Source: Alphaproteobacteria bacterium (GTDB lineage: Bacteria > Pseudomonadota > Alphaproteobacteria > Rs-D84 > SZUA-605). From it: 64,000 nt of DNA. The stretch is from assembly GCA_031549385.1 (NCBI GenBank), contig JAVBPW010000006.1, positions 27,935 to 91,934 of the forward strand, in the 5' to 3' direction. The notes beneath the pieces were generated by a model, which worked only from the letters and a program-made list of their open reading frames with translations, ran no database searches and had not been told where the DNA came from. This document shows positions 1 to 64,000 of this stretch, piece after piece (within the stretch, counting starts at the first letter, position 1; each line of letters begins with the position of its first letter). The translations under genes were made by a program, and so were the position numbers.

Positions 1-883
1 ATATATGGATCCAAAAAATAATGATGAATTTGCATCAAAAGATGCACTTAATTATTGGGGACAAGTTGACCTTTATGAAGGTGGTCAAGAACATACTACC
101 AGACACTTGCTTTATGCTCGTTTTTGGAATCAAGTTTTATTTGACCTTGGATTAGTGCCTAATAAAGAACCATTTAAAAACAGATTTTCTCATGGACTTA
201 TTTTGGCTGAAGATGGGTCTAAAATGTCTAAATCAAAAAATAATATAGTATCACCTGATGACGTTATTAATGAATTTGGTACTGACAGTCTTCGAATATA
301 TGAAATGTTTATTGCACCTTTTTCCGAAGATGCTGCTTGGTCTACTTCTTCTATTATTGGAGTTTCTCGTTTCTTAAATCGAGTTTATAAAATGATTGAA
401 AAAATTGAAGATCGTGAAATGAATAAAGAAGAGAAAGTTGCTATTAATAAAACTATTAAAGATGTGACTGAAAGAATGGAAGCAACTAAATTTAATACTG
501 TTGTTTCTGCTTACATGGAATGTTTGAATGCTGTTTCTTCTCAAGACAAGGTGGCTAAAGAATTCTTTGAAAAGTTTTTAGCTATACTTAATCCTTATGC
601 GCCTCATCTTTGTGAAGAGCTTTGGGAAAAACTAGGGCACAATGATATGCTCGTGTTTCATCAATGGCCAGAATATAATGAAAAATTCTTAATGAGTGAT
701 GAAATTAATTTCATTATTCAAATTAATGGAAAGCTTCGTTCAGAAATCAAAATCAAAAAAGATTTAGGCGAAGACGAAATTAAAAAATTAGCACTTGCTG
801 ATGAAAAAGCTTCTAAATTTATTGTTGGAGATATTAAGAAAATAATTATCGTTCCTAATAAATTGATAAATATAGTTGTATAA
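1..883 (+). CDS. leuS: Leucyl-tRNA synthetase, C-terminal part (5' end outside window)
   Basis: VDLYEGGQEH..HLLYARF and KMSKS motifs; C-terminal QINGKLR...INIVV. Confidence 0.96.
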   Translation, partial: YMDPKNNDEFASKDALNYWGQVDLYEGGQEHTTRHLLYARFWNQVLFDLGLVPNKEPFKNRFSHGLILAEDGSKMSKSKNNIVSPDDVINEFGTDSLRIYEMFIAPFSEDAAWSTSSIIGVSRFLNRVYKMIEKIEDREMNKEEKVAINKTIKDVTERMEATKFNTVVSAYMECLNAVSSQDKVAKEFFEKFLAILNPYAPHLCEELWEKLGHNDMLVFHQWPEYNEKFLMSDEINFIIQINGKLRSEIKIKKDLGEDEIKKLALADEKASKFIVGDIKKIIIVPNKLINIVV

Positions 884-908
884 AAAAGCTCCCAGTTGGG
901 AGCTTTTT
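883..908. terminator. Bidirectional intrinsic terminator
   Basis: AAAAAGCTCCC-AGTT-GGGAGCTTTTT between convergent genes. Confidence 0.85.
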
Positions 909-919
909 AATTAAAGTTT

Positions 920-1489
920 TTATTGGGCGAAGGAAACTGATTTTGTTCCTGGCTTTTTATTTAATTCACCTTGTGCTATTGCTAAATTCTTTTTTGCTTC
1001 TGCATTGTTTGCATCAAATCTTAATACTGCATTGAAATCTTCAATTGCTTCTTTATACATTCCAGAATTACCTTTGCAAATTCCTCTGTTTAAATATGCT
1101 GTTGCATTGTCTGGATTTAACTCAATTGCTTTATCATAATTTTTGATTGCTTCTTTGTAATTTTTCATCTTTGAATATGGAGCACCACGATGGAAGTATA
1201 TATCAAAATTATTTGGTTCTAATTTTTCTGCTTTATTAAAATCTTCTATAGATCCTAAGTAGTCACCTGTTTTACTTTTTAAGGTTCCTCTTTTTACTAA
1301 ATATTCTACATCGTTTGGATAAATTTCTATGGCCTTATCATAGTTTGCTATAGCGTCTTTATAGTTTCCTTTTTCAATTGCTTCTTCTGCTCTGTTTTTA
1401 TAGTCCGGTGTCGTTTCACAAGAAAATAAACACCACCCATATGAATTTGTTGCTGTTGCTAAACTTAAAGCAAGTAATAGTTTTTTCAT
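920..1489 (-). CDS. Secreted TPR-repeat protein
   Basis: Signal peptide followed by about four TPR units (YKDAIANYDKAIEIYP, YKEAIKNYDKAIELNP). Confidence 0.88.
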   Translation of the reverse strand: MKKLLLALSLATATNSYGWCLFSCETTPDYKNRAEEAIEKGNYKDAIANYDKAIEIYPNDVEYLVKRGTLKSKTGDYLGSIEDFNKAEKLEPNNFDIYFHRGAPYSKMKNYKEAIKNYDKAIELNPDNATAYLNRGICKGNSGMYKEAIEDFNAVLRFDANNAEAKKNLAIAQGELNKKPGTKSVSFAQ

Positions 1490-1530
1490 TTTATCAATCT
1501 CCTTTTTATATTCTTATCCTCATATAGTTC

Positions 1531-2118
1531 TTAAATTTTTTCTTTCAAGGCTAATGTTATTAATTGTGATAAATTTATTTCTGGGGTTTGATTCATGATT
1601 TTTGTTACTGTTTCATGAGCATCATTTTTCTTGTATCCTAAATTTACTAATGCTGATACTGCTTCATTTACTATATGTTTTATATTGTCGTTTATTACAC
1701 CTAATAATGGTTCATCAACATCTGCAACTTTTCCGCGTAATTCAGTTATTAAACGAATACCTAGTTTAGGTCCAACCCCTGGAACTATTTTAAATACATC
1801 TTTGTCACCAGAAATTATTGCACGGGACAAATCAGCAATTGATAAATATGATAAAATAGTTAGCCCTAATTTATTTCCTACACCTTGTACATTTGTCAAC
1901 TTTAAAAACCAATCTTTTTCTTGTGTGTCAAAAAATCCGAATAATAAAAATGCATCTTCACGAACACGAGTTTCTATTAAAATGGAAACTTCTTTTCCAA
2001 CTGTTAACTTTGATAGAGTGTTGTTTGAGGCGAACACTAAATAGCCTACCCCGCCTGCCATTATTATAGCAGAGTCTACGTTGATTGTATCAACTGTTCC
2101 ATTTAATTTTGCTATCAT
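1531..2118 (-). CDS. ruvA: Holliday junction branch migration protein RuvA (start moved to MIAKLNG)
   Basis: GGVGY, VREDA..LFGF, VPGVGPKLG HhH and ALVNLGY motifs; GAGGGG RBS upstream of 2118. Confidence 0.95.
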   Translation of the reverse strand: MIAKLNGTVDTINVDSAIIMAGGVGYLVFASNNTLSKLTVGKEVSILIETRVREDAFLLFGFFDTQEKDWFLKLTNVQGVGNKLGLTILSYLSIADLSRAIISGDKDVFKIVPGVGPKLGIRLITELRGKVADVDEPLLGVINDNIKHIVNEAVSALVNLGYKKNDAHETVTKIMNQTPEINLSQLITLALKEKI

Positions 2119-2204
2119 TTGTTTACCCCTCTTGATTTTCTTATTGTATTTATTTATACTCATTGCAAAACAGAAAGTCAAATCAATCATAAGGAATTAA
2201 GAAA

Positions 2205-2921
2205 ATGGCAGGACATTCAAAGTGGGCCAATATACAACATAGAAAAGGTGCCCAAGATAAAAAAAGATCTTCAATGTTTACTAAACTTGCAAAGGAAATT
2301 ACTATTGCTGCAAAAATAGGTGATCCTAATCCTGATATGAATCCTCGTTTGCGTTTGGCTATTAGCAATGCAAAAAAACTTTCTATGCCTAATGATAATA
2401 TTAAAAGAGCTATTGATAAAGCAACAAGCAATGCAGTAGATACTAATTATAATGAAGCAAGATATGAAGGTTATGGACCTGGAGCAATTGCTGTTATAGT
2501 TGAAGCGCTTACTGATAATCCTAATCGTACTGCGCCTGAAGTTAGAGCTACATTTAATAAAAATGGTGGAAATTTAGGAACTCCTGGTTCTGTTTCTTTT
2601 AACTTTGATAAAAAAGGTTTGTTCCTTTATGAAAAAAAAGTTGGCGATGAAGAAAAAGTTTTTGAAGTAGCATTAGAGGCTGGGGCTGATAATGTTGAAA
2701 TTGATGAAAATGGATATGCTATTACTTGTGATCCTAATGATTTTGCTAAAGTAATGGAAGCGCTGGAAAAAGCTTTTGGGGAAGCTCAATCTGCTGAACT
2801 TTCTTGGATACCTAAATCAACTGTTGCTGTTGATGAAGAAACACAAGCTAAATTAGACAAATTTATTGAAGCTATGGAAGATTTAGACGATGTACAAAAC
2901 GTTTATACTAATGTTGAATAG
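2205..2921 (+). CDS. yebC: YebC/PmpR family protein
   Basis: MAGHSKWANIQHRKG, YEGYGPG, TDNPNRT and DDVQNVY motifs. Confidence 0.96.
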   Translation: MAGHSKWANIQHRKGAQDKKRSSMFTKLAKEITIAAKIGDPNPDMNPRLRLAISNAKKLSMPNDNIKRAIDKATSNAVDTNYNEARYEGYGPGAIAVIVEALTDNPNRTAPEVRATFNKNGGNLGTPGSVSFNFDKKGLFLYEKKVGDEEKVFEVALEAGADNVEIDENGYAITCDPNDFAKVMEALEKAFGEAQSAELSWIPKSTVAVDEETQAKLDKFIEAMEDLDDVQNVYTNVE

Positions 2922-2942
2922 AACCTTACGTTCACGATTTAT

Positions 2943-2970
2943 AAAAAAAGGAGGCTAAGCCTCCTTTTTT
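2943..2970. terminator. Bidirectional terminator; stop codon of the 2955 ORF lies at the hairpin loop
   Basis: AAAAAAAGGAGGC-TAA-GCCTCCTTTTTT. Confidence 0.85.
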
Positions 2971-3569
2971 AATGTGTACAAATCGTACCGGTCAACTTGC
3001 CCCGAATAAGGGAAACAAGTTAAATACCTCGGTGTTACCACAATTTCACGATAGGTACATGGAATTTTATCAAGAGTTAGGAATGATAAAAAACCTATAC
3101 CCTTTTCGCTTTCTATCATTGAACCTACCAGTTCTTTGATATATTTGCGACCAATTACCATTTCGCTTTCTCGGCCTTTGTAAAATTTTTCTCCGTCAGG
3201 CAATTTATCTTCAATAAATGAAAAAACACCATTCGTTTTTTCAAGCATTGTATAACTGTTTTCATTTAAGAAAACATAAGGTCCACGAAAAATACGAGAT
3301 GCTTCTTCAATGTTTGATAACCGGCTGACTTTGTTGCCTTTTATCATTACTATAGCTTCTTTGAGTGAGTACCAATCATGTAGAATGATTAAGTTTTTTT
3401 CTACATGATCTTGCTGATGAAGCTCAATTGTATGATACTCATCAGGAAGTAACTCTCCTTTGATAACCGCTGCACAGTTGCTTTTTCCTTGGAACACAAA
3501 ATTTGTATTGTTTAAGGAAAAATGAATCATCTTGTTAAGCGCTTGGGCTTGTTTTAAATTTGTTTTCAT
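2955..3569 (-). CDS. Hypothetical protein (AAACTTAA cassette gene)
   Basis: 204-aa ORF; TTGACT at 3628-3623; AAACTTAAA starts 20 nt before ATG; no SD. Confidence 0.75.
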   Translation of the reverse strand: MKTNLKQAQALNKMIHFSLNNTNFVFQGKSNCAAVIKGELLPDEYHTIELHQQDHVEKNLIILHDWYSLKEAIVMIKGNKVSRLSNIEEASRIFRGPYVFLNENSYTMLEKTNGVFSFIEDKLPDGEKFYKGRESEMVIGRKYIKELVGSMIESEKGIGFLSFLTLDKIPCTYREIVVTPRYLTCFPYSGQVDRYDLYTLKKEA

Positions 3570-3656
3570 TATGTTTATTATTTAAGTTTGAATATCGCTA
3601 TTTAACTATTTTAATCCCATTTAGTCAAGTTTTTTTTATTTTTATATTAGAATAAG

Positions 3657-3712
3657 TTGACAAAATTGAATATTGATTGTAAAGTACTCCCATAAACTTA
3701 AAAAATAGAAAT
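3657..3712 (+). promoter_or_regulatory. Cassette promoter and AAACTTAA leader
   Basis: TTGACA-17bp-TAAAGT; AAACTTAAA at 3694. Confidence 0.75.
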
Positions 3713-3889
3713 ATGAGTTTACATAGTGAGCAATTCGAAATGTATGAAAATTTCAAGAACGGGATTTTACCCGCTGAGGAATTTTACGATTATGTTGAAA
3801 AACATGGTCTTGTAAAGCAACTTCAAGCTCAATTAATTAGTGATTTTTGGGATATTTGGTCTGAAAAAACAAAAAAATATGATGATTGA
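3713..3889 (+). CDS. Small hypothetical protein, 58 aa (cassette gene, absent from ORF track)
   Basis: MSLHSEQFEMYENFKNGILPAEEFYDYVEKHGLVKQ...; own promoter, leader and terminator (3910-3933); similar to the repeats of the next ORF. Confidence 0.78.
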   Translation: MSLHSEQFEMYENFKNGILPAEEFYDYVEKHGLVKQLQAQLISDFWDIWSEKTKKYDD

Positions 3890-3941
3890 GTTGCTTTGAT
3901 AGCTAAATTGAGTGGTTAAAGCCCACTCTTTTTATTTTTTG

Positions 3942-4005
3942 TTGACAAAAATAATTTTGAGGATTATATTTTGAATAAATTCATTAATATTAAACTTAAA
4001 AAAAT
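3942..4005 (+). promoter_or_regulatory. Cassette promoter and AAACTTAA leader
   Basis: TTGACA-17bp-TATATT; AAACTTAAA at 3992. Confidence 0.78.
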
Positions 4006-4401
4006 ATGAATACTAAAAGAAATGCAAATGAAGAGCTTGAAATTCTTCAAGACTTTATAGATGGGATCATGGATCCCGACGAACTTTATCAGTATATTAT
4101 GCTGAACGGATTACATGTGTCTGTGCAATGGAGGGCTTTTGCGGAACTTTGCGTTCAAAAATTTAAAAGCAACCCGAAAGACTTTGAAAATATAAATTTC
4201 GATGATGCAGAAATTATTGCAAAAACTCTCGACGAAGAGCGAGATTTTTACAATGGTTTTGCTAAAGGTACAGTTAACCCGGAGGATTTGAAAACTTATA
4301 TATTAAAAATTGGGTTAGATCCGGAGGTGATTGTGGAACTTATTGCTGACCTCGAGGATCTTTTATATCCGGTCAAAATCCGAGAAGAGGATGACGAGTA
4401 A
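4006..4401 (+). CDS. Acidic hypothetical protein with two internal repeats (cassette gene)
   Basis: FIDGIMDPDELYQYIMLNGL and FAKGTVNPEDLKTYILKIGL; terminator 4423-4452. Confidence 0.8.
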   Translation: MNTKRNANEELEILQDFIDGIMDPDELYQYIMLNGLHVSVQWRAFAELCVQKFKSNPKDFENINFDDAEIIAKTLDEERDFYNGFAKGTVNPEDLKTYILKIGLDPEVIVELIADLEDLLYPVKIREEDDE

Positions 4402-4465
4402 GGCAAATTTGTGAAAAGGGTGAGAGTGGCTTGATAGGCCACTCTTTTTTTTATTTTCTTAAAGA

Positions 4466-4533
4466 TTGACAAATAGGATTATAAGCAGTAAATTTAAATG
4501 GTTATTTTATAATCAAACTTAAATAAATCCCTT
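4466..4533 (+). promoter_or_regulatory. Cassette promoter and AAACTTAA leader
   Basis: TTGACA-17bp-TAAATT; AAACTTAAA at 4515. Confidence 0.75.
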
Positions 4534-5073
4534 ATGAATCAAGAAAAAATTAATCCACTAGCTGGATGGAAAGCAACATTAGACAGTGCAGAAATAAATT
4601 TGCAAGAATCATTGCAGATTTTTGTTCAAGAAACAAATGATAGACTACCTCATTTGGTTGAAGAGTCTTTCTTTCGATTGAGTTACTTAACCGGTAACTT
4701 CAATCTGGTTGAACAATACTGTACATACGGTAAATTAGTCAGTAAAGACATTCACAAGCGAATGAAGCTTGAGCAGATTAAATACCTGCTTAAAGAAATG
4801 TTTAGACCGGAAGACGAATTATACCTTCACTATGGCGAAGGGTTCGGAGATGGTTTGGAAGAACTTGCTGAGGAAATGAGTGAATTTTATTCTGAAGAAT
4901 TTCAGGAATTTTTCCTTAAAGCATGTTGTTCTACTGAAAGGCGGGAAGCTATTACTACATTTTGTAGTAAGCTGTTTTTAAATGAAGCCTCTGTGATGCA
5001 GGAAATTAACCTGTATTACATCCGTAGAGAAAAAATGCAGATGGCTCTTTTTGGGCATACTGTGCAGAATTAA
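4534..5073 (+). CDS. Acidic hypothetical protein (cassette gene)
   Basis: 179-aa ORF; terminator ATAAGCGGC...GCCGCTTAT at 5091-5122. Confidence 0.78.
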   Translation: MNQEKINPLAGWKATLDSAEINLQESLQIFVQETNDRLPHLVEESFFRLSYLTGNFNLVEQYCTYGKLVSKDIHKRMKLEQIKYLLKEMFRPEDELYLHYGEGFGDGLEELAEEMSEFYSEEFQEFFLKACCSTERREAITTFCSKLFLNEASVMQEINLYYIRREKMQMALFGHTVQN

Positions 5074-5137
5074 TGTTGTTGGAAATTTTTATAAGCGGCT
5101 TTCAGGGGCCGCTTATTTTTTTATTTATAATATTATT

Positions 5138-5163
5138 GAGATTGCTTCGTTCCTCGCAATGAC
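5138..5163. repeat. Fragment of a GTCATTGCGAG/GAAGCAATC-type palindromic repeat element
   Basis: GAGATTGCTTCGTTCCTCGCAATGAC resembles the end of widespread RPE-like palindromic elements; single copy in this window. Confidence 0.5.
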
Positions 5164-5168
5164 AATAA

Positions 5169-6986
5169 TTATTTATTTTTTCCTAACATTTTCTTTCTTA
5201 ATGTATAGTCTAATTCTTTCTTACGTATTCTTATAACTTTTGGTGTTACTTCTACTAACTCATCATCTTTGATATAAGATAACGCTTCTTCCAATGATAT
5301 TCTTCTTGGAGGAGCTAATTGAATCTTTTCATCACTTCCTGATGCTCTTACATTTGTTAGCTGTTTTCCTTTGATTGGATTTACTTCTAAATCTGTGTCT
5401 TTTGAATTTTCACCAATTATCATTCCACTGTAAACGTCTACACCTGGCTCAATAAACAATGTTCCACGAGGTTGAATATTAAATAATGCGTATGCTACTG
5501 ATTGGCCATTTTCCATAGAAACTAGCACTCCATTACGGTAGCTTTCTATTTCACCTTTGTATTCTTTATATGAATCAAAAATACGATTCATTATTCCTGT
5601 ACCACGAGTATCAGTTCTGAATTCTGAAAGATAGCCTATTAATCCACGAGATGGAGCAATAAATGTTAATCTTGTTTTGCCTATACCTGATGATTTCATT
5701 TCTGTCATATCAGCTTTTCTTTTATTCATTTTTTCAACAACTATGCCTGAGAACTCTTCGTCTACATCAATAGTTACTTCTTCGTATGGTTCTAATTTCT
5801 TTCCATCTTCTTCTTTTAACAATACTCTTGGACGTGATACTGATAATTCAAATCCATCACGACGCATTGTTTCAATTAAAATTCCTAATTGTAATTCTCC
5901 ACGCCCTGCTACTTCAAATGCATCATTGTTTGCTGATTGTGTAACTTTTAGAGCTATATTTGTTTCTGCTTCTTTGTTTAATCTGTCACCTATCATTCTT
6001 GATGTTAGCTTTGTGCCACCTGAACGGCCTGCAAGTGGTGAAGTATTAACAGAAAAAGTCATTGCCAATGTTGGAGGATCAATTGGTAATGACTCTAATG
6101 GCTGAGTTACTTCCAATGCACATAGCGTATCTGCCACTGTTGCTTTAGAAAACCCAGCGATTATTACTATATCCCCAGCGGTTGCTTGTTCAACAGGTAC
6201 TCTTTGAATACCTTGAAAGGTTATAATTTTTGTTATTTTACCTTGTTCTATTATTTTTCCGTCTTTATCTAATGCTTTTACTGGTTGGTTCATCTTTACT
6301 ATACCAGTTTGTACTTTACCTGTTAGAATACGGCCTACAAATGGGTCAGCTTCTAATGTAGTTGCTAACATTGAAAATGGTAATGATGTGTCCGCTTTTG
6401 GAGCTGGTACATGGTCTACTATTGTTTCAAATAATGGAGTTAGGTCTTTTCTTTCGTCTTTGTCTAAGTCCTTTACTGCCCATCCGTCACGGCCTACTGC
6501 AAATAGTGTTGGAAAGTCTAATTGTTTTGATGTTGCGCCTAATTTATCAAATAAATCGAATACTTCACTGTGTACTTCGTCTGCTCTTGCGTCTTGACGG
6601 TCTACCTTATTTATAATTACTATTGGGTGTAAGCCTAGCTTTAGAGCCTTTGATAATACGAACTTTGTTTGTGGAAGTGGACCTTCTGATGAGTCTACTA
6701 ATAATACTACACCGTCTACCATAGATAATATACGTTCTACTTCACCACCGAAGTCTGCGTGCCCTGGAGTGTCTATGATATTTATCTTATAGTCATTCCA
6801 TATAACTGATGTTGGTTTAGCACTTATTGTAATACCACGTTCTTTTTCTATATCTCCGCTGTCCATTACGCGTTCTGCTACCTTTTCATTTTCACGAAAA
6901 GTGCCTGATTGTTTTAACATTGAGTCTACCAAGGTTGTTTTACCGTGGTCTACGTGGGCAATAATTGCTATATTTCTGATTTCCAT
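5169..6986 (-). CDS. typA: Translational GTPase TypA/BipA
   Basis: IAHVDHGKTT, DTPGHADFGGEVER, GRGELQL and EVTPK motifs. Confidence 0.97.
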   Translation of the reverse strand: MEIRNIAIIAHVDHGKTTLVDSMLKQSGTFRENEKVAERVMDSGDIEKERGITISAKPTSVIWNDYKINIIDTPGHADFGGEVERILSMVDGVVLLVDSSEGPLPQTKFVLSKALKLGLHPIVIINKVDRQDARADEVHSEVFDLFDKLGATSKQLDFPTLFAVGRDGWAVKDLDKDERKDLTPLFETIVDHVPAPKADTSLPFSMLATTLEADPFVGRILTGKVQTGIVKMNQPVKALDKDGKIIEQGKITKIITFQGIQRVPVEQATAGDIVIIAGFSKATVADTLCALEVTQPLESLPIDPPTLAMTFSVNTSPLAGRSGGTKLTSRMIGDRLNKEAETNIALKVTQSANNDAFEVAGRGELQLGILIETMRRDGFELSVSRPRVLLKEEDGKKLEPYEEVTIDVDEEFSGIVVEKMNKRKADMTEMKSSGIGKTRLTFIAPSRGLIGYLSEFRTDTRGTGIMNRIFDSYKEYKGEIESYRNGVLVSMENGQSVAYALFNIQPRGTLFIEPGVDVYSGMIIGENSKDTDLEVNPIKGKQLTNVRASGSDEKIQLAPPRRISLEEALSYIKDDELVEVTPKVIRIRKKELDYTLRKKMLGKNK

Positions 6987-7079
6987 TTGAGTACCTTAAA
7001 TTTTTTAGTCTGGGGTCGAGGATATACCATTTTTTTTGAAGACACAAGGAAAAAATGCAGCTTTTTTAGCTGCACTTCT

Positions 7080-8654
7080 TTAATTACCTAATCCGGCCTT
7101 TATAAATTCCTTAAATAAAGGGTGAGATGTGAATGGAGATGATTGGTATTCTGGGAGAAATTGTACTCCTATAAAAAATGGATGGTCTTCTATTTCTAAT
7201 ATTTCTGGAAGGTGATTTTCAGCTGCTCTTGCTGAGATTGTCATTCCACACTTCTTTAGAGTGTCTTCAAACATATCGTCCAATTCATAAGCATTTCTGT
7301 GGCGTTCAAGAACACTGTCTTGTCCATATACTTTGTGAGCCAAAGTATCTGGCTTGATTTGACATGTGAAATTGCCTAAACGTAGTTTTCTTGAATCGTA
7401 GGCATATACTACCGCTGTACAGTTTGCTTCAAATTCTGCAGAATGAGCGTCTGAAATACCTGCTACATTCTTTGCAAATTCTACGGCTGCTAATTGAAAG
7501 CCTAAACCAATACCAAAATATGGGATTTTGTTTTCACGAGCGTATTTAATTGCTCTTATCTTTCCTGGAATACCGCGAGAACCAAAGCCACCTGGAACTA
7601 ATATTCCTTTTACATCTTTAAATAGTTTTTCTATTTCTTCGTCTGATATATTTTCTAAACTTTCTGATGGGATTTGTTTTACATTTACTTTTACATTATT
7701 TGCTATACCTGCATGGAAAATAGCTTCGTTTAATGACTTGTATGAATCTGGAGTTTCAAAATATTTTCCTACCATTGCTATTGTGGTTTCTTTTTTGTCT
7801 GATGAAAGATAGTTTGCTATTCTTTCCAATTTTGATAAATCAACTGGCTGTTTTGGTTCAACTGTAAAATGTTCCAATATTCTTTCACATACGTGTTGTT
7901 CTTCATAAGCTAATGGGATTTTATAAATATTGTCTAAATCAAGAGCTGTAATTACTGACTGTGGTGCTAGGTTACAAAATAGAGCTAATTTTTCACGATC
8001 ATCTTTTGATAATGCAACTGATGAACGACATAGTAATAAATCAGCTTGAATTCCTTTTTCTAATAATGCTTTTACTGATGCTTGAGTTGGTTTTGTTTTG
8101 AGCTCTTTGGCTGAATTTATATATGGTACTAATGTCAAATGCACAAACATTGAATTTCGACGTCCAACTTCATTTGCAAATTGACGAATTGCTTCCAAGA
8201 ATATTAGGCCTTCTATGTCGCCTACAGTACCGCCTATTTCATATATAGCAAAATCTTCTTTTTGACCGCGTTTCTTGATATGTTCTTTTATTTGATTGGT
8301 AATATGAGGAATCATTTGAACTGTGGCACCTTTATAATCACCTGCTCTTTCTTTATTCAAAACTTCCCAATAAATACGACCGCCTGATACAGAATCGTCT
8401 TTACTTAATTTAATGCCTAAAAATCTTTCGTAATAACCTAAATCTAAATCAGTTTCATAACCGTCATGAGTCACAAAAACTTCACCATGTTGAAGAGGTG
8501 ACATTTGCGATGGGTCTATATTTAAATATGGATCGAATTTTCCTACACGAACTGTGAATCCACGAGCTTGTAATAATGAACCTAATGATGCTGCAGCAAC
8601 ACCTTTACCTAGCGATGAAACTACACCGCCTGTTACAAAAATATATTTTGTCAT
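7080..8654 (-). CDS. pyrG: CTP synthase with a degenerate glutaminase triad
   Basis: GGVVSSLGKG, EIGGTVGDIE, KTKPTQ, VPGGFG; but GIGLG replaces GICLG and QFLPE replaces QFHPE. Confidence 0.93.
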   Translation of the reverse strand: MTKYIFVTGGVVSSLGKGVAAASLGSLLQARGFTVRVGKFDPYLNIDPSQMSPLQHGEVFVTHDGYETDLDLGYYERFLGIKLSKDDSVSGGRIYWEVLNKERAGDYKGATVQMIPHITNQIKEHIKKRGQKEDFAIYEIGGTVGDIEGLIFLEAIRQFANEVGRRNSMFVHLTLVPYINSAKELKTKPTQASVKALLEKGIQADLLLCRSSVALSKDDREKLALFCNLAPQSVITALDLDNIYKIPLAYEEQHVCERILEHFTVEPKQPVDLSKLERIANYLSSDKKETTIAMVGKYFETPDSYKSLNEAIFHAGIANNVKVNVKQIPSESLENISDEEIEKLFKDVKGILVPGGFGSRGIPGKIRAIKYARENKIPYFGIGLGFQLAAVEFAKNVAGISDAHSAEFEANCTAVVYAYDSRKLRLGNFTCQIKPDTLAHKVYGQDSVLERHRNAYELDDMFEDTLKKCGMTISARAAENHLPEILEIEDHPFFIGVQFLPEYQSSPFTSHPLFKEFIKAGLGN

Positions 8655-8773
8655 TTCCTTCCCTTTAAAACTTTCTATTTTTTATACATACAAATATAAT
8701 AGTTTATTTTCCTATGTCAATTTTGAATTTATATTTTGGAAATAAAAAAATCTTGCTGAATGCAAGAAATTTG

Positions 8774-8818
8774 TGGTAGCGGGAGAGGGATTTGAACCCA
8801 CGACCCACGGATTATGAT
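8774..8818 (-). pseudogene. 3' half of split tRNA-Met (att junction)
   Basis: ATCATAATCCGTGGGTCGTGGGTTCAAATCCCTCTCCCGCTACCA on the minus strand with no adjacent 5' half. Confidence 0.9.
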
Positions 8819-9062
8819 ACCCCAGCGCACGAGGAAAAATACCTTTGACCCTGGCGGTTTTCTGCGGCTTTCGCAAACCTTTGTATCGGCTGGTGTCTAC
8901 ACGGTGTAAAACCATCCACCACCGCCCGCCTGTGTTAAACAGCCTTGTTTTGCCGTGCGGCGAAAGCGAAATATTTTAGCAAAACCTAAAAATAAGTGGC
9001 ATTTTTGAATGTTTGAGGGTATAGTTACATTAACATAAAAAAGCAACTTATAAGGAAATACA

Positions 9063-9692
9063 ATGTCATATAAAGTTATTGCGGCGCTTGGCGACAGTAT
9101 CACAAACGGTTATTGGGACGAAACCTTTCAGGGATGGTTTGGGCGATTGGCACAAAAAATTTCTGCCACATATCCTCAGTCCTTTGGATTCCACAACTTA
9201 TCTCAAGATGGCGATAGAATCTGCGATTTTTTTCACCGTTTTGCAGCCGAAGGTTGTTCGCGTGAAATTGATATCTTAATCGTAACTGCAAGTGGAAATG
9301 ATCTGGTGCGCAGTCCAACTCCAGATAGCCCGCAAGACTTATCAGAGCATTTACGTAACGAGTATTGGCATAAACTACTAGACTTGGCGCAAAAAAATAT
9401 TCCAAACATCATTGTAATGGACGCGTTGCCACGTCATAAAGACGATACTGTTGCATACGGTTGGTTTGATGCACCTATGTTTGAACCAAACTCAGACCGT
9501 ATAGAATATAATAATCAGGTGGCAAAAATTTGTGCAGACCGGAAAATCCCCTTTGTCCGTCGGTACGACAAATGGTTGACGCGCGATTTATCAAAACTCT
9601 ATGTAGATACTGCCCATCCAAATGGCGAGGGACATCAATTTATAGCTGATGGAGTATATGAAGAATTGAAAAAGTTGGGAGTATTGAAATGA
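9063..9692 (+). CDS. SGNH/GDSL family hydrolase
   Basis: GDSIT block I, GND block III, DTAHPN block V. Confidence 0.9.
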   Translation: MSYKVIAALGDSITNGYWDETFQGWFGRLAQKISATYPQSFGFHNLSQDGDRICDFFHRFAAEGCSREIDILIVTASGNDLVRSPTPDSPQDLSEHLRNEYWHKLLDLAQKNIPNIIVMDALPRHKDDTVAYGWFDAPMFEPNSDRIEYNNQVAKICADRKIPFVRRYDKWLTRDLSKLYVDTAHPNGEGHQFIADGVYEELKKLGVLK

Positions 9693-10444
9693 AGAACTAT
9701 TTTGAAAACAAAGTTGCTTTAATAACAGGTTCAACAAGCGGTATTGGCCTGGAAATTGCAAAGCATTTGTTGGCGGGTGGAGCAAAGGTTATTTTAAATT
9801 ACAATTCCAATACTAACCAAGCACAAAAAGCCATTAAAGAATTAGCAGAATATAATAAAAGCTTAATAGCAATAAAAGCGGATATTTCAAATGAATCCGA
9901 AATTATCGATATGTTTAAACAAATAAAATCACAATATGGGAAATTGGATTTTTTAGTAAATAACGCCGGAACAAATACAGATTCTTTAATAGAAAATTTT
10001 GATACAACCGACTTTCAGCAAGTTATAAATGTAAATTTAATTGGAAAGTTTTTATGCACAAAACATGCAATTCCGATGTTGAAAAATAATCAAAATGCTG
10101 CGATTGTAAATGTATCATCAAACTTAGGCGTTCGGCCATGCGCAGAATCTAGTGCATATAATGCCGCTGCTGCTGGAGTTATAAATTTGACACAATCCAC
10201 AGCATTGGAATTGGCTGGGATGGGTATTCGAGTTAATACGGTCAGTCCAGGATTTACACCAACACCCTTATCCTTATCCGGATGGACGACGGAAGAAATA
10301 GAGCAGAAAAAGAAAACAAACCCTATGAGACGAAATGCTACTGTAACAGACATTGCCAATACAGTCATATTCTTACTATCTGATAAGGCAGGATTCATAA
10401 ATGGGCAAAACATTTTAGTTAATGGTGGTTCAGTTATGAAATAA
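9689..10444 (+). CDS. SDR family oxidoreductase (FabG-like)
   Basis: TGSTSGIG, NNAG, RVNTVSPG; catalytic YxxxK reads YNAAA. Confidence 0.9.
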   Translation: MKNYFENKVALITGSTSGIGLEIAKHLLAGGAKVILNYNSNTNQAQKAIKELAEYNKSLIAIKADISNESEIIDMFKQIKSQYGKLDFLVNNAGTNTDSLIENFDTTDFQQVINVNLIGKFLCTKHAIPMLKNNQNAAIVNVSSNLGVRPCAESSAYNAAAAGVINLTQSTALELAGMGIRVNTVSPGFTPTPLSLSGWTTEEIEQKKKTNPMRRNATVTDIANTVIFLLSDKAGFINGQNILVNGGSVMK

Positions 10445-10498
10445 CCTATCTTTTACTTTCTACAAAAGAAAGTAAAGGTTCGCCCGAACAGAAAATTT

Positions 10499-10529
10499 AA
10501 AAGGCTTTCAGATTCCTCTGAAAGCCTTT
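10499..10529. terminator. Terminator between the SDR gene and tRNA-Met
   Basis: AAAGGCTTTCAGA-TTCC-TCTGAAAGCCTTT. Confidence 0.8.
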
Positions 10530-10536
10530 GTTTTGT

Positions 10537-10613
10537 TGGTAGCGGAGGAGGGATTTGAACCCCCGACATACGGATTATGATTCCGCCACTCTAACCAACT
10601 GAGTTACTCCGCC
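10537..10613 (-). tRNA. tRNA-Met(CAT), intact, probably elongator
   Basis: 77-nt cloverleaf: GGCGGAG/CTCCGCT acceptor stem, GCGGA-ATCATAA-TCCGT anticodon arm, TTCAAAT T-loop, encoded CCA. Confidence 0.95.
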
Positions 10614-10788
10614 AAAACTTTTACACACTCTAACACATTCTTTTTCGCCGTGTCCAGACCAATGTCTTTGATATGTCCGAACTGACTCCATAAATGCGTT
10701 TTTACTCTACCTATCCTCTTTCCGCCCATTCCCACTCAAACCGCCATATTGTGGCTTAAACGGGCTTAAACTGTCTTGCGGCGAAGGA

Positions 10789-10827
10789 ATTATGATTCCG
10801 TTGCTCTAACCCCTGAGCTATCCCGCC
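10789..10827 (-). pseudogene. 5' half of split tRNA-Met (att junction)
   Basis: GGCGGGATAGCTCAGGGGTTAGAGCAACGGAATCATAAT followed by non-tRNA sequence. Confidence 0.9.
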
Positions 10828-10961
10828 ATTGAATATAACTTGCATAAGTATATGTAATTTAATCCGAAAATCAAGTGTTTTTTCTTGACTTTTTTAAAGA
10901 TTTTTTGTATAATGCTTTTTATCGTTGGGTGGACTTGGTCTGCCTTTTTTTGTAGGAGTTC

Positions 10962-11495
10962 TTGAAAATGAAAAAGATATTTATTTTGATTATTGCTTTA
11001 ATTCTTGTCTTAATAACTGGGTTTGTTTACTTTAAATATATTAAAAAAAAGGAAGTTATTCAAATTAATGATGGTATTACTACCATTGACTTAAATAATG
11101 ACGGTACTGAAGATTTAATTGTTAAAACCTTTCATCAAACTGAATCTGCTTCATCTGATAAATTTGTTTATATGTTTTCTATTTTTGACAGTGAAACAAA
11201 AAAATATAAAAATATTCAACTTAATTCTGAGGATATTGTTGTAGAAATGCTTGGAAATGAAGAAGATTTAACTTTAGATTGTCATAAATCTGTTATTGGT
11301 TTGAGTAAAAATTATAAAAAAGAAATTATTTTAACTATAGTTTCACTTGAACTTAATGATTTATTTAATCCCTCACCTTCTAATGCCACTATATCAAAAT
11401 ATAAAATAGACAATAGTTCTGGTATTTATGAATGGAAGTTAATAAATAAAGAAAAAAAGAATGGTAAATATTGTAATCTGAAAGAATTGTTATAA
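10962..11495 (+). CDS. Membrane-anchored exported protein, CarG-like
   Basis: N-terminal TM helix; NDGITTIDLNNDGTEDL motif recalls the CarG family (recognised by eye). Confidence 0.55.
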   Translation: MKMKKIFILIIALILVLITGFVYFKYIKKKEVIQINDGITTIDLNNDGTEDLIVKTFHQTESASSDKFVYMFSIFDSETKKYKNIQLNSEDIVVEMLGNEEDLTLDCHKSVIGLSKNYKKEIILTIVSLELNDLFNPSPSNATISKYKIDNSSGIYEWKLINKEKKNGKYCNLKELL

Positions 11496-11574
11496 AAAAG
11501 ATTATGTAAAAATTATATAAAACTGGCTTATTTAAGCCAGTTTTTTTTATTATAAAAAAATAAAAGGAAAAATT

Positions 11575-12222
11575 ATGGAAGTTAAAAGTGATGTAAAAAA
11601 CAAAACTGTAATATATAATAATGGAAAAGAAAAAATTATAAAAAAAGGAGGAACTGTTGCTTGGAGAACTAATAATCCAGGAAACCTATCATATGGTTCT
11701 TTAGAAGGTGCTGTAAAAGATGGAGCAATTGGGGTTTACCGTTATAAAACATATAAATTTGGAATATTTCCTGATTTTGAAACTGGAGAAAAAGCTTTAA
11801 AAAATTTATGGAAGAATAAATGGAAAAATATAATGCCTGAAAGAACAGTTAAAGAAGCTATGTTTATATACTCTCCACCTGAAGATAATAATACCAGTAA
11901 ATATATTGATAATATCAATAAAAAAGTAGATGCAAATAAGAAAATTAAAGATTTAAATGATAATGATTTTGATAATCTATTTTCAGTTATAAAAAAACAA
12001 GAAGGTAATGGATTAGGAATAGAAAAAAGAGAAAAAGTTTCACATTTTGGATTGAAAATTGACAATGAATATAAGGAATTTAAAGATAAACCCATTGAAT
12101 ATGATGCTACTGGAAAAATTATACCACCCAGAATATCAATTAATGGATCAGTTAATGTAAAAAAACATATTAGAGATGGATATAATGTAAATTCTTATAC
12201 TAGGAGTCTTCCTAATAGATAG
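11575..12222 (+). CDS. Lysozyme-like / phage virion-type protein of the NNPGN family
   Basis: AWRTNNPGNL...FPDFETG.KAL...YSPPEDNNTSKYI; C-terminal VKKHIRDGYNVNSYTRS motif. Confidence 0.65.
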   Translation: MEVKSDVKNKTVIYNNGKEKIIKKGGTVAWRTNNPGNLSYGSLEGAVKDGAIGVYRYKTYKFGIFPDFETGEKALKNLWKNKWKNIMPERTVKEAMFIYSPPEDNNTSKYIDNINKKVDANKKIKDLNDNDFDNLFSVIKKQEGNGLGIEKREKVSHFGLKIDNEYKEFKDKPIEYDATGKIIPPRISINGSVNVKKHIRDGYNVNSYTRSLPNR

Positions 12223-12285
12223 ATTATTGTCTTCTATTAGATTTTGTGATATAATTATAAGGTAATTCTTTATAAGGAGGAAATT

Positions 12286-12561
12286 ATGGAAAATGCTTTG
12301 AAAATTAGAAATATTCTATTTAAATGTTTTATTATTAACTATATCGTAATTGTTTTAGTTTGGGGAGTTTCTTTTAGTAACTTTTTCCCTTATATGATGG
12401 AAAAATTCTTTTTGTTTGGCCCTGAAGAAACTGCAAGATATTTTGCTTTTATGCTGGGATTTTGGAAAATTATTAATGCTATTTTCTTCTTAGTACCTGC
12501 AATTGCTATTCATTGGGAATATGCTGGAAAAAAACAAAAGAAAACTGCAAAAAGAAAATAA
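12286..12561 (+). CDS. Small two-TM membrane protein
   Basis: Two hydrophobic segments; AGGAGG RBS. Confidence 0.75.
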   Translation: MENALKIRNILFKCFIINYIVIVLVWGVSFSNFFPYMMEKFFLFGPEETARYFAFMLGFWKIINAIFFLVPAIAIHWEYAGKKQKKTAKRK

Positions 12562-12576
12562 TTTAAAAGCTGGATC

Positions 12577-13947
12577 TTATCCAGTTTTTTTTATTCTTAA
12601 ACTTTGATAATTCTTTTGTGGTTTATTTTGTTTTCTTGAATCTTTTGAAAATAATTTCTTTTTATTTCTGAATTTATTCTTTCTTGAAAAGCTTTTTTTA
12701 TGACTTTCTGATTTATGCTCATCTTGCTTCTTTCCTGAAAACTCTTTTTTAAAAGATGTTTCTGTTTTTTTTGTGAAAGATTTTTTAGAACCTCTGTTTC
12801 TTGAGCGTCTTGACTTTTTTGGTGATTTTTCTTTTAATTCACTATCATCTTCTTGTTTAAATTCTTCTGGATTTATCAATTTTTGAATTTCTTTCCAGTT
12901 TTTTTTATCAAGAGTCGTAATTAAGTTTACAGCATTACCTTTTGCCCCTGCTCTTGCTGTTCTTCCAATTCTGTGAATATAGTCTTCTGGTTGACCTGGA
13001 AGGTCATGATTAATTACACATTCAATATTAGGAATATCTATTCCACGGGCTGCAACGTCAGTTCCAACAAGTACTTTGAACTTTCCTTCGCGGAATTCTT
13101 TTATTACTTTTTCTCTTTTAGTTTGACGTAAGTCACCATGAAGAGATTGAGCCTTTATTTCTATATCTTTTAATTTTTTTGCTATTTTATCTGCATTATG
13201 TTTGGTTTTTACAAAAGCTATTAACTGCCCATTATATTCTTTTATTACTTCAACAAAGGTTTCAAATTTATTTGCTATTTCACAATCAATATTTTTAGTT
13301 TCAATATTTGCAATTGGAGTTGTGGTTGAACCTATTGCTATACGTTCTGGATTGTTTAAATATTTCTTTGAAAGTTTTACTATTTCATCTGGAAGAGTTG
13401 CTGAAAACATTAATGTTTGTCTTTTTTCTGGCAAATGTTTTACTATTTCATCAATTTGAACAGAAAATCCCATATCAAGCATTCTGTCTATTTCATCAAG
13501 AACTACAAATTTTGTATTTTTCAGTAATGATTGATCTCTTAAAAAATCATTGATTCTGCCTGGGGTTCCTATCATTAATCTAGGGTGATTATTTTTTAAT
13601 TCTTGAGCTTGAAGACTCTTTGAATTTCCACCTATTAACAATACTGTTTTAATTGAACCTTTTGTATTTAATATTTGTCTTACAAAGTTTGAAACTTGAG
13701 TTGCTATTTCACGAGTTGGAGTAATAACTAATACTGTATCTGACTTATTATTTAATAAATGAGTTATTGCAGGAATTATAAAAGCACCTGTTTTGCCTGT
13801 TCCTGTTTGAGCTGAACCTAAAATATCCTTTCCTGATAGAGCTAATGGAATGCTCGCCTTTTGGATAGGAGTTGGTTCTTTAAAGCCTAGTTTATCTATT
13901 GCCCTTTGTAAATTTTCAGGCAAATTAAACATAGAAAATGTAGTCAT
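12577..13947 (-). CDS. DEAD/DEAH-box RNA helicase
   Basis: Q motif, AQTGTGKT, PTREIA, DEID, SAT, HRIGRTAR; basic C-terminal tail. Confidence 0.95.
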   Translation of the reverse strand: MTTFSMFNLPENLQRAIDKLGFKEPTPIQKASIPLALSGKDILGSAQTGTGKTGAFIIPAITHLLNNKSDTVLVITPTREIATQVSNFVRQILNTKGSIKTVLLIGGNSKSLQAQELKNNHPRLMIGTPGRINDFLRDQSLLKNTKFVVLDEIDRMLDMGFSVQIDEIVKHLPEKRQTLMFSATLPDEIVKLSKKYLNNPERIAIGSTTTPIANIETKNIDCEIANKFETFVEVIKEYNGQLIAFVKTKHNADKIAKKLKDIEIKAQSLHGDLRQTKREKVIKEFREGKFKVLVGTDVAARGIDIPNIECVINHDLPGQPEDYIHRIGRTARAGAKGNAVNLITTLDKKNWKEIQKLINPEEFKQEDDSELKEKSPKKSRRSRNRGSKKSFTKKTETSFKKEFSGKKQDEHKSESHKKSFSRKNKFRNKKKLFSKDSRKQNKPQKNYQSLRIKKTG

Positions 13948-14140
13948 AAATCATCCTTATGAGATTGTTTTTATAACTATCAATACAAAATGAGGGGTTA
14001 TAAAAAGATTATAATTGAATAGTATAGCTTTTAAAAAAGAGAATTACAAGTAAATTTTGCAAATAGGTTGACAAACTTAATTTTTACTAAAAATAAAAGG
14101 TTAAGTATTTACCTAACCTTTTTCGATTATCAATAACTTA

Positions 14141-14854
14141 CTAACGATAAGTTGTTGTAACAGTTACTTGATTGTATTTATTTTGCTTTCCTGAACCTTT
14201 GATATAAGTTTTTGATTTCTTTACATCTTTGATTTTTGGATAGGCTTTTTTTACCCAAGCTTCTGCTTTTTTATATTCATCTTTAATTGCTACATTTGAT
14301 GGAACAACATATTTTAACTCATGTTTGTCATATTCTTGGTCGCCTGTTGGCTTATATGACTTGTCATGAAGATCCATTTTAACTGTACCTATATAATATG
14401 CTTTTCCTGCTTCCATCTTTTCATCAACTACCCAATGTGCTGCATGAATGTCTGATGAATATAGATAGTCAGGTCCGAAAAATCCTGGACGTGATACTGT
14501 AAATGAAAAGAAATCTACTATAGCTTTATCGTATGGATTTATTTCTACTACAAAGAATTTATTTGTTTGAATTGGGCCAAATCCTTTGTCTGTTTTTTCA
14601 TCAAAATCATATTTATCTGGATGACGCATAGAATCGTCAAATGGACGAGTTGATATATTTGCTTCTAGAAACTTCTTATCTTTATCATCTGCAGCATAAC
14701 CTTTCTTTGTCATTGCTGGAGAAACTTCTATTTTTCCTATTAATATTACTTTCTTTTTATCTGGAGTTGAACCTTCTGATAATGGTTTAGTTAATCCACC
14801 ACCACAGCCTGTTAATACTGCTGATAATAAAACTGCGCTTAATAATTTTTTCAT
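14141..14854 (-). CDS. Lipoprotein
   Basis: LTGC lipobox. Confidence 0.8.
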   Translation of the reverse strand: MKKLLSAVLLSAVLTGCGGGLTKPLSEGSTPDKKKVILIGKIEVSPAMTKKGYAADDKDKKFLEANISTRPFDDSMRHPDKYDFDEKTDKGFGPIQTNKFFVVEINPYDKAIVDFFSFTVSRPGFFGPDYLYSSDIHAAHWVVDEKMEAGKAYYIGTVKMDLHDKSYKPTGDQEYDKHELKYVVPSNVAIKDEYKKAEAWVKKAYPKIKDVKKSKTYIKGSGKQNKYNQVTVTTTYR

Positions 14855-14866
14855 TTTAATCTCTCC

Positions 14867-15187
14867 TTAATTCTTTGGACAATTGTATGCATATGCTACG
14901 TAGCCATAATAATCATTTGAACCTATTACCATGCCGCCATATTTAAAATTCATTGCTTCTTCAATACGAACTGTGTTTCCACCCATTGATACAACTTTAT
15001 TTAGCAAGATATTCTTGGCTTCTTCTTTGTTAGCATGATAACCTGTTGTATCTAGTTTTCCAAGCTCTTTACAATTAGCTGGTTTATTTTCTACTACTTT
15101 TACTGCTTGGCCTTCTGGAGTTGGTTTTGGATTTACACCACATCCTGTTAGAGCCAAGGCTAAAAAAATTAAACTATATTTTTTCAT
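14867..15187 (-). CDS. Lipoprotein, DUF4156-like
   Basis: LTGC lipobox; CKELG...GGNTV...AYNC. Confidence 0.75.
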   Translation of the reverse strand: MKKYSLIFLALALTGCGVNPKPTPEGQAVKVVENKPANCKELGKLDTTGYHANKEEAKNILLNKVVSMGGNTVRIEEAMNFKYGGMVIGSNDYYGYVAYAYNCPKN

Positions 15188-15305
15188 ATCAGTCCTTTTT
15201 TAAGTGTTTAGCTTAATTTTAATAATACTTTTTTGTTTTGCAATTTTATTTTATAGATTTTACTTTTAAAATATTTTATAATTTCTTTAATAAAAGGAGA
15301 ATTTC

Positions 15306-15860
15306 ATGATTTTTAAATTAGTTTTATTTGTTTTTGCTATTGCTATTTCTTTCTTGCCTGGAATTTTTGGTATGATATTTACTCCAGGGACTGGAAAAAA
15401 TTTAGAATTTGTTATGGAATTTGCTAATCTTCTTGGAATTCAAAGTCCTGGAACTGCAGTTGATATTTGGTATTATACTGCTATTAGACATCCTTCTTTT
15501 ACACCACCGGCTTGGGTATTTGGAGCTGCTTGGTCTACACTTTATTTCTTGATTGGGGTTGCTTTTTTCCTTGCTTTGATTACAAAAGATGAAACTGGAT
15601 ATTCTAAGAAAAGATCTGCCATCGTTTTCTTCTTTTTACATCTTATATTAAATGGAGCTTGGAGCTGGGTATTTTTTGGAAAACATTTAATGGTTATAGC
15701 TTTAGTTGTTTTAATGGCTCTTTTATTTGTTTCTATTTATATGTGGATGGGTTTCAAACGTCAAAATAAATGGGCTGGATATTTAGTTATACCTTATTTG
15801 TTATGGCTTTGTTTTGCAACTGCTTTAAATGCTGGATTTATTTATTTGAACCTTTTGTAA
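15306..15860 (+). CDS. tspO: TspO/MBR family protein
   Basis: PSFTPPAWVFG..WS.LY, LNGAWS.VFFG and PYLLWL.FATALN motifs. Confidence 0.92.
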   Translation: MIFKLVLFVFAIAISFLPGIFGMIFTPGTGKNLEFVMEFANLLGIQSPGTAVDIWYYTAIRHPSFTPPAWVFGAAWSTLYFLIGVAFFLALITKDETGYSKKRSAIVFFFLHLILNGAWSWVFFGKHLMVIALVVLMALLFVSIYMWMGFKRQNKWAGYLVIPYLLWLCFATALNAGFIYLNLL

Positions 15861-15921
15861 TATTTATTGCACATTTTATTTTTGTAATCTATACTTCCTT
15901 TAAATTTTAAGGTAGAGAGAT

Positions 15922-16734
15922 ATGAAAAATTTTAAAAAGATTATTGCTACACTTGCTTGCGCTCTGCTCATTTGGATTGCATTTTTTTATTTTGCTCATG
16001 GATATGTTATTCTTTCTTTTCCTACTTCTTACAATACACCAGAAAAAGTTAATCTTCCTCAATTTCAAGAAGTTAAAGTTAAAACTGATGATGGATTAGA
16101 TTTAATTGCTTGGTATGCTCCTGGAAAGCCTGGAAAACCTGCTGTTATTTTTTGCCATGGAAATCAAGCTAATGTTTCTACTTATGCTTTTGCTAATAAA
16201 AAATATATAGATGAAGGATATCCTATTTATTATGTTGAATATAGAGGCTTTGGAATTAATCCTGGAAAGTGGAGTGAAAAAGGTTTTCAAAAAGATGTTA
16301 TTGCTGGATGGAACTTTTTAAAAGAAAAAGGACATGATAAAATTATCCTTCATGGATTTTCTTTAGGATGCGCTATTGCTGTTGATGCTGCAACTGTTTT
16401 GAAACCTGATGCGTTAATTTTGGAAGCACCTTTTTTATCTATGAAACATATGTTTCAAATTAGACCTTATGTGCTTTTAGGAAGTACGCTTTTAAAATAT
16501 CCTATGAGATCTGATAAAAAAATTGATAAAGTAGAATCGCCTACATTAATTATTCATGGAACTGACGATATGTTAATTCCTTTTAATAATGGTGAAAAAC
16601 TTTTTGGTATTAGTTCAGCAAAAGATAAAACTTTTGTTCCTGTTGATGGAGCTGGACACATGTTGTTTAATTATAATTCTATTGATATTATTCTTAAATG
16701 GGTTAATGATAAATATAAAAAAGGAGAGATATAA
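15922..16734 (+). CDS. Alpha/beta hydrolase (ABHD13/17-like)
   Basis: HGN, EYRGFG, GFSLG nucleophile elbow, HGTDD, GAGH. Confidence 0.9.
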   Translation: MKNFKKIIATLACALLIWIAFFYFAHGYVILSFPTSYNTPEKVNLPQFQEVKVKTDDGLDLIAWYAPGKPGKPAVIFCHGNQANVSTYAFANKKYIDEGYPIYYVEYRGFGINPGKWSEKGFQKDVIAGWNFLKEKGHDKIILHGFSLGCAIAVDAATVLKPDALILEAPFLSMKHMFQIRPYVLLGSTLLKYPMRSDKKIDKVESPTLIIHGTDDMLIPFNNGEKLFGISSAKDKTFVPVDGAGHMLFNYNSIDIILKWVNDKYKKGEI

Positions 16735-17511
16735 ATGAATCTTAAAAATCTTAATGTAAATGTTATCTTTATTTCTGTTATTGTTATTCTTTGTTTTGCT
16801 AGTTACAAAATTTGGGACGCAGAAAAATATAAAGGTGCAAGACAAGTTGTTGTTAGAGGCGAATGCTTGAAAAGTGTTGCTAAAGACAGAACTGCAGTAA
16901 CTGTTGAAGTTAAAAATTTAGAAAAAAATGCTTCAATTGCTAATAAAAAATCTATGGAAACTTATGGTAAAATTACAAACTATATCGTTGAATTGAAGAA
17001 AAATTTTCCTGATACTGATTTAGAAACTTTAGCTGTTGAATCTTATGAAAGAAGAGAATGGAGTGAAAGTGCAAAGAAAAATGTTTTACTTGGAATTGAA
17101 TCTGTTATCAGACTGGAAATTACTACACCAGATAAAGAATTAGTTGAAAAAATATTAGCAGAAATTTCAAAATATAGCGACGTTTATACTAATAATTTAA
17201 GAATGTTTACTTCAAAAAAATTAATGAAACAAGAACAAGAAGATTGTATTGCTGAGGCGACTAAAAATGCTAAAGAAAAAGCAAAAGCTCTTGCAAAAGC
17301 TGGTGGAAGCAAAGTTGGAAAATTACTTAATGCTAGCTTTTCACAAACAGCTGGAGTTAGTTCTTCTGGTTATGTAAATACTATGATGGAATTTGCAGTT
17401 GCTGAAGATTATGAAGCTGCACCACGCGCAAAAAGTTTTGCAGCACCTGCTTTATTTACAAAAGATAGTGAAATTAGCGTTTCTGTTAATGCTACTTTTG
17501 AATTGAAATAA
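16735..17511 (+). CDS. SIMPL (DUF541) domain protein
   Basis: N-terminal anchor; A.KNAKEKAKALA...K.G; SVSVNATFELK end. Confidence 0.82.
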   Translation: MNLKNLNVNVIFISVIVILCFASYKIWDAEKYKGARQVVVRGECLKSVAKDRTAVTVEVKNLEKNASIANKKSMETYGKITNYIVELKKNFPDTDLETLAVESYERREWSESAKKNVLLGIESVIRLEITTPDKELVEKILAEISKYSDVYTNNLRMFTSKKLMKQEQEDCIAEATKNAKEKAKALAKAGGSKVGKLLNASFSQTAGVSSSGYVNTMMEFAVAEDYEAAPRAKSFAAPALFTKDSEISVSVNATFELK

Positions 17512-17551
17512 TTTAAAATTTAAAAAATAAAGAGCCTTTAAGGCTCTTTTT

Positions 17552-18058
17552 TTATTTATTCCATGGCATTTTTTCAAGTACCCACATCATTCCACACCAA
17601 TTCGTAATTCCTGAATATGTTAGACCTGAACCTATAAATAATGGAACTGCTAACCACCAAGAATTTACAAAGATTCCTAGTAATGTACCCAATAAAACTA
17701 ATAATCCTGCAAATAATCTTACTTGTCTTTCCATTGGAATTTTTATATGTGTTCGTAAAACTGGAAGTCCATCAATAGCTGCTTGAGTTACACCACCTTT
17801 TACTACAACTACATTTTTAAATCCTGAGTTGATAAACATTTGTGCTGCTATTGCTGCTTTTCGGCCTGTTGTGCAAATTGTGTACAAAGTTTTCTTTCCA
17901 TCTAATTCATATCTTTTTATAAAATCTTTTGGATTTAACATTTCAATTGGAACATTCCAATGTGGGCGGTTTAAAATTATTTGACCACGTCCTGGACATC
18001 CACGAACGTCTAATATTAAATCATCTTTCTTTAATTGTTTTGGTGAAATCGATTGCAT
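17552..18058 (-). CDS. Rhodanese plus DUF2892 membrane protein (YgaP-like)
   Basis: LDVR, ICTTGRKA, MERQVR..AG and GITNWCGM...L.KMPWN motifs. Confidence 0.9.
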   Translation of the reverse strand: MQSISPKQLKKDDLILDVRGCPGRGQIILNRPHWNVPIEMLNPKDFIKRYELDGKKTLYTICTTGRKAAIAAQMFINSGFKNVVVVKGGVTQAAIDGLPVLRTHIKIPMERQVRLFAGLLVLLGTLLGIFVNSWWLAVPLFIGSGLTYSGITNWCGMMWVLEKMPWNK

Positions 18059-18157
18059 ATTTTGCTCCTTATTTTAATAACTTCAATTCTACCTTAAATT
18101 GAATATTAAGTCAAATTAGGAAATAAAAAAGAGCCCTTTAAGGGCTCAAGTAAAAAA

Positions 18158-19492
18158 TCATTGTCCGAGTGAATTCATGTACTCGGCAATTTTGCGTTTG
18201 TCTTCCGGAGATATTTCGATACTTGTTTGCAAAGTATCGGTTATTTCCTTTAATGTTAACACTGAATGAAGTCTCACTCCTTCTTTTTCAAGAAGTTCAT
18301 CGGCACCTTGCTTGCGGTTGACCAAAACAACTACATCACATACATCGAGACCTAAATCGCGAAGTTTGTTGATCGTTGTCATGGTGCTGCCACCTGTGGT
18401 TGCTACATCTTCGAAAACAATAACCCTTTCTTTATCTTCGGGGTTGAAAGTTTCAACAGTTTGAGAACCTGTTACCCCGTGGTCTTTTGCTTCTTGACGT
18501 AATGTCAACAAAGGTTTTCCGGTTGATTGTGCAAGTCTTGCTGCAAAGCTTAACCCACCCATGGGAACACCGCACACGCGATCAAATCCACAAGTTTGTG
18601 CTACTTTGGTAATGTGGTAAATCGCATTGCCAAACAGCGTCGGGAATGACGGCATGTTACGAACATCAATGTAAATCGGCGAAAATGCTCCGGATTTCAG
18701 TTTGAAATTACCTACTTTGACTATTTCATGTTTGAATAATTCTTGTATGAATTTTTCTTTGATAGTCGGTACTTTCACCGGATTTGTCGATGTCTGTTTG
18801 ATTTCGTCCAAAATTTTCATCGCTGCTTCGGATGGAGCATAGTGACTGTGCGCGGTGATTGAGCGACCTATTACCATTGCTGAAGAACCCATGAGGATTG
18901 CTTCTGACGGTGTGGTTATTCGCTTTTGATCGCCAGGACTGTCCCAAACAGGTCGAATTCCCGGAGTAATCAATAACGCATCAGGTCCCATAATTTCACG
19001 GACGCCGGCAACTTCTTTCGGTGAACAAACTAACCCATCCATGTGACAATCCTTTGCCAACTGCGCCAAATGGTAAACCATTTGTTCGGGCGGGTAGATA
19101 AAACCGATTTCGGTCATATCCCCTTCACCGAGGCTGGTCAGTATTGATACTGCAATAATCTTAACATCCGGATTTACTGCTTTTCCTGCTTTGACAGCGG
19201 CTTTCATCATTTCCTGCCCGCCGGTTGCATGAACATTTATAATGTCTGCTCCTGCTTTGGCGGCGGCGGTTACCGCACCGGCTACTGTATTGGGAATATC
19301 GCTTTCTTTCACATCAACAAAGAGTTTGCAATCTTTTTTCCGTAACGCTCGGACCACTTGTGGTAATCCTTCGGAATTCAGAATTTCTTTGCCTACTTTG
19401 TAAATGCCAACACATTCAGATGTTTGTTCAACGAGTTCTACTGCTCGTCCTAAACTAGGCACGTCAAGTGCCACAATGATTTTGTTCTTCAT
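18158..19492 (-). CDS. pyrF: Fused OMP decarboxylase (N-terminal) and orotate phosphoribosyltransferase (C-terminal); cassette gene
   Basis: ALD, DVKESDIPNT, TPGIR, DQKR, GRSI; then FKLKSG..SPIYID and EDVATTGGS. Confidence 0.93.
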   Translation of the reverse strand: MKNKIIVALDVPSLGRAVELVEQTSECVGIYKVGKEILNSEGLPQVVRALRKKDCKLFVDVKESDIPNTVAGAVTAAAKAGADIINVHATGGQEMMKAAVKAGKAVNPDVKIIAVSILTSLGEGDMTEIGFIYPPEQMVYHLAQLAKDCHMDGLVCSPKEVAGVREIMGPDALLITPGIRPVWDSPGDQKRITTPSEAILMGSSAMVIGRSITAHSHYAPSEAAMKILDEIKQTSTNPVKVPTIKEKFIQELFKHEIVKVGNFKLKSGAFSPIYIDVRNMPSFPTLFGNAIYHITKVAQTCGFDRVCGVPMGGLSFAARLAQSTGKPLLTLRQEAKDHGVTGSQTVETFNPEDKERVIVFEDVATTGGSTMTTINKLRDLGLDVCDVVVLVNRKQGADELLEKEGVRLHSVLTLKEITDTLQTSIEISPEDKRKIAEYMNSLGQ

Positions 19493-19566
19493 TTTAATTT
19501 GATTTATTTAAGTTTGGATTTTTATTAAATTACGTTGATAGTATTTAATATTAAGTTAAAAGTCAA
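19493..19566 (-). promoter_or_regulatory. Cassette promoter and AAACTTAA leader
   Basis: TTGACT-17bp-TACTAT; AAACTTAAA at 19515-19507; no SD. Confidence 0.78.
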
Positions 19567-19581
19567 TGTTTAAAATTTAGG

Positions 19582-21378
19582 CTATTTTCTTACTGGAATA
19601 ACTTTTTTAACTGGAGTTGTCTTTACTGGTTGTGGCTTTTTCTTTTTTGCTGGAGTTACTATTGCCTTTTTTGCTGTTGTTTTTACTGGAATTTTTACAT
19701 TTGTTGCTGATTTTCCTGTTATAGCTTTTTTGTCAGCTGTTGTTGGAGTTTCTATTTTTGTTTCTTCAATTGAAGATTTTACTGCAGTTTTATTGCAACT
19801 TGTATCACAACGAGTGTTTTCATTTTGAGAGTATGATTTTGCATCTATCCATGACCCATCAACCATATGACATAAAATATATCCTGATTTACATCCTTTT
19901 GGAGTTTTATATAATGTATCACCTTTTTCTATGTAATCCCAACTTGTTACTACTGATTGATTACTTGAATTGTATTTTACTACTTCAGTATAGCACTTTG
20001 TTGAATCACTTTTTGTTGGATGTAATTTTTTAAGACCTTTGCACTTACATATTCCACCTGTTAAAACTTTATCTGAATCACATTTTTTCTTTTCACATTT
20101 TGCATTTACTCCAACACCTATTAAGTCGTAGTCAGCATCGCATTTTGTCGGGTAACATGTTACCCCATCTGAGGTGTAGTTTTTTGGACAACCTTCACAT
20201 TTTGCATTTATCCCAACGCCTACTAATTTTTGACCTGCTTCACATTTTGTTGGATAGCATTTTACTCCGTCTGAAGTATAATTCGTTGGACATAAATCAC
20301 ATAACGCACTTAATGTGTTTGGATTTTTAAATTCTGAACCAATCTTACATGCTGTTGGTATTCTTTTAAAACAACTTCCGTCTAGCATATCCATTGCTGA
20401 TGTTGCATTGTCTGGAGTTGATGATGATGAATGACCTGAACAATAAATCTTGCTACAAGAAGCTGATTTTGCATTTGATGTAAATCCTGTATCACATGCT
20501 GTACAAACTGTTGATGAGCCTCCAGCTGAATATGTGTTAGCTGGGCAATCTTCACATATTATTCCATTTAACTTTTGACCTGCTGAACAGGTTGGAGTAA
20601 AACAAGTTAATCCGTCTGATGTTTGACCGCTTGGACATGGGTCACAATAGTAACCTGAAACTGATGAATTTAAACTGTATGTCCATTGTCTTTTGTAGTA
20701 ACCTGTTTGACATGATGTTGGATTTCTTACATAACATGTCGTGTTTTGATAAACATCTGTTATACCTTGTGCATATGATAATGTTGGGGCAGTTGTTGTT
20801 AACCCATTTTCTGTGCAATATTGTCTTACACAACCTGTTTCATCTGATGGATTTACTACATAGCCATCTCCACAATATTTACATTGAGCTGATATTGTCC
20901 CTTTGTTTGATATATAGTAATTTGATTTACATGAGGCTGGATAACAAGTAGTTCCATTTGATGTATATGTTAATATACCTGATGAATCTGATACATGAGC
21001 ACTTGAACATGTTGTGCAATAACTACCTGATAATGTTTGACCTATTGGACATGTTTTTGGTGAACATGTTTGATATATTGTTCCTGTATTTGTTAGTTCA
21101 TAACCATAAGAACAACTTGTTGGAATTATACTTATGCACCCTGTCCAATCATCTGTTTCTGTATAGCCTGTTGAATATGGTGGAATGTAACCTGGATAAA
21201 CATGATCGCAATATTCTACTCTGTATTGACAAGTATACGGATAATACATGTCACATTTCCTGCACTGATTTGTTCCTATCCAATCCCAGTCGTAAGGACA
21301 ACCAGATGCTTGAAGTTTAGACGCAAGTAGCAACAATGATATAAATATTAATAAATACTTTTTCATTGTTGCCACCAT
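19582..21378 (-). CDS. Secreted Cys-rich repeat protein, copy 4 (start may be MKKYL)
   Basis: Signal peptide; CxxC repeats; SNQSVVTSWDYIEKGD domain; ends IPVRK. Confidence 0.88.
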   Translation of the reverse strand: MVATMKKYLLIFISLLLLASKLQASGCPYDWDWIGTNQCRKCDMYYPYTCQYRVEYCDHVYPGYIPPYSTGYTETDDWTGCISIIPTSCSYGYELTNTGTIYQTCSPKTCPIGQTLSGSYCTTCSSAHVSDSSGILTYTSNGTTCYPASCKSNYYISNKGTISAQCKYCGDGYVVNPSDETGCVRQYCTENGLTTTAPTLSYAQGITDVYQNTTCYVRNPTSCQTGYYKRQWTYSLNSSVSGYYCDPCPSGQTSDGLTCFTPTCSAGQKLNGIICEDCPANTYSAGGSSTVCTACDTGFTSNAKSASCSKIYCSGHSSSSTPDNATSAMDMLDGSCFKRIPTACKIGSEFKNPNTLSALCDLCPTNYTSDGVKCYPTKCEAGQKLVGVGINAKCEGCPKNYTSDGVTCYPTKCDADYDLIGVGVNAKCEKKKCDSDKVLTGGICKCKGLKKLHPTKSDSTKCYTEVVKYNSSNQSVVTSWDYIEKGDTLYKTPKGCKSGYILCHMVDGSWIDAKSYSQNENTRCDTSCNKTAVKSSIEETKIETPTTADKKAITGKSATNVKIPVKTTAKKAIVTPAKKKKPQPVKTTPVKKVIPVRK

Positions 21379-21386
21379 ACCTCATT

Positions 21387-23411
21387 TTATTTTCTTACCG
21401 GTGTTTTTGTAACTGGTGTCTTTGTTACCGGAGAAGTTTTTGTTGCTGTTGCTGGAGCTTTTGTTGCTGTCGCAGCTTTTGTTGGTGTTGCATTTTTACC
21501 AGACAAACCTGTTGTCTTTGAAACAGTTGTTGATACTGCTGGTGTTGCTGCTGTAGTTGAAGATACTGCAGCTGTTTTATTACATGTTGTATCACATTTA
21601 CTGTTTTCATTTGTTTGGTATAATGTAGCTTCTTTCCAATCTCCACTTACTTGTTGGCAAAGAATGTAACCTGTTTTACATGATTTTGGTACTTTGTATA
21701 AAATATCTCCTGCTTCTATATAATCCCAATTTGTTACTACAGATTGATTGCTTGAATTATATGGAACTTTTTCTGTAAAACATTTATCTTGGTCTTTGCT
21801 GTTAGGATTTGCTTTCTTTCCACCTGAACATACACATTTTCCACCTGATAATACTTGACCTGCTCCGCAACCTTTTTTAACACATTTTGCATTTACTGTG
21901 CCTGCGTCTACTAAGTCATAGTCTTTATTTTCACATGATGTTGGGTAACATGTCTTTCCATCTGATGTATTGTTTGTTGGACATGCTGCACATGTTGTTG
22001 CTGTACCTGTACCTGTTAGCTTTTGACCTACTGCACATTTTGTAGGGTAACATGTCTTTCCATCTGATGTGTTATCTGCTGGACATGCTGCACATGTTGT
22101 TGATACACCTGTGCCTGTTAGTTTTTGACCTGCTGCACAAATTGTAGGGTAACATGTCTTTCCATCTGATGTATTGTTTGTTGGACATGATTCACATTTT
22201 GATAATGTGCCTGTGCCTGTTAGTTTTTGACCTACATTACATATTGTTGGATAACATGTTCTTCCATCTGATGTATGATTTGCTGGACATGCACTGCATG
22301 TTGTTCCTGATAATTGTTGACCAATTGCACATGAATTTAATTCACAATTTGCTGTTGCAGTTCCTGCATTCTTTAATGTGTAATTTGTTGTACATGATGT
22401 TGGTACTCTTTTGAAACATGAGCCATTTAATATATCAGTTGAAGCTGATGAGTTTGCTGGAACAGTTGATGCACTTTCACCTGAACAATATGCTTTTGTT
22501 TCACATGATGATGAGCCTGATGTTGAACTGTATCCTGCTGAACATGATGTACATGTTGTGGAGCCTTCTGCTGAATATGAATTTTCTGGACATGCTACAC
22601 ATGCTGTACCTGATACACCTTGACCCCCTGGGCAACTTGTTGGTACTGGTACATAACATGATGATGCACCTGCTGCTGATACTTGGCCGGCTGGACATGC
22701 TGTACATGATGTTGAACCGTCTGCTGAATATGAATTAGCTGGACACGCTGTACATGATGTTCCTGATACACCTTGACCGGCTGGACAGCTTGTTGGTGCT
22801 GCTGTATAACATGATGATGCGCCTGCTCCTGATGTTTGACCTTCTGGACATGCTGTACATGAAGCTGATCCGGCTGCTGAATAATATCCCGCTATACACG
22901 GAGCACATGATGAAGCTACACTTCCTGAATATGTTCCTGCTGGACAACTTGTACATGATGATGAGCCTGATGAGGATGCATATGTTCCTGCTCTACAAGC
23001 AGTACATGAGCTTGACCCAGCTGTTGAATAATATCCTGCTGAACATGATGTACATGATGATGAGCCTGATGATGATGTATATTTTCCTGCTGGACATGTT
23101 GTACAACTTTTATTTGCTGTTCCTGATGCATAAGATCCTGTTGGACATTTTACACAAGCATCTGGGGTTCCACTGTTTGGAGCATATGTTCCAGTTGGAC
23201 AAGCTGTACAAGAACTTGCTCCAGATCCTGAATAATATCCTGGCGTACATTGTGTACATGATTTTGAATTTCCTCCAGCCCAAGTTCCTGCTGAACATGA
23301 AATACATCTTGTTCCTGTTTTATATTTTCCGGATGCACAACCTCCGATTAAAGCACCATATGATTGAGTGCTTATTAAAAGTGCTATTACTGCTATTAAA
23401 TATTTTTTCAT
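21387..23411 (-). CDS. Secreted Cys-rich repeat protein, copy 3
   Basis: Signal peptide; many CTACPAGxYS (GCC2/GCC3, ephrin-receptor-like) repeats; ends TPVRK. Confidence 0.9.
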   Translation of the reverse strand: MKKYLIAVIALLISTQSYGALIGGCASGKYKTGTRCISCSAGTWAGGNSKSCTQCTPGYYSGSGASSCTACPTGTYAPNSGTPDACVKCPTGSYASGTANKSCTTCPAGKYTSSSGSSSCTSCSAGYYSTAGSSSCTACRAGTYASSSGSSSCTSCPAGTYSGSVASSCAPCIAGYYSAAGSASCTACPEGQTSGAGASSCYTAAPTSCPAGQGVSGTSCTACPANSYSADGSTSCTACPAGQVSAAGASSCYVPVPTSCPGGQGVSGTACVACPENSYSAEGSTTCTSCSAGYSSTSGSSSCETKAYCSGESASTVPANSSASTDILNGSCFKRVPTSCTTNYTLKNAGTATANCELNSCAIGQQLSGTTCSACPANHTSDGRTCYPTICNVGQKLTGTGTLSKCESCPTNNTSDGKTCYPTICAAGQKLTGTGVSTTCAACPADNTSDGKTCYPTKCAVGQKLTGTGTATTCAACPTNNTSDGKTCYPTSCENKDYDLVDAGTVNAKCVKKGCGAGQVLSGGKCVCSGGKKANPNSKDQDKCFTEKVPYNSSNQSVVTNWDYIEAGDILYKVPKSCKTGYILCQQVSGDWKEATLYQTNENSKCDTTCNKTAAVSSTTAATPAVSTTVSKTTGLSGKNATPTKAATATKAPATATKTSPVTKTPVTKTPVRK
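21946..22300 (-). repeat. Coding tandem repeat with 102-bp (34-aa) period
   Basis: TAACATGT.TT.CCATCTGATGT recurs at 21946, 22048, 22150 and 22252. Confidence 0.85.
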
Positions 23412-23428
23412 GATCTCTATTCCTTTTT

Positions 23429-25189
23429 TTATCTTCTGTTTGGTATTGCTTTTACAGGAGCTTTAGCTGGAGATGTTGTTGTTCCACCTCTTGTTGGAGC
23501 TGCTACTTTAGCTGATGAACTTGCTGCTGGAGCATTCTTTCCTGATAATCCTCTTGATACACCCATTGTTGCTGCTGAACTTGTAGCTGGAGCTGATATT
23601 GTAGCTGTTGCTGTTGTCTTGTTACATGATGTATCACATTTACTATGTTCATTTGGAGTATAAATCTTAGCTTCTTTCCATTCACCACCTGATTGTTGGC
23701 AAAGGATATTTCCTGTTTTACATGATTTTGGTACTTTGTATAAAATATCACCTGCTTCAATATAATCCCAAGATGTTACAATTGATTGGTTACTTGCATT
23801 ATATGGAATTTTTTCTGTGAAACATTGATCTTGGTCTTTACTGTTTGGATTTGTTTTCTTTCCACTTGCACATACACATTTTCCACCTGATAATACTTGA
23901 CCTGATGGACATCCTTTCTTTTCACACTTTGCATTTACTGTACCTGCGTTAACTAATTCATAATCATTATTTTCACATTTTGATATATAACATGTTTTTC
24001 CATCTGATGTGTAGTTTGCTGGACATGCTTCACACTTTGCAGCTGTGCCTGTGCCTGTTAGTTTTTGACCCGCTGGACATGTTTTTGGATAACATTTTTT
24101 ACCATCTGATGTTTGACCATCTGGACATGTTACACATTTTGTTGTTGTGCCTGAACCTGTTAGATATTGTCCTACTTGACATGTTGTTGGATAACATGAT
24201 GTTAATGATGTTGCACCTTTGGCTGATGTTGTTCCTGTTGGACATACTGTACATTGTGCAACTCCACCAGCTGAATATGTTCCTTCAGTACATGCTGGAC
24301 ATGTTGTACCACTTTGATCAGGAGCTGTTCCTGGTCCACATTTTTGACATACATTTCCTACTGTAATTTCACCTGCTTGGCATGTTACTTTATCTTGTTT
24401 GCAGTATGCTTCTTTTGTTCCACCATTTTGTAATGTAAAACCTGTTTTACATCCTGTTGGAATTGTTAAATAACAATCTGTTACTAAAATTTCTGATGAA
24501 GCTGATGCATTCACCGGCATTGCTGTAGAATTTCCTACACAATATGATTTAACACAAGTGGTGCCTTGTGCTGTTTGACCTGCTGGGCATTCAAATTTTT
24601 TACAAGTAGCATTTACTGTTGCTGAATTTTCAAGAGTATAACCATAATTACATGTTGTTGGTATTCTTCTGAAACATCTGTAATTACTGTCTAAAATTTC
24701 TGTTGCTGCACTTGAGTTTGTTGGAATTGAACCAGCAGTATGACCATCACAAAATACTTTTACATTACATACTGATGAATTACCTGATAATGTTGCTGTA
24801 TAACCTGGATAGTAAAATGAACATGATGAACAAGATGTTGAACCTTCATCAGAAAATGAACCTACTGAACATGTTGTACATGGCTCTTCACCATTTGTTC
24901 CATATGTTCCTGCTTTACATTTTGTTGCTGCTGCTACTCTTGATGCTGTTGACGATGCTGCTGCTCTTGTGCTTGATCTTGTTGTTGTTTCATCATCGTC
25001 TATTAAAGTTGGAGCGGATGATGAATATGATGAACCACTTGTTCTTGAAGAAGAAATTGTTGAAGAACTTGTCCTTACTCTAACACCGGAGTCTTCTGCA
25101 CCTAATGCTTCAACTTGTGGCTGAGCTAATAATGCAAATGAGTTAGTTGTTAAAAGTAGTGTTGTTATTCCTATTATTATTTTCTTCAT
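23429..25189 (-). CDS. Secreted Cys-rich repeat protein, copy 2
   Basis: Signal peptide; Ser/Thr-rich N-terminus; CxxC repeats; ends IPNRR. Confidence 0.9.
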   Translation of the reverse strand: MKKIIIGITTLLLTTNSFALLAQPQVEALGAEDSGVRVRTSSSTISSSRTSGSSYSSSAPTLIDDDETTTRSSTRAAASSTASRVAAATKCKAGTYGTNGEEPCTTCSVGSFSDEGSTSCSSCSFYYPGYTATLSGNSSVCNVKVFCDGHTAGSIPTNSSAATEILDSNYRCFRRIPTTCNYGYTLENSATVNATCKKFECPAGQTAQGTTCVKSYCVGNSTAMPVNASASSEILVTDCYLTIPTGCKTGFTLQNGGTKEAYCKQDKVTCQAGEITVGNVCQKCGPGTAPDQSGTTCPACTEGTYSAGGVAQCTVCPTGTTSAKGATSLTSCYPTTCQVGQYLTGSGTTTKCVTCPDGQTSDGKKCYPKTCPAGQKLTGTGTAAKCEACPANYTSDGKTCYISKCENNDYELVNAGTVNAKCEKKGCPSGQVLSGGKCVCASGKKTNPNSKDQDQCFTEKIPYNASNQSIVTSWDYIEAGDILYKVPKSCKTGNILCQQSGGEWKEAKIYTPNEHSKCDTSCNKTTATATISAPATSSAATMGVSRGLSGKNAPAASSSAKVAAPTRGGTTTSPAKAPVKAIPNRR

Positions 25190-25214
25190 TTTTTTATCCT
25201 CTTTGATTTAATCC

Positions 25215-27074
25215 TTATTTTCTATTTGGTATAGATTTTGTTGGTGTAGTTGTAGTTTTAACTGGTGTTACAGTCCCACCTCTTGTTGATGTTACTGGTT
25301 TTGCTGTTGCTGCTGCACCAGGTGATACTTTACCTGACATTCCTTTTGATGTGCTCATGCCTGTTGATTGTACTGTAGATGGAGCTGAAATTGTAGCTGT
25401 AGCAGTAGTTTTATTACATGATGAATCACATTTACTGTGTTCGTTTGGTGAATATAAAGTAACTGCTTGCCATTCTCCATTTATCTGTTGGCATAAAACA
25501 TTGTTTTGTTGACATGATTTTGGAACTTTATATAAAACATCACCTGCTTCAATATAATCCCAATCTTTTACAACTTTTGTATTACTTGCATTGTATGGTA
25601 TTTTTTCTGTAAAACATTTATCATCTTTGCTGTTTGGATTAGATTTTTTTCCACCTGAACACACACATTTTCCACCTGATAATACTTGACCTGCTCCACA
25701 TGTTTTCTTTTCACATTTTGCATTTATTGTTCCTGCATTAACTAATTCATAATCTTTATTATCACATTTTGTTGGATAACATGTTACTCCGTCTGATGAT
25801 TCATCTTTCTTACATGCTTCACATTTTGACGCAGTATCTTTACCTGTTAATTTTTGTCCTACATTACATTTTGTTGGATAACATGTTTTTCCATCTGATG
25901 TTTGATTAGCAGCACATTTTTCACATTTTGTATTTGAACCTGCACCTGTTAACTTTTCACCAACTGAACAATTTTTTGCATAACACGTTTTTCCATCTGA
26001 TGTTTGACCATCTGGACATGTTTCACATTTTGCTGATATACCTGTTCCTGTTAATTTTTGACCTACTGCACATTTTGTTGGATAACATGTTGTACCATCC
26101 GATGAATATCCATCTGGGCAATTTTCACATTTTGTTCCTACTAATTTTTGACCTTGGCCACATGTAGGTTTTATACATCCTGTTTTTGTACCATCTGAAA
26201 TATATCCTGCTGGACAAGCTTCACATTTTGCAGCTCTTGGTGTTGAGTAAGAACCATCTGGACATTCTGAACATACTGAAACTGTTCCACCTGCAGAATA
26301 TGTTCCACCTTGACATTCTTGACATGACCCATTTACTAAAATTCTTCCTGCTTCACAACTTGTTGCTGCTGTAGATACACATTCTGTATATTGACCTGTT
26401 CCTTGTATTTTGTAACCTTGCACACATGCTGTTGGGATTTTTGCAAAACATCTTCCTGCTAATATTTCTGTCATAGATGTAGCGTTTTGTGGAATTGAAT
26501 ATTCTGAACTTCCTTGGCAATACAATTTTATATTACATGATGAAGCATTACCACCGCCTGATGATGTAAATCCTGGGTATGATGTTTGACAGTCTACACA
26601 GACACTTGCTCCATCTTCTGAAAATGACCCTGATGGACATGGAGAACATGGAGTTCTTCCACCATCACCATATGTTCCTGCTGAACATTTTGCTAAATTT
26701 ACTGAATTTGACATTGTAGAAACAGCTGCAAAAACTTTAGCATTTAATATGCTTAATGAACAAGATGAAGCACCAACACTTGATATTTTACCTGATGGAC
26801 AATCTATACATTTTGTTCCCTTTTCTGCTGGTTGATATGTTCCTTCTGGACATACTTGACATCCACCCTTGTCAGGTGCTGGAATTTTTCCTGGTCCACA
26901 AGGTTTACAATCATTTGGACTTTTTGATCCTCTCTCAGAATAAGTTCCAATTGGGCAAGGATCACAAAAAGCGTTAAATAGACCATCTGAATATTGACCT
27001 GCTGGACATATTTTGGCTTGTGCAAATCCTGTTGATAAAATTGATAATAATGCTACTAAGAATAATTTTTTCAT
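25215..27074 (-). CDS. Secreted Cys-rich repeat protein, copy 1
   Basis: Signal peptide AQA; CxxC repeats; ends IPNRK. Confidence 0.9.
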   Translation of the reverse strand: MKKLFLVALLSILSTGFAQAKICPAGQYSDGLFNAFCDPCPIGTYSERGSKSPNDCKPCGPGKIPAPDKGGCQVCPEGTYQPAEKGTKCIDCPSGKISSVGASSCSLSILNAKVFAAVSTMSNSVNLAKCSAGTYGDGGRTPCSPCPSGSFSEDGASVCVDCQTSYPGFTSSGGGNASSCNIKLYCQGSSEYSIPQNATSMTEILAGRCFAKIPTACVQGYKIQGTGQYTECVSTAATSCEAGRILVNGSCQECQGGTYSAGGTVSVCSECPDGSYSTPRAAKCEACPAGYISDGTKTGCIKPTCGQGQKLVGTKCENCPDGYSSDGTTCYPTKCAVGQKLTGTGISAKCETCPDGQTSDGKTCYAKNCSVGEKLTGAGSNTKCEKCAANQTSDGKTCYPTKCNVGQKLTGKDTASKCEACKKDESSDGVTCYPTKCDNKDYELVNAGTINAKCEKKTCGAGQVLSGGKCVCSGGKKSNPNSKDDKCFTEKIPYNASNTKVVKDWDYIEAGDVLYKVPKSCQQNNVLCQQINGEWQAVTLYSPNEHSKCDSSCNKTTATATISAPSTVQSTGMSTSKGMSGKVSPGAAATAKPVTSTRGGTVTPVKTTTTPTKSIPNRK

Positions 27075-27077
27075 GTT

Positions 27078-28004
27078 TTATGCCTTTTTGTAATTATTTA
27101 TGTTTTCGTATGTACCTATATTTTGAGATGGGATATCTGGAGCTATTCTTTTTAAGAGTCCACATAATACTTCTCCACATCCAATTTCGTATGCTTGTTT
27201 TACACCTGATTTCGCAAGTGTCATTCCATTTTCACGGAAACGAACTGATGCTGTTATTTGCTTTAATAATAATGATTTGATTTTTTCACCATCTGTTTCA
27301 AATTCATTTGTATTGTTTGATATGAATTTGTAAATTGGTTTTGCAAATTTTATGTCTTTCATGAATTCTGTTAATTCTTCTTGTGCAGGTTTCATTAATG
27401 ATGAATGCACTGCTACTGATACTGGTAACATTAGTGCTCTTTTTGCACCCATAGATTTTGCTATACCTTCTGCGGCTTCTAAATTTTTTTTGTTTCCACT
27501 TATTACAACTTGACCATCACAATTATCATTTGCTAGTTCACATACACCACCTATTTTTGATGCTTCTTTGCAAACTTCTTTTACTTGATCAACTGTTAAT
27601 CCGAGAATCGCCATAACACCACCATCTTTGGCAGATGTTGACATATATAATCCTCTTTTTTGTAATATGCGCGCTGTGTCTTTTAAGCTGATAGATTTTG
27701 CTGCACATAATGCAGAAAATTCTCCGAGAGAATGACCAACTACATAATCAGTTAGTGGCTCACCAAATTTTTCTTCGAGGACTGCTATTGTTGCAACAGA
27801 ATGCGCCATGAGAGCGGGTTGCACGTTTTGTGTTAATGTTAATTCAGCTATATCACCTTCGAACATTAACTTTGATAATTTGAAATTTAGTGAATCATCT
27901 ACTGTGTCAAAAACTTCTTTTGCAGATTTAAAATTTTCATATAAATCTTTTCCCATACCGATCTTTTGAGATCCTTGTCCAGGGAACATAAATAATGTTG
28001 TCAT
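27078..28004 (-). CDS. fabD: Malonyl-CoA:ACP transacylase
   Basis: FPGQGSQ, GHSLGE, LPVS..HS.LM motifs. Confidence 0.96.
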   Translation of the reverse strand: MTTLFMFPGQGSQKIGMGKDLYENFKSAKEVFDTVDDSLNFKLSKLMFEGDIAELTLTQNVQPALMAHSVATIAVLEEKFGEPLTDYVVGHSLGEFSALCAAKSISLKDTARILQKRGLYMSTSAKDGGVMAILGLTVDQVKEVCKEASKIGGVCELANDNCDGQVVISGNKKNLEAAEGIAKSMGAKRALMLPVSVAVHSSLMKPAQEELTEFMKDIKFAKPIYKFISNNTNEFETDGEKIKSLLLKQITASVRFRENGMTLAKSGVKQAYEIGCGEVLCGLLKRIAPDIPSQNIGTYENINNYKKA

Positions 28005-28144
28005 AAATTCTCCTCTGAGTTTTTTATAGCATACAGGGCATTTTTTTGCAAGAATAAATTTGAATCTTATCCCATATGGTTTTTTTCTTATTTTAATTTT
28101 TGTTTTTATGTACTATATTAAATGTAAATTCAAAGGAGGCAAAA

Positions 28145-28714
28145 ATGTTTGAGGTAAAAAAATTAGGGTTTGATTATATTATTTTTGATGGAATTATTTC
28201 AAAGGAAACTTTTGAGTTTCATCATGATAAACACTATAGTGCTTATGTTAATAAATTAAATGATTTAATTAAGGGTAATGAGTTCGAAAATTTATCTTTA
28301 ACTGATATCGTTAAAAAGAGCTATAATAAGAATAATCCTGTGTTTAATAATGCTGGGCAAGTTTATAATCACGAGTTCTATTTTGATGGTTTGAAAAAAG
28401 ATTCAAAAATGTCTGACAAATTCTTAAAAAGAATTAATGAAAATTTTGGCTCATATGAAAAATTTGCAGAAGAATTTATTAATACTGGTGTTGGCACTTT
28501 TGGTAGCGGCTGGGTTTGGCTTTGCGAAGATAAGGACGGAAAACTTAAAATTGTTTCTACATCAAATGCAGTGCCTTGCTGGATTCTTGGTGACTATAAG
28601 CCTTTAATGGTAGTGGATGTTTGGGAACATGCCTATTATATAGATTATAGAAATGATAGAAAAAATCATATTACTAATATATTAAGCATTATTGATTGGG
28701 ATAAACTTGGATAA
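28145..28714 (+). CDS. sodB: Fe/Mn superoxide dismutase (start moved to MFEVKK)
   Basis: HHDKH, FNNAGQ..NH, FGSGW, DVWEHAYYIDYRN; AGGAGG RBS. Confidence 0.92.
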   Translation: MFEVKKLGFDYIIFDGIISKETFEFHHDKHYSAYVNKLNDLIKGNEFENLSLTDIVKKSYNKNNPVFNNAGQVYNHEFYFDGLKKDSKMSDKFLKRINENFGSYEKFAEEFINTGVGTFGSGWVWLCEDKDGKLKIVSTSNAVPCWILGDYKPLMVVDVWEHAYYIDYRNDRKNHITNILSIIDWDKLG

Positions 28715-28757
28715 AATTTTATTTGATTTTTATTCTTAATGTCTTATATTTAAGGTT

Positions 28758-29321
28758 ATGGAAAATATTTTAATTATTGATGCATGTTATAGCCCTGTTC
28801 GTCTTTGTTTATATCAAAAAGATGAAAAGAAAAATATGCATAAATTAAAGTCTGTTTTTGTTACTGAAAATAATGCTATTAATGAGAAACTTTTTGTATC
28901 ACTTACCGACCTTTTAAACGAAGCTTCAATCGATAAAAATGAAATCACTAATTTAGTTGCAATTGTTGGACCTGGTTCTTTTACTGGAATTAGAATTGCT
29001 ATTGCTTTTATTAAAGGATTACAATTCGGTTTAAAAGTTGATACTATTGGAATTTCTTCTTTTGATAAGTATCCTGATGATGGAGCAGTTGTTTTAAATT
29101 GTGATAACGAAACTGTTTACTTAAAAGTTGGCAATAAGGTCTATGAAAAACCTGTTGATAATGAGAAAGTTTCTAACATTATTAAAAATGAAAAAAAGAT
29201 TTATAAAAATGAATATAGCGATGATGATTTCTTGATGAAAAAAATTGATAAATGTTTTGAAAGTCCTGAAAAATATCCTCTTAATCCTATTTATATAAAA
29301 GGTCATTATGCAGAAAAATAA
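28758..29321 (+). CDS. tsaB: t6A biosynthesis protein TsaB
   Basis: GPGSFTGIRI motif; adjacent to rimI. Confidence 0.88.
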   Translation: MENILIIDACYSPVRLCLYQKDEKKNMHKLKSVFVTENNAINEKLFVSLTDLLNEASIDKNEITNLVAIVGPGSFTGIRIAIAFIKGLQFGLKVDTIGISSFDKYPDDGAVVLNCDNETVYLKVGNKVYEKPVDNEKVSNIIKNEKKIYKNEYSDDDFLMKKIDKCFESPEKYPLNPIYIKGHYAEK

Positions 29322-29742
29322 ACATATTTTTTTAGCTGAAAAAAGTGATATTGATTCTATATTAAATCTATATAATAAAACTTTTCACCCTTGGTCACGT
29401 GAACAAATGATGGAACTGTTTGAATATGGCGCTAAAGCATTTATCTATGTTAAAGATGAAAAACTTCTTGGATTTTTGATTTTTAAAACTGTTTTTAATG
29501 AAACAGAAATTATTTCTTTAACTGTAGATGAAAATGTGCGACAAACTGGAATTGCTAGCGAGCTTTTGAGCTATCTTTTTGAAACACTTTCAACACCTCA
29601 TTATGTTTTTTTGGAAGTTAGAGTTTCTAATACTCCTGCTATTAAATTTTATGAAAAGTTTGGCATGAGCCAAATCAATGTCAGAAAGGATTATTATACT
29701 AATCCTATTGAAGACGCCCTTATTTATAGAAAAAATTTATAA
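29308..29742 (+). CDS. rimI: Ribosomal protein alanine N-acetyltransferase
   Basis: PWS, LEVRVSNTPAI.FYEKFG, RKDYY..P.EDA motifs. Confidence 0.9.
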   Translation: MQKNKHIFLAEKSDIDSILNLYNKTFHPWSREQMMELFEYGAKAFIYVKDEKLLGFLIFKTVFNETEIISLTVDENVRQTGIASELLSYLFETLSTPHYVFLEVRVSNTPAIKFYEKFGMSQINVRKDYYTNPIEDALIYRKNL

Positions 29743-29758
29743 TAAAAAAACAGGAGTT

Positions 29759-30124
29759 TTAAAACCCCTGTGAACTGTTTAAATACGGTAAAATTTTTTC
29801 AACTACCTCTTCTTGATAAGTTGTTCCCAATGACGGAAACTTTGCAACAAAGTAATCCCACCGGATTAATTGAATTGGTCGTACCAAGACTTGCTTTTCA
29901 TCCTGCTTGATGGAAATTGAAAGATATTGGCAACAGCAAGAAAAAAACTTTTTTTCTTCATCTTTGTCTATAACTTTAACACTATGACCTGTCATAATCT
30001 TAAAGATTTCACTATCCTTGCCATCAAGAACGTGAAAATTAACCATGTTGTGGCGTTCTAAAAAATCAAGAACGTCTTTAAGGTCAAAGAACTTTCCCTT
30101 TGAGCTAATGCAAAATGTTTTCAT
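29759..30124 (-). CDS. Hypothetical protein, EIFxI(L/M)TG family (cassette gene)
   Basis: SEIFKIMTG; TTGACA-16-TAGACT promoter; AAACTTAAA 19 nt before ATG. Confidence 0.8.
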   Translation of the reverse strand: MKTFCISSKGKFFDLKDVLDFLERHNMVNFHVLDGKDSEIFKIMTGHSVKVIDKDEEKKFFSCCCQYLSISIKQDEKQVLVRPIQLIRWDYFVAKFPSLGTTYQEEVVEKILPYLNSSQGF

Positions 30125-30202
30125 ATATTGGATTTTTAAGTTTATTTTTGAATTTTTATTAGTCTATCTGATTTTTTGAAATTGTCAAAATAAAAAAGGG
30201 GG

Positions 30203-30364
30203 TTAATACCCCCATTGTTTTCGTTGATCAGCTTTAGCCATTATTTCCTCTTTAGTTGGAGGGATTATCTTTTGTCCTTTTGGAACAAAAAAACTGCAAG
30301 CACCAACAGTGCACCAATTTCCATCTTCTTTTGGCTTGGAAGCCTTCTTTTGTTGTGTGTTCAT
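30203..30364 (-). CDS. Small hypothetical protein, 53 aa (cassette gene, absent from ORF track)
   Basis: MNTQQKKASKPKEDGNWCTVGACSFFVPKG...QWGY; TTGACA at 30423-30418; stop codon inside GGGGG/CCCCC terminator. Confidence 0.7.
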   Translation of the reverse strand: MNTQQKKASKPKEDGNWCTVGACSFFVPKGQKIIPPTKEEIMAKADQRKQWGY

Positions 30365-30438
30365 ATTTGTTTATTTGATTATTTATAGAGTTTTGATATT
30401 AACAACTTGATTATAATTGTCAATAAAAAATGTGCGGG

Positions 30439-30744
30439 TCAATTCCCGCACAATTCTTGAGGTTGAGAAAAGTAAACTTTTCCTACCTCCTTGTGTGTTA
30501 ATGAGTAAAGGAGCTCGGGGTTTATTGCCCCAAATTTGAAGTTTAGATAACCTTGACAGAAACCTATCATTCTGCAAAAAGTGTCCATAGCTTTTTCTTC
30601 ATTTTCATCTGAAGTTGTTGGATGATCTGTTAGAAACTCTACCATGTCTTCCAAAAAGGCTATTTGTTCTTCTTGTAGGATATCTTCCCAAAGGAGTTTT
30701 AACTCCTGACCCGAATAATTTCGGACTTCACTGCTTATACTCAT
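30439..30744 (-). CDS. Acidic hypothetical protein (cassette gene)
   Basis: Perfect TTGACA-17-TATAAT promoter (30803-30775); no SD; stop codon in terminator loop. Confidence 0.78.
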   Translation of the reverse strand: MSISSEVRNYSGQELKLLWEDILQEEQIAFLEDMVEFLTDHPTTSDENEEKAMDTFCRMIGFCQGYLNFKFGAINPELLYSLTHKEVGKVYFSQPQELCGN

Positions 30745-30827
30745 TTTATTTAATTTTTAATAAAACATGAGTGTATTATAGGATATTTTTCTTTATTTGT
30801 CAAGCTTTTATAAAATAAAAACGGGGA

Positions 30828-31337
30828 TTACTCCCCGTATATTGCTTCTTCAAGCTGATTTAAGTACACCTCCTCACCTTTACTGAACAAATCAAACTTT
30901 CTTAAATCATTCATTGTTTCAGATAAAGATACTTGAGAATAAATTTCAGCTATTTGCTCACAAATTAATGATAATTCCGCATTGTACATGTCAGGAACAC
31001 CATTGTGAGCCATAGATCTCAGCCTACCCAGCGCCCAATCAAGCTGTAAGGGCATTATGAGATAACTCTCATCTTGGTCGATATCAATTAACCTCATGCC
31101 TTTTTTAAAGGTACAGGTTTTTTCCAAGTCAGAGTACAGGCTTTTTAGCTTATTGCCACAATCTTTGTGTAACAATTTAAAATTTGCTGCTAATTCTTCT
31201 GAAGTCGCACCAGTCAAAATTTGAATTGCCTCTGTAATAGAAGGCTCATTTTCAAACTTTTTGTAGAAAAACCCCAATAATTGTCTGGGACTGAAATGCT
31301 TTGAAGGCTTGCCGATTTTATAGGTTACTTTACTCAT
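30828..31337 (-). CDS. Hypothetical protein, EIFxI(L/M)TG family (cassette gene; start moved to MSKVTY)
   Basis: TEAIQILTG; TTGACA at 31393-31388; AAACCTAAA 19 nt before ATG 31337. Confidence 0.78.
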   Translation of the reverse strand: MSKVTYKIGKPSKHFSPRQLLGFFYKKFENEPSITEAIQILTGATSEELAANFKLLHKDCGNKLKSLYSDLEKTCTFKKGMRLIDIDQDESYLIMPLQLDWALGRLRSMAHNGVPDMYNAELSLICEQIAEIYSQVSLSETMNDLRKFDLFSKGEEVYLNQLEEAIYGE

Positions 31338-31417
31338 AACTATAATTTTTAGGTTTGTAAGCTTCACTCTAATTATATAGGGTGAATTGTCAATTAGAAA
31401 AAAAGAAAACGGAAGAT

Positions 31418-31861
31418 TTATTCTCCCGTTTCTTTGAATTGTACAAATTGGTCTATTTCCTTTGAAGCATAATGACTTCCTTGAATCTTTTTCTTTGTGT
31501 TGAAAAAATTGTAAACCAACTCTTCCCTTTCTTGGAAAGATTTGTTCCAAGATGTGTTTGCTCTTTCATATTCAAATATAAGAATTGGAGGAATAGAATA
31601 ATTTACACCACCTCTGGCTTTTGGAACATGTTGCTGGCGAAAATAACCATTTTTCATTGATATATAATTGCAACACAATTCATAAAGCTCATCTGCTCTT
31701 TTTTCAGGTAGAAGGAAAAAATCCTGACCTGTCATGATTTCAAATATTTCAGAAAAACGTTCACAGTCTTTTTTGTTTTTTGGAACACCCTTTAGAAACA
31801 TTTTTAATTCCGTTTCATGAAACCAAGCTGACTCTTTTGTTATTCGTAATGGTTTATCCAT
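31418..31861 (-). CDS. Hypothetical protein, EIFxI(L/M)TG family (cassette gene)
   Basis: SEIFEIMTG; TTGACA-16-TAGACT; AAACTTAAA 18 nt before ATG. Confidence 0.8.
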   Translation of the reverse strand: MDKPLRITKESAWFHETELKMFLKGVPKNKKDCERFSEIFEIMTGQDFFLLPEKRADELYELCCNYISMKNGYFRQQHVPKARGGVNYSIPPILIFEYERANTSWNKSFQEREELVYNFFNTKKKIQGSHYASKEIDQFVQFKETGE

Positions 31862-31967
31862 ATATTTATTTTTAAGTTTAAATTCAGTCTATACACCTTA
31901 ACCACATTGTCAATGATTAAAAAAACGGAAGTATTCTTCCGTTTTACATTTGTCGCATAAGTCCATT

Positions 31968-32459
31968 TTAACAAGGACCAGGAGCCCAATCGTATGTCCG
32001 ACTGAATAACCCAGGACTGTTATCCCCATGATCCGCAAATGGGAAGTTGAGTTCAAACCGAGCCACTGCCATATTTGGTGTTATATGGTTTCTTGCTCTT
32101 TCTCTTCTTTGATTCATTTTCTTTTCGGCTTCTATTTCAGCTTCAATAAAAAGGATTGAGCAAACCTCTGAATACCATATTTGACCTTCATGCAATTCAT
32201 CAGGCCAACGTTGCCAACAACTAATTTTACGGTTTAACCCGTTATGGGCAAGCATAAGATATTTCTTCCTTACTTTTCCCGGCAGGTTGTCATACCTGTA
32301 GCCCGTTAATATATGGAAAATTTCTCTGGTCTCTGGAGTTTTAGGCTCCTTTTCTATGAAAAACCTGTAAATGTGGTGGCACGGTATCTTTTTTGATTGC
32401 ATTTTTATTAAAGGATACCTAGAAATTTCTAAGTATTCTAGTAAGATTTTTTTATCCAT
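31968..32459 (-). CDS. Hypothetical protein, EIFxI(L/M)TG family (cassette gene)
   Basis: REIFHILTG; TTGACA-16-TAAGCT; AAATCTAAA 20 nt before ATG. Confidence 0.78.
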   Translation of the reverse strand: MDKKILLEYLEISRYPLIKMQSKKIPCHHIYRFFIEKEPKTPETREIFHILTGYRYDNLPGKVRKKYLMLAHNGLNRKISCWQRWPDELHEGQIWYSEVCSILFIEAEIEAEKKMNQRRERARNHITPNMAVARFELNFPFADHGDNSPGLFSRTYDWAPGPC

Positions 32460-32616
32460 ATGTTTGATTTTTTAGATTTAACAATAGCTTACAATAAACT
32501 CGTAATTTGTCAAGCCTAATTAGGCTTTTTGGAAACAGAAAGTTGACTTTAATGCTTGATTTTTTTGCTTTTTGTACTAAATTAGAACTGGAAGTAAAAA
32601 AGATCCAAGGATTGAA

Positions 32617-35004
32617 ATGATAGATAAAAAATTTGCAGTGCTACCGCTTAGAGATGTTGTTATTTACCCAGGCATGATTTTGCCTTTGTTTATTGGTAGA
32701 GACTCTTCTATTAAAGCTTTACAAGCTTCACTTGATGAACATAAGTCTGTTTGTCTTGCTACTCAAAAGACTGCTCAAATGAAAGATGAAATTACTGATA
32801 AAGACATTTATAAGGTAGGAGTACTTTGTAACGTACTTCAATTTCTTAATCTTCCTGATGGAACAGTTAAAATATTAGTTGAAGCAAAAAGTTCTGTTAA
32901 AATCTCTGATGTTGCCTTTGAAAACTCTGTTATGACCGCATCAGTTGAGGTTATTGAAAATATAGATGATATTAAAAATTCACCTGAAATTAAAAATTTA
33001 GTGGAAACTCTTGGGGACTCATTCTTGTACTATACTAAGATTTCTAAGAAAGTACCTAATGACATAATCGAAAACTTACGTAAGAACCTTGAATTAGGTG
33101 TGGTTATTGATAATGTATTAAACTACGTAGATATTGATATCAAAACTCAACAAGAAATATTAGAATTGCCTATTACTGCTCAACGACTAAGCAGATTTAT
33201 ACAAATTGTTGAACAACAAATTGCTACTTTCAAATTGGACCAAAAAATTCAAAACAGAATTAAATTCCAATTAGATAAAAATCAAAAAGACTTTTACCTT
33301 AATGAAAAAATGAAAGCTATTTCTAAAGAATTAGGCGATGATAACGAATATGACGTTTATGAAGAAAAATTAAAAACTGTTAAACTTTCTAAGGAAGCTG
33401 AAGTTAAAGTTAAGGCTGAAATTGCTAAATTGAAAAAAATGCCACCTATGTCTGCGGAAACTACTGTTATTCGCAATTACTTAGACTGGGTGTTTGATTT
33501 ACCTTGGGGAAGAAAAAGTAAACTTTCTCACGATATTTCTGAGGCTAAAAAAATACTTGATGAAGATCATTATGGATTGGAAAAAGTTAAAGAAAGAATT
33601 ATACAAAATTTAATAGTGCAAAAAAGAACTAAAAAAACTGCACCTACTATACTTTGTTTGTTTGGACCTCCAGGGGTTGGTAAAACTTCTTTAGGACAAT
33701 CTATTGCTCGTGCTATGGGTAGAAAATTTGACCGTATATCACTTGGTGGGGTTAGCGATGAATCTACACTTAGAGGTCATAGAAGAACTTATATCGGATC
33801 ACAACCTGGACGTATTATGGCAACTCTTAAAAAAGTAGGAACTAATAATCCTTTAATCATGTTGGACGAAATCGATAAAATGACCAGAGATTGGCATGGA
33901 GATCCTACTGCTGTACTTTTGGAAATATTAGACCCAGCGCAAAATAAAGCGTTTAATGATCACTATATCGAATTAGACTATGATTTGTCTGATGTGATGT
34001 TTATTACTACTGCTAATTCCCTTAATATTCCTCGCCCTCTTCGCGATCGTATGGAAATTATTAATATCGAAGGGTATACAGAAGATGAAAAATTACAAAT
34101 TGCCAAGAACCATTTGATAAATAAAATATTTGAAGCTAATGGAGTTGGACATAGCGAAATAGTATTTGATGATAATGCTATACTTGACTTAATCAGATAT
34201 TATACTCAAGAAGCTGGGGTTAGAAATTTAGATAGAGCTATTTCTAAAGTTGTTAGAAAGTCTATTATGGAAATCGAAGATAAAGGATTAAAGAATATAA
34301 AAATTACTCGCGAAAACTTAAAAGAGTTTGCAGGAATTCCTCAATATTCTCATGAAGATAAAGCTAATAAAAATCAAGTCGGGGTTGTTAATGGACTTGC
34401 TTGGACGGAAGTTGGTGGGGAACTCTTACCTTTGGAAGCTGTTTATATGTATGGAAAAGGAAATCTTACTCTTACTGGTTCTTTAGGTGATGTTATGAAA
34501 GAATCTATTCAAACAGCTAAGTCTTTCATTAAATCACGTGCTATATCTTTTGGAATTCACCCTCAGATGTTCGATAAATATGATATTCATATTCACGCAC
34601 CTGAAGGAGCTACACCTAAAGACGGACCAAGCGCTGGACTTGCTTTTGCTACCGTTATAGTTTCATTGCTTACTGGAATTCCTGTGAAATCTGATGTGGC
34701 TATGACTGGAGAAATTAATCTTCAAGGTAAAGCATTGGCGATTGGCGGATTGAAACAAAAACTCTTGGCTGCTAAACGAGCTGGGATTAAAACTGTTCTT
34801 ATACCAGCTAAAAATGTTAAAGACTTAGAAGAAGTGCCTGATAATATTAAAAATGCTTTGGAAATTAAACCAGTAGAAACTGCTGATGAAGTGTTTGAAA
34901 TTGCTTTGGCTACACCACTTATTCCTTTGAAATGGGATAAAGAAGCTGAGGATAGGTATCTTAATATAAAGCATGATGAAAATATGAAACCTACTGTAAA
35001 TTAA
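32617..35004 (+). CDS. lon: ATP-dependent protease Lon
   Basis: LPLRD, GPPGVGKTS, PKDGPSAG motifs. Confidence 0.97.
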   Translation: MIDKKFAVLPLRDVVIYPGMILPLFIGRDSSIKALQASLDEHKSVCLATQKTAQMKDEITDKDIYKVGVLCNVLQFLNLPDGTVKILVEAKSSVKISDVAFENSVMTASVEVIENIDDIKNSPEIKNLVETLGDSFLYYTKISKKVPNDIIENLRKNLELGVVIDNVLNYVDIDIKTQQEILELPITAQRLSRFIQIVEQQIATFKLDQKIQNRIKFQLDKNQKDFYLNEKMKAISKELGDDNEYDVYEEKLKTVKLSKEAEVKVKAEIAKLKKMPPMSAETTVIRNYLDWVFDLPWGRKSKLSHDISEAKKILDEDHYGLEKVKERIIQNLIVQKRTKKTAPTILCLFGPPGVGKTSLGQSIARAMGRKFDRISLGGVSDESTLRGHRRTYIGSQPGRIMATLKKVGTNNPLIMLDEIDKMTRDWHGDPTAVLLEILDPAQNKAFNDHYIELDYDLSDVMFITTANSLNIPRPLRDRMEIINIEGYTEDEKLQIAKNHLINKIFEANGVGHSEIVFDDNAILDLIRYYTQEAGVRNLDRAISKVVRKSIMEIEDKGLKNIKITRENLKEFAGIPQYSHEDKANKNQVGVVNGLAWTEVGGELLPLEAVYMYGKGNLTLTGSLGDVMKESIQTAKSFIKSRAISFGIHPQMFDKYDIHIHAPEGATPKDGPSAGLAFATVIVSLLTGIPVKSDVAMTGEINLQGKALAIGGLKQKLLAAKRAGIKTVLIPAKNVKDLEEVPDNIKNALEIKPVETADEVFEIALATPLIPLKWDKEAEDRYLNIKHDENMKPTVN

Positions 35005-35115
35005 AATTAAGCCCTTGAAAAAGGGCTTTTTATTTTCTAGGAATTCCTTCTTATTGATATAACTTTTTGATTGTTAATACTTAAAAACGTTTTTAAATAT
35101 TAAATAAATAATCAT

Positions 35116-35422
35116 ATGAAAGATAACTTATTAGAAAATCGGAAAGGCTTATAATGAAGCCAAAACTCAAAATGAACTGTTTCCTAAATTAGAGGAAATT
35201 TTGAAAAAGTTTTCTCTTGCAGAGGAATTTATCTTTTTTTCTTTCTGCAAAAGACTATGTCTTTGGGATGTAGCAAAGTTTTATGCTAAAAATTTTGGTT
35301 TTGAAAAAGAAGTTCAAGAAAAATTGGTTAATGAAATTACTATACTTGGACAAGAACTTGTCGCAATGGCTGATGAAAGCGATGAAACATTAAAACTTCT
35401 GAAAGATATTTCAGAAATGTAA
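35116..35422 (+). pseudogene. Frameshifted cassette-type hypothetical gene
   Basis: ATG at 35116 follows an A-rich SD-less leader and is one base out of frame with the 35201-35422 ORF; shift probably in GAAAATC at ~35134-35140; terminator 35429-35453. Confidence 0.55.
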
Positions 35423-35465
35423 AATTAGAAAGCGGCCATTAATTAGCCGCTTTCATTTATTTAGC

Positions 35466-35633
35466 TTATTGCGCTGCTGCTTCTGGAGCTACTGGAGCTT
35501 GATCAGGAGTTACAGGAGCTTCAACTTGAATAATTTCTTCTTCGTATACTGCTGGAGTTGATTTCTTTGAGAAATATGTCCATGCAATTGCTACTGCTAC
35601 GATTAAGATAATTACTACTAATGCTTTTTTCAT
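35466..35633 (-). CDS. Small membrane-anchored protein, 55 aa (absent from ORF track)
   Basis: MKKALVVIILIVAVAIAWTYFSKK...APVAPEAAAQ; AAGGA RBS. Confidence 0.75.
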   Translation of the reverse strand: MKKALVVIILIVAVAIAWTYFSKKSTPAVYEEEIIQVEAPVTPDQAPVAPEAAAQ

Positions 35634-35645
35634 TTTTACTTCCTT

Positions 35646-36212
35646 TTATTTTGTATTTTTAGTTGACTTTTTATTTCTGATATCTTGTATACGTTTATAA
35701 AAATATAAATTTAACAAGAGGCATATTATAAAAACTGGGAATATAAGCTGTTCATTCATTACTGATAATGAAAAGAAAAACATACATATATTTAATCCGT
35801 TATAAGCGTTTATTTGGTCTTCTGTTTTTAAATTAGGGAAAACTAACTCCGCTTTATTCTTTGTGAAATATTTTTTGTATATATACATTCCTAAATCAAA
35901 TAATTCTGGAAGTATTAAAAATAATAATAATTTTGTGGAACTTACTGATAATATCAATGTTAGTGATATGGCAACTAACATTCTTGCTTTTCTTTGATTT
36001 AAATTAAAAAAGTTAAAGTATGCTGCTAAAAATAAAAAAGCACCCCAAATTACAAAACTTTCTGGAAATATCGATAGAATGGAAAATATAAACATTCCAC
36101 CACCTATACAATATGATTTGTTTGTTAAACTTTTGGAGTCGTGTGTTGCGGATAGCAGCGCATATAATGTAAATAGCACAATTATGAGCATAATTATTGA
36201 TAAAATCATCAT
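35646..36212 (-). CDS. Hypothetical membrane protein
   Basis: Several hydrophobic segments. Confidence 0.7.
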   Translation of the reverse strand: MMILSIIMLIIVLFTLYALLSATHDSKSLTNKSYCIGGGMFIFSILSIFPESFVIWGAFLFLAAYFNFFNLNQRKARMLVAISLTLILSVSSTKLLLFLILPELFDLGMYIYKKYFTKNKAELVFPNLKTEDQINAYNGLNICMFFFSLSVMNEQLIFPVFIICLLLNLYFYKRIQDIRNKKSTKNTK

Positions 36213-36549
36213 CCGTATTTCCTCTTTTTGTCTTTAGACTTATTTAGTATACAACATAGATTTTCATAAAAAAAGAAAAAAAGATTGTATTTTATTTACA
36301 ATTATGCTCTTATTTATATAGATATGAAAAAAACAATTAAGACCAATATGAAAGAAAAACTTTTGAATTATATTAAATTATTTCTTTTCCTTGTAAAAAT
36401 TAGCGTTTTACAAGTATTTTTCTTTTTCTCAACATGGTTTAAAAAACAACAAAATATCTTGCCTGATAGCCCTTTATTACAATTTAGTTTATGTGGCGCA
36501 GGCAACAACAAAATAATTTTTAAAGAAATTTACCTAAGGAGTGTAATTT

Positions 36550-38508
36550 ATGACAAAAAAAATTTTAATCGATGCAGTTCATCCCGAAGATATCAGAGCA
36601 GTTGTCCTTGCCGACAACAACGTGATTGAAGACTTCGATGTTGAAACTACTACAAAAAAGCAAAATAAAGGTAATATTTACCTTGCGAAGGTTATGAGAA
36701 TTGAACCTTCTATTCAAGCTGCATTCGTTGATTATGGTAATAATAAAAATGGATTTTTGCAATTTAGCGAAATTCACCCTAGTTATTTCCAAATTCCCGC
36801 TGAAGATAAATCTAAACTTTTAGAAACTGCTTTGCAAAAAAAACAAGCAGAAGAGGAAGATGAAGATAAACTTAATGCAGATAATGAAATCAAAAATTTA
36901 TCAGAAGATGATGAAGGAACTGAAGTTGATGTTTCTTGGAAGAATTTAATCAAGAAATATAAAATTCAAGAAGTTATTAAACCTAGACAAGTTTTACTCG
37001 TTCAAGTTGTTAAAGAAGAACGAGGTAATAAAGGTGCAAGTTTAACTACATATATTTCTTTGGCTGGAAAATACAATGTTTTAATGCCTAATTCGAATCG
37101 TAAATCATCTTATGGAATTTCAAGAAAGATTTTTAACTATGAAGATCGTAAGAGAATTAGAGAAATTCTTAAATCGTTAGATATTAAAGAAGGTATGACT
37201 GTTATTACTCGTACAGCTGGACTTGATGAAACTAAGGCTTCTATTGCTGCTGATTACGAATACCTTTTAAAACTTTGGAGCAAAATAGTTGAAAAAACTA
37301 TGGAGAAAGAAGCCCCTGCTCTTATTTGGGAAGAAGGCGATCTTATTAAAAGAGTTATTCGTGATATGGCTGGAAAAGATATTGAAGAAATTATCATTCA
37401 AGGCGACGATGCTTTTAATACTGCAAAAACTTTTTATAAAGAAATTACTGGAAAAGTTGCTAAACATATTAAGCTTTTCGATGAAAAGACACCTATATTT
37501 ATCAAATATAATATTGAAAAAAGATTATCTACTATTCATGACCCTGTTGTTTACTTGAAAAGTGGCGGAAGTATCGTTTTAAATCAAACTGAAGCTTTGG
37601 TTGCTATTGACGTTAATAGTGGACGTTCTACTAAAGAAAAAACTGTCGAAGAAACTGCTTTGAAAACTAATTTAGAAGCTGCTGAAATGATTTGCCGTCA
37701 ATTACGTCTTCGTGACTTGGCAGGTATTATTGTTATTGACTTTATTGATATGGAAGAAGAAAAAAATAATCATACTGTTGAAAACAGAATGAAAGAATGC
37801 TTGAAAGCTGATAGAGCTAAGATTGCTTTTAGAAAAATTTCTCACTTTGGACTTATGGAATTATCACGTCAAAGACTTCGTTCTTCATTTATTGAAGCTT
37901 CTTACTTGCAATGTCCTCATTGTAAGGGGTCTGGTATTGTGCCTTCTGTTCAAACAGCTGCAGTTTTGACTATTAGAAATTTGGAAGAAGAAATCTTAAA
38001 GAAACATTCTGAAAGATTGTTCTTAACTGTACCTAATGATGTTGCTTTATATCTTTTGAACCAAAAAAGAGAAGATATTTCTCAATTGGAACAAAATTAC
38101 CAAACAAGTATCATTATTGCTGGATCAAATAATATTCTATCTTTTGCTGATAGAACTATTGAAAGAATGGAAAAAAATGCTGATCTTGGAAAATATTTTA
38201 GAGAAAAAAATGCTGTTAACTCTTTTAATGATGAAAGTGCTCATGAAATAGAACACAAAAATCTTATTAAAGAAACTAATAGCAAAATTAGACCTGCTTT
38301 GCCTGTTACTAAATCTAAAGAAAAAGCTGAAAGCTCATTTTTGGGGAAAATATTTGGAAAAAGCAAAAAAGAAGAAGAAAAAAAGCCAGCAATGGTAGAA
38401 AATAAAAAATATAATAATAATGGTAATAACAACAATAATAAAAAGAGAAGATATTACCATAATAACAATAAAAATAAGAATAATAACAATAACAACAATA
38501 AAAAGTAA
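36550..38508 (+). CDS. rne: Ribonuclease E/G
   Basis: GNIYLAKV..IEPSIQAAFVDYG, IDVNSG, LRDLAGIIVIDFIDM, CPHCKG. Confidence 0.95.
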   Translation: MTKKILIDAVHPEDIRAVVLADNNVIEDFDVETTTKKQNKGNIYLAKVMRIEPSIQAAFVDYGNNKNGFLQFSEIHPSYFQIPAEDKSKLLETALQKKQAEEEDEDKLNADNEIKNLSEDDEGTEVDVSWKNLIKKYKIQEVIKPRQVLLVQVVKEERGNKGASLTTYISLAGKYNVLMPNSNRKSSYGISRKIFNYEDRKRIREILKSLDIKEGMTVITRTAGLDETKASIAADYEYLLKLWSKIVEKTMEKEAPALIWEEGDLIKRVIRDMAGKDIEEIIIQGDDAFNTAKTFYKEITGKVAKHIKLFDEKTPIFIKYNIEKRLSTIHDPVVYLKSGGSIVLNQTEALVAIDVNSGRSTKEKTVEETALKTNLEAAEMICRQLRLRDLAGIIVIDFIDMEEEKNNHTVENRMKECLKADRAKIAFRKISHFGLMELSRQRLRSSFIEASYLQCPHCKGSGIVPSVQTAAVLTIRNLEEEILKKHSERLFLTVPNDVALYLLNQKREDISQLEQNYQTSIIIAGSNNILSFADRTIERMEKNADLGKYFREKNAVNSFNDESAHEIEHKNLIKETNSKIRPALPVTKSKEKAESSFLGKIFGKSKKEEEKKPAMVENKKYNNNGNNNNNKKRRYYHNNNKNKNNNNNNNKK

Positions 38509-38511
38509 GTT

Positions 38512-39837
38512 ATGAAAAAAGCAACTGGATTTTTTAAAAAACTTTATGTTCTTTTAGGAATCTCGTTGCTTTTTTTCTCTTTTTCCGCAAAGGCTCAAGT
38601 ATTTATTCGTGACGCTGAAACTGAAAAATATTTACAGTCTATTACCCAACCTATTTTTAAAGCAGCTGGATTAATTGAAAAACAAACTAGTATTACTTTG
38701 TTAATGGATAGACAAGTTAATGCTTTTGTTGCTAATGGACAATCCCTTTATCTTTATACTGGTTTGATTTTAAGGGCTGAAAATGAAGATGAACTTAAAG
38801 GCGTTATTGCTCATGAAACTGGGCATATGATGGGGGCTCATTTAAGTCGATTAAGAAAACAAGTTAAATATGCTTCTTATCAAGCTATGATTGGTATGGC
38901 TTTGGGAGCTGCAGCTCTTGCTATGTCAAAAAATGATGGAATGGCTGAAGTTGGAACTACACTTTTGGTTGGGTCTCAAGATATTGCTATTAGAAATTTG
39001 ATGGCTTACTCAAGAGGCGAAGAAGAAATGGCTGATGAAAGCGCCATTACCTTACTTAATAAACTTAATATGCCTTCTACTGGACTTTTGACATTTATGG
39101 ATAAGTTGAAAAAAGATCAAATGCTTATGCCTGATATGTCACCATATTTGCTAAGTCACCCTATGATTGATGAACGTATTAAACATTTGAATGTTAAAAT
39201 TGCTCAACAAAAGAAATACCCCGCTTCTAAAAATGATAATTTTTTTAGAATTAGATATAAACTGCAAGGATATATTTTATCTGAATATGAATATAACAAA
39301 TTGAAAATTGATTCATGGAATTGGAAATATGGAAAGATTGTTAACTTGATGAAATATTCTAAACTTGATGAGGCTGTTAAATTGGCTAATTCACTTTTGG
39401 AAACTAAAAAAAATGATCCTTATATTTTCGAACTTTTAGGAGAAATTTACTTCTTCCAAAATAAATTTAATGATGCTGAAAAATATTATCAAAAAGCTTA
39501 TGATATTACAAATTCACCTTTGATTCTTACTGATTTGGCTCGAGTTCAAACTGAATTGAAAAAATATGATGAGGCTATTTCTAATTTAAAAATTGCTGTT
39601 TATAAAGATAAAAGTATTGGAAATGCTTATAAACAACTTTCTATCTGTTATGGGAAAAAAGATAATAAACCTGTTTCTAATTATTATTTAGCTGAATATT
39701 ATTTCAGAATTGGAGATATGGAAAATACTGATATAGCCCTTACAAAAGCTATGAAAACATTAGATAAAGAGTCTCCTGAATATTTAAAAGCAACTGACTT
39801 GAAGTTGGAATATAAAAATAAATTAAAAGAAAAATAG
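38512..39837 (+). CDS. M48 metalloprotease with TPR repeats (BepA-like)
   Basis: IRDAE, VNAF, HETGH, YSR.EE.MAD, SHP...ERI. Confidence 0.9.
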   Translation: MKKATGFFKKLYVLLGISLLFFSFSAKAQVFIRDAETEKYLQSITQPIFKAAGLIEKQTSITLLMDRQVNAFVANGQSLYLYTGLILRAENEDELKGVIAHETGHMMGAHLSRLRKQVKYASYQAMIGMALGAAALAMSKNDGMAEVGTTLLVGSQDIAIRNLMAYSRGEEEMADESAITLLNKLNMPSTGLLTFMDKLKKDQMLMPDMSPYLLSHPMIDERIKHLNVKIAQQKKYPASKNDNFFRIRYKLQGYILSEYEYNKLKIDSWNWKYGKIVNLMKYSKLDEAVKLANSLLETKKNDPYIFELLGEIYFFQNKFNDAEKYYQKAYDITNSPLILTDLARVQTELKKYDEAISNLKIAVYKDKSIGNAYKQLSICYGKKDNKPVSNYYLAEYYFRIGDMENTDIALTKAMKTLDKESPEYLKATDLKLEYKNKLKEK

Positions 39838-39908
39838 TCGCATATTTTTTTAATTGATTAACTTTTAAAAAAATGAGATAATAAGATTATTAAGAAAGGA
39901 GAGAGTTT

Positions 39909-40952
39909 ATGTCTAAATCACAAGGAATTTTTTACACATTCGTTTCATTTGTTTTGTTCTTTTATATTCTTTATATAGGTAAAGATATTTTAGTTCCTTT
40001 TACTATTGCAGTTTTGGTTTGGTATTTATCTCACTCTATATCTTCTTTTTATACTTTGTTTTGGCCTAAGAAATTTATGAATGTGTTCGTTAGAATTTTA
40101 CTTACTGCACTTGGTATCACCAGTGTGTTTGCATTGTTATTCTTTATATTCTGGGGACTTAGTTCTAATATGGGCGATATTTTAAAAGAAATGCCTAATA
40201 TATCTAATAAACTTATTGGGCTTGGAGAAATGGTTTTACATAAATTAAATATTGAACATACTATCGATTTTAGTTTGGTTAAACAATACATTAATATTGA
40301 AGCTGTTGTTAAAAATATTGCTCTTAATATTACTTCCACTGTTTCTGTTGTATTTATGATTTTTGTTTATGCCATATTCTTAATCTTAGAACAAAATAGC
40401 TTTAATGAAAAATTAGCTAAATTATTTAAAGATAAAAAAAATCAAAGCAAAGCTCAAAAAATGGTTAGGTCTTTAGATAATAAGATTAAAAAATACTTCT
40501 TGCTTAAAACTTTAGTTGCTGGATCTATTGCTCTTGTTTCTTATGTTACTATGGTTGCTGTTGGATTGCATTTTGCTGTTTTCTTTGCTGTGCTTATTTT
40601 CTTGCTTGGATATATTCCTACTATTGGTTCTATTATAGCTACTGCCCTTCCTGTTTTATATTCACTTACCCAATACGAATCACTTCATCCTATTATAATC
40701 TTATTAGTTGGAATTGGAGCTGCCCAAGTTATTATTGGAAATATTCTTGAACCTAAATTAATGGGAAATTCACTTAACCTCTCACCTGTTGTTCTTTTAT
40801 TATCATTGGTGATTTGGGGAGAAATTTGGGGATTGACTGGAATGTTTTTATCTGTTCCTTTAATGGTGAGTTTGAATCTGTTCTTATCTGAATTTGAAAG
40901 TACAAGAAGTATTTCTATACTGCTTTCAAAAGATGGAAACGTAGAAGAATAA
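39909..40952 (+). CDS. AI-2E family transporter
   Basis: YIPTIGS, N.LEPKLMG.SLNLSP, WG.IWG..GMFLSVP. Confidence 0.92.
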   Translation: MSKSQGIFYTFVSFVLFFYILYIGKDILVPFTIAVLVWYLSHSISSFYTLFWPKKFMNVFVRILLTALGITSVFALLFFIFWGLSSNMGDILKEMPNISNKLIGLGEMVLHKLNIEHTIDFSLVKQYINIEAVVKNIALNITSTVSVVFMIFVYAIFLILEQNSFNEKLAKLFKDKKNQSKAQKMVRSLDNKIKKYFLLKTLVAGSIALVSYVTMVAVGLHFAVFFAVLIFLLGYIPTIGSIIATALPVLYSLTQYESLHPIIILLVGIGAAQVIIGNILEPKLMGNSLNLSPVVLLLSLVIWGEIWGLTGMFLSVPLMVSLNLFLSEFESTRSISILLSKDGNVEE

Positions 40953-40981
40953 TTTACGCGAATTTGTTGGTCATTTACAAC

Positions 40982-41055
40982 TTGAAATGTTAATTTTAAG
41001 ATGTAGAATTATTTATACAAAACTTAAAAAATATAAACTTAAAAATTAAAAGACT
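40982..41055 (+). promoter_or_regulatory. Cassette promoter with a tandem pair of AAACTTAAAAA motifs
   Basis: TTGAAA-16-TAGAAT; motif at 41020 and 41035. Confidence 0.7.
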
Positions 41056-41238
41056 ATGTTAACAGCAAAAAGCTATATCGAAAGTGCTCAACTTCTTGAT
41101 CAAGTTGGTTGGGATGGATCTGGACACCAATTTGGTGCTGTAAATGATCGCCTTTATGGTGATATATATGTTAACCCCTCTTCACGCAATACATACACTG
41201 CGTTGGATGGGAGAAAAAGTAAAAAGAAAAAAAAGTAA
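41056..41238 (+). CDS. Small hypothetical protein, 60 aa (cassette gene)
   Basis: ATG 21 nt after the second motif; no SD. Confidence 0.65.
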   Translation: MLTAKSYIESAQLLDQVGWDGSGHQFGAVNDRLYGDIYVNPSSRNTYTALDGRKSKKKKK

Positions 41239-41374
41239 GATCATGAACAAAAGTAAAGTAGATGTTCCTTACAGTTGGATTCAATTGAATATAAATATTA
41301 ATTATGTTCCTATTGGATCTCCTAAATGGGAAAAGAGAGCTCGGCCAAAAACTCTCAGAAGGGGAAGGATAGAG

Positions 41375-42034
41375 TTAAATTAAACTTATTTCCTTTGTTA
41401 ATTTTAAATCAGAAACCCAACTTGGGTTGTGGGTGACTATTAAAAAAGTCACCCCTTTTTTATTTAAATCTTTGATTGTTTCCAAAATTATTTCTTTTGT
41501 TTTCGTATCTGCACCAGAATCGATTTCATCTAACATAACAAACGTTGGTTCAAATAATAAAATTTGAAGCAATTCAAATTTCTTTTTTTCACCACCTGAA
41601 AAGTTATGATTTAAATTTCTTGATAAAAATGATTTGTCGAGTCCTACATATTCCAAAATAGGATAAACTTTTGCAAAATATTCCGGAGCTGTTAATTCCT
41701 TTTGTCCCCTGTTCCTTTTTAAATTATTTATTGCATACTTTAAAAAAGTTGAAACTGAAAGACCTTCTATTTCAACTGGATTTTGATAGGATAAATATAA
41801 TCCCATATTGGCACGTTGCTCAATTGGTAGATTTGTTATATCTTTTCCATCAAATATGATTTTTCCTGATGCTGTATATTGACTTAAACCCATAATAGCA
41901 CTTAATAATGTTGACTTACCTGCCCCATTAGAGCCAATTAAATGAACTATGTCACCTTCTTTAATTTCAAAGCTTATATTGTTAACTATTTTTTTATCTT
42001 GTGCTTTAACGCTAAGATCTTTTACTTTTAACAT
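41375..42034 (-). CDS. sufC: SufC-like ABC ATPase
   Basis: GSNGAGKST, YQNPVEIEG, FSGGEKKK, LDEIDSG. Confidence 0.85.
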   Translation of the reverse strand: MLKVKDLSVKAQDKKIVNNISFEIKEGDIVHLIGSNGAGKSTLLSAIMGLSQYTASGKIIFDGKDITNLPIEQRANMGLYLSYQNPVEIEGLSVSTFLKYAINNLKRNRGQKELTAPEYFAKVYPILEYVGLDKSFLSRNLNHNFSGGEKKKFELLQILLFEPTFVMLDEIDSGADTKTKEIILETIKDLNKKGVTFLIVTHNPSWVSDLKLTKEISLI

Positions 42035-43362
42035 TATTTAAAATTATCCTTACCTTTTTGCTTTATTCTTGATGTGCCTCTACCATTGATTTGGTATAAA
42101 TCCATTAAATATTGAGCTTTCCCGTTTGATAGAATTCTGAATGTTCCATTTATTCCATTATAGCCACCTTCTGCTATTAATTCTGATTTATTGAAATATC
42201 CATCACGTGATAAATGTTGAACTAATTTTCCTGCATCATAGGCGTATAGTGATAATGCTTCTGGTGTAGAATCAAATTTTGATTGATATAATTGCTCAAA
42301 TGCTGCCTTGCTTTTTTGAGATAAACTTACATAATTTGCATTTAAAAAATTACCGTCTGTTAGAATCTTATTGTTTGACCAAACTGATGTTCCATAATAT
42401 TTTACTTTTCGTGGATCAACTTCATAATATCTTAAATATGAAACTATACCTTTTGTATCGTTTATATTTCCAATGATTATTATAGAATCGAAATCTGTTT
42501 CACCAATTGTGTCTATGTTTTCATATTTCTTTAGTCTTCTTTCCTTTTCAGCAGCTGTGATTGCTTGGCTGTTTTTTATTTCACTCTTTATCTTATCAAG
42601 TTCTTTTTTACGAGAATCGTATTCTGAAAGAGTTCTTACTTGTTGGTCTATACTTGTTAGATTTCCTTGTGTGTAGTAAATTATTTTTGAAACATTCATT
42701 GTGTTGTCTATTTCTTTTCCGAAAATTCGACCCATTTGATTGTTTGGAATCATTACTACTGTTTTTTTTACTCCGTCATTAATCATGAAGTTCTTTAAAT
42801 TTCTTACTTCTTCTTCCTGTAATAACCCCATAGAGAATGTGTTAGATGATATTACCGATGTGTCTGTTGAAAATGAGATTATTGGAGTTGTTGTTAAATC
42901 TTTTATTGCTCTTACATCTTGTGCATATACTGGACCCAATATTACGTCTATTGAATATTGTTCAGCCTTTCTTAAAGCATTAACTGAACCTTCTGGAGTT
43001 GATTGAGTGTCAAAAAATTCATATTTAATCTTTTTTGTGTCAGTATTTGCAAATGATAGCATAAATGCTTTCTTCATTGATTGACCAATTTTTGTTCCGT
43101 TTCCTGTTAGTGGAAGAAGAATTGCTATTTGAACTATATCTTTCTTTATTGGAATTGTTACTGCTGGTTCTGCACGATTTACAAATGTTACTTTTTCTCT
43201 GATTACACCAACAATTTCTGGTGTTTCATAGTCTTCTAATGTTTTAGGTTGCTCGAATATTATTGGTTCTGTTGTTGCTATTTTTGTTTCTGGAGCTTTG
43301 GTCGATGGACAACCTGTTAGAACTAATGTCGCAAGGATTAAACTTGCTATTCTTTTAAACAT
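42034..43362 (-). CDS. Penicillin-binding protein activator lipoprotein (LpoA/LppC-like)
   Basis: LTGC lipobox; IAILLPLTG, ILGPVYA, YAYDA, GINGTFR; divergent from rsmI. Confidence 0.85.
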   Translation of the reverse strand: MFKRIASLILATLVLTGCPSTKAPETKIATTEPIIFEQPKTLEDYETPEIVGVIREKVTFVNRAEPAVTIPIKKDIVQIAILLPLTGNGTKIGQSMKKAFMLSFANTDTKKIKYEFFDTQSTPEGSVNALRKAEQYSIDVILGPVYAQDVRAIKDLTTTPIISFSTDTSVISSNTFSMGLLQEEEVRNLKNFMINDGVKKTVVMIPNNQMGRIFGKEIDNTMNVSKIIYYTQGNLTSIDQQVRTLSEYDSRKKELDKIKSEIKNSQAITAAEKERRLKKYENIDTIGETDFDSIIIIGNINDTKGIVSYLRYYEVDPRKVKYYGTSVWSNNKILTDGNFLNANYVSLSQKSKAAFEQLYQSKFDSTPEALSLYAYDAGKLVQHLSRDGYFNKSELIAEGGYNGINGTFRILSNGKAQYLMDLYQINGRGTSRIKQKGKDNFK

Positions 43363-43439
43363 CTTTTTTTCCTTTATTTTTCTAATTTTTTGTCATAAGG
43401 TTAATATATCGATTAAAATTAGAAAAGACAACAAAAAAT

Positions 43440-44291
43440 ATGGAAAATTTAGGGCAATTATATATAGTTTCTACTCCTATTGGAAATATGGGGGATTTTT
43501 CTTTTAGAGCTGTGGAAATATTGAAAATGGTAGATTTGATAGCTTGCGAAGATACTCGCGTTAGTGGGAGACTTTTAAAGCACTATGGAATCAAAAATAA
43601 TTTAACTTCTTTTTTTGAACATAATGAAGATTATAAATTAGATTTAATCATCAAAGAACTTTCTTTTGGAAAAAATGTTGCTCTTATTTCTGATTCTGGA
43701 ACTCCTTTGATTTCTGACCCTGGTTTTAAATTAGTTAGAAAAATTCGTGAACTTGGTTTTAATGTTACTGCTTGCCCTGGGGCGACTTCTGTTATTACTT
43801 CTTTGAGCATTTCTGGATTTCCTACTGATAAATTCTTTTTTGGTGGATTTTTACCTACAAAACAAGGAAAAAAGGAAAGAGTTCTTCTTGATTATATGAA
43901 AATAGGATGCACTTTAATCTTTTTTGAATCTCCACACCGAATCATTTTTACTGTACAAACTCTTGTTGATATGGGAATTAAAAATGATATTTGTGTTTGC
44001 CGTGAATTGACTAAAAAATATGAAGAAGTTCTTATTGGTTCTGCATCAGAAGTGTTAGAAAAATTAAGCGATAAAGACGCTGTTAAAGGTGAATTTGTTT
44101 TACTTATTAAAGCCTTAAATGATGATGAAGCAGATGAAAAATCTGTGGAAGATTATGAACCTGAGATAGTTGAACTTTTTGCTGAAGGGAAAACATCCAA
44201 AGATATTGTTGGCTATTTAGTTGATAAATACGAGCTTAATAAAAAAGAAGTTTTTAACTTTGTTCAAGAAATAAAAAAACTTGTAAATTAG
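43440..44291 (+). CDS. rsmI: 16S rRNA C1402 2'-O-methyltransferase
   Basis: LYIVSTPIGN, CEDTR, SDSGTPLISDPG, FESPHR, RELTK. Confidence 0.96.
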   Translation: MENLGQLYIVSTPIGNMGDFSFRAVEILKMVDLIACEDTRVSGRLLKHYGIKNNLTSFFEHNEDYKLDLIIKELSFGKNVALISDSGTPLISDPGFKLVRKIRELGFNVTACPGATSVITSLSISGFPTDKFFFGGFLPTKQGKKERVLLDYMKIGCTLIFFESPHRIIFTVQTLVDMGIKNDICVCRELTKKYEEVLIGSASEVLEKLSDKDAVKGEFVLLIKALNDDEADEKSVEDYEPEIVELFAEGKTSKDIVGYLVDKYELNKKEVFNFVQEIKKLVN

Positions 44292-44315
44292 CTTTAATTC
44301 CTTACAATAATCACT

Positions 44316-44819
44316 ATGTTAAAGAAATTACTTTGTTTTGCAATTATTTTTGTATTGTCCGCATGCGGATTTACTCCTGTTTATACTGGAAAGAAAAATG
44401 AAAACATTATAAAATATACTCAGGAAATTGCTGTGGCTCCTATGGATGGAAAATCCGGAGTTATTGCTAGAGAAAGATTGCGTGATCAATTAAGCCCTTA
44501 TGGGTTGCCTGATAAACCAGAATATAATTTGACTTTTAATGATACAAAAGTTGTTTATGAAAAAAGAGGTATCAGACCTGATGGTACTGCAACTTGGGGA
44601 ACTGTTGTGACTTCTGTTGGATATAAACTAACTAAGGTTTCTGATGGATCCGTTTTACTTGATGATAAAGAATATTCTTTTACTTCTTATAATATTTTAA
44701 GCAATGTGTATTCTGCCACTGTTTCTGAAGAGCAAGCTGCTATTCGTGGAGCAAATATGATTGCTGATCAAATTGCAACTCGAATAATGGCGTATTTTAA
44801 AAACTATGAAGGACAATGA
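44316..44819 (+). CDS. lptE: LPS assembly lipoprotein LptE
   Basis: LSACGFTPVY lipobox; directly upstream of holA. Confidence 0.82.
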   Translation: MLKKLLCFAIIFVLSACGFTPVYTGKKNENIIKYTQEIAVAPMDGKSGVIARERLRDQLSPYGLPDKPEYNLTFNDTKVVYEKRGIRPDGTATWGTVVTSVGYKLTKVSDGSVLLDDKEYSFTSYNILSNVYSATVSEEQAAIRGANMIADQIATRIMAYFKNYEGQ

Positions 44820-45825
44820 TTTTAATTTAGCTTTGGAAAATGACTTTGCTGGAATTTCTGGCTTGCTTGTCTATGGTCCTGATCGTGGTTTAGTCTTAGA
44901 TTACTATGATAGAGTTACTCAACATTTTAATAAAGATGAAAGCGGATTTTGTTTGGTTGATTATGAAGCTAAAAAAGTTGAAGATGATCCTGCTGATTTT
45001 TTTGCTGATTGTGTTTGTGACTCTTTCTTTGGTGATAAAAAATTAATCAGAGTTAAAGATGCTGGCGAATCATTTTATAAGGTTATGGAAGATTTATTGG
45101 CTAAGCCTATTTCTTCTTTTGTTATTGTGACTGCTGATAATTTGCCTAAGAGTTCAAAACTTAGAACTTTCTTTGAAAAAAATAATTTTTGCGAATCACT
45201 CGCTTGTTATCAAGATAATCAAAAAAATATATTGGATGTTATTTCTAGATTCTTTTTGGGCAAAAAAGTTGGAATCGATTATGATACTAAAAATTATATA
45301 GCATCAAAGCTTGGGGAGAATCGTGCTGTTACTATGTCTGAACTTGAAAAACTTCATCTTTTTATTGGAGATAAAAAAAATGTTTCTTTCGAAGATGCTA
45401 AGGCAAGTTTATGCAATGGGGAAATTATTGAAATCGATGATTTTATTTATGGAATCTTAGAAGGTAACTTTGAAAACTTTTTAAAAGCTCAAGATAAATT
45501 TTTGAATGAAGGAGCTTCTACTATTACTATGCTTAGAGCTTTATCGAATCACTTGAAAAGTATTTATAAGATGAGAGCTGAATTTGATAAAACTCGTAAC
45601 TTGCTCGAATCTGTTAAGAAAATTAATCCTAGAGTTTTTTTTAAAAATCAAGATAACTACATGAAACAAGTTAAGAAATTTAGTGCGCCCGTTATAATAA
45701 AAATTATGGACGAAATTTATAGAGCAGAAAAAAATTTAAAATCTTCTGAATATATGCCTATTGCTGATACGTATGCAAAAAGATTCTTTTTAACTTTATC
45801 TTATTTCTGCAAAAGTGTGGGGTAA
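44806..45825 (+). CDS. holA: DNA polymerase III delta subunit
   Basis: LVYGPDRGLV, SFFGD, L.KSSKLR..FE, ELEKL.LF. Confidence 0.9.
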   Translation: MKDNDFNLALENDFAGISGLLVYGPDRGLVLDYYDRVTQHFNKDESGFCLVDYEAKKVEDDPADFFADCVCDSFFGDKKLIRVKDAGESFYKVMEDLLAKPISSFVIVTADNLPKSSKLRTFFEKNNFCESLACYQDNQKNILDVISRFFLGKKVGIDYDTKNYIASKLGENRAVTMSELEKLHLFIGDKKNVSFEDAKASLCNGEIIEIDDFIYGILEGNFENFLKAQDKFLNEGASTITMLRALSNHLKSIYKMRAEFDKTRNLLESVKKINPRVFFKNQDNYMKQVKKFSAPVIIKIMDEIYRAEKNLKSSEYMPIADTYAKRFFLTLSYFCKSVG

Positions 45826-45828
45826 AAG

Positions 45829-46611
45829 ATGGCTATATATAATAAACACGATTTTGCTAAATTAAGAGTCGCTGGAAGAATCGCAGCGGAAGTTTTAGAT
45901 TATATTACTCCTTTTATTAAAGAAGGTGTTTCTACACTTGAACTTAATGATTTGTGTCATGCTTTTATTTTGAAAAAAGGAGCTACTTCTGCTTGCTTGC
46001 ATTATAATGGATTTCCTAAGTCGGTTTGTATTTCTATTAATGATGTGATTTGTCACGGAATCCCTCGCAAAGATGAAATACTTAAAAAAGGTGACATATT
46101 AAATATAGATGTTACTGTTATTAAAGATGGTTACTATGGTGACACTAGCAGAATGTATACCGTTGGAAAAGTTTCTAAAGGAGCTCAAGATTTAATTAAC
46201 TATACTTATGAAGCTATGATGTCTGCAATTGATATTTTACGACCAGGACTTCCTTTGTCTGTTATAGGCTATACCGTTGAAGAAGTTATCAAACATAAAA
46301 AATATGGAATCGTAAAAGATTTTGCAGGACATGGAATCGGTAAGAAATTTCATGAAGATCCTAATATTCTTCACTACTATACTTCATTTTATGATAAACA
46401 CATTATTCAAGAAGGTATGGTGTTTACTGTAGAACCTATGATAAATACCGGTAATGATGAAATGTTTATTGAAAAAAATGGATGGATTGCTCGTACTTGT
46501 GACGAATCTTTGTCTGCTCAATTCGAACATACTATCGGAATTACTAAAGATGGAGTAGAAATCTTTACTTTATCGCCTAAAGGTTTTACAAAACCTCCTT
46601 ATAAAGTATAA
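45829..46611 (+). CDS. map: Methionine aminopeptidase
   Basis: ICHGIP, IDVT..DGYYGDTS, GHGIG, EPMIN, AQFEHT. Confidence 0.96.
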   Translation: MAIYNKHDFAKLRVAGRIAAEVLDYITPFIKEGVSTLELNDLCHAFILKKGATSACLHYNGFPKSVCISINDVICHGIPRKDEILKKGDILNIDVTVIKDGYYGDTSRMYTVGKVSKGAQDLINYTYEAMMSAIDILRPGLPLSVIGYTVEEVIKHKKYGIVKDFAGHGIGKKFHEDPNILHYYTSFYDKHIIQEGMVFTVEPMINTGNDEMFIEKNGWIARTCDESLSAQFEHTIGITKDGVEIFTLSPKGFTKPPYKV

Positions 46612-47309
46612 ATTTCGTTTTTTAACATAAGTTATTGTTTTTAGTTTTATTTATTGAACCATTGCGAATCTTTAATATTTTGATAGCTATCAAACCATTT
46701 TTGACCAAAATGCGAGTCGATATTGAAAATCAAAACTATTTTATTTTTTTCGAAAATTTAAGGAATTTAGTCAAGGGGAAATTGGTCAATGGATAATTTT
46801 AAAAAATTGTTAATAAAACAGTTTTAAATTGTTTTTTTTGATTTATAGTTCTTTTTAACGAAAGGGTTAGGAGAAAAGGAAATGCAAAAATAATAAGATT
46901 TATTGACAGATAACTTTAAGCTTTAAAAGTTCGTTTTACCTTAGAAAAAGTTTACAAGTTGTTTAAGTTATATTCTTAAAGCTGTCTGGAAATAAATCTT
47001 ATTATTGGCTTAAGGGGAGTTCTTATTAAGAAGATTTTAATATATAAAGAATTCTTAATTTAAAGCTCATAAAAAAGTTCTTAAAAGTATGTGTTTTCTT
47101 TTTTAAGGTTTAAAATGGTTGGTTGGATTTAATAAATATTTTAAAAACAATCTTCCGTTTTAAATAGTTTGAAATGAGAGGTGTTTTATCCATTAGGAAA
47201 TTTTATCTCTGATTTTAAACAAATTTTAATGGTAAAGATTTTGGGAAAGTCTTAACCAAATAGTTTGAAAAAACTATATTAGAATTTAAAACTTAAGAGG
47301 AGAGAGAAA

Positions 47310-48662
47310 ATGGGAAATATTTGGGAACAAGTTCAAGATCTTTTAAAAGCTCAATTGGGAAATAGTTCTTTTGCATCTTGGCTTTCACCTTTGAAATTTG
47401 AAAATTTCGAAAATGGTAACCTTTGCCTTTCTGCTCCTAATAGATTTATTGCTGATTTTTGTGCACAAAATTATAAAGATGAAATTCTTTCTTGCTTGAA
47501 TGCTAAATTTAACGATATTATTGATGTTAATTTTTCTGTGTGCGCTGTTATTAAAAATAATAACGAATCATGCCCTCTTCCTGAATTTAAACCACAAGAA
47601 AAAGTTGAAGAAAGCAAACAAGAAAATCCTTCTTGGTTCTTACAATCTGTTTTAAAAGAAGAATGGACTTTTGAAAATTTTGTTGTTGATGAAACTAATG
47701 AATTTGCTTATAAAGCTTGTATGAAAATTGCACAAAGCACAGACTTTGCTTATAATCCTGTATTCTTATATGCTGGAATTGGTTTGGGTAAAACTCATCT
47801 TTTACATGCTATTGCAAATTATATTGCTAAAAATGAACCTTGCCGAAAAGTTCTTTATATTTCTGCAAGACAATTTGCTAATACTTATGTTAAGTCTATT
47901 TATGAAAAAAATACTACTTACTTTAAAGAACAATTTTCTCAATATGACGTTTTACTTATTGATGATTTACAATTTCTTGATGGAAAAAAATCTACTCAAG
48001 ATGAATTCTTTGGAATTTTGTCAGAATTGACTTTTTTAGGCAAACAAGTTGTGCTTGCTGGAAATAGAAGTTTATCTTCCTTAACTCAATTCGACAAAAA
48101 ATTAAAATCTTGCATTATTTCTGGTCTTTCTTTAGACATTGCTAGACCTGGTTATGATGCAAGACTTAAAATACTTGAAGCTAAACAAAAATTATTCAAA
48201 TCATTTATTGAAGCTAAACACCTTGAACTTATTGCTCGTACTATTTCTTCTAATGTTCGTGAATTGGAAGGAGCTATGAGAAGAATCGTTGCTTATCAAG
48301 AACTAAGTGGCGCTTTAATCACTGAAGATGTTATTCAAAATGTTTTGAGAGATATGGTTACTCCAGATAATAAAGAAATCAACGCTGATGAAATTATTAA
48401 AAAAGTATGCAACTATTTTGATGTGGCGGTTTCTGATGTACTTGGAGCTAAACGAGAAAAGAAAATATGCTATTGCAGACAAATTGCTATGGCTATGGTA
48501 AAAGACCTTACAAAACACTCATTTCCTGAAATCGGTAAGAAGTTCGGAAACAAGGATCACACTAGCGTTATGTACTCTTGCCGCCAAATTGAAGCTAAAA
48601 AAGAGTATGAACCACGTATTACTACAGATATGGAAAATATAAAAGAAGCTTTAAATATCTGA
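47310..48662 (+). CDS. dnaA: Chromosomal replication initiator DnaA
   Basis: TFENFV, YNPVFLY.G.GLGKTHL, LLIDDLQF, NVRELEG, FG.KDHTSV. Confidence 0.94.
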   Translation: MGNIWEQVQDLLKAQLGNSSFASWLSPLKFENFENGNLCLSAPNRFIADFCAQNYKDEILSCLNAKFNDIIDVNFSVCAVIKNNNESCPLPEFKPQEKVEESKQENPSWFLQSVLKEEWTFENFVVDETNEFAYKACMKIAQSTDFAYNPVFLYAGIGLGKTHLLHAIANYIAKNEPCRKVLYISARQFANTYVKSIYEKNTTYFKEQFSQYDVLLIDDLQFLDGKKSTQDEFFGILSELTFLGKQVVLAGNRSLSSLTQFDKKLKSCIISGLSLDIARPGYDARLKILEAKQKLFKSFIEAKHLELIARTISSNVRELEGAMRRIVAYQELSGALITEDVIQNVLRDMVTPDNKEINADEIIKKVCNYFDVAVSDVLGAKREKKICYCRQIAMAMVKDLTKHSFPEIGKKFGNKDHTSVMYSCRQIEAKKEYEPRITTDMENIKEALNI

Positions 48663-48694
48663 TTTTCATTATAATTTTAATCTTTCATAAAAAC

Positions 48695-48750
48695 TTGACA
48701 AATATTAAGTTTAGTACTATATTAATAGTATAAACTTAATAAATATATAT
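48695..48750 (+). promoter_or_regulatory. Cassette promoter and AAACTTAA leader
   Basis: TTGACA-17-TATATT; motif at 48732. Confidence 0.78.
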
Positions 48751-49020
48751 ATGAACTCACAACAAAACGGGACGCCTCAAGTTCTTATTGAGCTCCCACA
48801 AACGCCGACCTTTATGGTCAAAGATTTGAAAACCAATAAGACACTCGAAGTGTCTTACAGTATCAACGAACAACAATATGAAGAGCTTAGAGCTCTTGAT
48901 ATTACGTTAACAAAAGAAAACTTCATAAACCTCCCACGAGGCGTAAAGAAGTTTGTTAATGGAGTCAAGTTACTCCGTTGCAGTTGGGACTGTTACTTTT
49001 TGGAATTCAACGTTTGTTAA
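48751..49020 (+). CDS. Hypothetical protein (cassette gene)
   Basis: 89-aa ORF; terminator GGGGCC-TTTC-GGCCCC at 49028-49050. Confidence 0.75.
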   Translation: MNSQQNGTPQVLIELPQTPTFMVKDLKTNKTLEVSYSINEQQYEELRALDITLTKENFINLPRGVKKFVNGVKLLRCSWDCYFLEFNVC

Positions 49021-49048
49021 ACATTCAGGGGCCTTTCGGCCCCCTTTT

Positions 49049-51406
49049 TTATCTTAATTTTAAACCTTGTTTATCGGCGGTTTCTATTATCTTTTTACTT
49101 AATGTTTCCAAATCACTGTCAGTTAATGTTTTTTCAAATGGTTGAATCTTTACATTAATTGCTAATGACTTTGTTCCATCTTTCATATCATAATTATCAA
49201 ATACTGATACACCTGAAATTAATGTGTCCAATGATTTTACTTTTGAAATTAATTCAATGGACGCAAAATCAAATGGAGCTATGAAAGCAAAGTCTCTTTG
49301 AACTTCTTGGAATTGTGATAGTTTTAATTCTGGAAGTGCTGTTTGCTTCTTTTCCTTTATAGGCAATTTTTCTTGATTTATTTGAAAGAATACTACGTCA
49401 CCTTTTATATCAAATTTCTTTAATATAAATGGATGAATTTGACCAAAGGATGCTATTTCAATATTTCCTAACATAACTTTTGCAAATCTTTTTGGATGAG
49501 CGTATTTGCATGAACTGTCTTGGACTATTTTTACTTTTTGTGATAGACCAAAAGCATTTAATACAGAAAATAATTTTTCTTTTGCATCAAATACATCGTA
49601 ATTTTTTTCATTATGTTGCCAGCTTTTTTCATGATTTAAACCTGTTAAAATTCCGCATGTTACTGTTTCTTGTTCACCTGGGTTTGAACCCTCAAAAATT
49701 GGACCAGTCCTGAATAATGGTAAATTAAAATTACCTTTGTTTTGATTGTAATTTACTGACTTTAACAAATTAATCAAAAGTGTTTTTTGTAGAGTGTCAA
49801 ATGTGTCTACTATTGGGTTTTGAATTTCTACCATTTCATCTGTGAATAATTTTTGTATTTCTGAATGAACAAATGACCATGATAGTGTTTCATATAAACC
49901 TAATGAACATAGAGCTCTTTTGATTTTGATTTCTACTATTTGTTCTGTAGTCCATGTTGGACGCAAAATATTAGTTCTGTCCAATGGAGCTGGAGTTAAT
50001 TTATCATATCCATATATTCTTATTAATTCTTCTGTTATATCATAATGATAATTTAAATCTTGTCGAAAAGATGGAGGAGTAATTGTTAAATTATCACCCT
50101 TTTCTTTTACTTCACAGCCTAAATTTTGTAAAATTTTTACAGAAAGTTTTTTATCAATATCTATACCAATTAACTTTTTGAATTGTGATAAATTATAGTC
50201 TATTTTTCTTTCATCTTTTGGAAGTGTTCCTAATTCTTTTACTGATGAAATTTTACCACCACAATTTTCTTTAATTAATGATGCGGCCAATTTCAATCCT
50301 GGGAGAGCTGATAATGGATCTACCCCTCTTTCAAATCTGAACTTTGCATCTGATTCTATTTTTAATTCTCTTGCAGTTCTTCTTATTTCTGATGGAACTA
50401 AGGTTTCACAAATAAGCAAAATATTTTTTGTGTTTTCATCACAACCTGTTGCTTTGGCACCCATAATTCCACTTAATAGTTGAACACCATTTTCATCTGC
50501 TAATACACAATGAGTTTTTGATAGTATGTATTCTTTGTCGTCTAGACCAACAAACTTTTCACCTTCTTTTGCATAACGAATTGAAATTTTTCCTTTCAAT
50601 TTATCTGCATCAAATGCATGCATTGGACGGCATTGGTCTATGGTTTCATAATTTGTTATGTCTATTAAAAATGATTTTGGATTTATACCAATTGCTTTTA
50701 ATCTTGAAGTATATGGTTCTGGAGATACCTTGTTTTTAACATCTTTAATTTGAACACATACAAAGTATGGGCAAACTTCTTTTGCTTCGAGTTTAATATC
50801 TGTATCAAATTCAAAATCCTTTTTTAATTCTGGAGTTTTTAATAGAATGAACTCACCACAATCTGCTGCTGATAAATCACGTGCTATACCAATTACACTT
50901 AAATAATCTACACGATTTGGTGTTATTTCTCCATCAAATACTGCGTCTGATTTTAAATATTTTAATGCTGAGTCGCCATGCTTTGCTGATGATGGTAATT
51001 CTATGATACCTTCATGAGAATCTGAAATTAATAATTCTTTTTCAGAACATAACATACCTTCTGAGTCTACACCTCTTATCTTTGATGCTTTAAGTTTTTC
51101 TTTGTAAGCTGGGATTTCGTCACCTACTCTTGCTAATACTGATTTCAATCCAACTTTAACATTTGGAGCACCACATACTATATTATATGTATCTTTTCCT
51201 GCTTGAACTTTTAGCACATGCAACTTGTCTGCATTTGGATGATTTGAAACTTCTAATATTTCACCAACTATAAAATTCTTTACATTCTCTGATGCGTCGT
51301 TTAGGTCTTCAATTTCTAATCCTATTAGTGATAATTTATCCGCTAATTCTTTTGGACTTTTTTCTGTCTTTAAATAAGTCTTTAACCAATCATATGTGAA
51401 TTTCAT
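49049..51406 (-). CDS. pheT: Phenylalanyl-tRNA synthetase beta subunit
   Basis: HPNADKL, IVCGAPNV, ITPNR.D, RFERGVDP, RDFAF. Confidence 0.96.
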   Translation of the reverse strand: MKFTYDWLKTYLKTEKSPKELADKLSLIGLEIEDLNDASENVKNFIVGEILEVSNHPNADKLHVLKVQAGKDTYNIVCGAPNVKVGLKSVLARVGDEIPAYKEKLKASKIRGVDSEGMLCSEKELLISDSHEGIIELPSSAKHGDSALKYLKSDAVFDGEITPNRVDYLSVIGIARDLSAADCGEFILLKTPELKKDFEFDTDIKLEAKEVCPYFVCVQIKDVKNKVSPEPYTSRLKAIGINPKSFLIDITNYETIDQCRPMHAFDADKLKGKISIRYAKEGEKFVGLDDKEYILSKTHCVLADENGVQLLSGIMGAKATGCDENTKNILLICETLVPSEIRRTARELKIESDAKFRFERGVDPLSALPGLKLAASLIKENCGGKISSVKELGTLPKDERKIDYNLSQFKKLIGIDIDKKLSVKILQNLGCEVKEKGDNLTITPPSFRQDLNYHYDITEELIRIYGYDKLTPAPLDRTNILRPTWTTEQIVEIKIKRALCSLGLYETLSWSFVHSEIQKLFTDEMVEIQNPIVDTFDTLQKTLLINLLKSVNYNQNKGNFNLPLFRTGPIFEGSNPGEQETVTCGILTGLNHEKSWQHNEKNYDVFDAKEKLFSVLNAFGLSQKVKIVQDSSCKYAHPKRFAKVMLGNIEIASFGQIHPFILKKFDIKGDVVFFQINQEKLPIKEKKQTALPELKLSQFQEVQRDFAFIAPFDFASIELISKVKSLDTLISGVSVFDNYDMKDGTKSLAINVKIQPFEKTLTDSDLETLSKKIIETADKQGLKLR

Positions 51407-51407
51407 C

Positions 51408-52445
51408 TTATAGCCCTTCTGTTTGTGATGGAGTTTTTAAATGTGTGAACCCATAATGTTTTAACCAACGTATGTCATTTTCTACGAATGCTCTTAAATC
51501 TGGAAGCCCGTATTTTGTCATTACTAAACGGTCTATCCCCATTCCAAATGCAAAGCCTTGGTATTTTTCTGGGTCTATACCACAATTTTTTAAAACGTTT
51601 GGATGTACCATTCCTGCACCCATTAATTCCATGTAGGTATTTCCTTGTCCTACTAAAATTTTGCCGTCTTTTCTTTCATACAATACATCAATTTCTATTG
51701 ATGGTTCTGTAAATGGAAAGTCATGTTGACGAAGACGAATTGGAACATCGTCTACTTCAAAGAATGATTTTAGGAAATCTTTTAATACTGAAACTAAATT
51801 ACACAGTGTTATATTTTCACCTATTAGCAATCCTTCACATTGGTGGAACATCGGAGCGTGAGTTGCGTCCATGTCTACACGATATACTCTGCCGGGGCAA
51901 AATATTTTTACTGGACCTTTTTCAATTTCCATTTTTCGTATTTGAACTGCTGATGTTTCTGTTCTTAACATGTTTAGCGAATTCTTTAAGAAGAATGATG
52001 AATTACGATCACGAGCTGGGTGATCTTGTGGAATATTTAGGGCTGTGAAATTATGCCAGTCATCATCTATGTCTGGACCTGTTGCTATTTCAAATCCCAT
52101 TTTTCCAAGAATTGCTGAAATTTCATTTATTCCTTGTGTCACTGGATGAAGTGTTCCAAAATTTTCATCGTTTACTGGAAGGGTTAAATCGCTGAATTCT
52201 TTTTGGATTTTTGCATCCATTTCTTGTTTTTCTAATGTTTCTTTTTTAGATGAAAAGATTTCTTCAAATTTTGACTTTAATTGATTAAGGTCTGCACCTT
52301 TTTTCTTTTTTTCTTCATCTGGCAGAGAACCCAATGATTTTAATTCTTGAGTCAGAATTCCATTTTTACCTAAGAATTCTACTCTTAAGTCTTCAAGTTC
52401 CTTGTTTGTGGAAACTGATTGCAATTTTTTTAATATATCTTCCAT
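51408..52445 (-). CDS. pheS: Phenylalanyl-tRNA synthetase alpha subunit
   Basis: HPAR, GRVYR.D.DATH.PMFHQ.EG, FPFTEPS, GFAFGMG. Confidence 0.96.
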   Translation of the reverse strand: MEDILKKLQSVSTNKELEDLRVEFLGKNGILTQELKSLGSLPDEEKKKKGADLNQLKSKFEEIFSSKKETLEKQEMDAKIQKEFSDLTLPVNDENFGTLHPVTQGINEISAILGKMGFEIATGPDIDDDWHNFTALNIPQDHPARDRNSSFFLKNSLNMLRTETSAVQIRKMEIEKGPVKIFCPGRVYRVDMDATHAPMFHQCEGLLIGENITLCNLVSVLKDFLKSFFEVDDVPIRLRQHDFPFTEPSIEIDVLYERKDGKILVGQGNTYMELMGAGMVHPNVLKNCGIDPEKYQGFAFGMGIDRLVMTKYGLPDLRAFVENDIRWLKHYGFTHLKTPSQTEGL

Positions 52446-52524
52446 TTTTACCTTCCTAAAATTTAAAAAAGAGCTTTATTGAAAAGCTCTTTTAGTATAT
52501 AAGTGATTTAAGCTTTTCGCAACT

Positions 52525-52890
52525 TTATTTTGCTGAAGCTGTAAATCGTTTTGCATTGTCAGCAATTTTTGCGAATTCTTGAGGATTGTTGATTGCTAAT
52601 TCAGATAATACTTTTCTGTCTAGTTCAATTCCTGCTTTCTTTAATCCACCCATTAATTGTGAATATGTTAATCCGCAAAGACGAGCACCAGCGTTGATTC
52701 TTTGTACCCATAATGCTCTGAATGTTCTTTTTTTAGCTTTACGATCGCGATATGCGTATTGCATTGATTTTTCAACAGCTTGTTTTGCTGTTTTAATACA
52801 TGATTTACGACGACCACGAAAGCCTTTTGCTCTTTCTAATACTTTTTTATGTTTTGCGTGTGATGTAACGCCTCTTTTTACTCTTGCCAT
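52525..52890 (-). CDS. rplT: 50S ribosomal protein L20
   Basis: MARVKRGV...YAYRDR...FRALW..RINA. Confidence 0.97.
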
Positions 52891-52900
52891 TTCTTACCCC

Positions 52901-53101
52901 CTACGCGCCATATGGTGTGAATCGTTTGATAGCTTTCATGAAGCAAGATTTTAAATAATTTGCTTTTCTGTTAGCTGTGTTTGCTCTTTTTGTTTTCTTG
53001 GTTTTGAAGTGGTGGCAGTTTGAACGTGACACTTTCGCTTTACCTGATGCGGTAAATTTTACCTTACCTTTTAGGCAAGATTTTGTCTTTAGTTTAGGCA
53101 T
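52901..53101 (-). CDS. rpmI: 50S ribosomal protein L35
   Basis: MPKLKTKS...TASGK; upstream of rplT. Confidence 0.92.
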   Translation of the reverse strand: MPKLKTKSCLKGKVKFTASGKAKVSRSNCHHFKTKKTKRANTANRKANYLKSCFMKAIKRFTPYGA

Positions 53102-53224
53102 TTTATGCTCCTTTTTTAAGCAGTTACGAAATAAATACGGCAGCCTATATCTGGCCGATTTATTAATTAAAACTGTTTCAGTATACGGTTTTTGTTTGAT
53201 TTTGCAAGAGAAATTTCAATTTTA

Positions 53225-53296
53225 TTGACAAAAATACTTTTGAAAACTATAGTTGGCTTAATATCTAAAATTTCTAAACTTAAAAAATCAAAAAAT
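53225..53296 (+). promoter_or_regulatory. Cassette promoter and AAACTTAA leader
   Basis: TTGACA-17-TATAGT; motif at 53276. Confidence 0.78.
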
Positions 53297-53701
53297 ATGT
53301 ATTCTATTATCTCAAGATGTAGGAGAAAGCCTGAAGTAGTGGTTACCACTGTGAAAAACATAAAAGAACCACATCCTGCTTATAAAATTGAGCATGAAGT
53401 GGCTTATGAAGTAACAGGACGGGTTGAAAGAATAACTGAACCCATTGTTGCTGAATGCCCTGTTAAGAGAAAACAAATAATTTCATTCATCATCTTTTTA
53501 GAAGGTGGATATTCATTTGCTTTTTATTTTGAGGCTATTGATGACTATGGCTGTGGTAATGTTAGGCTTGTTAAGCCCGGTGATGTAATTTCCTTTGAAG
53601 TTTATTATTATAAAGACACCTTTAAAGTGAGAAGTTTTGAAAACAAAATGTGTTTTGCTAAAAATCGACATACTTTAGACAATAAAATTTATTATTACTG
53701 A
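53297..53701 (+). CDS. Hypothetical protein (cassette gene; start moved to MYSIIS)
   Basis: ATG 21 nt after the motif; the longer track start would run through the promoter. Confidence 0.72.
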   Translation: MYSIISRCRRKPEVVVTTVKNIKEPHPAYKIEHEVAYEVTGRVERITEPIVAECPVKRKQIISFIIFLEGGYSFAFYFEAIDDYGCGNVRLVKPGDVISFEVYYYKDTFKVRSFENKMCFAKNRHTLDNKIYYY

Positions 53702-53735
53702 TAGTATTAATCTTATAGTTAAAAAATTTAAAAAA

Positions 53736-54110
53736 ATGGCTAAATTTACTGAAAAGTATATTGGGGAAGTTATGGGGTTGAATGTTTTAGGTAAACAACT
53801 TTTAATTCTTGGTATCGTAGTTATCTTAATTATTGCTTTTTTGAGTATTAATATATCAAATGATAATAAACATAAAGAAGCAAAATTTAAAGCACAACTG
53901 GAACAGTCTGGAGATACTTTGGTTGTAAAAAAGGTTATTTACCCTGGGGGATTTAGAATAGTTGTGTTATTTGAAGATGACATAATTGGAGTTACTTGTC
54001 CCGATGAAAATGAACACCTTTTTAAAAATTCAAAAAGGATTATTCCTGGTAATAAACTTAATATTATCTTTACAGATAGTGTTAATTTTATAGTTAAAAA
54101 ACACCTATAA
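53736..54110 (+). CDS. Hypothetical single-TM protein (cassette-type leader)
   Basis: SD-less AAATTTAAAAAAATG leader; TM helix; terminator 54114-54136. Confidence 0.72.
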   Translation: MAKFTEKYIGEVMGLNVLGKQLLILGIVVILIIAFLSINISNDNKHKEAKFKAQLEQSGDTLVVKKVIYPGGFRIVVLFEDDIIGVTCPDENEHLFKNSKRIIPGNKLNIIFTDSVNFIVKKHL

Positions 54111-54134
54111 TTTGGGAGCTAATGCTCCCTTTTT

Positions 54135-54434
54135 TTATTTCTTTAATTTTGCATCATAGGTTACTGCTGATACATAGGAAAAGATTACATTTTGATCTTT
54201 GTCTAGTTCTACAAATGTTATGAATTCTGCATTGTTTATTACTTCAACAACTTCTTTATCAAAATATGTGAATACTATGTCTTGAGTTTCATCTCTGTAT
54301 AAGACGCCTATATCCTTTCTGTTGAAGGCAAATATTGGAGTTTGATATGGGTCGTTTGGAAAGTGTGGAAGAACAAATATTATCTCTTTATTCTTTCTTA
54401 TAATTACATCAAAAAATGGGATAATTATACGCAT
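54135..54434 (-). CDS. Hypothetical protein
   Basis: 99-aa ORF with AAGGT RBS-like sequence. Confidence 0.65.
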   Translation of the reverse strand: MRIIIPFFDVIIRKNKEIIFVLPHFPNDPYQTPIFAFNRKDIGVLYRDETQDIVFTYFDKEVVEVINNAEFITFVELDKDQNVIFSYVSAVTYDAKLKK

Positions 54435-54536
54435 ATTTGAAATATTTTACCTTTTTTTGCTTGTATTATCAACCAATTGGTATTATGTATACATATAAAT
54501 ATAACTTTTATGAAAGAAACACAAGGGAAAATTTTA

Positions 54537-55844
54537 ATGAAAAGATTTTTATTTGCAGTATGCATACTTTTCTGCTTTAATAGCCAAGCTGAAACATTAT
54601 TAGATGTTTTTGAATATTCTTATAAAAATAATCCTAAGATTGCTGCTGATTTGAAAAAAATTCAATTGAATACTTATAATAAGGCTGATGCTCGCGGTGC
54701 ATTTTTGCCTACATTAGATGTTTTTGCTCAAGCTGAATATGATAAGTCTACTACTGAGATTTCTGGGAATCCTGCTTTTGCTGGGAAGATGGAATCCGAA
54801 TCTAAACCTTTCGCTTATGGAGCTAATGCTGAACAAGCATTGTTTGCTGGTGGATCTAATGTGGCTAATTACAATGCAACCTCTTCTTCTGTTAAAGCAC
54901 AAAACGAAATGTTGAATTATGAAATCGGTGGACTTTTAATTGAAGTGGCTGAATCTTATATCGATGTTTTACAAACAAAAAAAAGTGTTGTGTTTTTTAC
55001 TAAATCAAGAGATGTTTTAGAAACTAATGTGAAGATTGCTAAATTACGTTTTAAAAATGGAACTACTCCTAAAACTGATTTACTCAGAACTGAAGCTTCT
55101 TTTGCTGCAACAAAAGCTGATTTATCAAGAGCTGAAGGTAATTATAATATAGCTGTGCAAAAATATATTAGCTATGTTGGAAAAGAACCTCCTGCAAATT
55201 TGACTATGCCAAAAATTTTATCTAAACACGTTTATAAAAATTTCGAAGAATATTATGACGATGTTCTTAAATTTAACCCTAGCTTGAAAGCTGCTGGACT
55301 TTCTAAAGATGCTGCTGATAGTTCTGTAAATGCTGCGCGTGGTAAGTTTTTACCTAAAGTTGTGGCTCGTGCTTCTTATAGTAATTCAACAAATAATACT
55401 ATGATGGGTATGAATATGGATAATACTGATGCTAAGATTGGAGTTTATGCTGTGCTTCCTCTTTTCAATAGAGGTTTGACTGCTAATGAAATGAGAAAGT
55501 CTTTGGTTAATCAAGAAATTGCATATCTTAATGAAAAAAGTTCTTTAGAAGATGTTGCTCTTTATGCTCAAAATGCTTGGGAAAATTGGAATACTTATCG
55601 TGAAGTTAAGGTGGCTGCTGAGGAAAAAGTTAAAGCACTTTCTACTGCTATGACTGGTGTGCAATTAGAAGCTAAGATTGGAAGAAAATCTTTCGTTGAT
55701 GTGCTTCAAACTCAACAAGAATATATTGCTGCTGAACTTGAACTGCTTAATGCTGAAAAACAGGAATTAATATCCTATTTACAAATGCAACAATTAGTTG
55801 GTAAAATGACTATCAAAGATTTGAAGGATTTGAAATATGACTGA
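54537..55844 (+). CDS. tolC: TolC family outer membrane protein (start moved to MKRFLF)
   Basis: Signal peptide SQA-ETL; NP, FLPTL, Q.LF.GG, PLFNRG, G.KSFVDVL. Confidence 0.88.
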   Translation: MKRFLFAVCILFCFNSQAETLLDVFEYSYKNNPKIAADLKKIQLNTYNKADARGAFLPTLDVFAQAEYDKSTTEISGNPAFAGKMESESKPFAYGANAEQALFAGGSNVANYNATSSSVKAQNEMLNYEIGGLLIEVAESYIDVLQTKKSVVFFTKSRDVLETNVKIAKLRFKNGTTPKTDLLRTEASFAATKADLSRAEGNYNIAVQKYISYVGKEPPANLTMPKILSKHVYKNFEEYYDDVLKFNPSLKAAGLSKDAADSSVNAARGKFLPKVVARASYSNSTNNTMMGMNMDNTDAKIGVYAVLPLFNRGLTANEMRKSLVNQEIAYLNEKSSLEDVALYAQNAWENWNTYREVKVAAEEKVKALSTAMTGVQLEAKIGRKSFVDVLQTQQEYIAAELELLNAEKQELISYLQMQQLVGKMTIKDLKDLKYD

Positions 55845-56127
55845 TAATGTTGATAAAATTTTAAAGAATATTTCTAAAAAAATTAAAGAGGCTCAAAATA
55901 CTAAAAAAGAAGTTATTACATTAGAAGATGATACCCCTGCTGATGATCTTTTATTTTTATCTAATGACATGATTGTTTCTGATGGAAAAAATCAGGAAAG
56001 CCTTAATCTTGAAAAACAAGCCAAAATTATATGCTATGACATATATGAAAATTTAGACCTTGAAGAAGTTAATATGCGTGAGCTTTTTGAAGTAATCTAT
56101 CAATCTCTTAAAAATATCAACAAATAA
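55837..56127 (+). CDS. Short, divergent PopZ-like protein
   Basis: N-terminal helix VDKILKNISKKI resembles PopZ MEEILASIRRII; sits directly after tolC as popZ does in Alphaproteobacteria. Confidence 0.45.
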   Translation: MTDNVDKILKNISKKIKEAQNTKKEVITLEDDTPADDLLFLSNDMIVSDGKNQESLNLEKQAKIICYDIYENLDLEEVNMRELFEVIYQSLKNINK

Positions 56128-56157
56128 GGACCTGACGTCCACGCTTTAGTTTGAATC

Positions 56158-56229
56158 TTGACAAAATCATTTGTATCAAGTAATTTGGGTTTAATAAATA
56201 TTAGTCAAACTTAAAAAAATCAATTAATT
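56158..56229 (+). promoter_or_regulatory. Cassette promoter and AAACTTAA leader
   Basis: TTGACA-17-TAATTT; motif at 56207. Confidence 0.75.
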
Positions 56230-57402
56230 ATGGATATAAAATATGAATGTAGAAATATGGATCATGTTGAATTCATGACCCTTGTCAATGAACATGCTAT
56301 CATTAGCTTTCAATCAAATAGAGGTGGTAATTTTGCTGTAGTAAATACTTGGGGTGCCTTTGTATTTTTCTATCAAAAAGATGTGTATTTGTTTGAAGGA
56401 GCAACTGGCGCTGAAGTTTTCAAAAATGGATGGTTTAAAATTAAAAAGAATGGTTATTGGAAACTTTTTGATAGACAACTACACAATATTGAAGATAAGG
56501 TTTTGGATGTTAAAGTTGATTCTGTTTTGAACCTTCGGGCAATTTTTGATGAAAACTTGGAAGGATGGATAATCCGAGATAAACATGGAGCATTGATAGA
56601 TAATGAAGTCTTCAAAGATGTTAAATTTGGAAATAACGGTCTTTATGCCGGTGAAGAAAAACGTAGTCCTGGATCTTGGAAAGTATTTGATAAAAATTAC
56701 CAAAAGTACAAAAGAATTTGTATTACTTCAGTTGATTTTTATCCGGATGCTATCGTTGTTTTAGGCATGCTTTCAAGGAACAATATGGGTAATTATACAA
56801 CCTATTTCGAAATGTACAAAAACGGTGTTTTATACCTTTCAACTGAAAGGCGCGCTATTGCGGCTAAGATATTTCAAAACGGACAAATCGGTTATAAAAC
56901 CGAAGAGAGTAATTATCTTTGGCATGTGTGTGAAATTGTTGAGTTGAAAGGAATCAAGACTGTTCAAGCCTGGGATATGGAAATTGATACCTATGGTAAT
57001 ATTCTTTATAAAAGAAATGACGACGGGGGTTGGATTCTGAATTCCGTTTATCATGGATTTGATAAAGTTGTTACTTTTGAAGATGGATTTTGTGGACTTA
57101 GAATTATAGGGGATTCTATATTACAATATCAAGAAAACAGAGCCCGTGTTTCTATTGATGGACTTCGACAAGTTGTGCCGGTTGGAAATCAAGCTTTTCT
57201 TCTTAGGATATTTGAATATTTGATGATGATTGATTTTAAAAGAGATTATCATGATTACAAGCATAGCTTTCTTTCCATTTCAAATAAAGTTACTAAAGGG
57301 CGAGCTGAAGATTTCACTTTGACATACGCTAGGTTTATTGAAAGATATGCCACGCGAACGTCTAATGACTTCAAAATGGAACTGGAGAAAATCCTAAAAT
57401 AG
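56230..57402 (+). CDS. Hypothetical beta-rich repeat protein (cassette gene)
   Basis: Repeated GxWxxFD-like units; no SD. Confidence 0.8.
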   Translation: MDIKYECRNMDHVEFMTLVNEHAIISFQSNRGGNFAVVNTWGAFVFFYQKDVYLFEGATGAEVFKNGWFKIKKNGYWKLFDRQLHNIEDKVLDVKVDSVLNLRAIFDENLEGWIIRDKHGALIDNEVFKDVKFGNNGLYAGEEKRSPGSWKVFDKNYQKYKRICITSVDFYPDAIVVLGMLSRNNMGNYTTYFEMYKNGVLYLSTERRAIAAKIFQNGQIGYKTEESNYLWHVCEIVELKGIKTVQAWDMEIDTYGNILYKRNDDGGWILNSVYHGFDKVVTFEDGFCGLRIIGDSILQYQENRARVSIDGLRQVVPVGNQAFLLRIFEYLMMIDFKRDYHDYKHSFLSISNKVTKGRAEDFTLTYARFIERYATRTSNDFKMELEKILK

Positions 57403-57626
57403 TATTGTCGCATAATCTTATAATCTCAAGCTTAGTCTTGAGATTATTTTTTTATACTGCAGATTTCCGAGGGTTTTTAAAACTATAATTTGATAGTTTT
57501 ATAATTATCAAATGGCGCATAATTCTGTTTTTATTTTCAGACAATAATAATTTTAGTTGCTATTTTGAATTTCATACGATATATGTAATAGCAATAAATA
57601 AAGTCAAACTTAATAATCAAATATAT

Positions 57627-58148
57627 ATGGGATATAAAATTAAATCCTCTCCTGTTAATAATCAGGTTTGGGCAAAAAAACTTAAGTATGGTTGGAAATT
57701 CTTTGGAGTTTACAACGATTGGCTGAAGCATAGGTATTTAACCGTTGACTTCTTTGATAATGGCTACATTCTTTTGAGCCGGTATATAAATAAAAAAGAA
57801 CGGGAAATTCGATATACCCTTTTGAACAAAGATTTCGATTTCTTAGCTGAAAGTCTTAGTCCTATTACAGTCAGCGGTGACTTTTGGGGGATTAAGCACT
57901 TTAAGAACTATGAATTGTATGCTCCTGATAAAATCCTTATTTCTTATAGCTATGATGATTTTGTTGGATTTACAAAACACTATGCTGTTCATCATGTTCA
58001 AAGGTTAGAAGAAGGGTATGTGGAAATGGTATGGATTTTCGAATATAAAGGCGGATATAGCGAACAACTTGCCGATGTTGCACCTTCAGACTTTAAGCCT
58101 GAGGAAAAGAAGTATTTCTTTGAAGATCAATGGCATGAGCTGATTTAA
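57627..58148 (+). CDS. Hypothetical beta-rich protein (cassette gene)
   Basis: AAACTTAA at 57606; YGWKFFG; terminator 58149-58170. Confidence 0.75.
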   Translation: MGYKIKSSPVNNQVWAKKLKYGWKFFGVYNDWLKHRYLTVDFFDNGYILLSRYINKKEREIRYTLLNKDFDFLAESLSPITVSGDFWGIKHFKNYELYAPDKILISYSYDDFVGFTKHYAVHHVQRLEEGYVEMVWIFEYKGGYSEQLADVAPSDFKPEEKKYFFEDQWHELI

Positions 58149-58168
58149 GTCCCTGAAAAGGGGCTTTT

Positions 58169-59128
58169 TTATTTTAATTTTACAAAAGTTATTGAGTTTT
58201 TGTTAAAGTCTATTTTTACACCTTGCAATGTCTTTGGTAATTTATTTTCTCTTATTGAAAATAACAAATTTTCTAATTTTTCTAATGTTGGTGGGTAATC
58301 TTGGTTAGATGTTTCCATGATAATATTTGAAAGGCTGCGTAAAATTACTTCATCATCTGCCTTTAAAAACAAATCTTTGTTAAATACATTCTTTTGAGTT
58401 TGAGAATCTGAAATATGATTTTGAACTAAATTTTCTATAAGACTTCTGACTCTTGATAAGTTTTGAATGGCCAATATAACTTTATCATCTGAAATGTCTA
58501 GCTTTTCATTCAATAAATGACGGTTCTTTCTGATTTTTACTCTTAGATATTTTTCATCGTCATTCATATTATCGTGATAGAATTTAATCCCCTGCTCTTT
58601 GCAAAAGTTTAAAATTTCTTCTTTTGAAAATGATAATAATGGGCGGATTAATGTTAATTCATCTTGAGTTGAAATTTCTTTTATTCCTGATAATCCATAT
58701 ACTCCTGAACCCCTTGATAAATTTATTAAAAATGTTTCTATTTGATCATCTTTATGATGTGCTGTTAACAAATATTCACATTTATTTTTTTTGCAAAAAT
58801 TCTTTATTAGGTCATACCTTGCTTGGCGTGCTTGGTTTTCTATATCGGATTTAATATCTTTATGCTCCCAGACTAAAACTTCATGATATATACCTTCGTT
58901 TGATAGAAAATCATGAACGCCTTTTGCTTCTTTTTTGGCTTCTGGGCGGAGTTGATGATCTACAGTTACTGCATATAAATTAATCTTTTTCTTTTTGCAA
59001 AAACCTTTTAGTAAAATGCAAAGTGCAAGAGAATCTGCACCTCCTGAAACGCCTATACAAAATGAAGTTGGGGTTTTAGGAAGCTTTGATAGTAAATTAT
59101 TTAATTTTTTTTCAAATCTATCTTTCAT
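58169..59128 (-). CDS. tilS: tRNA(Ile)-lysidine synthase
   Basis: VSGGADS, VDHQLR, ARQARY, AHHKDDQIET, RGSG, IRPLL. Confidence 0.95.
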   Translation of the reverse strand: MKDRFEKKLNNLLSKLPKTPTSFCIGVSGGADSLALCILLKGFCKKKKINLYAVTVDHQLRPEAKKEAKGVHDFLSNEGIYHEVLVWEHKDIKSDIENQARQARYDLIKNFCKKNKCEYLLTAHHKDDQIETFLINLSRGSGVYGLSGIKEISTQDELTLIRPLLSFSKEEILNFCKEQGIKFYHDNMNDDEKYLRVKIRKNRHLLNEKLDISDDKVILAIQNLSRVRSLIENLVQNHISDSQTQKNVFNKDLFLKADDEVILRSLSNIIMETSNQDYPPTLEKLENLLFSIRENKLPKTLQGVKIDFNKNSITFVKLK

Positions 59129-59546
59129 AAAGCTTTATTGTTTCAAATCTCTCTGATTTTGTTTTTTCTTCTGTTCTTGTTACTATTTTGCTTTCTTCAA
59201 TGCCTAAATTAATCATTTCTTGTCTTAATTTATATGTATCTTTTTCTATTTGATTTTGATTGTCTTTTGCATAGAAACCTATGATTAAAAAGAACTGATT
59301 TGGATAGCGTTGCAAACTTTGATTCAATGCATGATATAACCCCTGTCCGTAAATTGTCTTTTTATTATCATATGTTATTACATAAATTGGTCGACCATAA
59401 AAGTCCATTACTGGTGGCATTGGGTTCATTGTTTTTTCATCTGGAACTTTTACAGGATAGGAACTTACATCATGGAATAATATCCATGAAGCTGTGTCAC
59501 ACCCAAAAAGTGGTAAAAATAGACAAATGATTAGTATTTTTTTCAT
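59118..59546 (-). CDS. Lipoprotein with a possible degenerate OmpA-like domain
   Basis: LFGC lipobox; LQRYP..FLIIGF...LGIEESKI pattern. Confidence 0.55.
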   Translation of the reverse strand: MKKILIICLFLPLFGCDTASWILFHDVSSYPVKVPDEKTMNPMPPVMDFYGRPIYVITYDNKKTIYGQGLYHALNQSLQRYPNQFFLIIGFYAKDNQNQIEKDTYKLRQEMINLGIEESKIVTRTEEKTKSERFETIKLYER

Positions 59547-59623
59547 ATACTCAGATTATTTTATTTTTACTTGAAAATCAAGGAGAAATTTACTATAAAT
59601 GAGGGATATATAAAGGAAATACT

Positions 59624-60268
59624 ATGTGGAATTATATAAAAAAGATTGTTAAAGATAAGGGGCTTTTGAAAGAAGCTCTTACACATAGTAGTATGGTGAA
59701 AAATAATATCCATAGTAATGAACGTTTGGAATTCCTTGGAGATAGAGTTCTTGGTCTTGTTATTGCTGAAGAATTAATGAAAAAATATAAAAATGAAGCT
59801 GAAGGAGATTTAGCTAAACGTCATGCTGTCCTTGTGTCTTCTAAGAATTTAACTGCTATTGCTTATGAAATTGGACTTGATAAAGAATTAATATTTTCTA
59901 AGGCTGAAGTTACTACTATTGATTACTTATTAGCAGACTGCATGGAAGCTGTGTTTGGAGCTTTATATTTGGATGCTGGGTTTGAAGAAACTAAAAAAAT
60001 TATTTTGAAACTTTTTATCTCCTCTCTTAATGATATGAAGGAAGTGCCTATTGATATGAAGTCTAAACTTCAAGAAGTACTTCAAAAATCTGGGTATGAT
60101 TTGCCTGAATATTCTGTTGTTAAAAAAACTGGAACTGATCATAATCCTGAATTTCAAATAGAAGTTCAAACTGGACTTGGTATTGGACATGGTGTTGGAT
60201 CTACTAAAAAAGAGGCTGAACAAAAAGCAGCTCAATTCTTACTTACTAAGTTAAAAATCATTAAATAA
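59624..60268 (+). CDS. rnc: Ribonuclease III
   Basis: ALTHSS, NERLEFLGDRVLGL, KSKLQE, KKEAEQKAA. Confidence 0.96.
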   Translation: MWNYIKKIVKDKGLLKEALTHSSMVKNNIHSNERLEFLGDRVLGLVIAEELMKKYKNEAEGDLAKRHAVLVSSKNLTAIAYEIGLDKELIFSKAEVTTIDYLLADCMEAVFGALYLDAGFEETKKIILKLFISSLNDMKEVPIDMKSKLQEVLQKSGYDLPEYSVVKKTGTDHNPEFQIEVQTGLGIGHGVGSTKKEAEQKAAQFLLTKLKIIK

Positions 60269-60277
60269 TTAATTTTG

Positions 60278-60344
60278 TTGACAAATTTAGGTTTGAGTAC
60301 TATCTTTTGACAGTATTTTAAAATCAAACTTAAATAATTTTATA
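60278..60344 (+). promoter_or_regulatory. Cassette promoter and AAACTTAA leader
   Basis: TTGACA-17-TATCTT; motif at 60326. Confidence 0.78.
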
Positions 60345-61013
60345 ATGGAATTTAATAAACTGAAAGAACAAGTTCAGGTCTTGTTTGAAGTAAACAAAAA
60401 CCCTGTTGTAAGCTGCAAGGCTGAAAATGGATCGTGGGCAATAGGCGTTTTGCCGGAAGAATGGAATCTTTCAAAAGATTCACAGTATAATTTTGCTCGG
60501 TTTTTTGTCTCTTACAGAGGTAAAAAGGTTCAAAAAATTGATTGCCGAAATGTATATTTCGAAGATGATGGTTTCGTGTGCCAAAAAATGGTCGCCGGAA
60601 AAAGTATTTGGGAAAAAAATGGGAATGTTCCTATTGATTATTTCCCAAAATTTGCATCAAAAACTCCTCCAGAAATTTTGGAAATTAATGACGAGTACCA
60701 AGCTCGTCTTAAAGGTACAAAAGTTTATTTTCTGTACAAATATGAGGAACAAGCTGGCATAGAATTTGCTAGTGATTTTTTTGTTTTGGAAGAAGATGTT
60801 TTTATGTTTCGAAATGTGACAGAATTTGTTTTCATAATTGATCTTGATTCTACTTACGGCGATTACCGTGAGATTTTGGCAGAAATGGCCGAAACCGTTG
60901 AAGGAGATAGAATGAGATTGTATCTGCTATATTTTGTGGAGATAATTAACATTATTCACCAAATGCCGAAAAAAAGCCTCAAGCAAGAGGTTTATTATTT
61001 AATGAGTAATTAA
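60345..61013 (+). CDS. Hypothetical protein (cassette gene; C-terminus similar to the 56230 protein)
   Basis: IIDLDSTYGDYREIL; terminator 61046-61075. Confidence 0.78.
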   Translation: MEFNKLKEQVQVLFEVNKNPVVSCKAENGSWAIGVLPEEWNLSKDSQYNFARFFVSYRGKKVQKIDCRNVYFEDDGFVCQKMVAGKSIWEKNGNVPIDYFPKFASKTPPEILEINDEYQARLKGTKVYFLYKYEEQAGIEFASDFFVLEEDVFMFRNVTEFVFIIDLDSTYGDYREILAEMAETVEGDRMRLYLLYFVEIINIIHQMPKKSLKQEVYYLMSN

Positions 61014-61073
61014 TTTAGTTTACTTAGTTTTTTCATTCGTTAGGTAGAGTCTCGAGAAATCGAGGCTCTTTTT

Positions 61074-62588
61074 TTATATCTCTTTTCTTCTTAAGAAAAT
61101 AGCTTCTGACATATGAGATTGATTGACTGTTTGACTTTCTTCCATGTCGGCTATTGTGCGTGCTACTTTTAAAAGACGATGATAAGAACGAGCAGAAATT
61201 TCATATTTTTTTGCTGTTTGAATTAATAATTCTTTAGCTTGTTGTTCTATATTTACTGCTTCTTCCAGTTGTTTTCCTTCAAGTTCTGAATTGTATAATG
61301 GAGCTGATTTTCCAAATAATTTTTGAAGGCGATTTCTTGTAAAAGCTTGAGTTTTTATTACTATTTCACGAGCTGACTTTGAGTCTATTGTTTTTGTTTG
61401 TTCACTCAATTCCCATGGGTCGAGTGGTTTGATTTCTAAGAATAAATCTATACGGTCTAAAATTGGACCAGAGATTTTATTTTGATATTTTTCTGCACAA
61501 CGTGGAGCCTGTGCACATTCTTTTTTTACTGTTCCAAATTGTCCACATGGGCATGGATTCATGGCTGCTATTAATTGAAAATTAGCAGGATAGCTTATAT
61601 GACAATTTGCTCGAGAAATCAATATTTTACCATTTTCTAATGGTTGTCTTAAAGCTTCAATTGATGTTCTTTTAAATTCTGGTAGTTCGTCTAAAAATAA
61701 TACTCCATTATGAGCCAATGAAATTTCACCTGGGAGTGCTTTTGCCCCTCCTCCTATCATTGAAATTTCTGAAGCTGTGTGGTGAATTGCTCGAAATGGT
61801 CTTTGCTTTATTAGTGAGTTTTTTTCTGACTGACCAGACAGAGAATATATGCAAGATGTTTCTAACATTTCATCTGGATTTAATGGTGGCAAAATTGAAG
61901 GTAATCTTTTTGCAAGCATTGACTTTCCTGCACCTGGGGGACCTATCATAAGCAAATGGTGGCGACCACAAGCTGAAATTAGTAAAACTCTTTTTGCAAG
62001 TTCTTGACCTTTAATATCTGCTAAATCCAAAAGATTTTCTTGCTCAAATTCTGATGATGATTTTTCATCTGAAGGTGTAAATTCTCCATTAAAAAAGTCT
62101 ATTAAATTCTTTAAATTTTTGATTGCTACTATTTCTTTATTACCTGAAAATGCAGCTTCTTCATACTGAGATTTTGGACATATTATTCCTAAATTATTTT
62201 CTTTTGCATAACAGCTGGCTGATAAGACCCCACCTACCGCTGAAATGTTTGAATCTAACCCAAGTTCACCCATTATTATGTAGTTTTCTAAGGTTTTTGA
62301 ATCTATTTTTCTCATTTGAGCTAAAATTCCAGCTGCTATTGCCAAGTCATAATGAGAGCCTGTTTTTTCTCTGTTGGCTGGAGCTAAATTTACTGTAATT
62401 CTTTGTGGTGGAAGATCAATTGATAAGGATCTTAATGCAGACTGTATTCGCTCTTTAGCTTCTGATACAGCTTTGTCGGCTAAACCAACTATTGTAAATT
62501 TTGGCATACCAGAGGAAATTTGAACTTCTACTTGAATTTCAACTGCGGTTATTCCATCAAATGCTACTGTTTTGGTTTTTGATATCAT
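61074..62588 (-). CDS. comM: YifB/ComM Mg-chelatase-like AAA+ ATPase (start probably MISKTK)
   Basis: VGLADKAV.E..ER, VNLAPA, GPPGAGKSMLA, GEISLAHNGVLFLDE, AMNPCPCG. Confidence 0.94.
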   Translation of the reverse strand: MISKTKTVAFDGITAVEIQVEVQISSGMPKFTIVGLADKAVSEAKERIQSALRSLSIDLPPQRITVNLAPANREKTGSHYDLAIAAGILAQMRKIDSKTLENYIIMGELGLDSNISAVGGVLSASCYAKENNLGIICPKSQYEEAAFSGNKEIVAIKNLKNLIDFFNGEFTPSDEKSSSEFEQENLLDLADIKGQELAKRVLLISACGRHHLLMIGPPGAGKSMLAKRLPSILPPLNPDEMLETSCIYSLSGQSEKNSLIKQRPFRAIHHTASEISMIGGGAKALPGEISLAHNGVLFLDELPEFKRTSIEALRQPLENGKILISRANCHISYPANFQLIAAMNPCPCGQFGTVKKECAQAPRCAEKYQNKISGPILDRIDLFLEIKPLDPWELSEQTKTIDSKSAREIVIKTQAFTRNRLQKLFGKSAPLYNSELEGKQLEEAVNIEQQAKELLIQTAKKYEISARSYHRLLKVARTIADMEESQTVNQSHMSEAIFLRRKEI

Positions 62589-62694
62589 AAACTTCATAAT
62601 ATAGGTATTATTTCCTTTTTGCAATTGAGATTTTGATATTTTTAGTTTATAAATCTGATATTAATGGTATATTAAAAGAAAAAAGGAAAATTAG

Positions 62695-63828
62695 ATGCAA
62701 AAACAAATTAAAAGAATTAATTTTGTAAATGACCCACTTTTGACTCCTGATATTAAAGTTCTTTTAGAAAAATATTTCGAAGTTATAATTGATAACGAAA
62801 ATCCTGATTTCGTTTTTTGCGGACCTTATGTTGTTGGACCTAAAAAAGATAATCCTTATAAATTCCCAAATGCTGTTAAAATTTTTTTGACTGGGGAAGC
62901 TGTGGCTCCTGATTTTAATATCTATGATTATGCTCTTGGATTTGACGAACTTGATTATGGGGACAGATATTTAAGATGTCCTTATTGGGCACTTTCTATT
63001 TCAAATGAAAATTTGCAAAAACTTATTGATAGACAAGTTACTCGTTTTGAAGATTTAGATAAAAAGAATAAATTTTGCAATTTTATTTATTCTAATCATA
63101 ATGGACATAAAATGCGTCGAGAAATTTTTGAAAAACTTGAGCAATATAAAAGAGTCGATTCTTGGGGCAGATGGCTGAATAATATGGGTGAATTTGCTAA
63201 AGATAAAATTCAAGTTATTAAAGACTATAAATTTTCTGTAGCTTCTGAAAATGCTTGGTATCCAGGATATACTACTGAAAAATTGATTGATGCTTATTTG
63301 GGAAATACTTTGCCTATTTATTGGGGAAATCCAGATGTAGTTAAGGAATTTAACGAATCTTCTTTTATTAATGTTTTTGATTTCAAAGACTTGGACGCTC
63401 TGTTAGATGAAGTAAAAAAAATCGATAATAATGATGCTTTGTATTTGAAGTATTTGAATCAAGCTATTTTTAAAGTTGATCCTTTTATTCATAAAAGGAA
63501 TTTTGAAAAATTTATTTTAAATATTGTTTCTCAAACTAAAGAACAAGCTGTTCGAAAAGGTGTTGGAATGTTTCCTGACAGAGTTACACGAATTTATAAT
63601 GAATCATGGAATGCTACTCATCCACAAAAGAATTTTTGGAAAATGATTTTTGATATAAGAGCTAATAGAAGTGTTATCTATATACAAATCTTGGGAATCA
63701 AAATTGAATTTAATTCTTTGTTTTATTTTTTACAAAATTTATTAGAAAAAGCTTTTGTTATTAGATTTAAAAGATTTCATACTCAAGTCAGATTATTTGG
63801 AATCGATTTCATAAACAAATTACATTAA
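62695..63828 (+). CDS. GT10 alpha-1,3-fucosyltransferase-like glycosyltransferase
   Basis: FCNFIYSN, YKFSVASEN...GYTTEKLIDA...PIYWG. Confidence 0.88.
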   Translation: MQKQIKRINFVNDPLLTPDIKVLLEKYFEVIIDNENPDFVFCGPYVVGPKKDNPYKFPNAVKIFLTGEAVAPDFNIYDYALGFDELDYGDRYLRCPYWALSISNENLQKLIDRQVTRFEDLDKKNKFCNFIYSNHNGHKMRREIFEKLEQYKRVDSWGRWLNNMGEFAKDKIQVIKDYKFSVASENAWYPGYTTEKLIDAYLGNTLPIYWGNPDVVKEFNESSFINVFDFKDLDALLDEVKKIDNNDALYLKYLNQAIFKVDPFIHKRNFEKFILNIVSQTKEQAVRKGVGMFPDRVTRIYNESWNATHPQKNFWKMIFDIRANRSVIYIQILGIKIEFNSLFYFLQNLLEKAFVIRFKRFHTQVRLFGIDFINKLH

Positions 63829-63862
63829 AAATTTGAAGTTTTATACTTAGTTTTGAATTATA

Positions 63863-63887
63863 AAAAAGCTCCTATTTGGGAGCTTTT
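63863..63887. terminator. Bidirectional terminator
   Basis: AAAAGCTCC-TATTTG-GGAGCTTTT. Confidence 0.8.
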
Positions 63888-63905
63888 CTTTTATATCACT
63901 CAGGT

Positions 63906-64000
63906 TTAGAATCTATAGCCTAAGTCTACTCGGATTTCTTGTGATTCATAGTTCTCTCTGATATCCATTTCAAAGCCTACTCCCACTGTTGACCCATTCT
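63906..64000 (-). CDS. C-terminus of an outer-membrane beta-barrel/autotransporter (partial)
   Basis: ...GVGFEMDIRENYESQEIRVDLGYRF-stop; terminal Y-x-F barrel signature. Confidence 0.65.
   Translation of the reverse strand, partial: NGSTVGVGFEMDIRENYESQEIRVDLGYRF

Follow-up and report, generated by a model that had tools for sequence, protein, structure and literature searches.

Stand-alone orphan genes of a small alphaproteobacterial genome share a promoter-and-leader design that lacks the customary ribosome-binding site

In the stretch of DNA analysed here (64,000 nucleotides of an alphaproteobacterial MAG; the window) there are 18 cassettes, single-gene transcription units of a class that is spread through the genome; one of the 18 is broken. 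A unit begins with a near-consensus sigma-70 promoter (TTGACA, 16-17 nt, TAnnnT) and a leader of 20-35 nt, rich in A and with next to no G, which is unstructured and lacks a Shine-Dalgarno (SD) site and in which a box with the consensus (T/C)AAAC(T/C)TAA(A) ends ~11 nt 5' of the ATG; there follow a short ORF, mostly without homologues and encoding an acidic soluble product, and an intrinsic terminator. The cassette class is real, and we favour, with about an even chance of being right, the reading that its members are moron-like accessory units for which the G-poor, unstructured leader box would be a common SD-independent expression signal. The source genome (G000; 931 kb, ~30% GC, 927 predicted genes) is small and symbiont-like.

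The original prediction, which was confined to the window, is confirmed as an observation and extends beyond it, and its interpretation is partly supported. It counted about 19 genes of shared design, and all 19 starts could be read, but the cassette at 35116 is considered broken because its ORF ends after 12 codons and continues in the +1 frame (to a stop at 35420..35422, read by eye). The units, and dnaA, which also carries the box, are:

2955..3628, minus strand: cassette; -35 TTGACT 3628..3623; box AAACTTAA 3589..3582, 12 nt before the ATG; ORF 3569..2955, 204 aa (GC3 0.30, two CGG codons, no Pfam family)
3657..3937, plus: cassette; -35 TTGACA 3657..3662; box 3694..3701; ORF 3713..3889, 58 aa, a weak paralogue of the adjacent ORF 4006..4401; terminator-like hairpin 3909..3937
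3942..4454, plus: cassette; -35 3942..3947; box 3992..3999; ORF 4006..4401, 131 aa, acidic; terminator-like 4422..4454
4466..5125, plus: cassette; -35 4466..4471; box 4515..4522; ORF 4534..5073, 179 aa; terminator-like 5090..5125
18122..19566, minus: pyrF-pyrE fusion in cassette format; -35 TTGACT 19566..19561; -10 TACTAT; box 19515..19508; ORF 19492..18158, 444 aa (Pfam OMPdecase and Pribosyltran; GC3 0.37); terminator-like 18148..18122
29750..30188, minus: cassette; -35 30188..30183; box 30143..30136; ORF 30124..29759, 121 aa; terminator-like 29771..29750
30198..30423, minus: cassette without box; -35 30423..30418; ORF 30364..30203, 53 aa; terminator-like 30213..30198
30431..30803, minus: cassette without exact box; 12/12 consensus promoter from 30803; ORF 30744..30439, 101 aa; terminator-like 30452..30431
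30821..31393, minus: cassette; -35 31393..31388; box variant AAACCTAA 31356..31349; ORF 31337..30828, 169 aa; terminator-like 30838..30821
31406..31913, minus: cassette; -35 31913..31908; box 31879..31872, at the predicted transcript start; ORF 31861..31418, 147 aa; terminator-like 31432..31406
31915..32513, minus: cassette; -35 32513..32508; box variant AAATCTAA 32479..32472; ORF 32459..31968, 163 aa; terminator-like 31944..31915
35054..35460, plus: broken cassette; -35-like TTGATA 35054..35059; ATG 35116; hairpin 35431..35451
40982..41238, plus: small cassette; TTGAAA-16-TAGAAT 40982..41009; two boxes, 41020..41027 and 41035..41042; ORF 41056..41238, 60 aa
47289..48662, plus: dnaA; box 47289..47296 abutting a GAGGAG SD; start 47310; native codon usage, GC3 0.17
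48695..49052, plus: cassette; -35 48695..48700; box 48732..48739, at the predicted transcript start; ORF 48751..49020, 89 aa (GC3 0.44); terminator-like 49027..49052
53225..54138, plus: two-gene unit; -35 53225..53230; box 53276..53283; ORF 53297..53701, 134 aa; second ORF 53736..54110, 124 aa, without promoter, behind variant AAATTTAA 53724..53731; terminator-like 54113..54138
56158..57455, plus: cassette; -35 56158..56163; box 56207..56214; ORF 56230..57402, 390 aa, with weak WG-repeat likeness; terminator-like 57420..57455
57606..58174, plus: cassette without consensus -35; box 57606..57613; ORF 57627..58148, 173 aa; terminator-like 58147..58174
60278..61077, plus: cassette; -35 60278..60283; box 60326..60333; ORF 60345..61013, 222 aa; terminator-like 61046..61077

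The exact box was found where it had been described, 6-15 nt 5' of the ATG at 13 of the 19 starts (3569, 3713, 4006, 4534, 19492, 30124, 31861, 41056, 48751, 53297, 56230, 57627 and 60345), as were the two close variants at 31337 and 32459; within one mismatch there are also box-like variants at 30744 (AAAATTAA) and 53736, and none at 30364 or 35116. Other elements of the described design required adjustment. No TTGAC(A/T) -35 precedes 41056, 53736 or 57627. Genome-wide it lies within 110 nt upstream of 38 of 56 genes with the exact box (box genes), against 6-15% of comparison genes. A strict scan gave terminator-like hairpins for 11 of the 18 window cassettes, and a terminator tool run on 29500-32700 (16 terminator-like sites vs 2.2±1.3 in shuffles) recovered those of five minus-strand genes that the strict scan had missed. 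The box is also present in front of dnaA (47310), immediately before its SD.

AAACTTAA occurs 27 times in the window, where 11.93±3.51 were expected and none of 100 shuffles reached that number. In G000 as a whole, its exact form lies 3-20 nt 5' of the ATG of 56 of the 927 genes, well above the background of 2-5 set by ten decoy 8-mers, and 69 of its 217 occurrences (32%) stand at that distance from an ATG opening at least 50 codons, a coupling seen for 2-13% of the occurrences of 12 control 8-mers. An unbiased 7-mer scan of 1347 ORF starts returned AACTTAA as the second-strongest upstream signal, directly behind the SD words (66 observed vs 6.4 expected). At least 56 genes, ~6% of the total, thus carry the exact box, and ~43 the full composite pattern. 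The proposal of a second set of genes with an expression grammar of its own is supported genome-wide, with box genes set apart by promoter, SD-less leader box, terminator, codons, pI and scarcity of homologues: an SD of at least 4 nt precedes two of 56 box genes vs 541 of the 871 others, and the predicted use of SD sites by the flanking housekeeping genes is confirmed; a terminator-like hairpin follows 38 of 56 (16-28% in comparison genes); and the products are short and acidic, with a median pI of 6.1 vs 8.0-8.5.

The box ends 10-13 nt 5' of the ATG in 34 of the 56 box genes and is always on the sense strand, and the leaders, with 2.9% G, have a mean folding energy of -0.74 kcal/mol vs -2.4 to -3.1 in other classes. 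There is no complement of the box in the 16S rRNA, and G000 encodes a six-domain S1 protein. In the reading we favour, the box would act at the mRNA level as the common expression signal of the cassette genes, supporting SD-independent, S1-type ribosome recruitment on an open leader rich in A and U, comparable to the A/U-rich enhancer in the leader of phage T7 gene 10, and it may double as a handle for joint regulation. The core of the T7 gene 10 enhancer is UUAACUUUA, which would have AACUU in common with the G000 box. Both are short A/U-rich elements in the 5' leader, and the T7 element stands directly before the SD, as the box does in two G000 genes, dnaA and C4:91884. According to PMC8748333, the T7 enhancer acts upstream of the start, is thought to do so via S1 and does not need rRNA pairing, an option that is not open to the G000 box; the paper also describes expression in an alphaproteobacterium that was independent of it. 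The differences are that 54 of the 56 box genes have no SD to enhance and that the activity of the G000 box is putative. As an SD of at least 4 nt is likewise missing from 330 of the 871 other genes, SD-less initiation in this genome needs no special box.

The geometry of the promoter also bears on a rather unlikely alternative, that the box is a DNA operator at which a lineage-specific transcription factor or silencer, just 3' of the promoter, co-regulates accessory genes; a regulon was among the possibilities in the original prediction and is a possible reading. The -35-to-box distance falls into two classes in G000, 34-37 nt (8 of 38) and 48-51 nt (19 of 38), and the box is present in both; conserved in length and not in sequence, these stretches differ by ~12 nt, which fits a DNA site that is read from one helix face and lies either at the start of transcription or a helical turn beyond it. 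In G002, a genome of another family of the same order, the distance is also tight (46-53 nt in 20 of 30), and box-to-ATG spacing is loose (5-16 nt), a pattern that runs against the favoured reading, as do the four window cassettes that exist without the box. The drift of the box between genera (AAACTTAA, TTTAAACCTA, AAACCTATTA) resembles the co-evolution of a regulator and its sites, and since G000 encodes a VirB4-type secretion ATPase, regulon genes could be host-interaction proteins. PmrA boxes mark the effector genes of Legionella and Coxiella, regulons that are likewise made up of dozens of fast-evolving lineage-specific genes with one short promoter-near motif, in host-associated bacteria with a type IV secretion ATPase. 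However, unlike those regulons, the G000 box is an asymmetric single 8-mer of strict sense orientation in a transcribed leader, is tied to SD loss, and has no candidate regulator or trans-acting factor found in G000. It also precedes ORFs without a recognisable promoter, after a terminator or another ORF (C5:5828, C1:18941 and, as a variant, 53736), and a regulon would leave the systematic absence of SD sites and the G-free unstructured leaders unexplained.

The class is compositionally foreign. The predicted enrichment of C/G-ending codons held (GC3 0.29 in box genes, ~0.17 for the rest and 0.165-0.19 in the comparison genes), and the shift is towards G-ending and rare codons, unlike both highly conserved genes and 142 non-conserved SD-led genes. 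The codon CGG, ~55-fold more frequent in box genes than in conserved genes, occurs 33 times in 9,041 codons (in 21 of 56 box genes) vs 11 times in 164,500, and no tRNA-Arg(CCG) is among the 37 tRNA genes found in G000, ~3% of which is unassembled. On the basis of composition a foreign origin may be suggested, and no donor was found. Pfam families were assigned to four of 32 box ORFs tested, and homologue searches returned nothing but the query itself for ORFs 56230..57402 (billions of sequences) and 60345..61013 (1.84 billion representatives).

The cassettes are transcribed. Assembled RNA contigs from one metatranscriptome study, which give neither true 5' ends nor expression levels, each lie inside one cassette: 18192-19531 in pyrF-pyrE, ending 7 nt past the -10 at the predicted start site, 30843-31340 with ORF 31337, 31522-31837 with ORF 31861, and 31936-32457 with ORF 32459. 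This coverage of several cassettes, the strong consensus promoters and a raised GC3 in some small conserved genes would suit native, highly expressed genes under translational selection, not of separate origin, but such an explanation is very improbable: the shift is missing from the 43 most conserved genes (GC3 0.158), which serve as a proxy for high expression, the favoured codons, such as CGG, have no or rare cognate tRNAs, and only two of the 56 box genes have a tblastn match in G001, a genome of the same family, vs 48-60% of comparison genes.

Synteny in relatives, a possibility for which the original prediction had allowed, was not seen: the genes of the class were not found in G001, where the site at lon is empty and the housekeeping genes flanking the cassettes are conserved, those of the six-gene cluster ~108 bp apart; the intergenic gap that holds the 41056 cassette is 423 bp in G000 and 184 bp in G001. 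In the searched third of G002, one of 56 box genes had a match vs 170 of 871 others. In G002 the design recurs with a box that has drifted to TTTAAACCTA, before ORFs unrelated to those of G000. The composite pattern occurs 43 times in G000, 27 times in G002 and no more than five times in any of the other 79 genomes of the order; under a stricter pattern the numbers are 27 for G000 and three at most for any of 300 genomes of the class. A list of 40 proteins is common to G000 and G002. Full-length pyrF-pyrE occurs in one of 81 order genomes, G000, and kdsA, SD-led in eight of ten copies in relatives, is cassette-type with a GC3 of 0.37 in G000; the cassette-type copy in G002 is a tandem paralogue with native GC3, so the design is attachable to native genes, which also tells against the favoured reading. 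Neighbouring cassettes are paralogues of 21-36% identity that retain the box, e.g., the four-gene set at 30124, 31337, 31861 and 32459, and the class has in part expanded through local tandem duplication. Such families imply long residence or very fast divergence, an uneasy fit with unameliorated codon usage.

Single insertions between conserved genes, with an empty site in G001, are also what would be expected if an undescribed system captured single genes, with the box as its scar or attachment site, set foreign ORF-terminator units after a standard promoter-leader module and scattered them among housekeeping genes. This version of the capture system that the original prediction had entertained is improbable. 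In G000 and in G002 the module does stand before ORFs that are unrelated, pyrF-pyrE, dcd and kdsA have the same format, box-ATG spacing is variable, and a 38-nt stretch is 79-82% alike among three window promoters (repeat family D17); however, a fourth D17 copy (74% identity) is no cassette, and the likeness may therefore be chance in AT-rich DNA. There is no recombinase on the window's contig, the tyrosine recombinases of G000 (XerC, XerD and two divergent ones) all being elsewhere, and no match to rve, DDE_Tnp_1 or RVT_1 in G000, and neither the lon locus nor the repeat scan showed a flanking direct repeat or a target duplication; between -35 and box only length is conserved. Integron cassettes resemble the G000 units in being numerous and small, with ORFs that are mostly orphans, deviate in composition and follow within a few bases of a short conserved sequence, but the G000 units each have their own promoter and an ordinary terminator hairpin and are dispersed, not arrayed, and neither an integron integrase nor attI was found in G000.

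Morons, according to PMC3594210, are obvious additions relative to related genomes, with their own promoter and terminator and a composition unlike that of their neighbours, and the G000 units resemble such single phage genes in all of these respects, differing in that they lie between housekeeping genes of a bacterial chromosome and not in a prophage, amount to ~6% of all genes, and share an SD-less leader box that is no part of the moron concept. That they are leftovers of phage or mobile DNA (morons, early genes) scattered by the decay of former prophages is quite doubtful. The textbook moron format (PMC3594210), the small, acidic, orphan products and a dCTP deaminase (dcd), a gene common in phages too, among the box genes would agree with it, but the phage origin entertained in the original prediction found no backing in PHROGs (of 10 window ORFs, none matched at E<=0.001 and one at E=0.004), the best phage dcd matches are no more than 33-38% identical, at least 116 viral stretches have one pattern match each and none has more among the matches listed, the neighbouring housekeeping genes are conserved in G001, and no phage structural gene was noticed in G000, short of a family-by-family screen. 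In the reading we favour, the accessory genes would instead come from a gene pool restricted to the lineage, or have been shaped by it.

One promoter-and-leader design is common to dozens of free-standing orphan genes in G000, and its lack of the usual ribosome-binding site suggests a separate expression route for foreign-looking accessory genes.

The original prediction had named 19 start codons in the window as members of one dispersed family, and inspection of the 90 nt upstream of each located the 8-mer AAACTTAA (the box) in the 13 leaders for which an exact copy had been claimed, ending 6-15 nt before the ATG, along with both of the two claimed variants. The shared design did not extend to every listed start: four had no box, and the ORF at 35116 runs for just 12 codons before continuing in the +1 frame, and is therefore a broken copy, the unit being either a frameshifted copy or the product of an assembly error in an A run. 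The box occurs 27 times in the window versus 11.93±3.51 in shuffles, none of 100 of which reached 27, and the exact box precedes 56 of the 927 genes of the source genome (G000) versus 2-5 genes for each of ten decoys, which removed the possibility that the motif is present at its background rate. Genome-wide, 69 of 217 copies (32%) are followed 3-20 nt later by the start ATG of an ORF of 50 or more codons, a coupling that was 2-13% for twelve control 8-mers of like composition and 36% for AAGGAG; intergenic DNA, by our calls about 15% of the genome, has 98 of the 217. When the 7-mers in the 30 nt preceding 1347 ORF starts were counted without regard to any motif, AACTTAA came out at 66, versus 6.4 expected, directly behind the Shine-Dalgarno (SD) words. 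The consensus is (T/C)AAACTTAA(A)(A/T)A in nearly G-free surroundings, and the window, 6.9% of the genome, has 13 of the 56 box genes. The observation that launched this analysis is real, non-random and wider than reported. Two further copies were noted at the 16S rRNA gene (L001, contig C6), one in sense at about position 880 (AAAACTTAAAGGAATTGACGG), in the region where other bacteria usually read AAACTCAAA, and one 15 nt before its 5' end. The loci referred to below are as follows.

Loci in the window, and elsewhere where a contig is named
18158-19492, fusion of OMP decarboxylase and OPRTase, in the order pyrF then pyrE
19582-27074, minus strand, four tandem paralogous genes of 598, 674, 586 and 619 aa
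29759-32459, cluster of six cassette genes
35054-35460, unit with the broken ORF at 35116
41056, start of a 60-aa ORF
46611-47310, 700-bp gap before dnaA with an 88%-complementary inverted repeat (46889-46920 / 46975-47006), which may be the replication origin region
47310-48662, dnaA, in whose leader the box stands immediately before a GAGGAG SD
G000:C2:66723-66796, minus strand, 74-nt tRNA called by ARAGORN (anticodon CUA, label Pyl)
G000:C2:104000-120000, region in which nearly all genes are without a match in the same-family genome G001
G002:C1:63366-65135, tandem kdsA pair (L294/L295) in G002, a genome of another family of the same order

The G000 assembly, in which the window spans C5:27935-91934, comprises 931,143 bp in 8 contigs at about 30% G+C (97% complete, 0.19% contamination), in an order whose sampled genomes all measure 0.5-1.1 Mb; its PheT best matches records labelled Alphaproteobacteria bacterium (48%), uncultured Azospirillaceae (40-41%) and Rickettsiales bacterium (35%), and the only sequencing runs to contain this DNA carry the label invertebrate gut metagenome. 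Its gene set of 927 was built from 850 genes called by a hexamer model and 77 gap ORFs. When the box genes were set against the remainder, they differed in the properties below and did not belong with the SD-led genes.

Box genes and other genes of G000 (gene, SD and terminator calls are from our own crude scripts; box-gene starts were placed at the box-coupled ATG, a choice that favours the box class)
SD of at least 4 nt (purine-rich AGGAG-like stretch, 4-17 nt before the start codon): box genes 2/56; other genes 541/871
TTGAC(A/T) within 110 nt: box genes 38/56; other classes 6-15%
Terminator-like hairpin within 90 nt: box genes 38/56; other classes 16-28%
Median length: box genes 146 aa; other classes 218-290 aa
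GC3: box genes 0.29; other classes 0.165-0.19
Missed by the native-trained gene model: box genes 21/56
tblastn match in G001 (84% complete, 663 kb used): box genes 2/56; other classes 48-60%
Median pI: box genes 6.1; other classes 8.0-8.5

In addition, box-gene products have fewer hydrophobic segments, and their leaders are open and poor in G (2.9% at -30 to -1 versus 12-19% in others; mean folding energy at -30..+18 of -0.74 kcal/mol versus -2.4 to -3.1). The cassettes had been described as carrying their own promoter and terminator, and at 29500-32700 this was borne out for five of six minus-strand cassettes, each with a TTGACA promoter and a hairpin with a T-run; a tool scan of that interval gave 19 promoter-like and 16 terminator-like sites, where shuffles had 11.5±3.8 and 2.2±1.3.

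The excess of C- and G-ending codons claimed for the cassette ORFs of the window proved to be a genome-wide property of box genes, as their GC3 attests. CCG reaches 0.20 in box genes versus 0.02-0.04 elsewhere, AGG 0.19 versus 0.01-0.05 and CGG 0.10 versus 0.00; the shift is absent from the 43 most conserved genes, and 142 non-conserved SD-led genes use native codons. CGG, with 33 copies in 9,041 box-gene codons (in 21 of 56 genes) and 11 among 164,500 conserved-gene codons, is enriched about 55-fold. ARAGORN identified tRNA-Arg genes with anticodons ACG, CCT and TCT and no tRNA-Arg(CCG) among the 37 tRNA genes of G000. Loss of CGG from an AT-rich Mycoplasma has been described (PMC4695839), and CGG may be near-unassigned in the G000 lineage; its use where no cognate tRNA gene was found poses a directly testable decoding question in reduced genomes. 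TGA stops are also commoner in box genes (11/56 versus 22/468). The CUA tRNA-like gene on contig C2 adjoins a second odd tRNA-like gene, both lying between two high-GC3 genes. Read-through of TAG via the former was considered and rejected, as long in-frame extensions are equally common after TAA and fall at gene boundaries.

How the box might act can be approached from its position. There is, in our estimation, an even chance that it is an expression signal at the level of the leader RNA, the mechanism being inferred. Such a role would account for a box that is in sense orientation in every case, whose end is 10-13 nt away from the ATG in 34 of 56 genes with the same spacing in both promoter-distance classes, and that, exactly or as a variant, also stands before ORFs which leave no space for a promoter; it would likewise suit leaders that are open, G-free and systematically lacking an SD, in a genome that encodes a six-domain S1 which might read them. 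The box presumably resembles the A/U-rich enhancer in the leader of T7 gene 10, with which box leaders have in common a short A/U-rich element upstream of the start, any effect on translation here being putative. That enhancer is now ascribed to S1 rather than to base-pairing with rRNA (PMC8748333). For the box, pairing with G000 16S rRNA, which has the canonical 3' end CACCTCCTT, was dropped as an explanation, there being no 8/8 site, two 7/8 sites and none of at least 10/12 for the extended box. A sponge or small RNA with anti-box copies was also dropped: no such locus was present among the 42 intergenic box copies outside called-gene leaders, several of which are leaders of ORFs too short for the gene caller. 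The assembly, at 97% completeness, yielded no Hfq, CsrA or ProQ.

The same spacing data can be read at the level of DNA. As in a transcription-factor regulon, the box holds fixed positions relative to the promoter, in two classes about one helical turn apart (the promoter-to-box distance in G000 is 48-51 or 34-37 nt; in G002 it is 46-53 or 33-38 nt), and this distance is as tight as, or tighter than, that from box to ATG. Despite this, the sense orientation and the promoter-less copies would fit a signal in RNA better, and an operator of a regulon seems an unlikely identity for the box.

Contigs from one metatranscriptome run provided a view of cassette transcription, although they give neither true ends nor levels. 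Pieces at 18192-19531, 30843-31340, 31522-31837 and 31936-32457 each lie inside a single cassette, and a DNA run covers the window evenly; transcription was judged from the covered parts alone. The pyrF-pyrE contig ends 7 nt past the TACTAT -10 element, at the expected sigma-70 start, and extends 39 nt upstream of the ATG, so pyrF-pyrE cannot be leaderless. Of two other contigs, one breaks off 3 nt short of the ATG and one 2 nt within it, and contig ends are not transcript ends; the use of contig ends as start sites was dropped, as the pyrF-pyrE end alone fits the predicted start and the others are at the ATG.

The claim that the cassette ORFs are unrecognisable apart from pyrF-pyrE stood up well, with 17 of 18 listed ORFs (the 12-codon ORF excluded) having no Pfam family above cut-off. 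The Pfam scan took in 32 box ORFs, with 25 of the 56 box genes outside it, and assigned families to four: pyrF-pyrE, KDO8P synthase, dCTP deaminase and DnaA, the last of which uses native codons and has its box followed by an SD. A 390-aa protein matched itself alone in 5.8 billion clustered proteins, as did a 222-aa protein in 1.84 billion representatives. For the former, the ESM Atlas gave a weak WG-repeat lead (score 0.90) that agrees with a sub-threshold Pfam match. BLAST paralogues of box ORFs are few and almost all are adjacent genes. In the 29759-32459 cluster, four of six genes align at 21-26% identity around a common EIFxI(M/L)TG motif (AlphaFold2 on this four-paralogue alignment, mean pLDDT 52), and all four retain the box or a one- or two-base variant of it. 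Part of the history of these units is therefore the duplication of entire cassettes in local tandem, after which the ORF diverged fast and the signals did not. A different set of paralogues, at 19582-27074, is built of 102-nt (34-aa) and 48-51-nt internal repeats, with SDs, very low GC3 (0.08-0.15), no NCBIfam family and a 27-30% identical relative in G001.

Comparison with G001 indicated where cassettes differ between the two genomes. The flanks of the 29759-32459 cluster are about 108 bp apart in G001 versus 2.9 kb in G000, and the gap around the 60-aa ORF is 184 bp versus 423 bp. Elsewhere in G000 box genes occur singly between conserved genes, and cassette neighbours conserved in G001 include TypA, PyrG, Lon, RNase E/G, PheT and DnaA. 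The full-length pyrF-pyrE fusion is found in G000 alone among 81 genomes of the order; about two dozen homologues elsewhere (444-464 aa) are 52-58% identical, and the only one with a named source is from Candidatus Peribacteria (58%). A capture system could account for dispersed single genes of this kind, yet it has no enzyme to its name. As the original prediction held, no integrase accompanies the cassettes: the four PF00589 matches in G000, namely XerC, XerD and two divergent tyrosine recombinases, are all on contigs other than C5, the one carrying the window. No rve, DDE_Tnp_1 or RVT_1 match was found in G000, no flanking repeats were seen, and no target duplications were visible by eye at the lon locus. 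In an integron, an integrase, attI and common promoter stand beside a promoterless array, whereas the G000 cassettes are self-promoted and dispersed. Capture is very unlikely. At the 3' end, where an integron cassette would have its attC site, the G000 units have hairpins made of a short G+C-rich stem and a T run, in the manner of intrinsic terminators. Besides three box genes, the C2 region at 104000-120000, which may be an integrated element, encodes a HipA-like protein and a divergent tyrosine recombinase of 352 aa.

A closer likeness is to phage morons, characterized by their own promoter, own terminator and deviating composition (PMC3594210). Box genes share all three, a promoter and a terminator being present in 38 of 56 each, and by analogy the G000 units would work like morons, outside any phage. 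Morons, however, sit in phages or prophages, whereas the G000 units lie among housekeeping genes, with 0 of 10 window ORFs matching PHROGs at E<=0.001, and what unites them is a conserved box in an SD-less leader, a box that drifts from genus to genus. That they are remnants of phages is therefore highly improbable. Scans for the cassette grammar returned at least 116 viral and at least 118 metagenomic stretches, with one match per stretch among the matches listed, which tells little about carriers. Full-text literature on AAACTTAA yielded nothing relevant among the matches listed (primers, barcodes), and an earlier report may exist in print.

The box has a counterpart in G002. The composite pattern TTGACW-N28-45-AAACYTA-N5-17-ATG has 43 copies in G000 (2 for the control), 27 in G002 (1 for the control) and no more than 5 in any of the remaining 79 genomes of the order; with a stricter pattern G000 has 27 copies, and none of 300 other genomes of the class has more than 3. 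The one-third of G002 compared (315,573 bp) has 138 AAACCTA sites, 39 of which stand before an ORF of 40 codons or more that opens with ATG, in the same promoter and terminator context and with the consensus TTTAAACCTA, and these ORFs are related neither to G000 box ORFs nor to one another. G001 does not use AAACTTAA (3/20) and has a weaker enrichment of AAACCTA/AACCTAT (13 versus 1.3-1.7 expected). A raw list of candidate trans-acting factors by phyletic pattern, comprising G000 proteins shared with the part of G002 compared and without a match in G001, numbers 40. In relatives kdsA is SD-led in 8 of 10 copies, and in G000 it is cassette-type with a GC3 of 0.37. The G002 kdsA copies are sisters in the tree and both have native GC3; one is SD-led, and the other follows a terminator and has a TTGACT promoter with a AAAACTTAA-like leader that lacks an SD. 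The tree is incongruent with family labels and has no outgroup, so that the G000 kdsA may have come by vertical descent or by transfer.

A bolder proposal, which we rate as quite unlikely, is an orthogonal expression channel with the box as its handle, in which a dedicated factor would read circulating, self-contained cassettes apart from the SD-led core. The pool would circulate in several lineages of this small-genome alphaproteobacterial order, a protein might serve as the factor, as might a state of the ribosome in which the anti-SD goes unused, and foreign-looking genes could be switched and translated separately even with a codon poorly read by host tRNAs. If true, this would be a gene-capture and expression system unlike integrons and prophages.

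The box class provides about 60-100 candidate host-interaction proteins from an uncultured gut-associated lineage, and the box leader is a short, portable candidate expression part. If the box is a working substitute for the SD or a common switch, two initiation grammars would exist in one cell, one for core and one for accessory genes, which would bear on gene gain and expression in reduced symbiont genomes, on the control of orphan genes and on the steering of ribosomes by non-SD leader sequence.

What the first reader, a model, noticed from the sequence alone, without database searches (positions are those of the whole stretch)
8774..10827. tRNA-Met split by a ~1.98 kb islet that supplies a whole replacement tRNA
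Seen: the 5' half (10827-10790) and 3' half (8811-8774) rejoin into a 76-nt tRNA-Met across a duplicated 8-bp core ATCATAAT covering the anticodon loop. The halves match each other (acceptor GGCGGGA/TCCCGCT, anticodon stem ACGGA/TCCGT), not the intact internal tRNA at 10613-10537 (GGCGGAG/CTCCGCT). Established: tyrosine integrases often recombine at the anticodon loop but normally restore the gene with a duplicated half. Here the target is left broken, and a full, sequence-distinct isoacceptor sits ~175 bp downstream of the 5' half on the same strand. The orphan 3' half has a T-T mismatch in its T-stem, consistent with decay. No integrase is present. Inference: a tRNA-replacement integration strategy that could make the islet indispensable.
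Basis: partly seen in the sequence, partly recalled or inferred. Interest (0 to 1): 0.78.

Follow-up and report, generated by a model that had tools for sequence, protein, structure and literature searches.

The report
Mini mobile element replacing tRNA-Met
A 2-kb mobile DNA piece without its own integrase has cut this bacterium's methionine tRNA gene in two and supplies the only working copy itself, a small hitchhiking version of a phage trick first described in 2024.

Summary
The elongator tRNA-Met gene upstream of pyrG is split in its anticodon loop by a 1,978-bp insert bounded by an 8-bp ATCATAAT repeat. The insert carries a whole, different tRNA-Met, an SDR and an SGNH hydrolase, and no integrase. 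Its tRNA is the only intact elongator tRNA-Met among the 37 tRNA genes of a 97%-complete genome.

It has also been noted for Sinorhizobium prophages.

In this bacterial order, 4 of 328 genomes show the same layout. One of them (G283) holds a 33.6-kb prophage with an arm-binding tyrosine integrase.

What is new is that the window's insert is not a prophage:
- It is an integrase-less unit that keeps both att arms, with phased repeats at the same distances from the core as in the G283 prophage.
- The same unit lies core-to-core inside an outer-membrane-protein gene of another genome (G328). Its tRNA is 77/77 identical and the unit as a whole is 71.6% identical. G328 encodes a family integrase elsewhere.

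The best reading is a trans-mobilised mini-element of that integration system, whose tRNA has taken over an essential host function here.

The parts
10847..10874 (-). promoter-like site in front of the native (now split) tRNA-Met gene (TTGATT-16-TATACT)
   Evidence: Consensus scan. The scan found 9 sites in the region against 7.1 +/- 2.9 in shuffles, so this is weak on its own.
10790..10827 (-). 5' half of the native elongator tRNA-Met (acceptor 5' strand, D arm, anticodon stem 5' strand and loop)
   Evidence: It has a 1-nt shorter D loop than the 15 other tRNA-Met genes of the order compared.
10789..10796 (-). core copy at attL (ATCATAAT: anticodon loop plus the first base of the 3' stem strand)
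   Evidence: The same 8-mer ends the 5' halves in G010, G283 and G312.
10614..10788 (-). attL arm of the element, 175 nt. It has three phased direct repeats GACAT/GACAT/GACAC at 10677-10673, 10666-10662 and 10654-10650 (+112, +123, +135 from the core), read as candidate arm-type integrase sites.
   Evidence: The copy in G328 has the same positions. G283 and G312 have the same 11/12-nt phasing at +134/+145/+157. There are 3 hits against 0.56 expected in shuffles. The arm is 76% identical to the G328 copy.
10537..10613 (-). element-borne complete tRNA-Met(CAU), the only intact elongator tRNA-Met of the genome
   Evidence: ARAGORN; Rfam RF00005 66.9 bits. It is 77/77 identical to the G328 copy and 91% identical to the element tRNA of G312, with which it shares the unusual ACTC/GAGT D stem.
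10500..10529 (.). 13-bp perfect hairpin between the tRNA and the SDR gene, terminator-like on both strands
   Evidence: (I6).
9689..10444 (+). cargo gene: short-chain dehydrogenase/reductase (FabG-like), 251 aa
   Evidence: Pfam adh_short_C2 5e-61; phrog_3142 7.7e-57. It is 72% aa identical to the G328 copy.
9063..9692 (+). cargo gene: SGNH/GDSL hydrolase, 209 aa, overlapping the SDR start by 4 nt
   Evidence: Pfam Lipase_GDSL_2 1.2e-18. It is 83% aa identical to the G328 copy. A match was found in only 6 of 328 genomes of the order. Its GC is 41.7% against 31.9% for the window.
8819..9062 (-). attR arm of the element, non-coding. It has two phased repeats TACAC (8908-8904) and GACAC (8897-8893), at -90 and -79 from the core.
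   Evidence: The distances -90/-79 are identical in the G283 prophage and in the G328 copy. GC is 43%.
8811..8818 (-). core copy at attR (ATCATAAT)
8774..8811 (-). orphan 3' half of the native tRNA-Met (anticodon stem 3' strand, variable loop, T arm, acceptor 3' strand, CCA)
   Evidence: A G-to-T change in the T stem turns the G.U pair seen in all 16 other sequences aligned into U.U.
8751..8767 (-). terminator-like hairpin plus T run after the orphan 3' half (the native tRNA terminator)

Best explanation
The 1,978-bp insert is an integrase-less, att-complete mini integrative element. It belongs to the integration system of a family of temperate phages of this alphaproteobacterial order.

Those phages use an arm-binding tyrosine integrase to recombine at a 7-8-bp core (ATCATAA[T]) in the anticodon loop of elongator tRNA-Met. 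They do not rebuild the target. Instead they carry a complete tRNA-Met about 155-175 bp inside attL. This is tRNA-dependent lysogeny.

The mini-element keeps both att arms with their phased arm-type repeats, the replacement tRNA, and two cargo enzymes (SDR, SGNH hydrolase). It has no recombinase, so an integrase supplied in trans must have inserted it.

Shown:
- the split, the core repeat, the conserved arm architecture, and the sole-copy status of the element tRNA;
- the same layout around a full prophage with integrase in G283;
- a second copy of the same unit at a different site in G328.

Inferred:
- the G283-type integrase family is the one that moves it;
- the element tRNA is expressed (from the native promoter by read-through and/or a site at 10656-10627) and charged;
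- the element can no longer be lost here, because it holds the only elongator tRNA-Met and the split halves have begun to decay.
For: (1) Anatomy of the split and insert.

(2) Sole elongator tRNA-Met. The genome has 37 tRNA genes, three of them CAU. C7:281905 has the C1/A72 mismatch. C2:117981 is closest (81%) to tRNA-Ile(GAU), and a TilS-family gene (PF01171) is present. The third CAU tRNA is the element's.

(3) Recurrence. Of 328 genomes of the order scanned with an exact 23-nt pattern, 4 (G000, G010, G283, G312) have a 5' half ending in ATCATAAT followed 155-175 nt later by an intact tRNA-Met.

(4) G283. The two halves lie 33.6 kb apart around a prophage:
- tape measure phrog_28 6e-144 and tail protein phrog_52 2e-105;
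- integrase with Arm-DNA-bind_3 and Phage_integrase domains next to attR, phrog_1 4e-58.

(5) Arm architecture. [GT]ACA[CT] repeats lie at -90/-79 from the core in the attR arm of G000, G283 and G328. In the attL arm they are 11/12 nt apart: +112/+123/+135 in G000 and G328, +134/+145/+157 in G283 and G312, and +134/+145 in G010.

(6) Second copy. L113/G328 aligns to window 10796-8812, exactly core to core, at 71.6% over 2,001 columns. Nothing else in the 8-kb locus matches G000.
- Identity: tRNA 77/77; SGNH 83% aa; SDR 72% aa.
- There it splits an OMP beta-barrel gene at a 7-bp ATCATAA core. Removing the element and one core copy restores a 187-codon frame without stops.
- G328 has a family integrase elsewhere (E 5e-114 to the profile, Arm-DNA-bind_3 present).

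(7) Foreign composition. The arms are 43-44% GC and SGNH is 41.7%, against 31.9% for the window. A SGNH match was found in 6 of 328 genomes.

(8) The mechanism is established experimentally elsewhere: PMC10865867 (abstract and sections 5, 10, 11 read).
Against: - No integrase of the G283 family is in G000. The best match is 31% identical. The one arm-domain integrase (contig C7, 440 aa) is 34% identical over part of its length.
- The helper is therefore not identified. In G328 the family integrase is on another contig, with no visible link to the element.
- Only two copies of the mini-element were found. Scans of viral contigs, a metagenome pattern scan and 11 metagenome loci with SGNH relatives gave no further copy.
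- No free or circular form and no empty site was seen. laid contigs only, from one sample that is probably the source.
- The arm repeats are short motifs. In the attR arms alone they are not enriched over shuffles (P 0.21-0.25). The argument rests on their identical positions in three elements.
- Expression and charging of the element tRNA were not tested.
- The G312 islet lacks a recognisable attR arm and has an imperfect core, so decay in place also produces 2-kb islets.
Confidence: 0.75

Rival explanations
1. Prophage remnant decayed in place. A G283-like prophage integrated into tRNA-Met, and deletions later removed everything but the tRNA, two moron genes and the arms. The unit has no mobility of its own.
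For: G312 has a 2.13-kb islet of the same kind with other cargo (three small secreted proteins). It has no attR arm repeats, an imperfect core (CCAATAAT) and a duplicated signal-peptide fragment abutting the 3' half, which looks like decay. No cognate integrase is present in G000.
Against: The identical gene content and the same core-to-core limits occur at a different locus (an OMP gene) in another genome, with both arms and their repeat positions conserved and the frame of the target restored on removal. Two independent decays would not give the same unit. The arms (66-76% identity) are kept better than the tRNA-SDR spacer (54%).
Confidence: 0.12
2. Transposon-type insertion, in which the 8-bp repeat is a target-site duplication made by a transposase acting in trans.
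For: The insert is bounded by a short direct repeat and has no recombinase of its own.
Against: The repeat has the same sequence (ATCATAA) at two unrelated targets and in four related elements. That pattern fits a recombination core and not a duplication of whatever target was hit. No terminal inverted repeats join the two ends. The full-size relative carries a tyrosine integrase and no transposase next to the same junction.
Confidence: 0.03
3. The insert is an intron, or the gene is a split tRNA whose halves are joined at the RNA level.
For: The position in the anticodon loop is the classic place for bacterial group I introns in tRNA genes.
Against: No intron family matched in 8000-11500 at E up to 1. 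The insert holds an independent tRNA with its own terminator and two genes on the other strand. The sequences after the 5' half and before the 3' half are no more complementary than shuffles (-12.7 against -13.3 +/- 2.9 kcal/mol). The same unit sits in a protein gene in G328.
Confidence: 0.01
4. Assembly artefact that joins tRNA-Met copies of different organisms in a metagenome.
For: The genome is a metagenome-type assembly of 8 contigs. tRNA genes are repeats at which the contigs of run X1 break.
Against: Separate contigs of run X1 bridge both junctions at the same depth as the flanks (same sample, so weak support). The two halves fit each other base for base. Three other genomes and one further genome (G328) show the same junction sequences.
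Confidence: 0.02

Closest known systems
tRNA-dependent lysogeny of actinobacteriophages (Fionnbharth, LeBron, Gaia, OneUp, Mollymur; Guerrero-Bustamante & Hatfull, mBio 2024, PMC10865867; abstract and sections 5, 10, 11 read)
   Same: A tyrosine-integrase system with an attB inside a tRNA gene. The common core is only 8-17 bp (8 bp here), so the tRNA is not rebuilt. [quoted passage not shown] Putative arm-type sites flank the core, and secondary non-tRNA sites are used.
   Different: There the elements are complete temperate phages with their own integrase, the hosts are Actinobacteria, and the targets are tRNA-Lys, Leu and Ile2. Here the host is a reduced alphaproteobacterium and the target is elongator tRNA-Met. 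The window's element is a 2-kb unit without integrase or any phage gene. No experiment supports it.
Mesorhizobium phage Lo5R7ANS-like prophages in Sinorhizobium meliloti tRNA-Leu(UAG) (PMC11476347; passages read)
   Same: Alphaproteobacteria. An intact prophage is integrated in the central part of a tRNA gene, which is inactivated, and the prophage carries a replacement tRNA of the same isoacceptor that resembles tRNAs of other species.
   Different: Those are full prophages with integrase in a large genome with 52 tRNA genes, not a mini-element. Their att architecture was not compared here, and the paper's supplementary tables could not be seen.
Lactobacillus johnsonii prophage Lj965 (named in the discussion of PMC10865867; the original papers were not read)
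   Same: A prophage that fails to rebuild the tRNA at its junction and encodes a cognate tRNA.
   Different: It is a full prophage in Firmicutes. I know it only through the citing passage.
CIMEs, cis-mobilisable elements derived from ICEs of Streptococcus thermophilus (recalled from memory; no call)
   Same: Elements bounded by functional attL and attR of an integrase-bearing relative but lacking recombination and transfer genes, thought to move with a helper's integrase.
   Different: CIMEs sit beside the rebuilt 3' end of a protein gene (fda), carry no tRNA and do not replace an essential host gene. The comparison rests on recall.
Classical tRNA-gene genomic islands and prophages (Williams 2002; Islander database abstract, PMC4383910, seen in the listing)
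   Same: A tyrosine integrase with crossover in the anticodon loop, and a displaced tRNA fragment that marks the far end.
   Different: In those, the element restores the gene with a copy of the displaced part. Here nothing is restored at attL, and a separate whole gene does the job.

Membership tests
tRNA-dependent lysogeny (sensu Guerrero-Bustamante & Hatfull 2024) | attB overlaps a host tRNA gene and the common core is too short to rebuild the tRNA after integration | tested here: met
   The core is 8 bp, ATCATAAT, at both junctions. The 5' half is followed by non-tRNA sequence, and ARAGORN and Rfam see no tRNA at either junction.
tRNA-dependent lysogeny (sensu Guerrero-Bustamante & Hatfull 2024) | [quoted passage not shown] | tested here: met
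   A tRNA-Met(CAU) lies at 10613-10537 inside the insert. It has the same loop and the same G1.U72/GGCGG-type acceptor as the order's elongator tRNA-Met genes.
tRNA-dependent lysogeny (sensu Guerrero-Bustamante & Hatfull 2024) | the disrupted host tRNA is essential and otherwise single-copy, so the element tRNA is required | tested here: met
   By gene inventory only. Three CAU tRNAs are found among 37 in a 97%-complete assembly: one initiator type, one Ile2-like (81% to tRNA-Ile-GAU, with a TilS-family gene present), and the element's. No experiment was done.
tRNA-dependent lysogeny (sensu Guerrero-Bustamante & Hatfull 2024) | the element is a temperate phage that encodes the tyrosine integrase which does the recombination | tested here: not met
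   The insert has no integrase and no phage structural or regulatory gene. The feature is met in the relative G283. So the window's element works like the family but is not a lysogenic phage.
Integrase-less, att-bounded elements mobilised in trans (CIME-like) | both att sites of an integrase-bearing relative are kept | tested here: met
   The core is present at both ends. Phased repeats lie at -90/-79 and are 11/12 nt apart in the attL arm, at the same places as in the G283 prophage or the G328 copy.
Integrase-less, att-bounded elements mobilised in trans (CIME-like) | no recombination or transfer genes of its own | tested here: met
   The only genes are SDR, SGNH hydrolase and the tRNA.
Integrase-less, att-bounded elements mobilised in trans (CIME-like) | moves as a unit with a helper's integrase | tested here: inconclusive
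   The same unit lies at two different sites in two genomes, with precise core-to-core limits. A family integrase is present in G328, but none closer than 31-34% identity is in G000. No excision product was seen.
Group I intron in a tRNA anticodon loop | ribozyme core recognisable by the Rfam intron models | tested here: not met
   No intron family matched in 8000-11500 at E up to 1.
Split tRNA genes joined in trans (Nanoarchaeota type) | complementary sequences after the 5' half and before the 3' half | tested here: not met
   The duplex energy is -12.7 kcal/mol against -13.3 +/- 2.9 for shuffles.
Classical tRNA-integrating island or prophage | the element carries a copy of the displaced tRNA part, so that an intact hybrid gene stands at one junction | tested here: not met
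   Identity between the junctions stops after 8 bp. Neither junction is a tRNA.

The most novel reading that the evidence does not exclude
The unit is a new kind of satellite: a tRNA-carrying, integrase-less mini-element that parasitises phages practising tRNA-dependent lysogeny. Its own tRNA-Met would do three jobs. It pays for the tRNA the element destroys. It makes the element unlosable once the split halves decay, which amounts to a tRNA-based addiction. And because its anticodon loop is itself an attB, it offers a landing pad. Elements and helper phages could then insert into each other's tRNA-Met, and the mini-element could ride inside a helper genome to new hosts. That would explain its presence in two distant genomes. 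It would also explain two 5' tRNA pieces spaced 194 and 195 nt in front of the intact tRNA-Met in G010.
Probability: 0.25. Interest if true: 0.7.

Novelty: new variant of a known kind. Interest (0 to 1): 0.55.

Why it matters
tRNA-dependent lysogeny has so far been shown experimentally only in actinobacteriophages, and its reach elsewhere was left open (discussion of PMC10865867). Three points follow from this window.

- **Reach.** The same logic appears in a whole order of small-genome, animal-gut-associated Alphaproteobacteria, on elongator tRNA-Met. In one genome it probably also appears on an Ile2-like CAU tRNA.
- **End point.** An essential single-copy host tRNA gene has been permanently replaced by a mobile element's copy, while the host halves decay. 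This is a concrete route for horizontal turnover of core translation genes.
- **Parasitism.** The integration system can be exploited by a 2-kb element that carries only att arms, the tRNA and two enzymes.

It also matters for annotation. Such genomes look as if they had a normal tRNA-Met, while the native gene is broken and an islet boundary is hidden inside it.

Tried and rejected
- **Rfam.** An E-value scan of 8000-11500 gave no intron or other structured-RNA family apart from the tRNA.
- **Naming the CAU tRNAs through annotated E. coli genomes.** The element tRNA found nothing, and the C2 tRNA hit tRNA-Lys at 77%. This was not informative and was replaced by comparison within the genome.
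- **An uninterrupted native gene in the only same-family genome.** G001 (84% complete) shows 18 tRNA genes and none with CAU. Its pyrG neighbourhood has no tRNA. No conclusion is possible.
- **pyrG neighbourhoods of 11 other relatives.** They have no tRNA within 1.5 kb, so synteny gives no empty site.
- **A free phage or further copies:**
  - pattern of the element tRNA in viral contigs: 0;
  - G283 integrase in viral contigs: 0 close relatives;
  - integrase profile in viral contigs: 15 loci, the four closest (40-44% identity) with tRNA-Asn pieces or none, and none with tRNA-Met;
  - pattern in metagenome contigs: 0;
  - SGNH profile in metagenome contigs: 13 loci, of which the 11 with the best matches (L121-L131) were examined; all 11 have SGNH without SDR or tRNA-Met beside it.
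- **Reads.** Only assembled contigs of one run were available, and two further runs of the same study held next to none of the words. They show no excised or empty form, which says nothing about absence.
- **Terminal inverted repeats.** None was found between the two ends.
- **A 30-nt direct repeat in both arms** (8935-8964 and 10756-10785, 73%) was seen but not explained.
Full report
**1. What is in the sequence**

On the minus strand a tRNA 5' half (10827-10790) ends in the anticodon loop. It is followed by 175 nt of non-coding DNA and then by a complete tRNA-Met (10613-10537; ARAGORN; Rfam tRNA 66.9 bits). The matching 3' half lies at 8811-8774, directly upstream of pyrG (8654-7080).

ATCATAAT stands at 10796-10789 and at 8818-8811, 1,978 bp apart. 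Joined in a script, the halves give a 76-nt cloverleaf that ARAGORN calls tRNA-Met(CAT). It has one U.U in the T stem. The halves fit each other, not the internal gene.

Between the internal tRNA and the 3' half lie two overlapping genes on the plus strand:
- an SGNH/GDSL hydrolase (9063-9692);
- a FabG-like SDR (9689-10444).

There is no integrase or phage gene. Contigs assembled independently from run X1 bridge both junctions at the same depth as the flanks. X1 is probably the source sample, so this is weak support.

**2. The element tRNA is the only elongator tRNA-Met**

The genome (931 kb, 8 contigs, 97% complete, 30% GC) has 37 tRNA genes, three of them with a CAU anticodon.
- One has the C1/A72 mismatch that marks bacterial initiators (the rule is recalled).
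- One is most like the genome's tRNA-Ile(GAU) (81%, with a similar acceptor stem). A TilS-family gene (PF01171) is present, so it is read as tRNA-Ile2.
- The third is the element's tRNA.

It shares the loop AATCATAAT and the GGCGG-type acceptor with the elongator tRNA-Met genes of the order.

The split copy differs from 15 other tRNA-Met genes of the order by a 1-nt shorter D loop. It also has a G-to-T change that breaks a T-stem pair present in all 16 other sequences aligned. This is consistent with decay after disruption. The lineage's own intact version is not available for comparison, because the only same-family genome shows no CAU tRNA at all.

**3. The layout recurs in the order**

An exact 23-nt pattern covering the D arm to the anticodon loop was run over 328 genomes of the order. 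It matched at least once in 126 genomes. Four genomes (G000, G010, G283, G312) had two matches 195-215 nt apart on one contig. A fifth (G289) had two matches at contig ends that cannot be read.

In all four, a 5' half ending in ATCATAAT is followed 155-175 nt later by an intact tRNA-Met of different sequence.

- **G283.** The orphan 3' half lies 33.6 kb downstream. The DNA between is a prophage, with a tape measure (phrog_28, 6e-144), a tail protein (phrog_52, 2e-105) and a lysin-like domain. A 405-aa tyrosine integrase (Phage_integrase, Arm-DNA-bind_3, SAM-like domain; phrog_1, 4e-58) and a small HTH gene sit next to attR.
- **G312.** The two halves enclose 2.13 kb carrying three small secreted proteins and no integrase. 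The attR side is degenerate.
- **G010.** The contig ends inside the element.
- **G306.** An integrase 58% identical to that of G283 lies 450 bp from an intact Ile2-like CAU tRNA. A 5' half of the same tRNA, broken after CTCATAA, lies 232 bp away in inverse orientation. Its far end was not looked for.

These genomes are kin, and the pattern was strict, so the count of 4 in 328 is a lower bound and not a frequency.

**4. Conserved att architecture**

The spacers do not align overall, but each carries short direct repeats of the form [GT]ACA[CT] in phase.

| Arm | Element | Repeat positions from the core |
|---|---|---|
| attL | G283, G312 | +134 / +145 / +157 |
| attL | G010 | +134 / +145 |
| attL | G000 (window) | +112 / +123 / +135 |
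| attR | G000 and G283 | -90 / -79 |

In G283 a 22-nt block holding two repeats is present in both arms.

The repeats are enriched over shuffles in three of the four attL arms (P 0.02-0.03; G010 0.08). They are not enriched in the longer attR stretches (P 0.21-0.25). The weight lies in their identical positions.

With an integrase that has an arm-binding domain, these repeats are best read as arm-type sites. The window's insert has therefore kept a complete attL and attR.

**5. The same 2-kb unit elsewhere**

A pattern for the unusual D stem (ACTC/GAGT) of the element tRNA was run over one genome per species of the public collection. It found two records: the G312 contig, and L113, which belongs to a 1.6-Mb genome (G328) that its record title calls an Alphaproteobacteria MAG.

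L113 aligns to the window from 10796 to 8812, exactly core to core, at 71.6% over 2,001 columns. Nothing else in the 8-kb locus matches G000.

| Segment | Identity between the two copies |
|---|---|
| tRNA | 77 of 77 |
| attL arm | 76% |
| SGNH | 75% nt, 83% aa |
| SDR | 71% nt, 72% aa |
| attR arm | 66% |
| tRNA-SDR spacer | 54% |

The repeats stand at +112/+123/+135 and -90/-79, as in the window.

In G328 the unit does not sit in a tRNA. It splits an outer-membrane beta-barrel gene: the C-terminal part matches PF13505 from position 58 to 175, and the N-terminal part has a signal peptide. The insertion is at a 7-bp ATCATAA repeat. Removing the unit with one core copy gives a 187-codon frame without stops.

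G328 also has an intact native-type elongator tRNA-Met. It has a family integrase with an arm-binding domain on another contig (E 5e-114 to a 10-sequence profile). No att-like tRNA piece was seen beside that integrase.

A unit with the same content and the same limits at two unrelated sites in two genomes is hard to explain by decay in place. It moves, or moved, as a unit, and it has no recombinase.

**6. Cargo and composition**

A SGNH hydrolase match was found in only 6 of 328 genomes of the order, in six genera. In two of them, where neighbours were annotated, it sits among housekeeping genes. In metagenome contigs it occurs without the SDR or a tRNA.

In the window, SGNH (41.7% GC) and the arms (43-44% GC) stand out from the window average (31.9%) and from pyrG and typA (34-36%). 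The SDR (34%) does not.

The element tRNAs of G000 and G312 are each other's closest relatives (91%). The split host genes of G000, G283 and G312 all have the GGCGGGA-type acceptor. So the tRNA travels with the element.

**7. What is known**

Guerrero-Bustamante and Hatfull (mBio 2024, PMC10865867; abstract and sections 5, 10 and 11 read) describe exactly this logic as tRNA-dependent lysogeny:
- a tyrosine integrase;
- an 8-17-bp core in a host tRNA;
- no reconstruction of the tRNA;
- a phage tRNA of the same isotype that is required for viable lysogens;
- arm-type sites around the core;
- secondary non-tRNA sites when the tRNA is missing.

They list tRNA-Lys, tRNA-Leu and tRNA-Ile2 targets in actinobacteriophages. 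They name Lj965 of Lactobacillus johnsonii as a possible case elsewhere, and they leave the wider distribution open.

A Sinorhizobium study (PMC11476347; passages read) reports two intact prophages that inactivate tRNA-Leu(UAG) centrally and carry a replacement. A full-text search for the term found 23 papers. I read passages in two of them. Going by titles and the abstract openings in the listing, the other papers do not concern an integrase-less element of this kind, but I did not read them. The supplements of all papers were closed, including the figures that show the arm-type sites.

**8. Verdict**

Three things go beyond the literature I could see:
- the occurrence in an order of small-genome Alphaproteobacteria, on elongator tRNA-Met;
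- the end state, in which the mobile tRNA is the sole copy while the host halves decay;
- a 2-kb integrase-less, att-complete unit that carries the replacement tRNA and two enzymes and is found at two sites in two genomes.

The helper integrase, the route between cells and the expression of the tRNA are inferred, not shown.

Noticed in passing
G000 contig C2:66626-66796 (outside the window): ARAGORN lists a tRNA with anticodon CUA (labelled tRNA-Pyl) and, 26 nt away, an odd tRNA-like gene with a two-base 'anticodon'. This could be a suppressor tRNA or a decayed pair.
   Followed up: no
window 11575-12222 (+), just outside the element on the attL side: A 215-aa ORF in a very AT-rich stretch (22-29% GC) has a weak match to the phage lysin/transglycosylase-like domain. 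The same domain occurs in the G283 prophage (BLASTP 8e-8; phrog_2276/7182/873 at 6e-7 to 8e-6). This may be debris of an older phage next to the same tRNA.
   Followed up: partly
L014 (G010 contig C47) 1724-1690, minus strand: Directly after tRNA-Phe lies a further tRNA 5' fragment (GGCGACT type) that breaks off inside the anticodon stem. Its start is 194 nt before the start of the split tRNA-Met 5' half, which is itself 195 nt before the intact tRNA-Met. The equal spacing suggests two nested integrations, but the first junction has no ATCATAAT.
   Followed up: no
L043 (G306 contig C7) 700-2712: A 5' half of an Ile2-like CAU tRNA is broken after CTCATAA. An intact copy lies 232 bp away on the other strand, next to an integrase 58% identical to that of G283. 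This is probably the same disrupt-and-replace trick on another tRNA.
   Followed up: partly
L045, L052, L064, L065, L067, L075 (relatives' integrase loci and a viral contig): Integrases 40-45% identical to that of G283 sit beside tRNA-Asn or tRNA-Gln. Several loci show orphan 3' halves cut in the anticodon loop, and two show an intact tRNA with an orphan 3' half 130-230 nt downstream. Whether these rebuild the tRNA or replace it was not worked out.
   Followed up: no
L028 (G006 contig C45) about 1465-1530: An orphan 3' half of tRNA-Met, preceded by non-tRNA sequence, lies about 200 bp from a divergent integrase (35% identity to G283). No 5'-pattern match exists anywhere in that 99%-complete genome.
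   Followed up: no
window 8935-8964 and 10756-10785: A 30-nt direct repeat (73%) has one copy right after the attL core and one 117 nt inside the attR core. Its function is unknown (D2).
   Followed up: no
L032 (G312 contig C8) 12104-12170: The 3' half of the split tRNA-Met is abutted by a second copy of the signal-peptide start of the neighbouring small secreted protein gene. This is a sign of rearrangement at that element's attR end.
   Followed up: no
L069 (G000 contig C2:106878-110762): A 352-aa tyrosine recombinase without an arm domain sits next to a gene with an AbiU2-type HEPN domain (1e-8). This may be a small defence islet.
   Followed up: no
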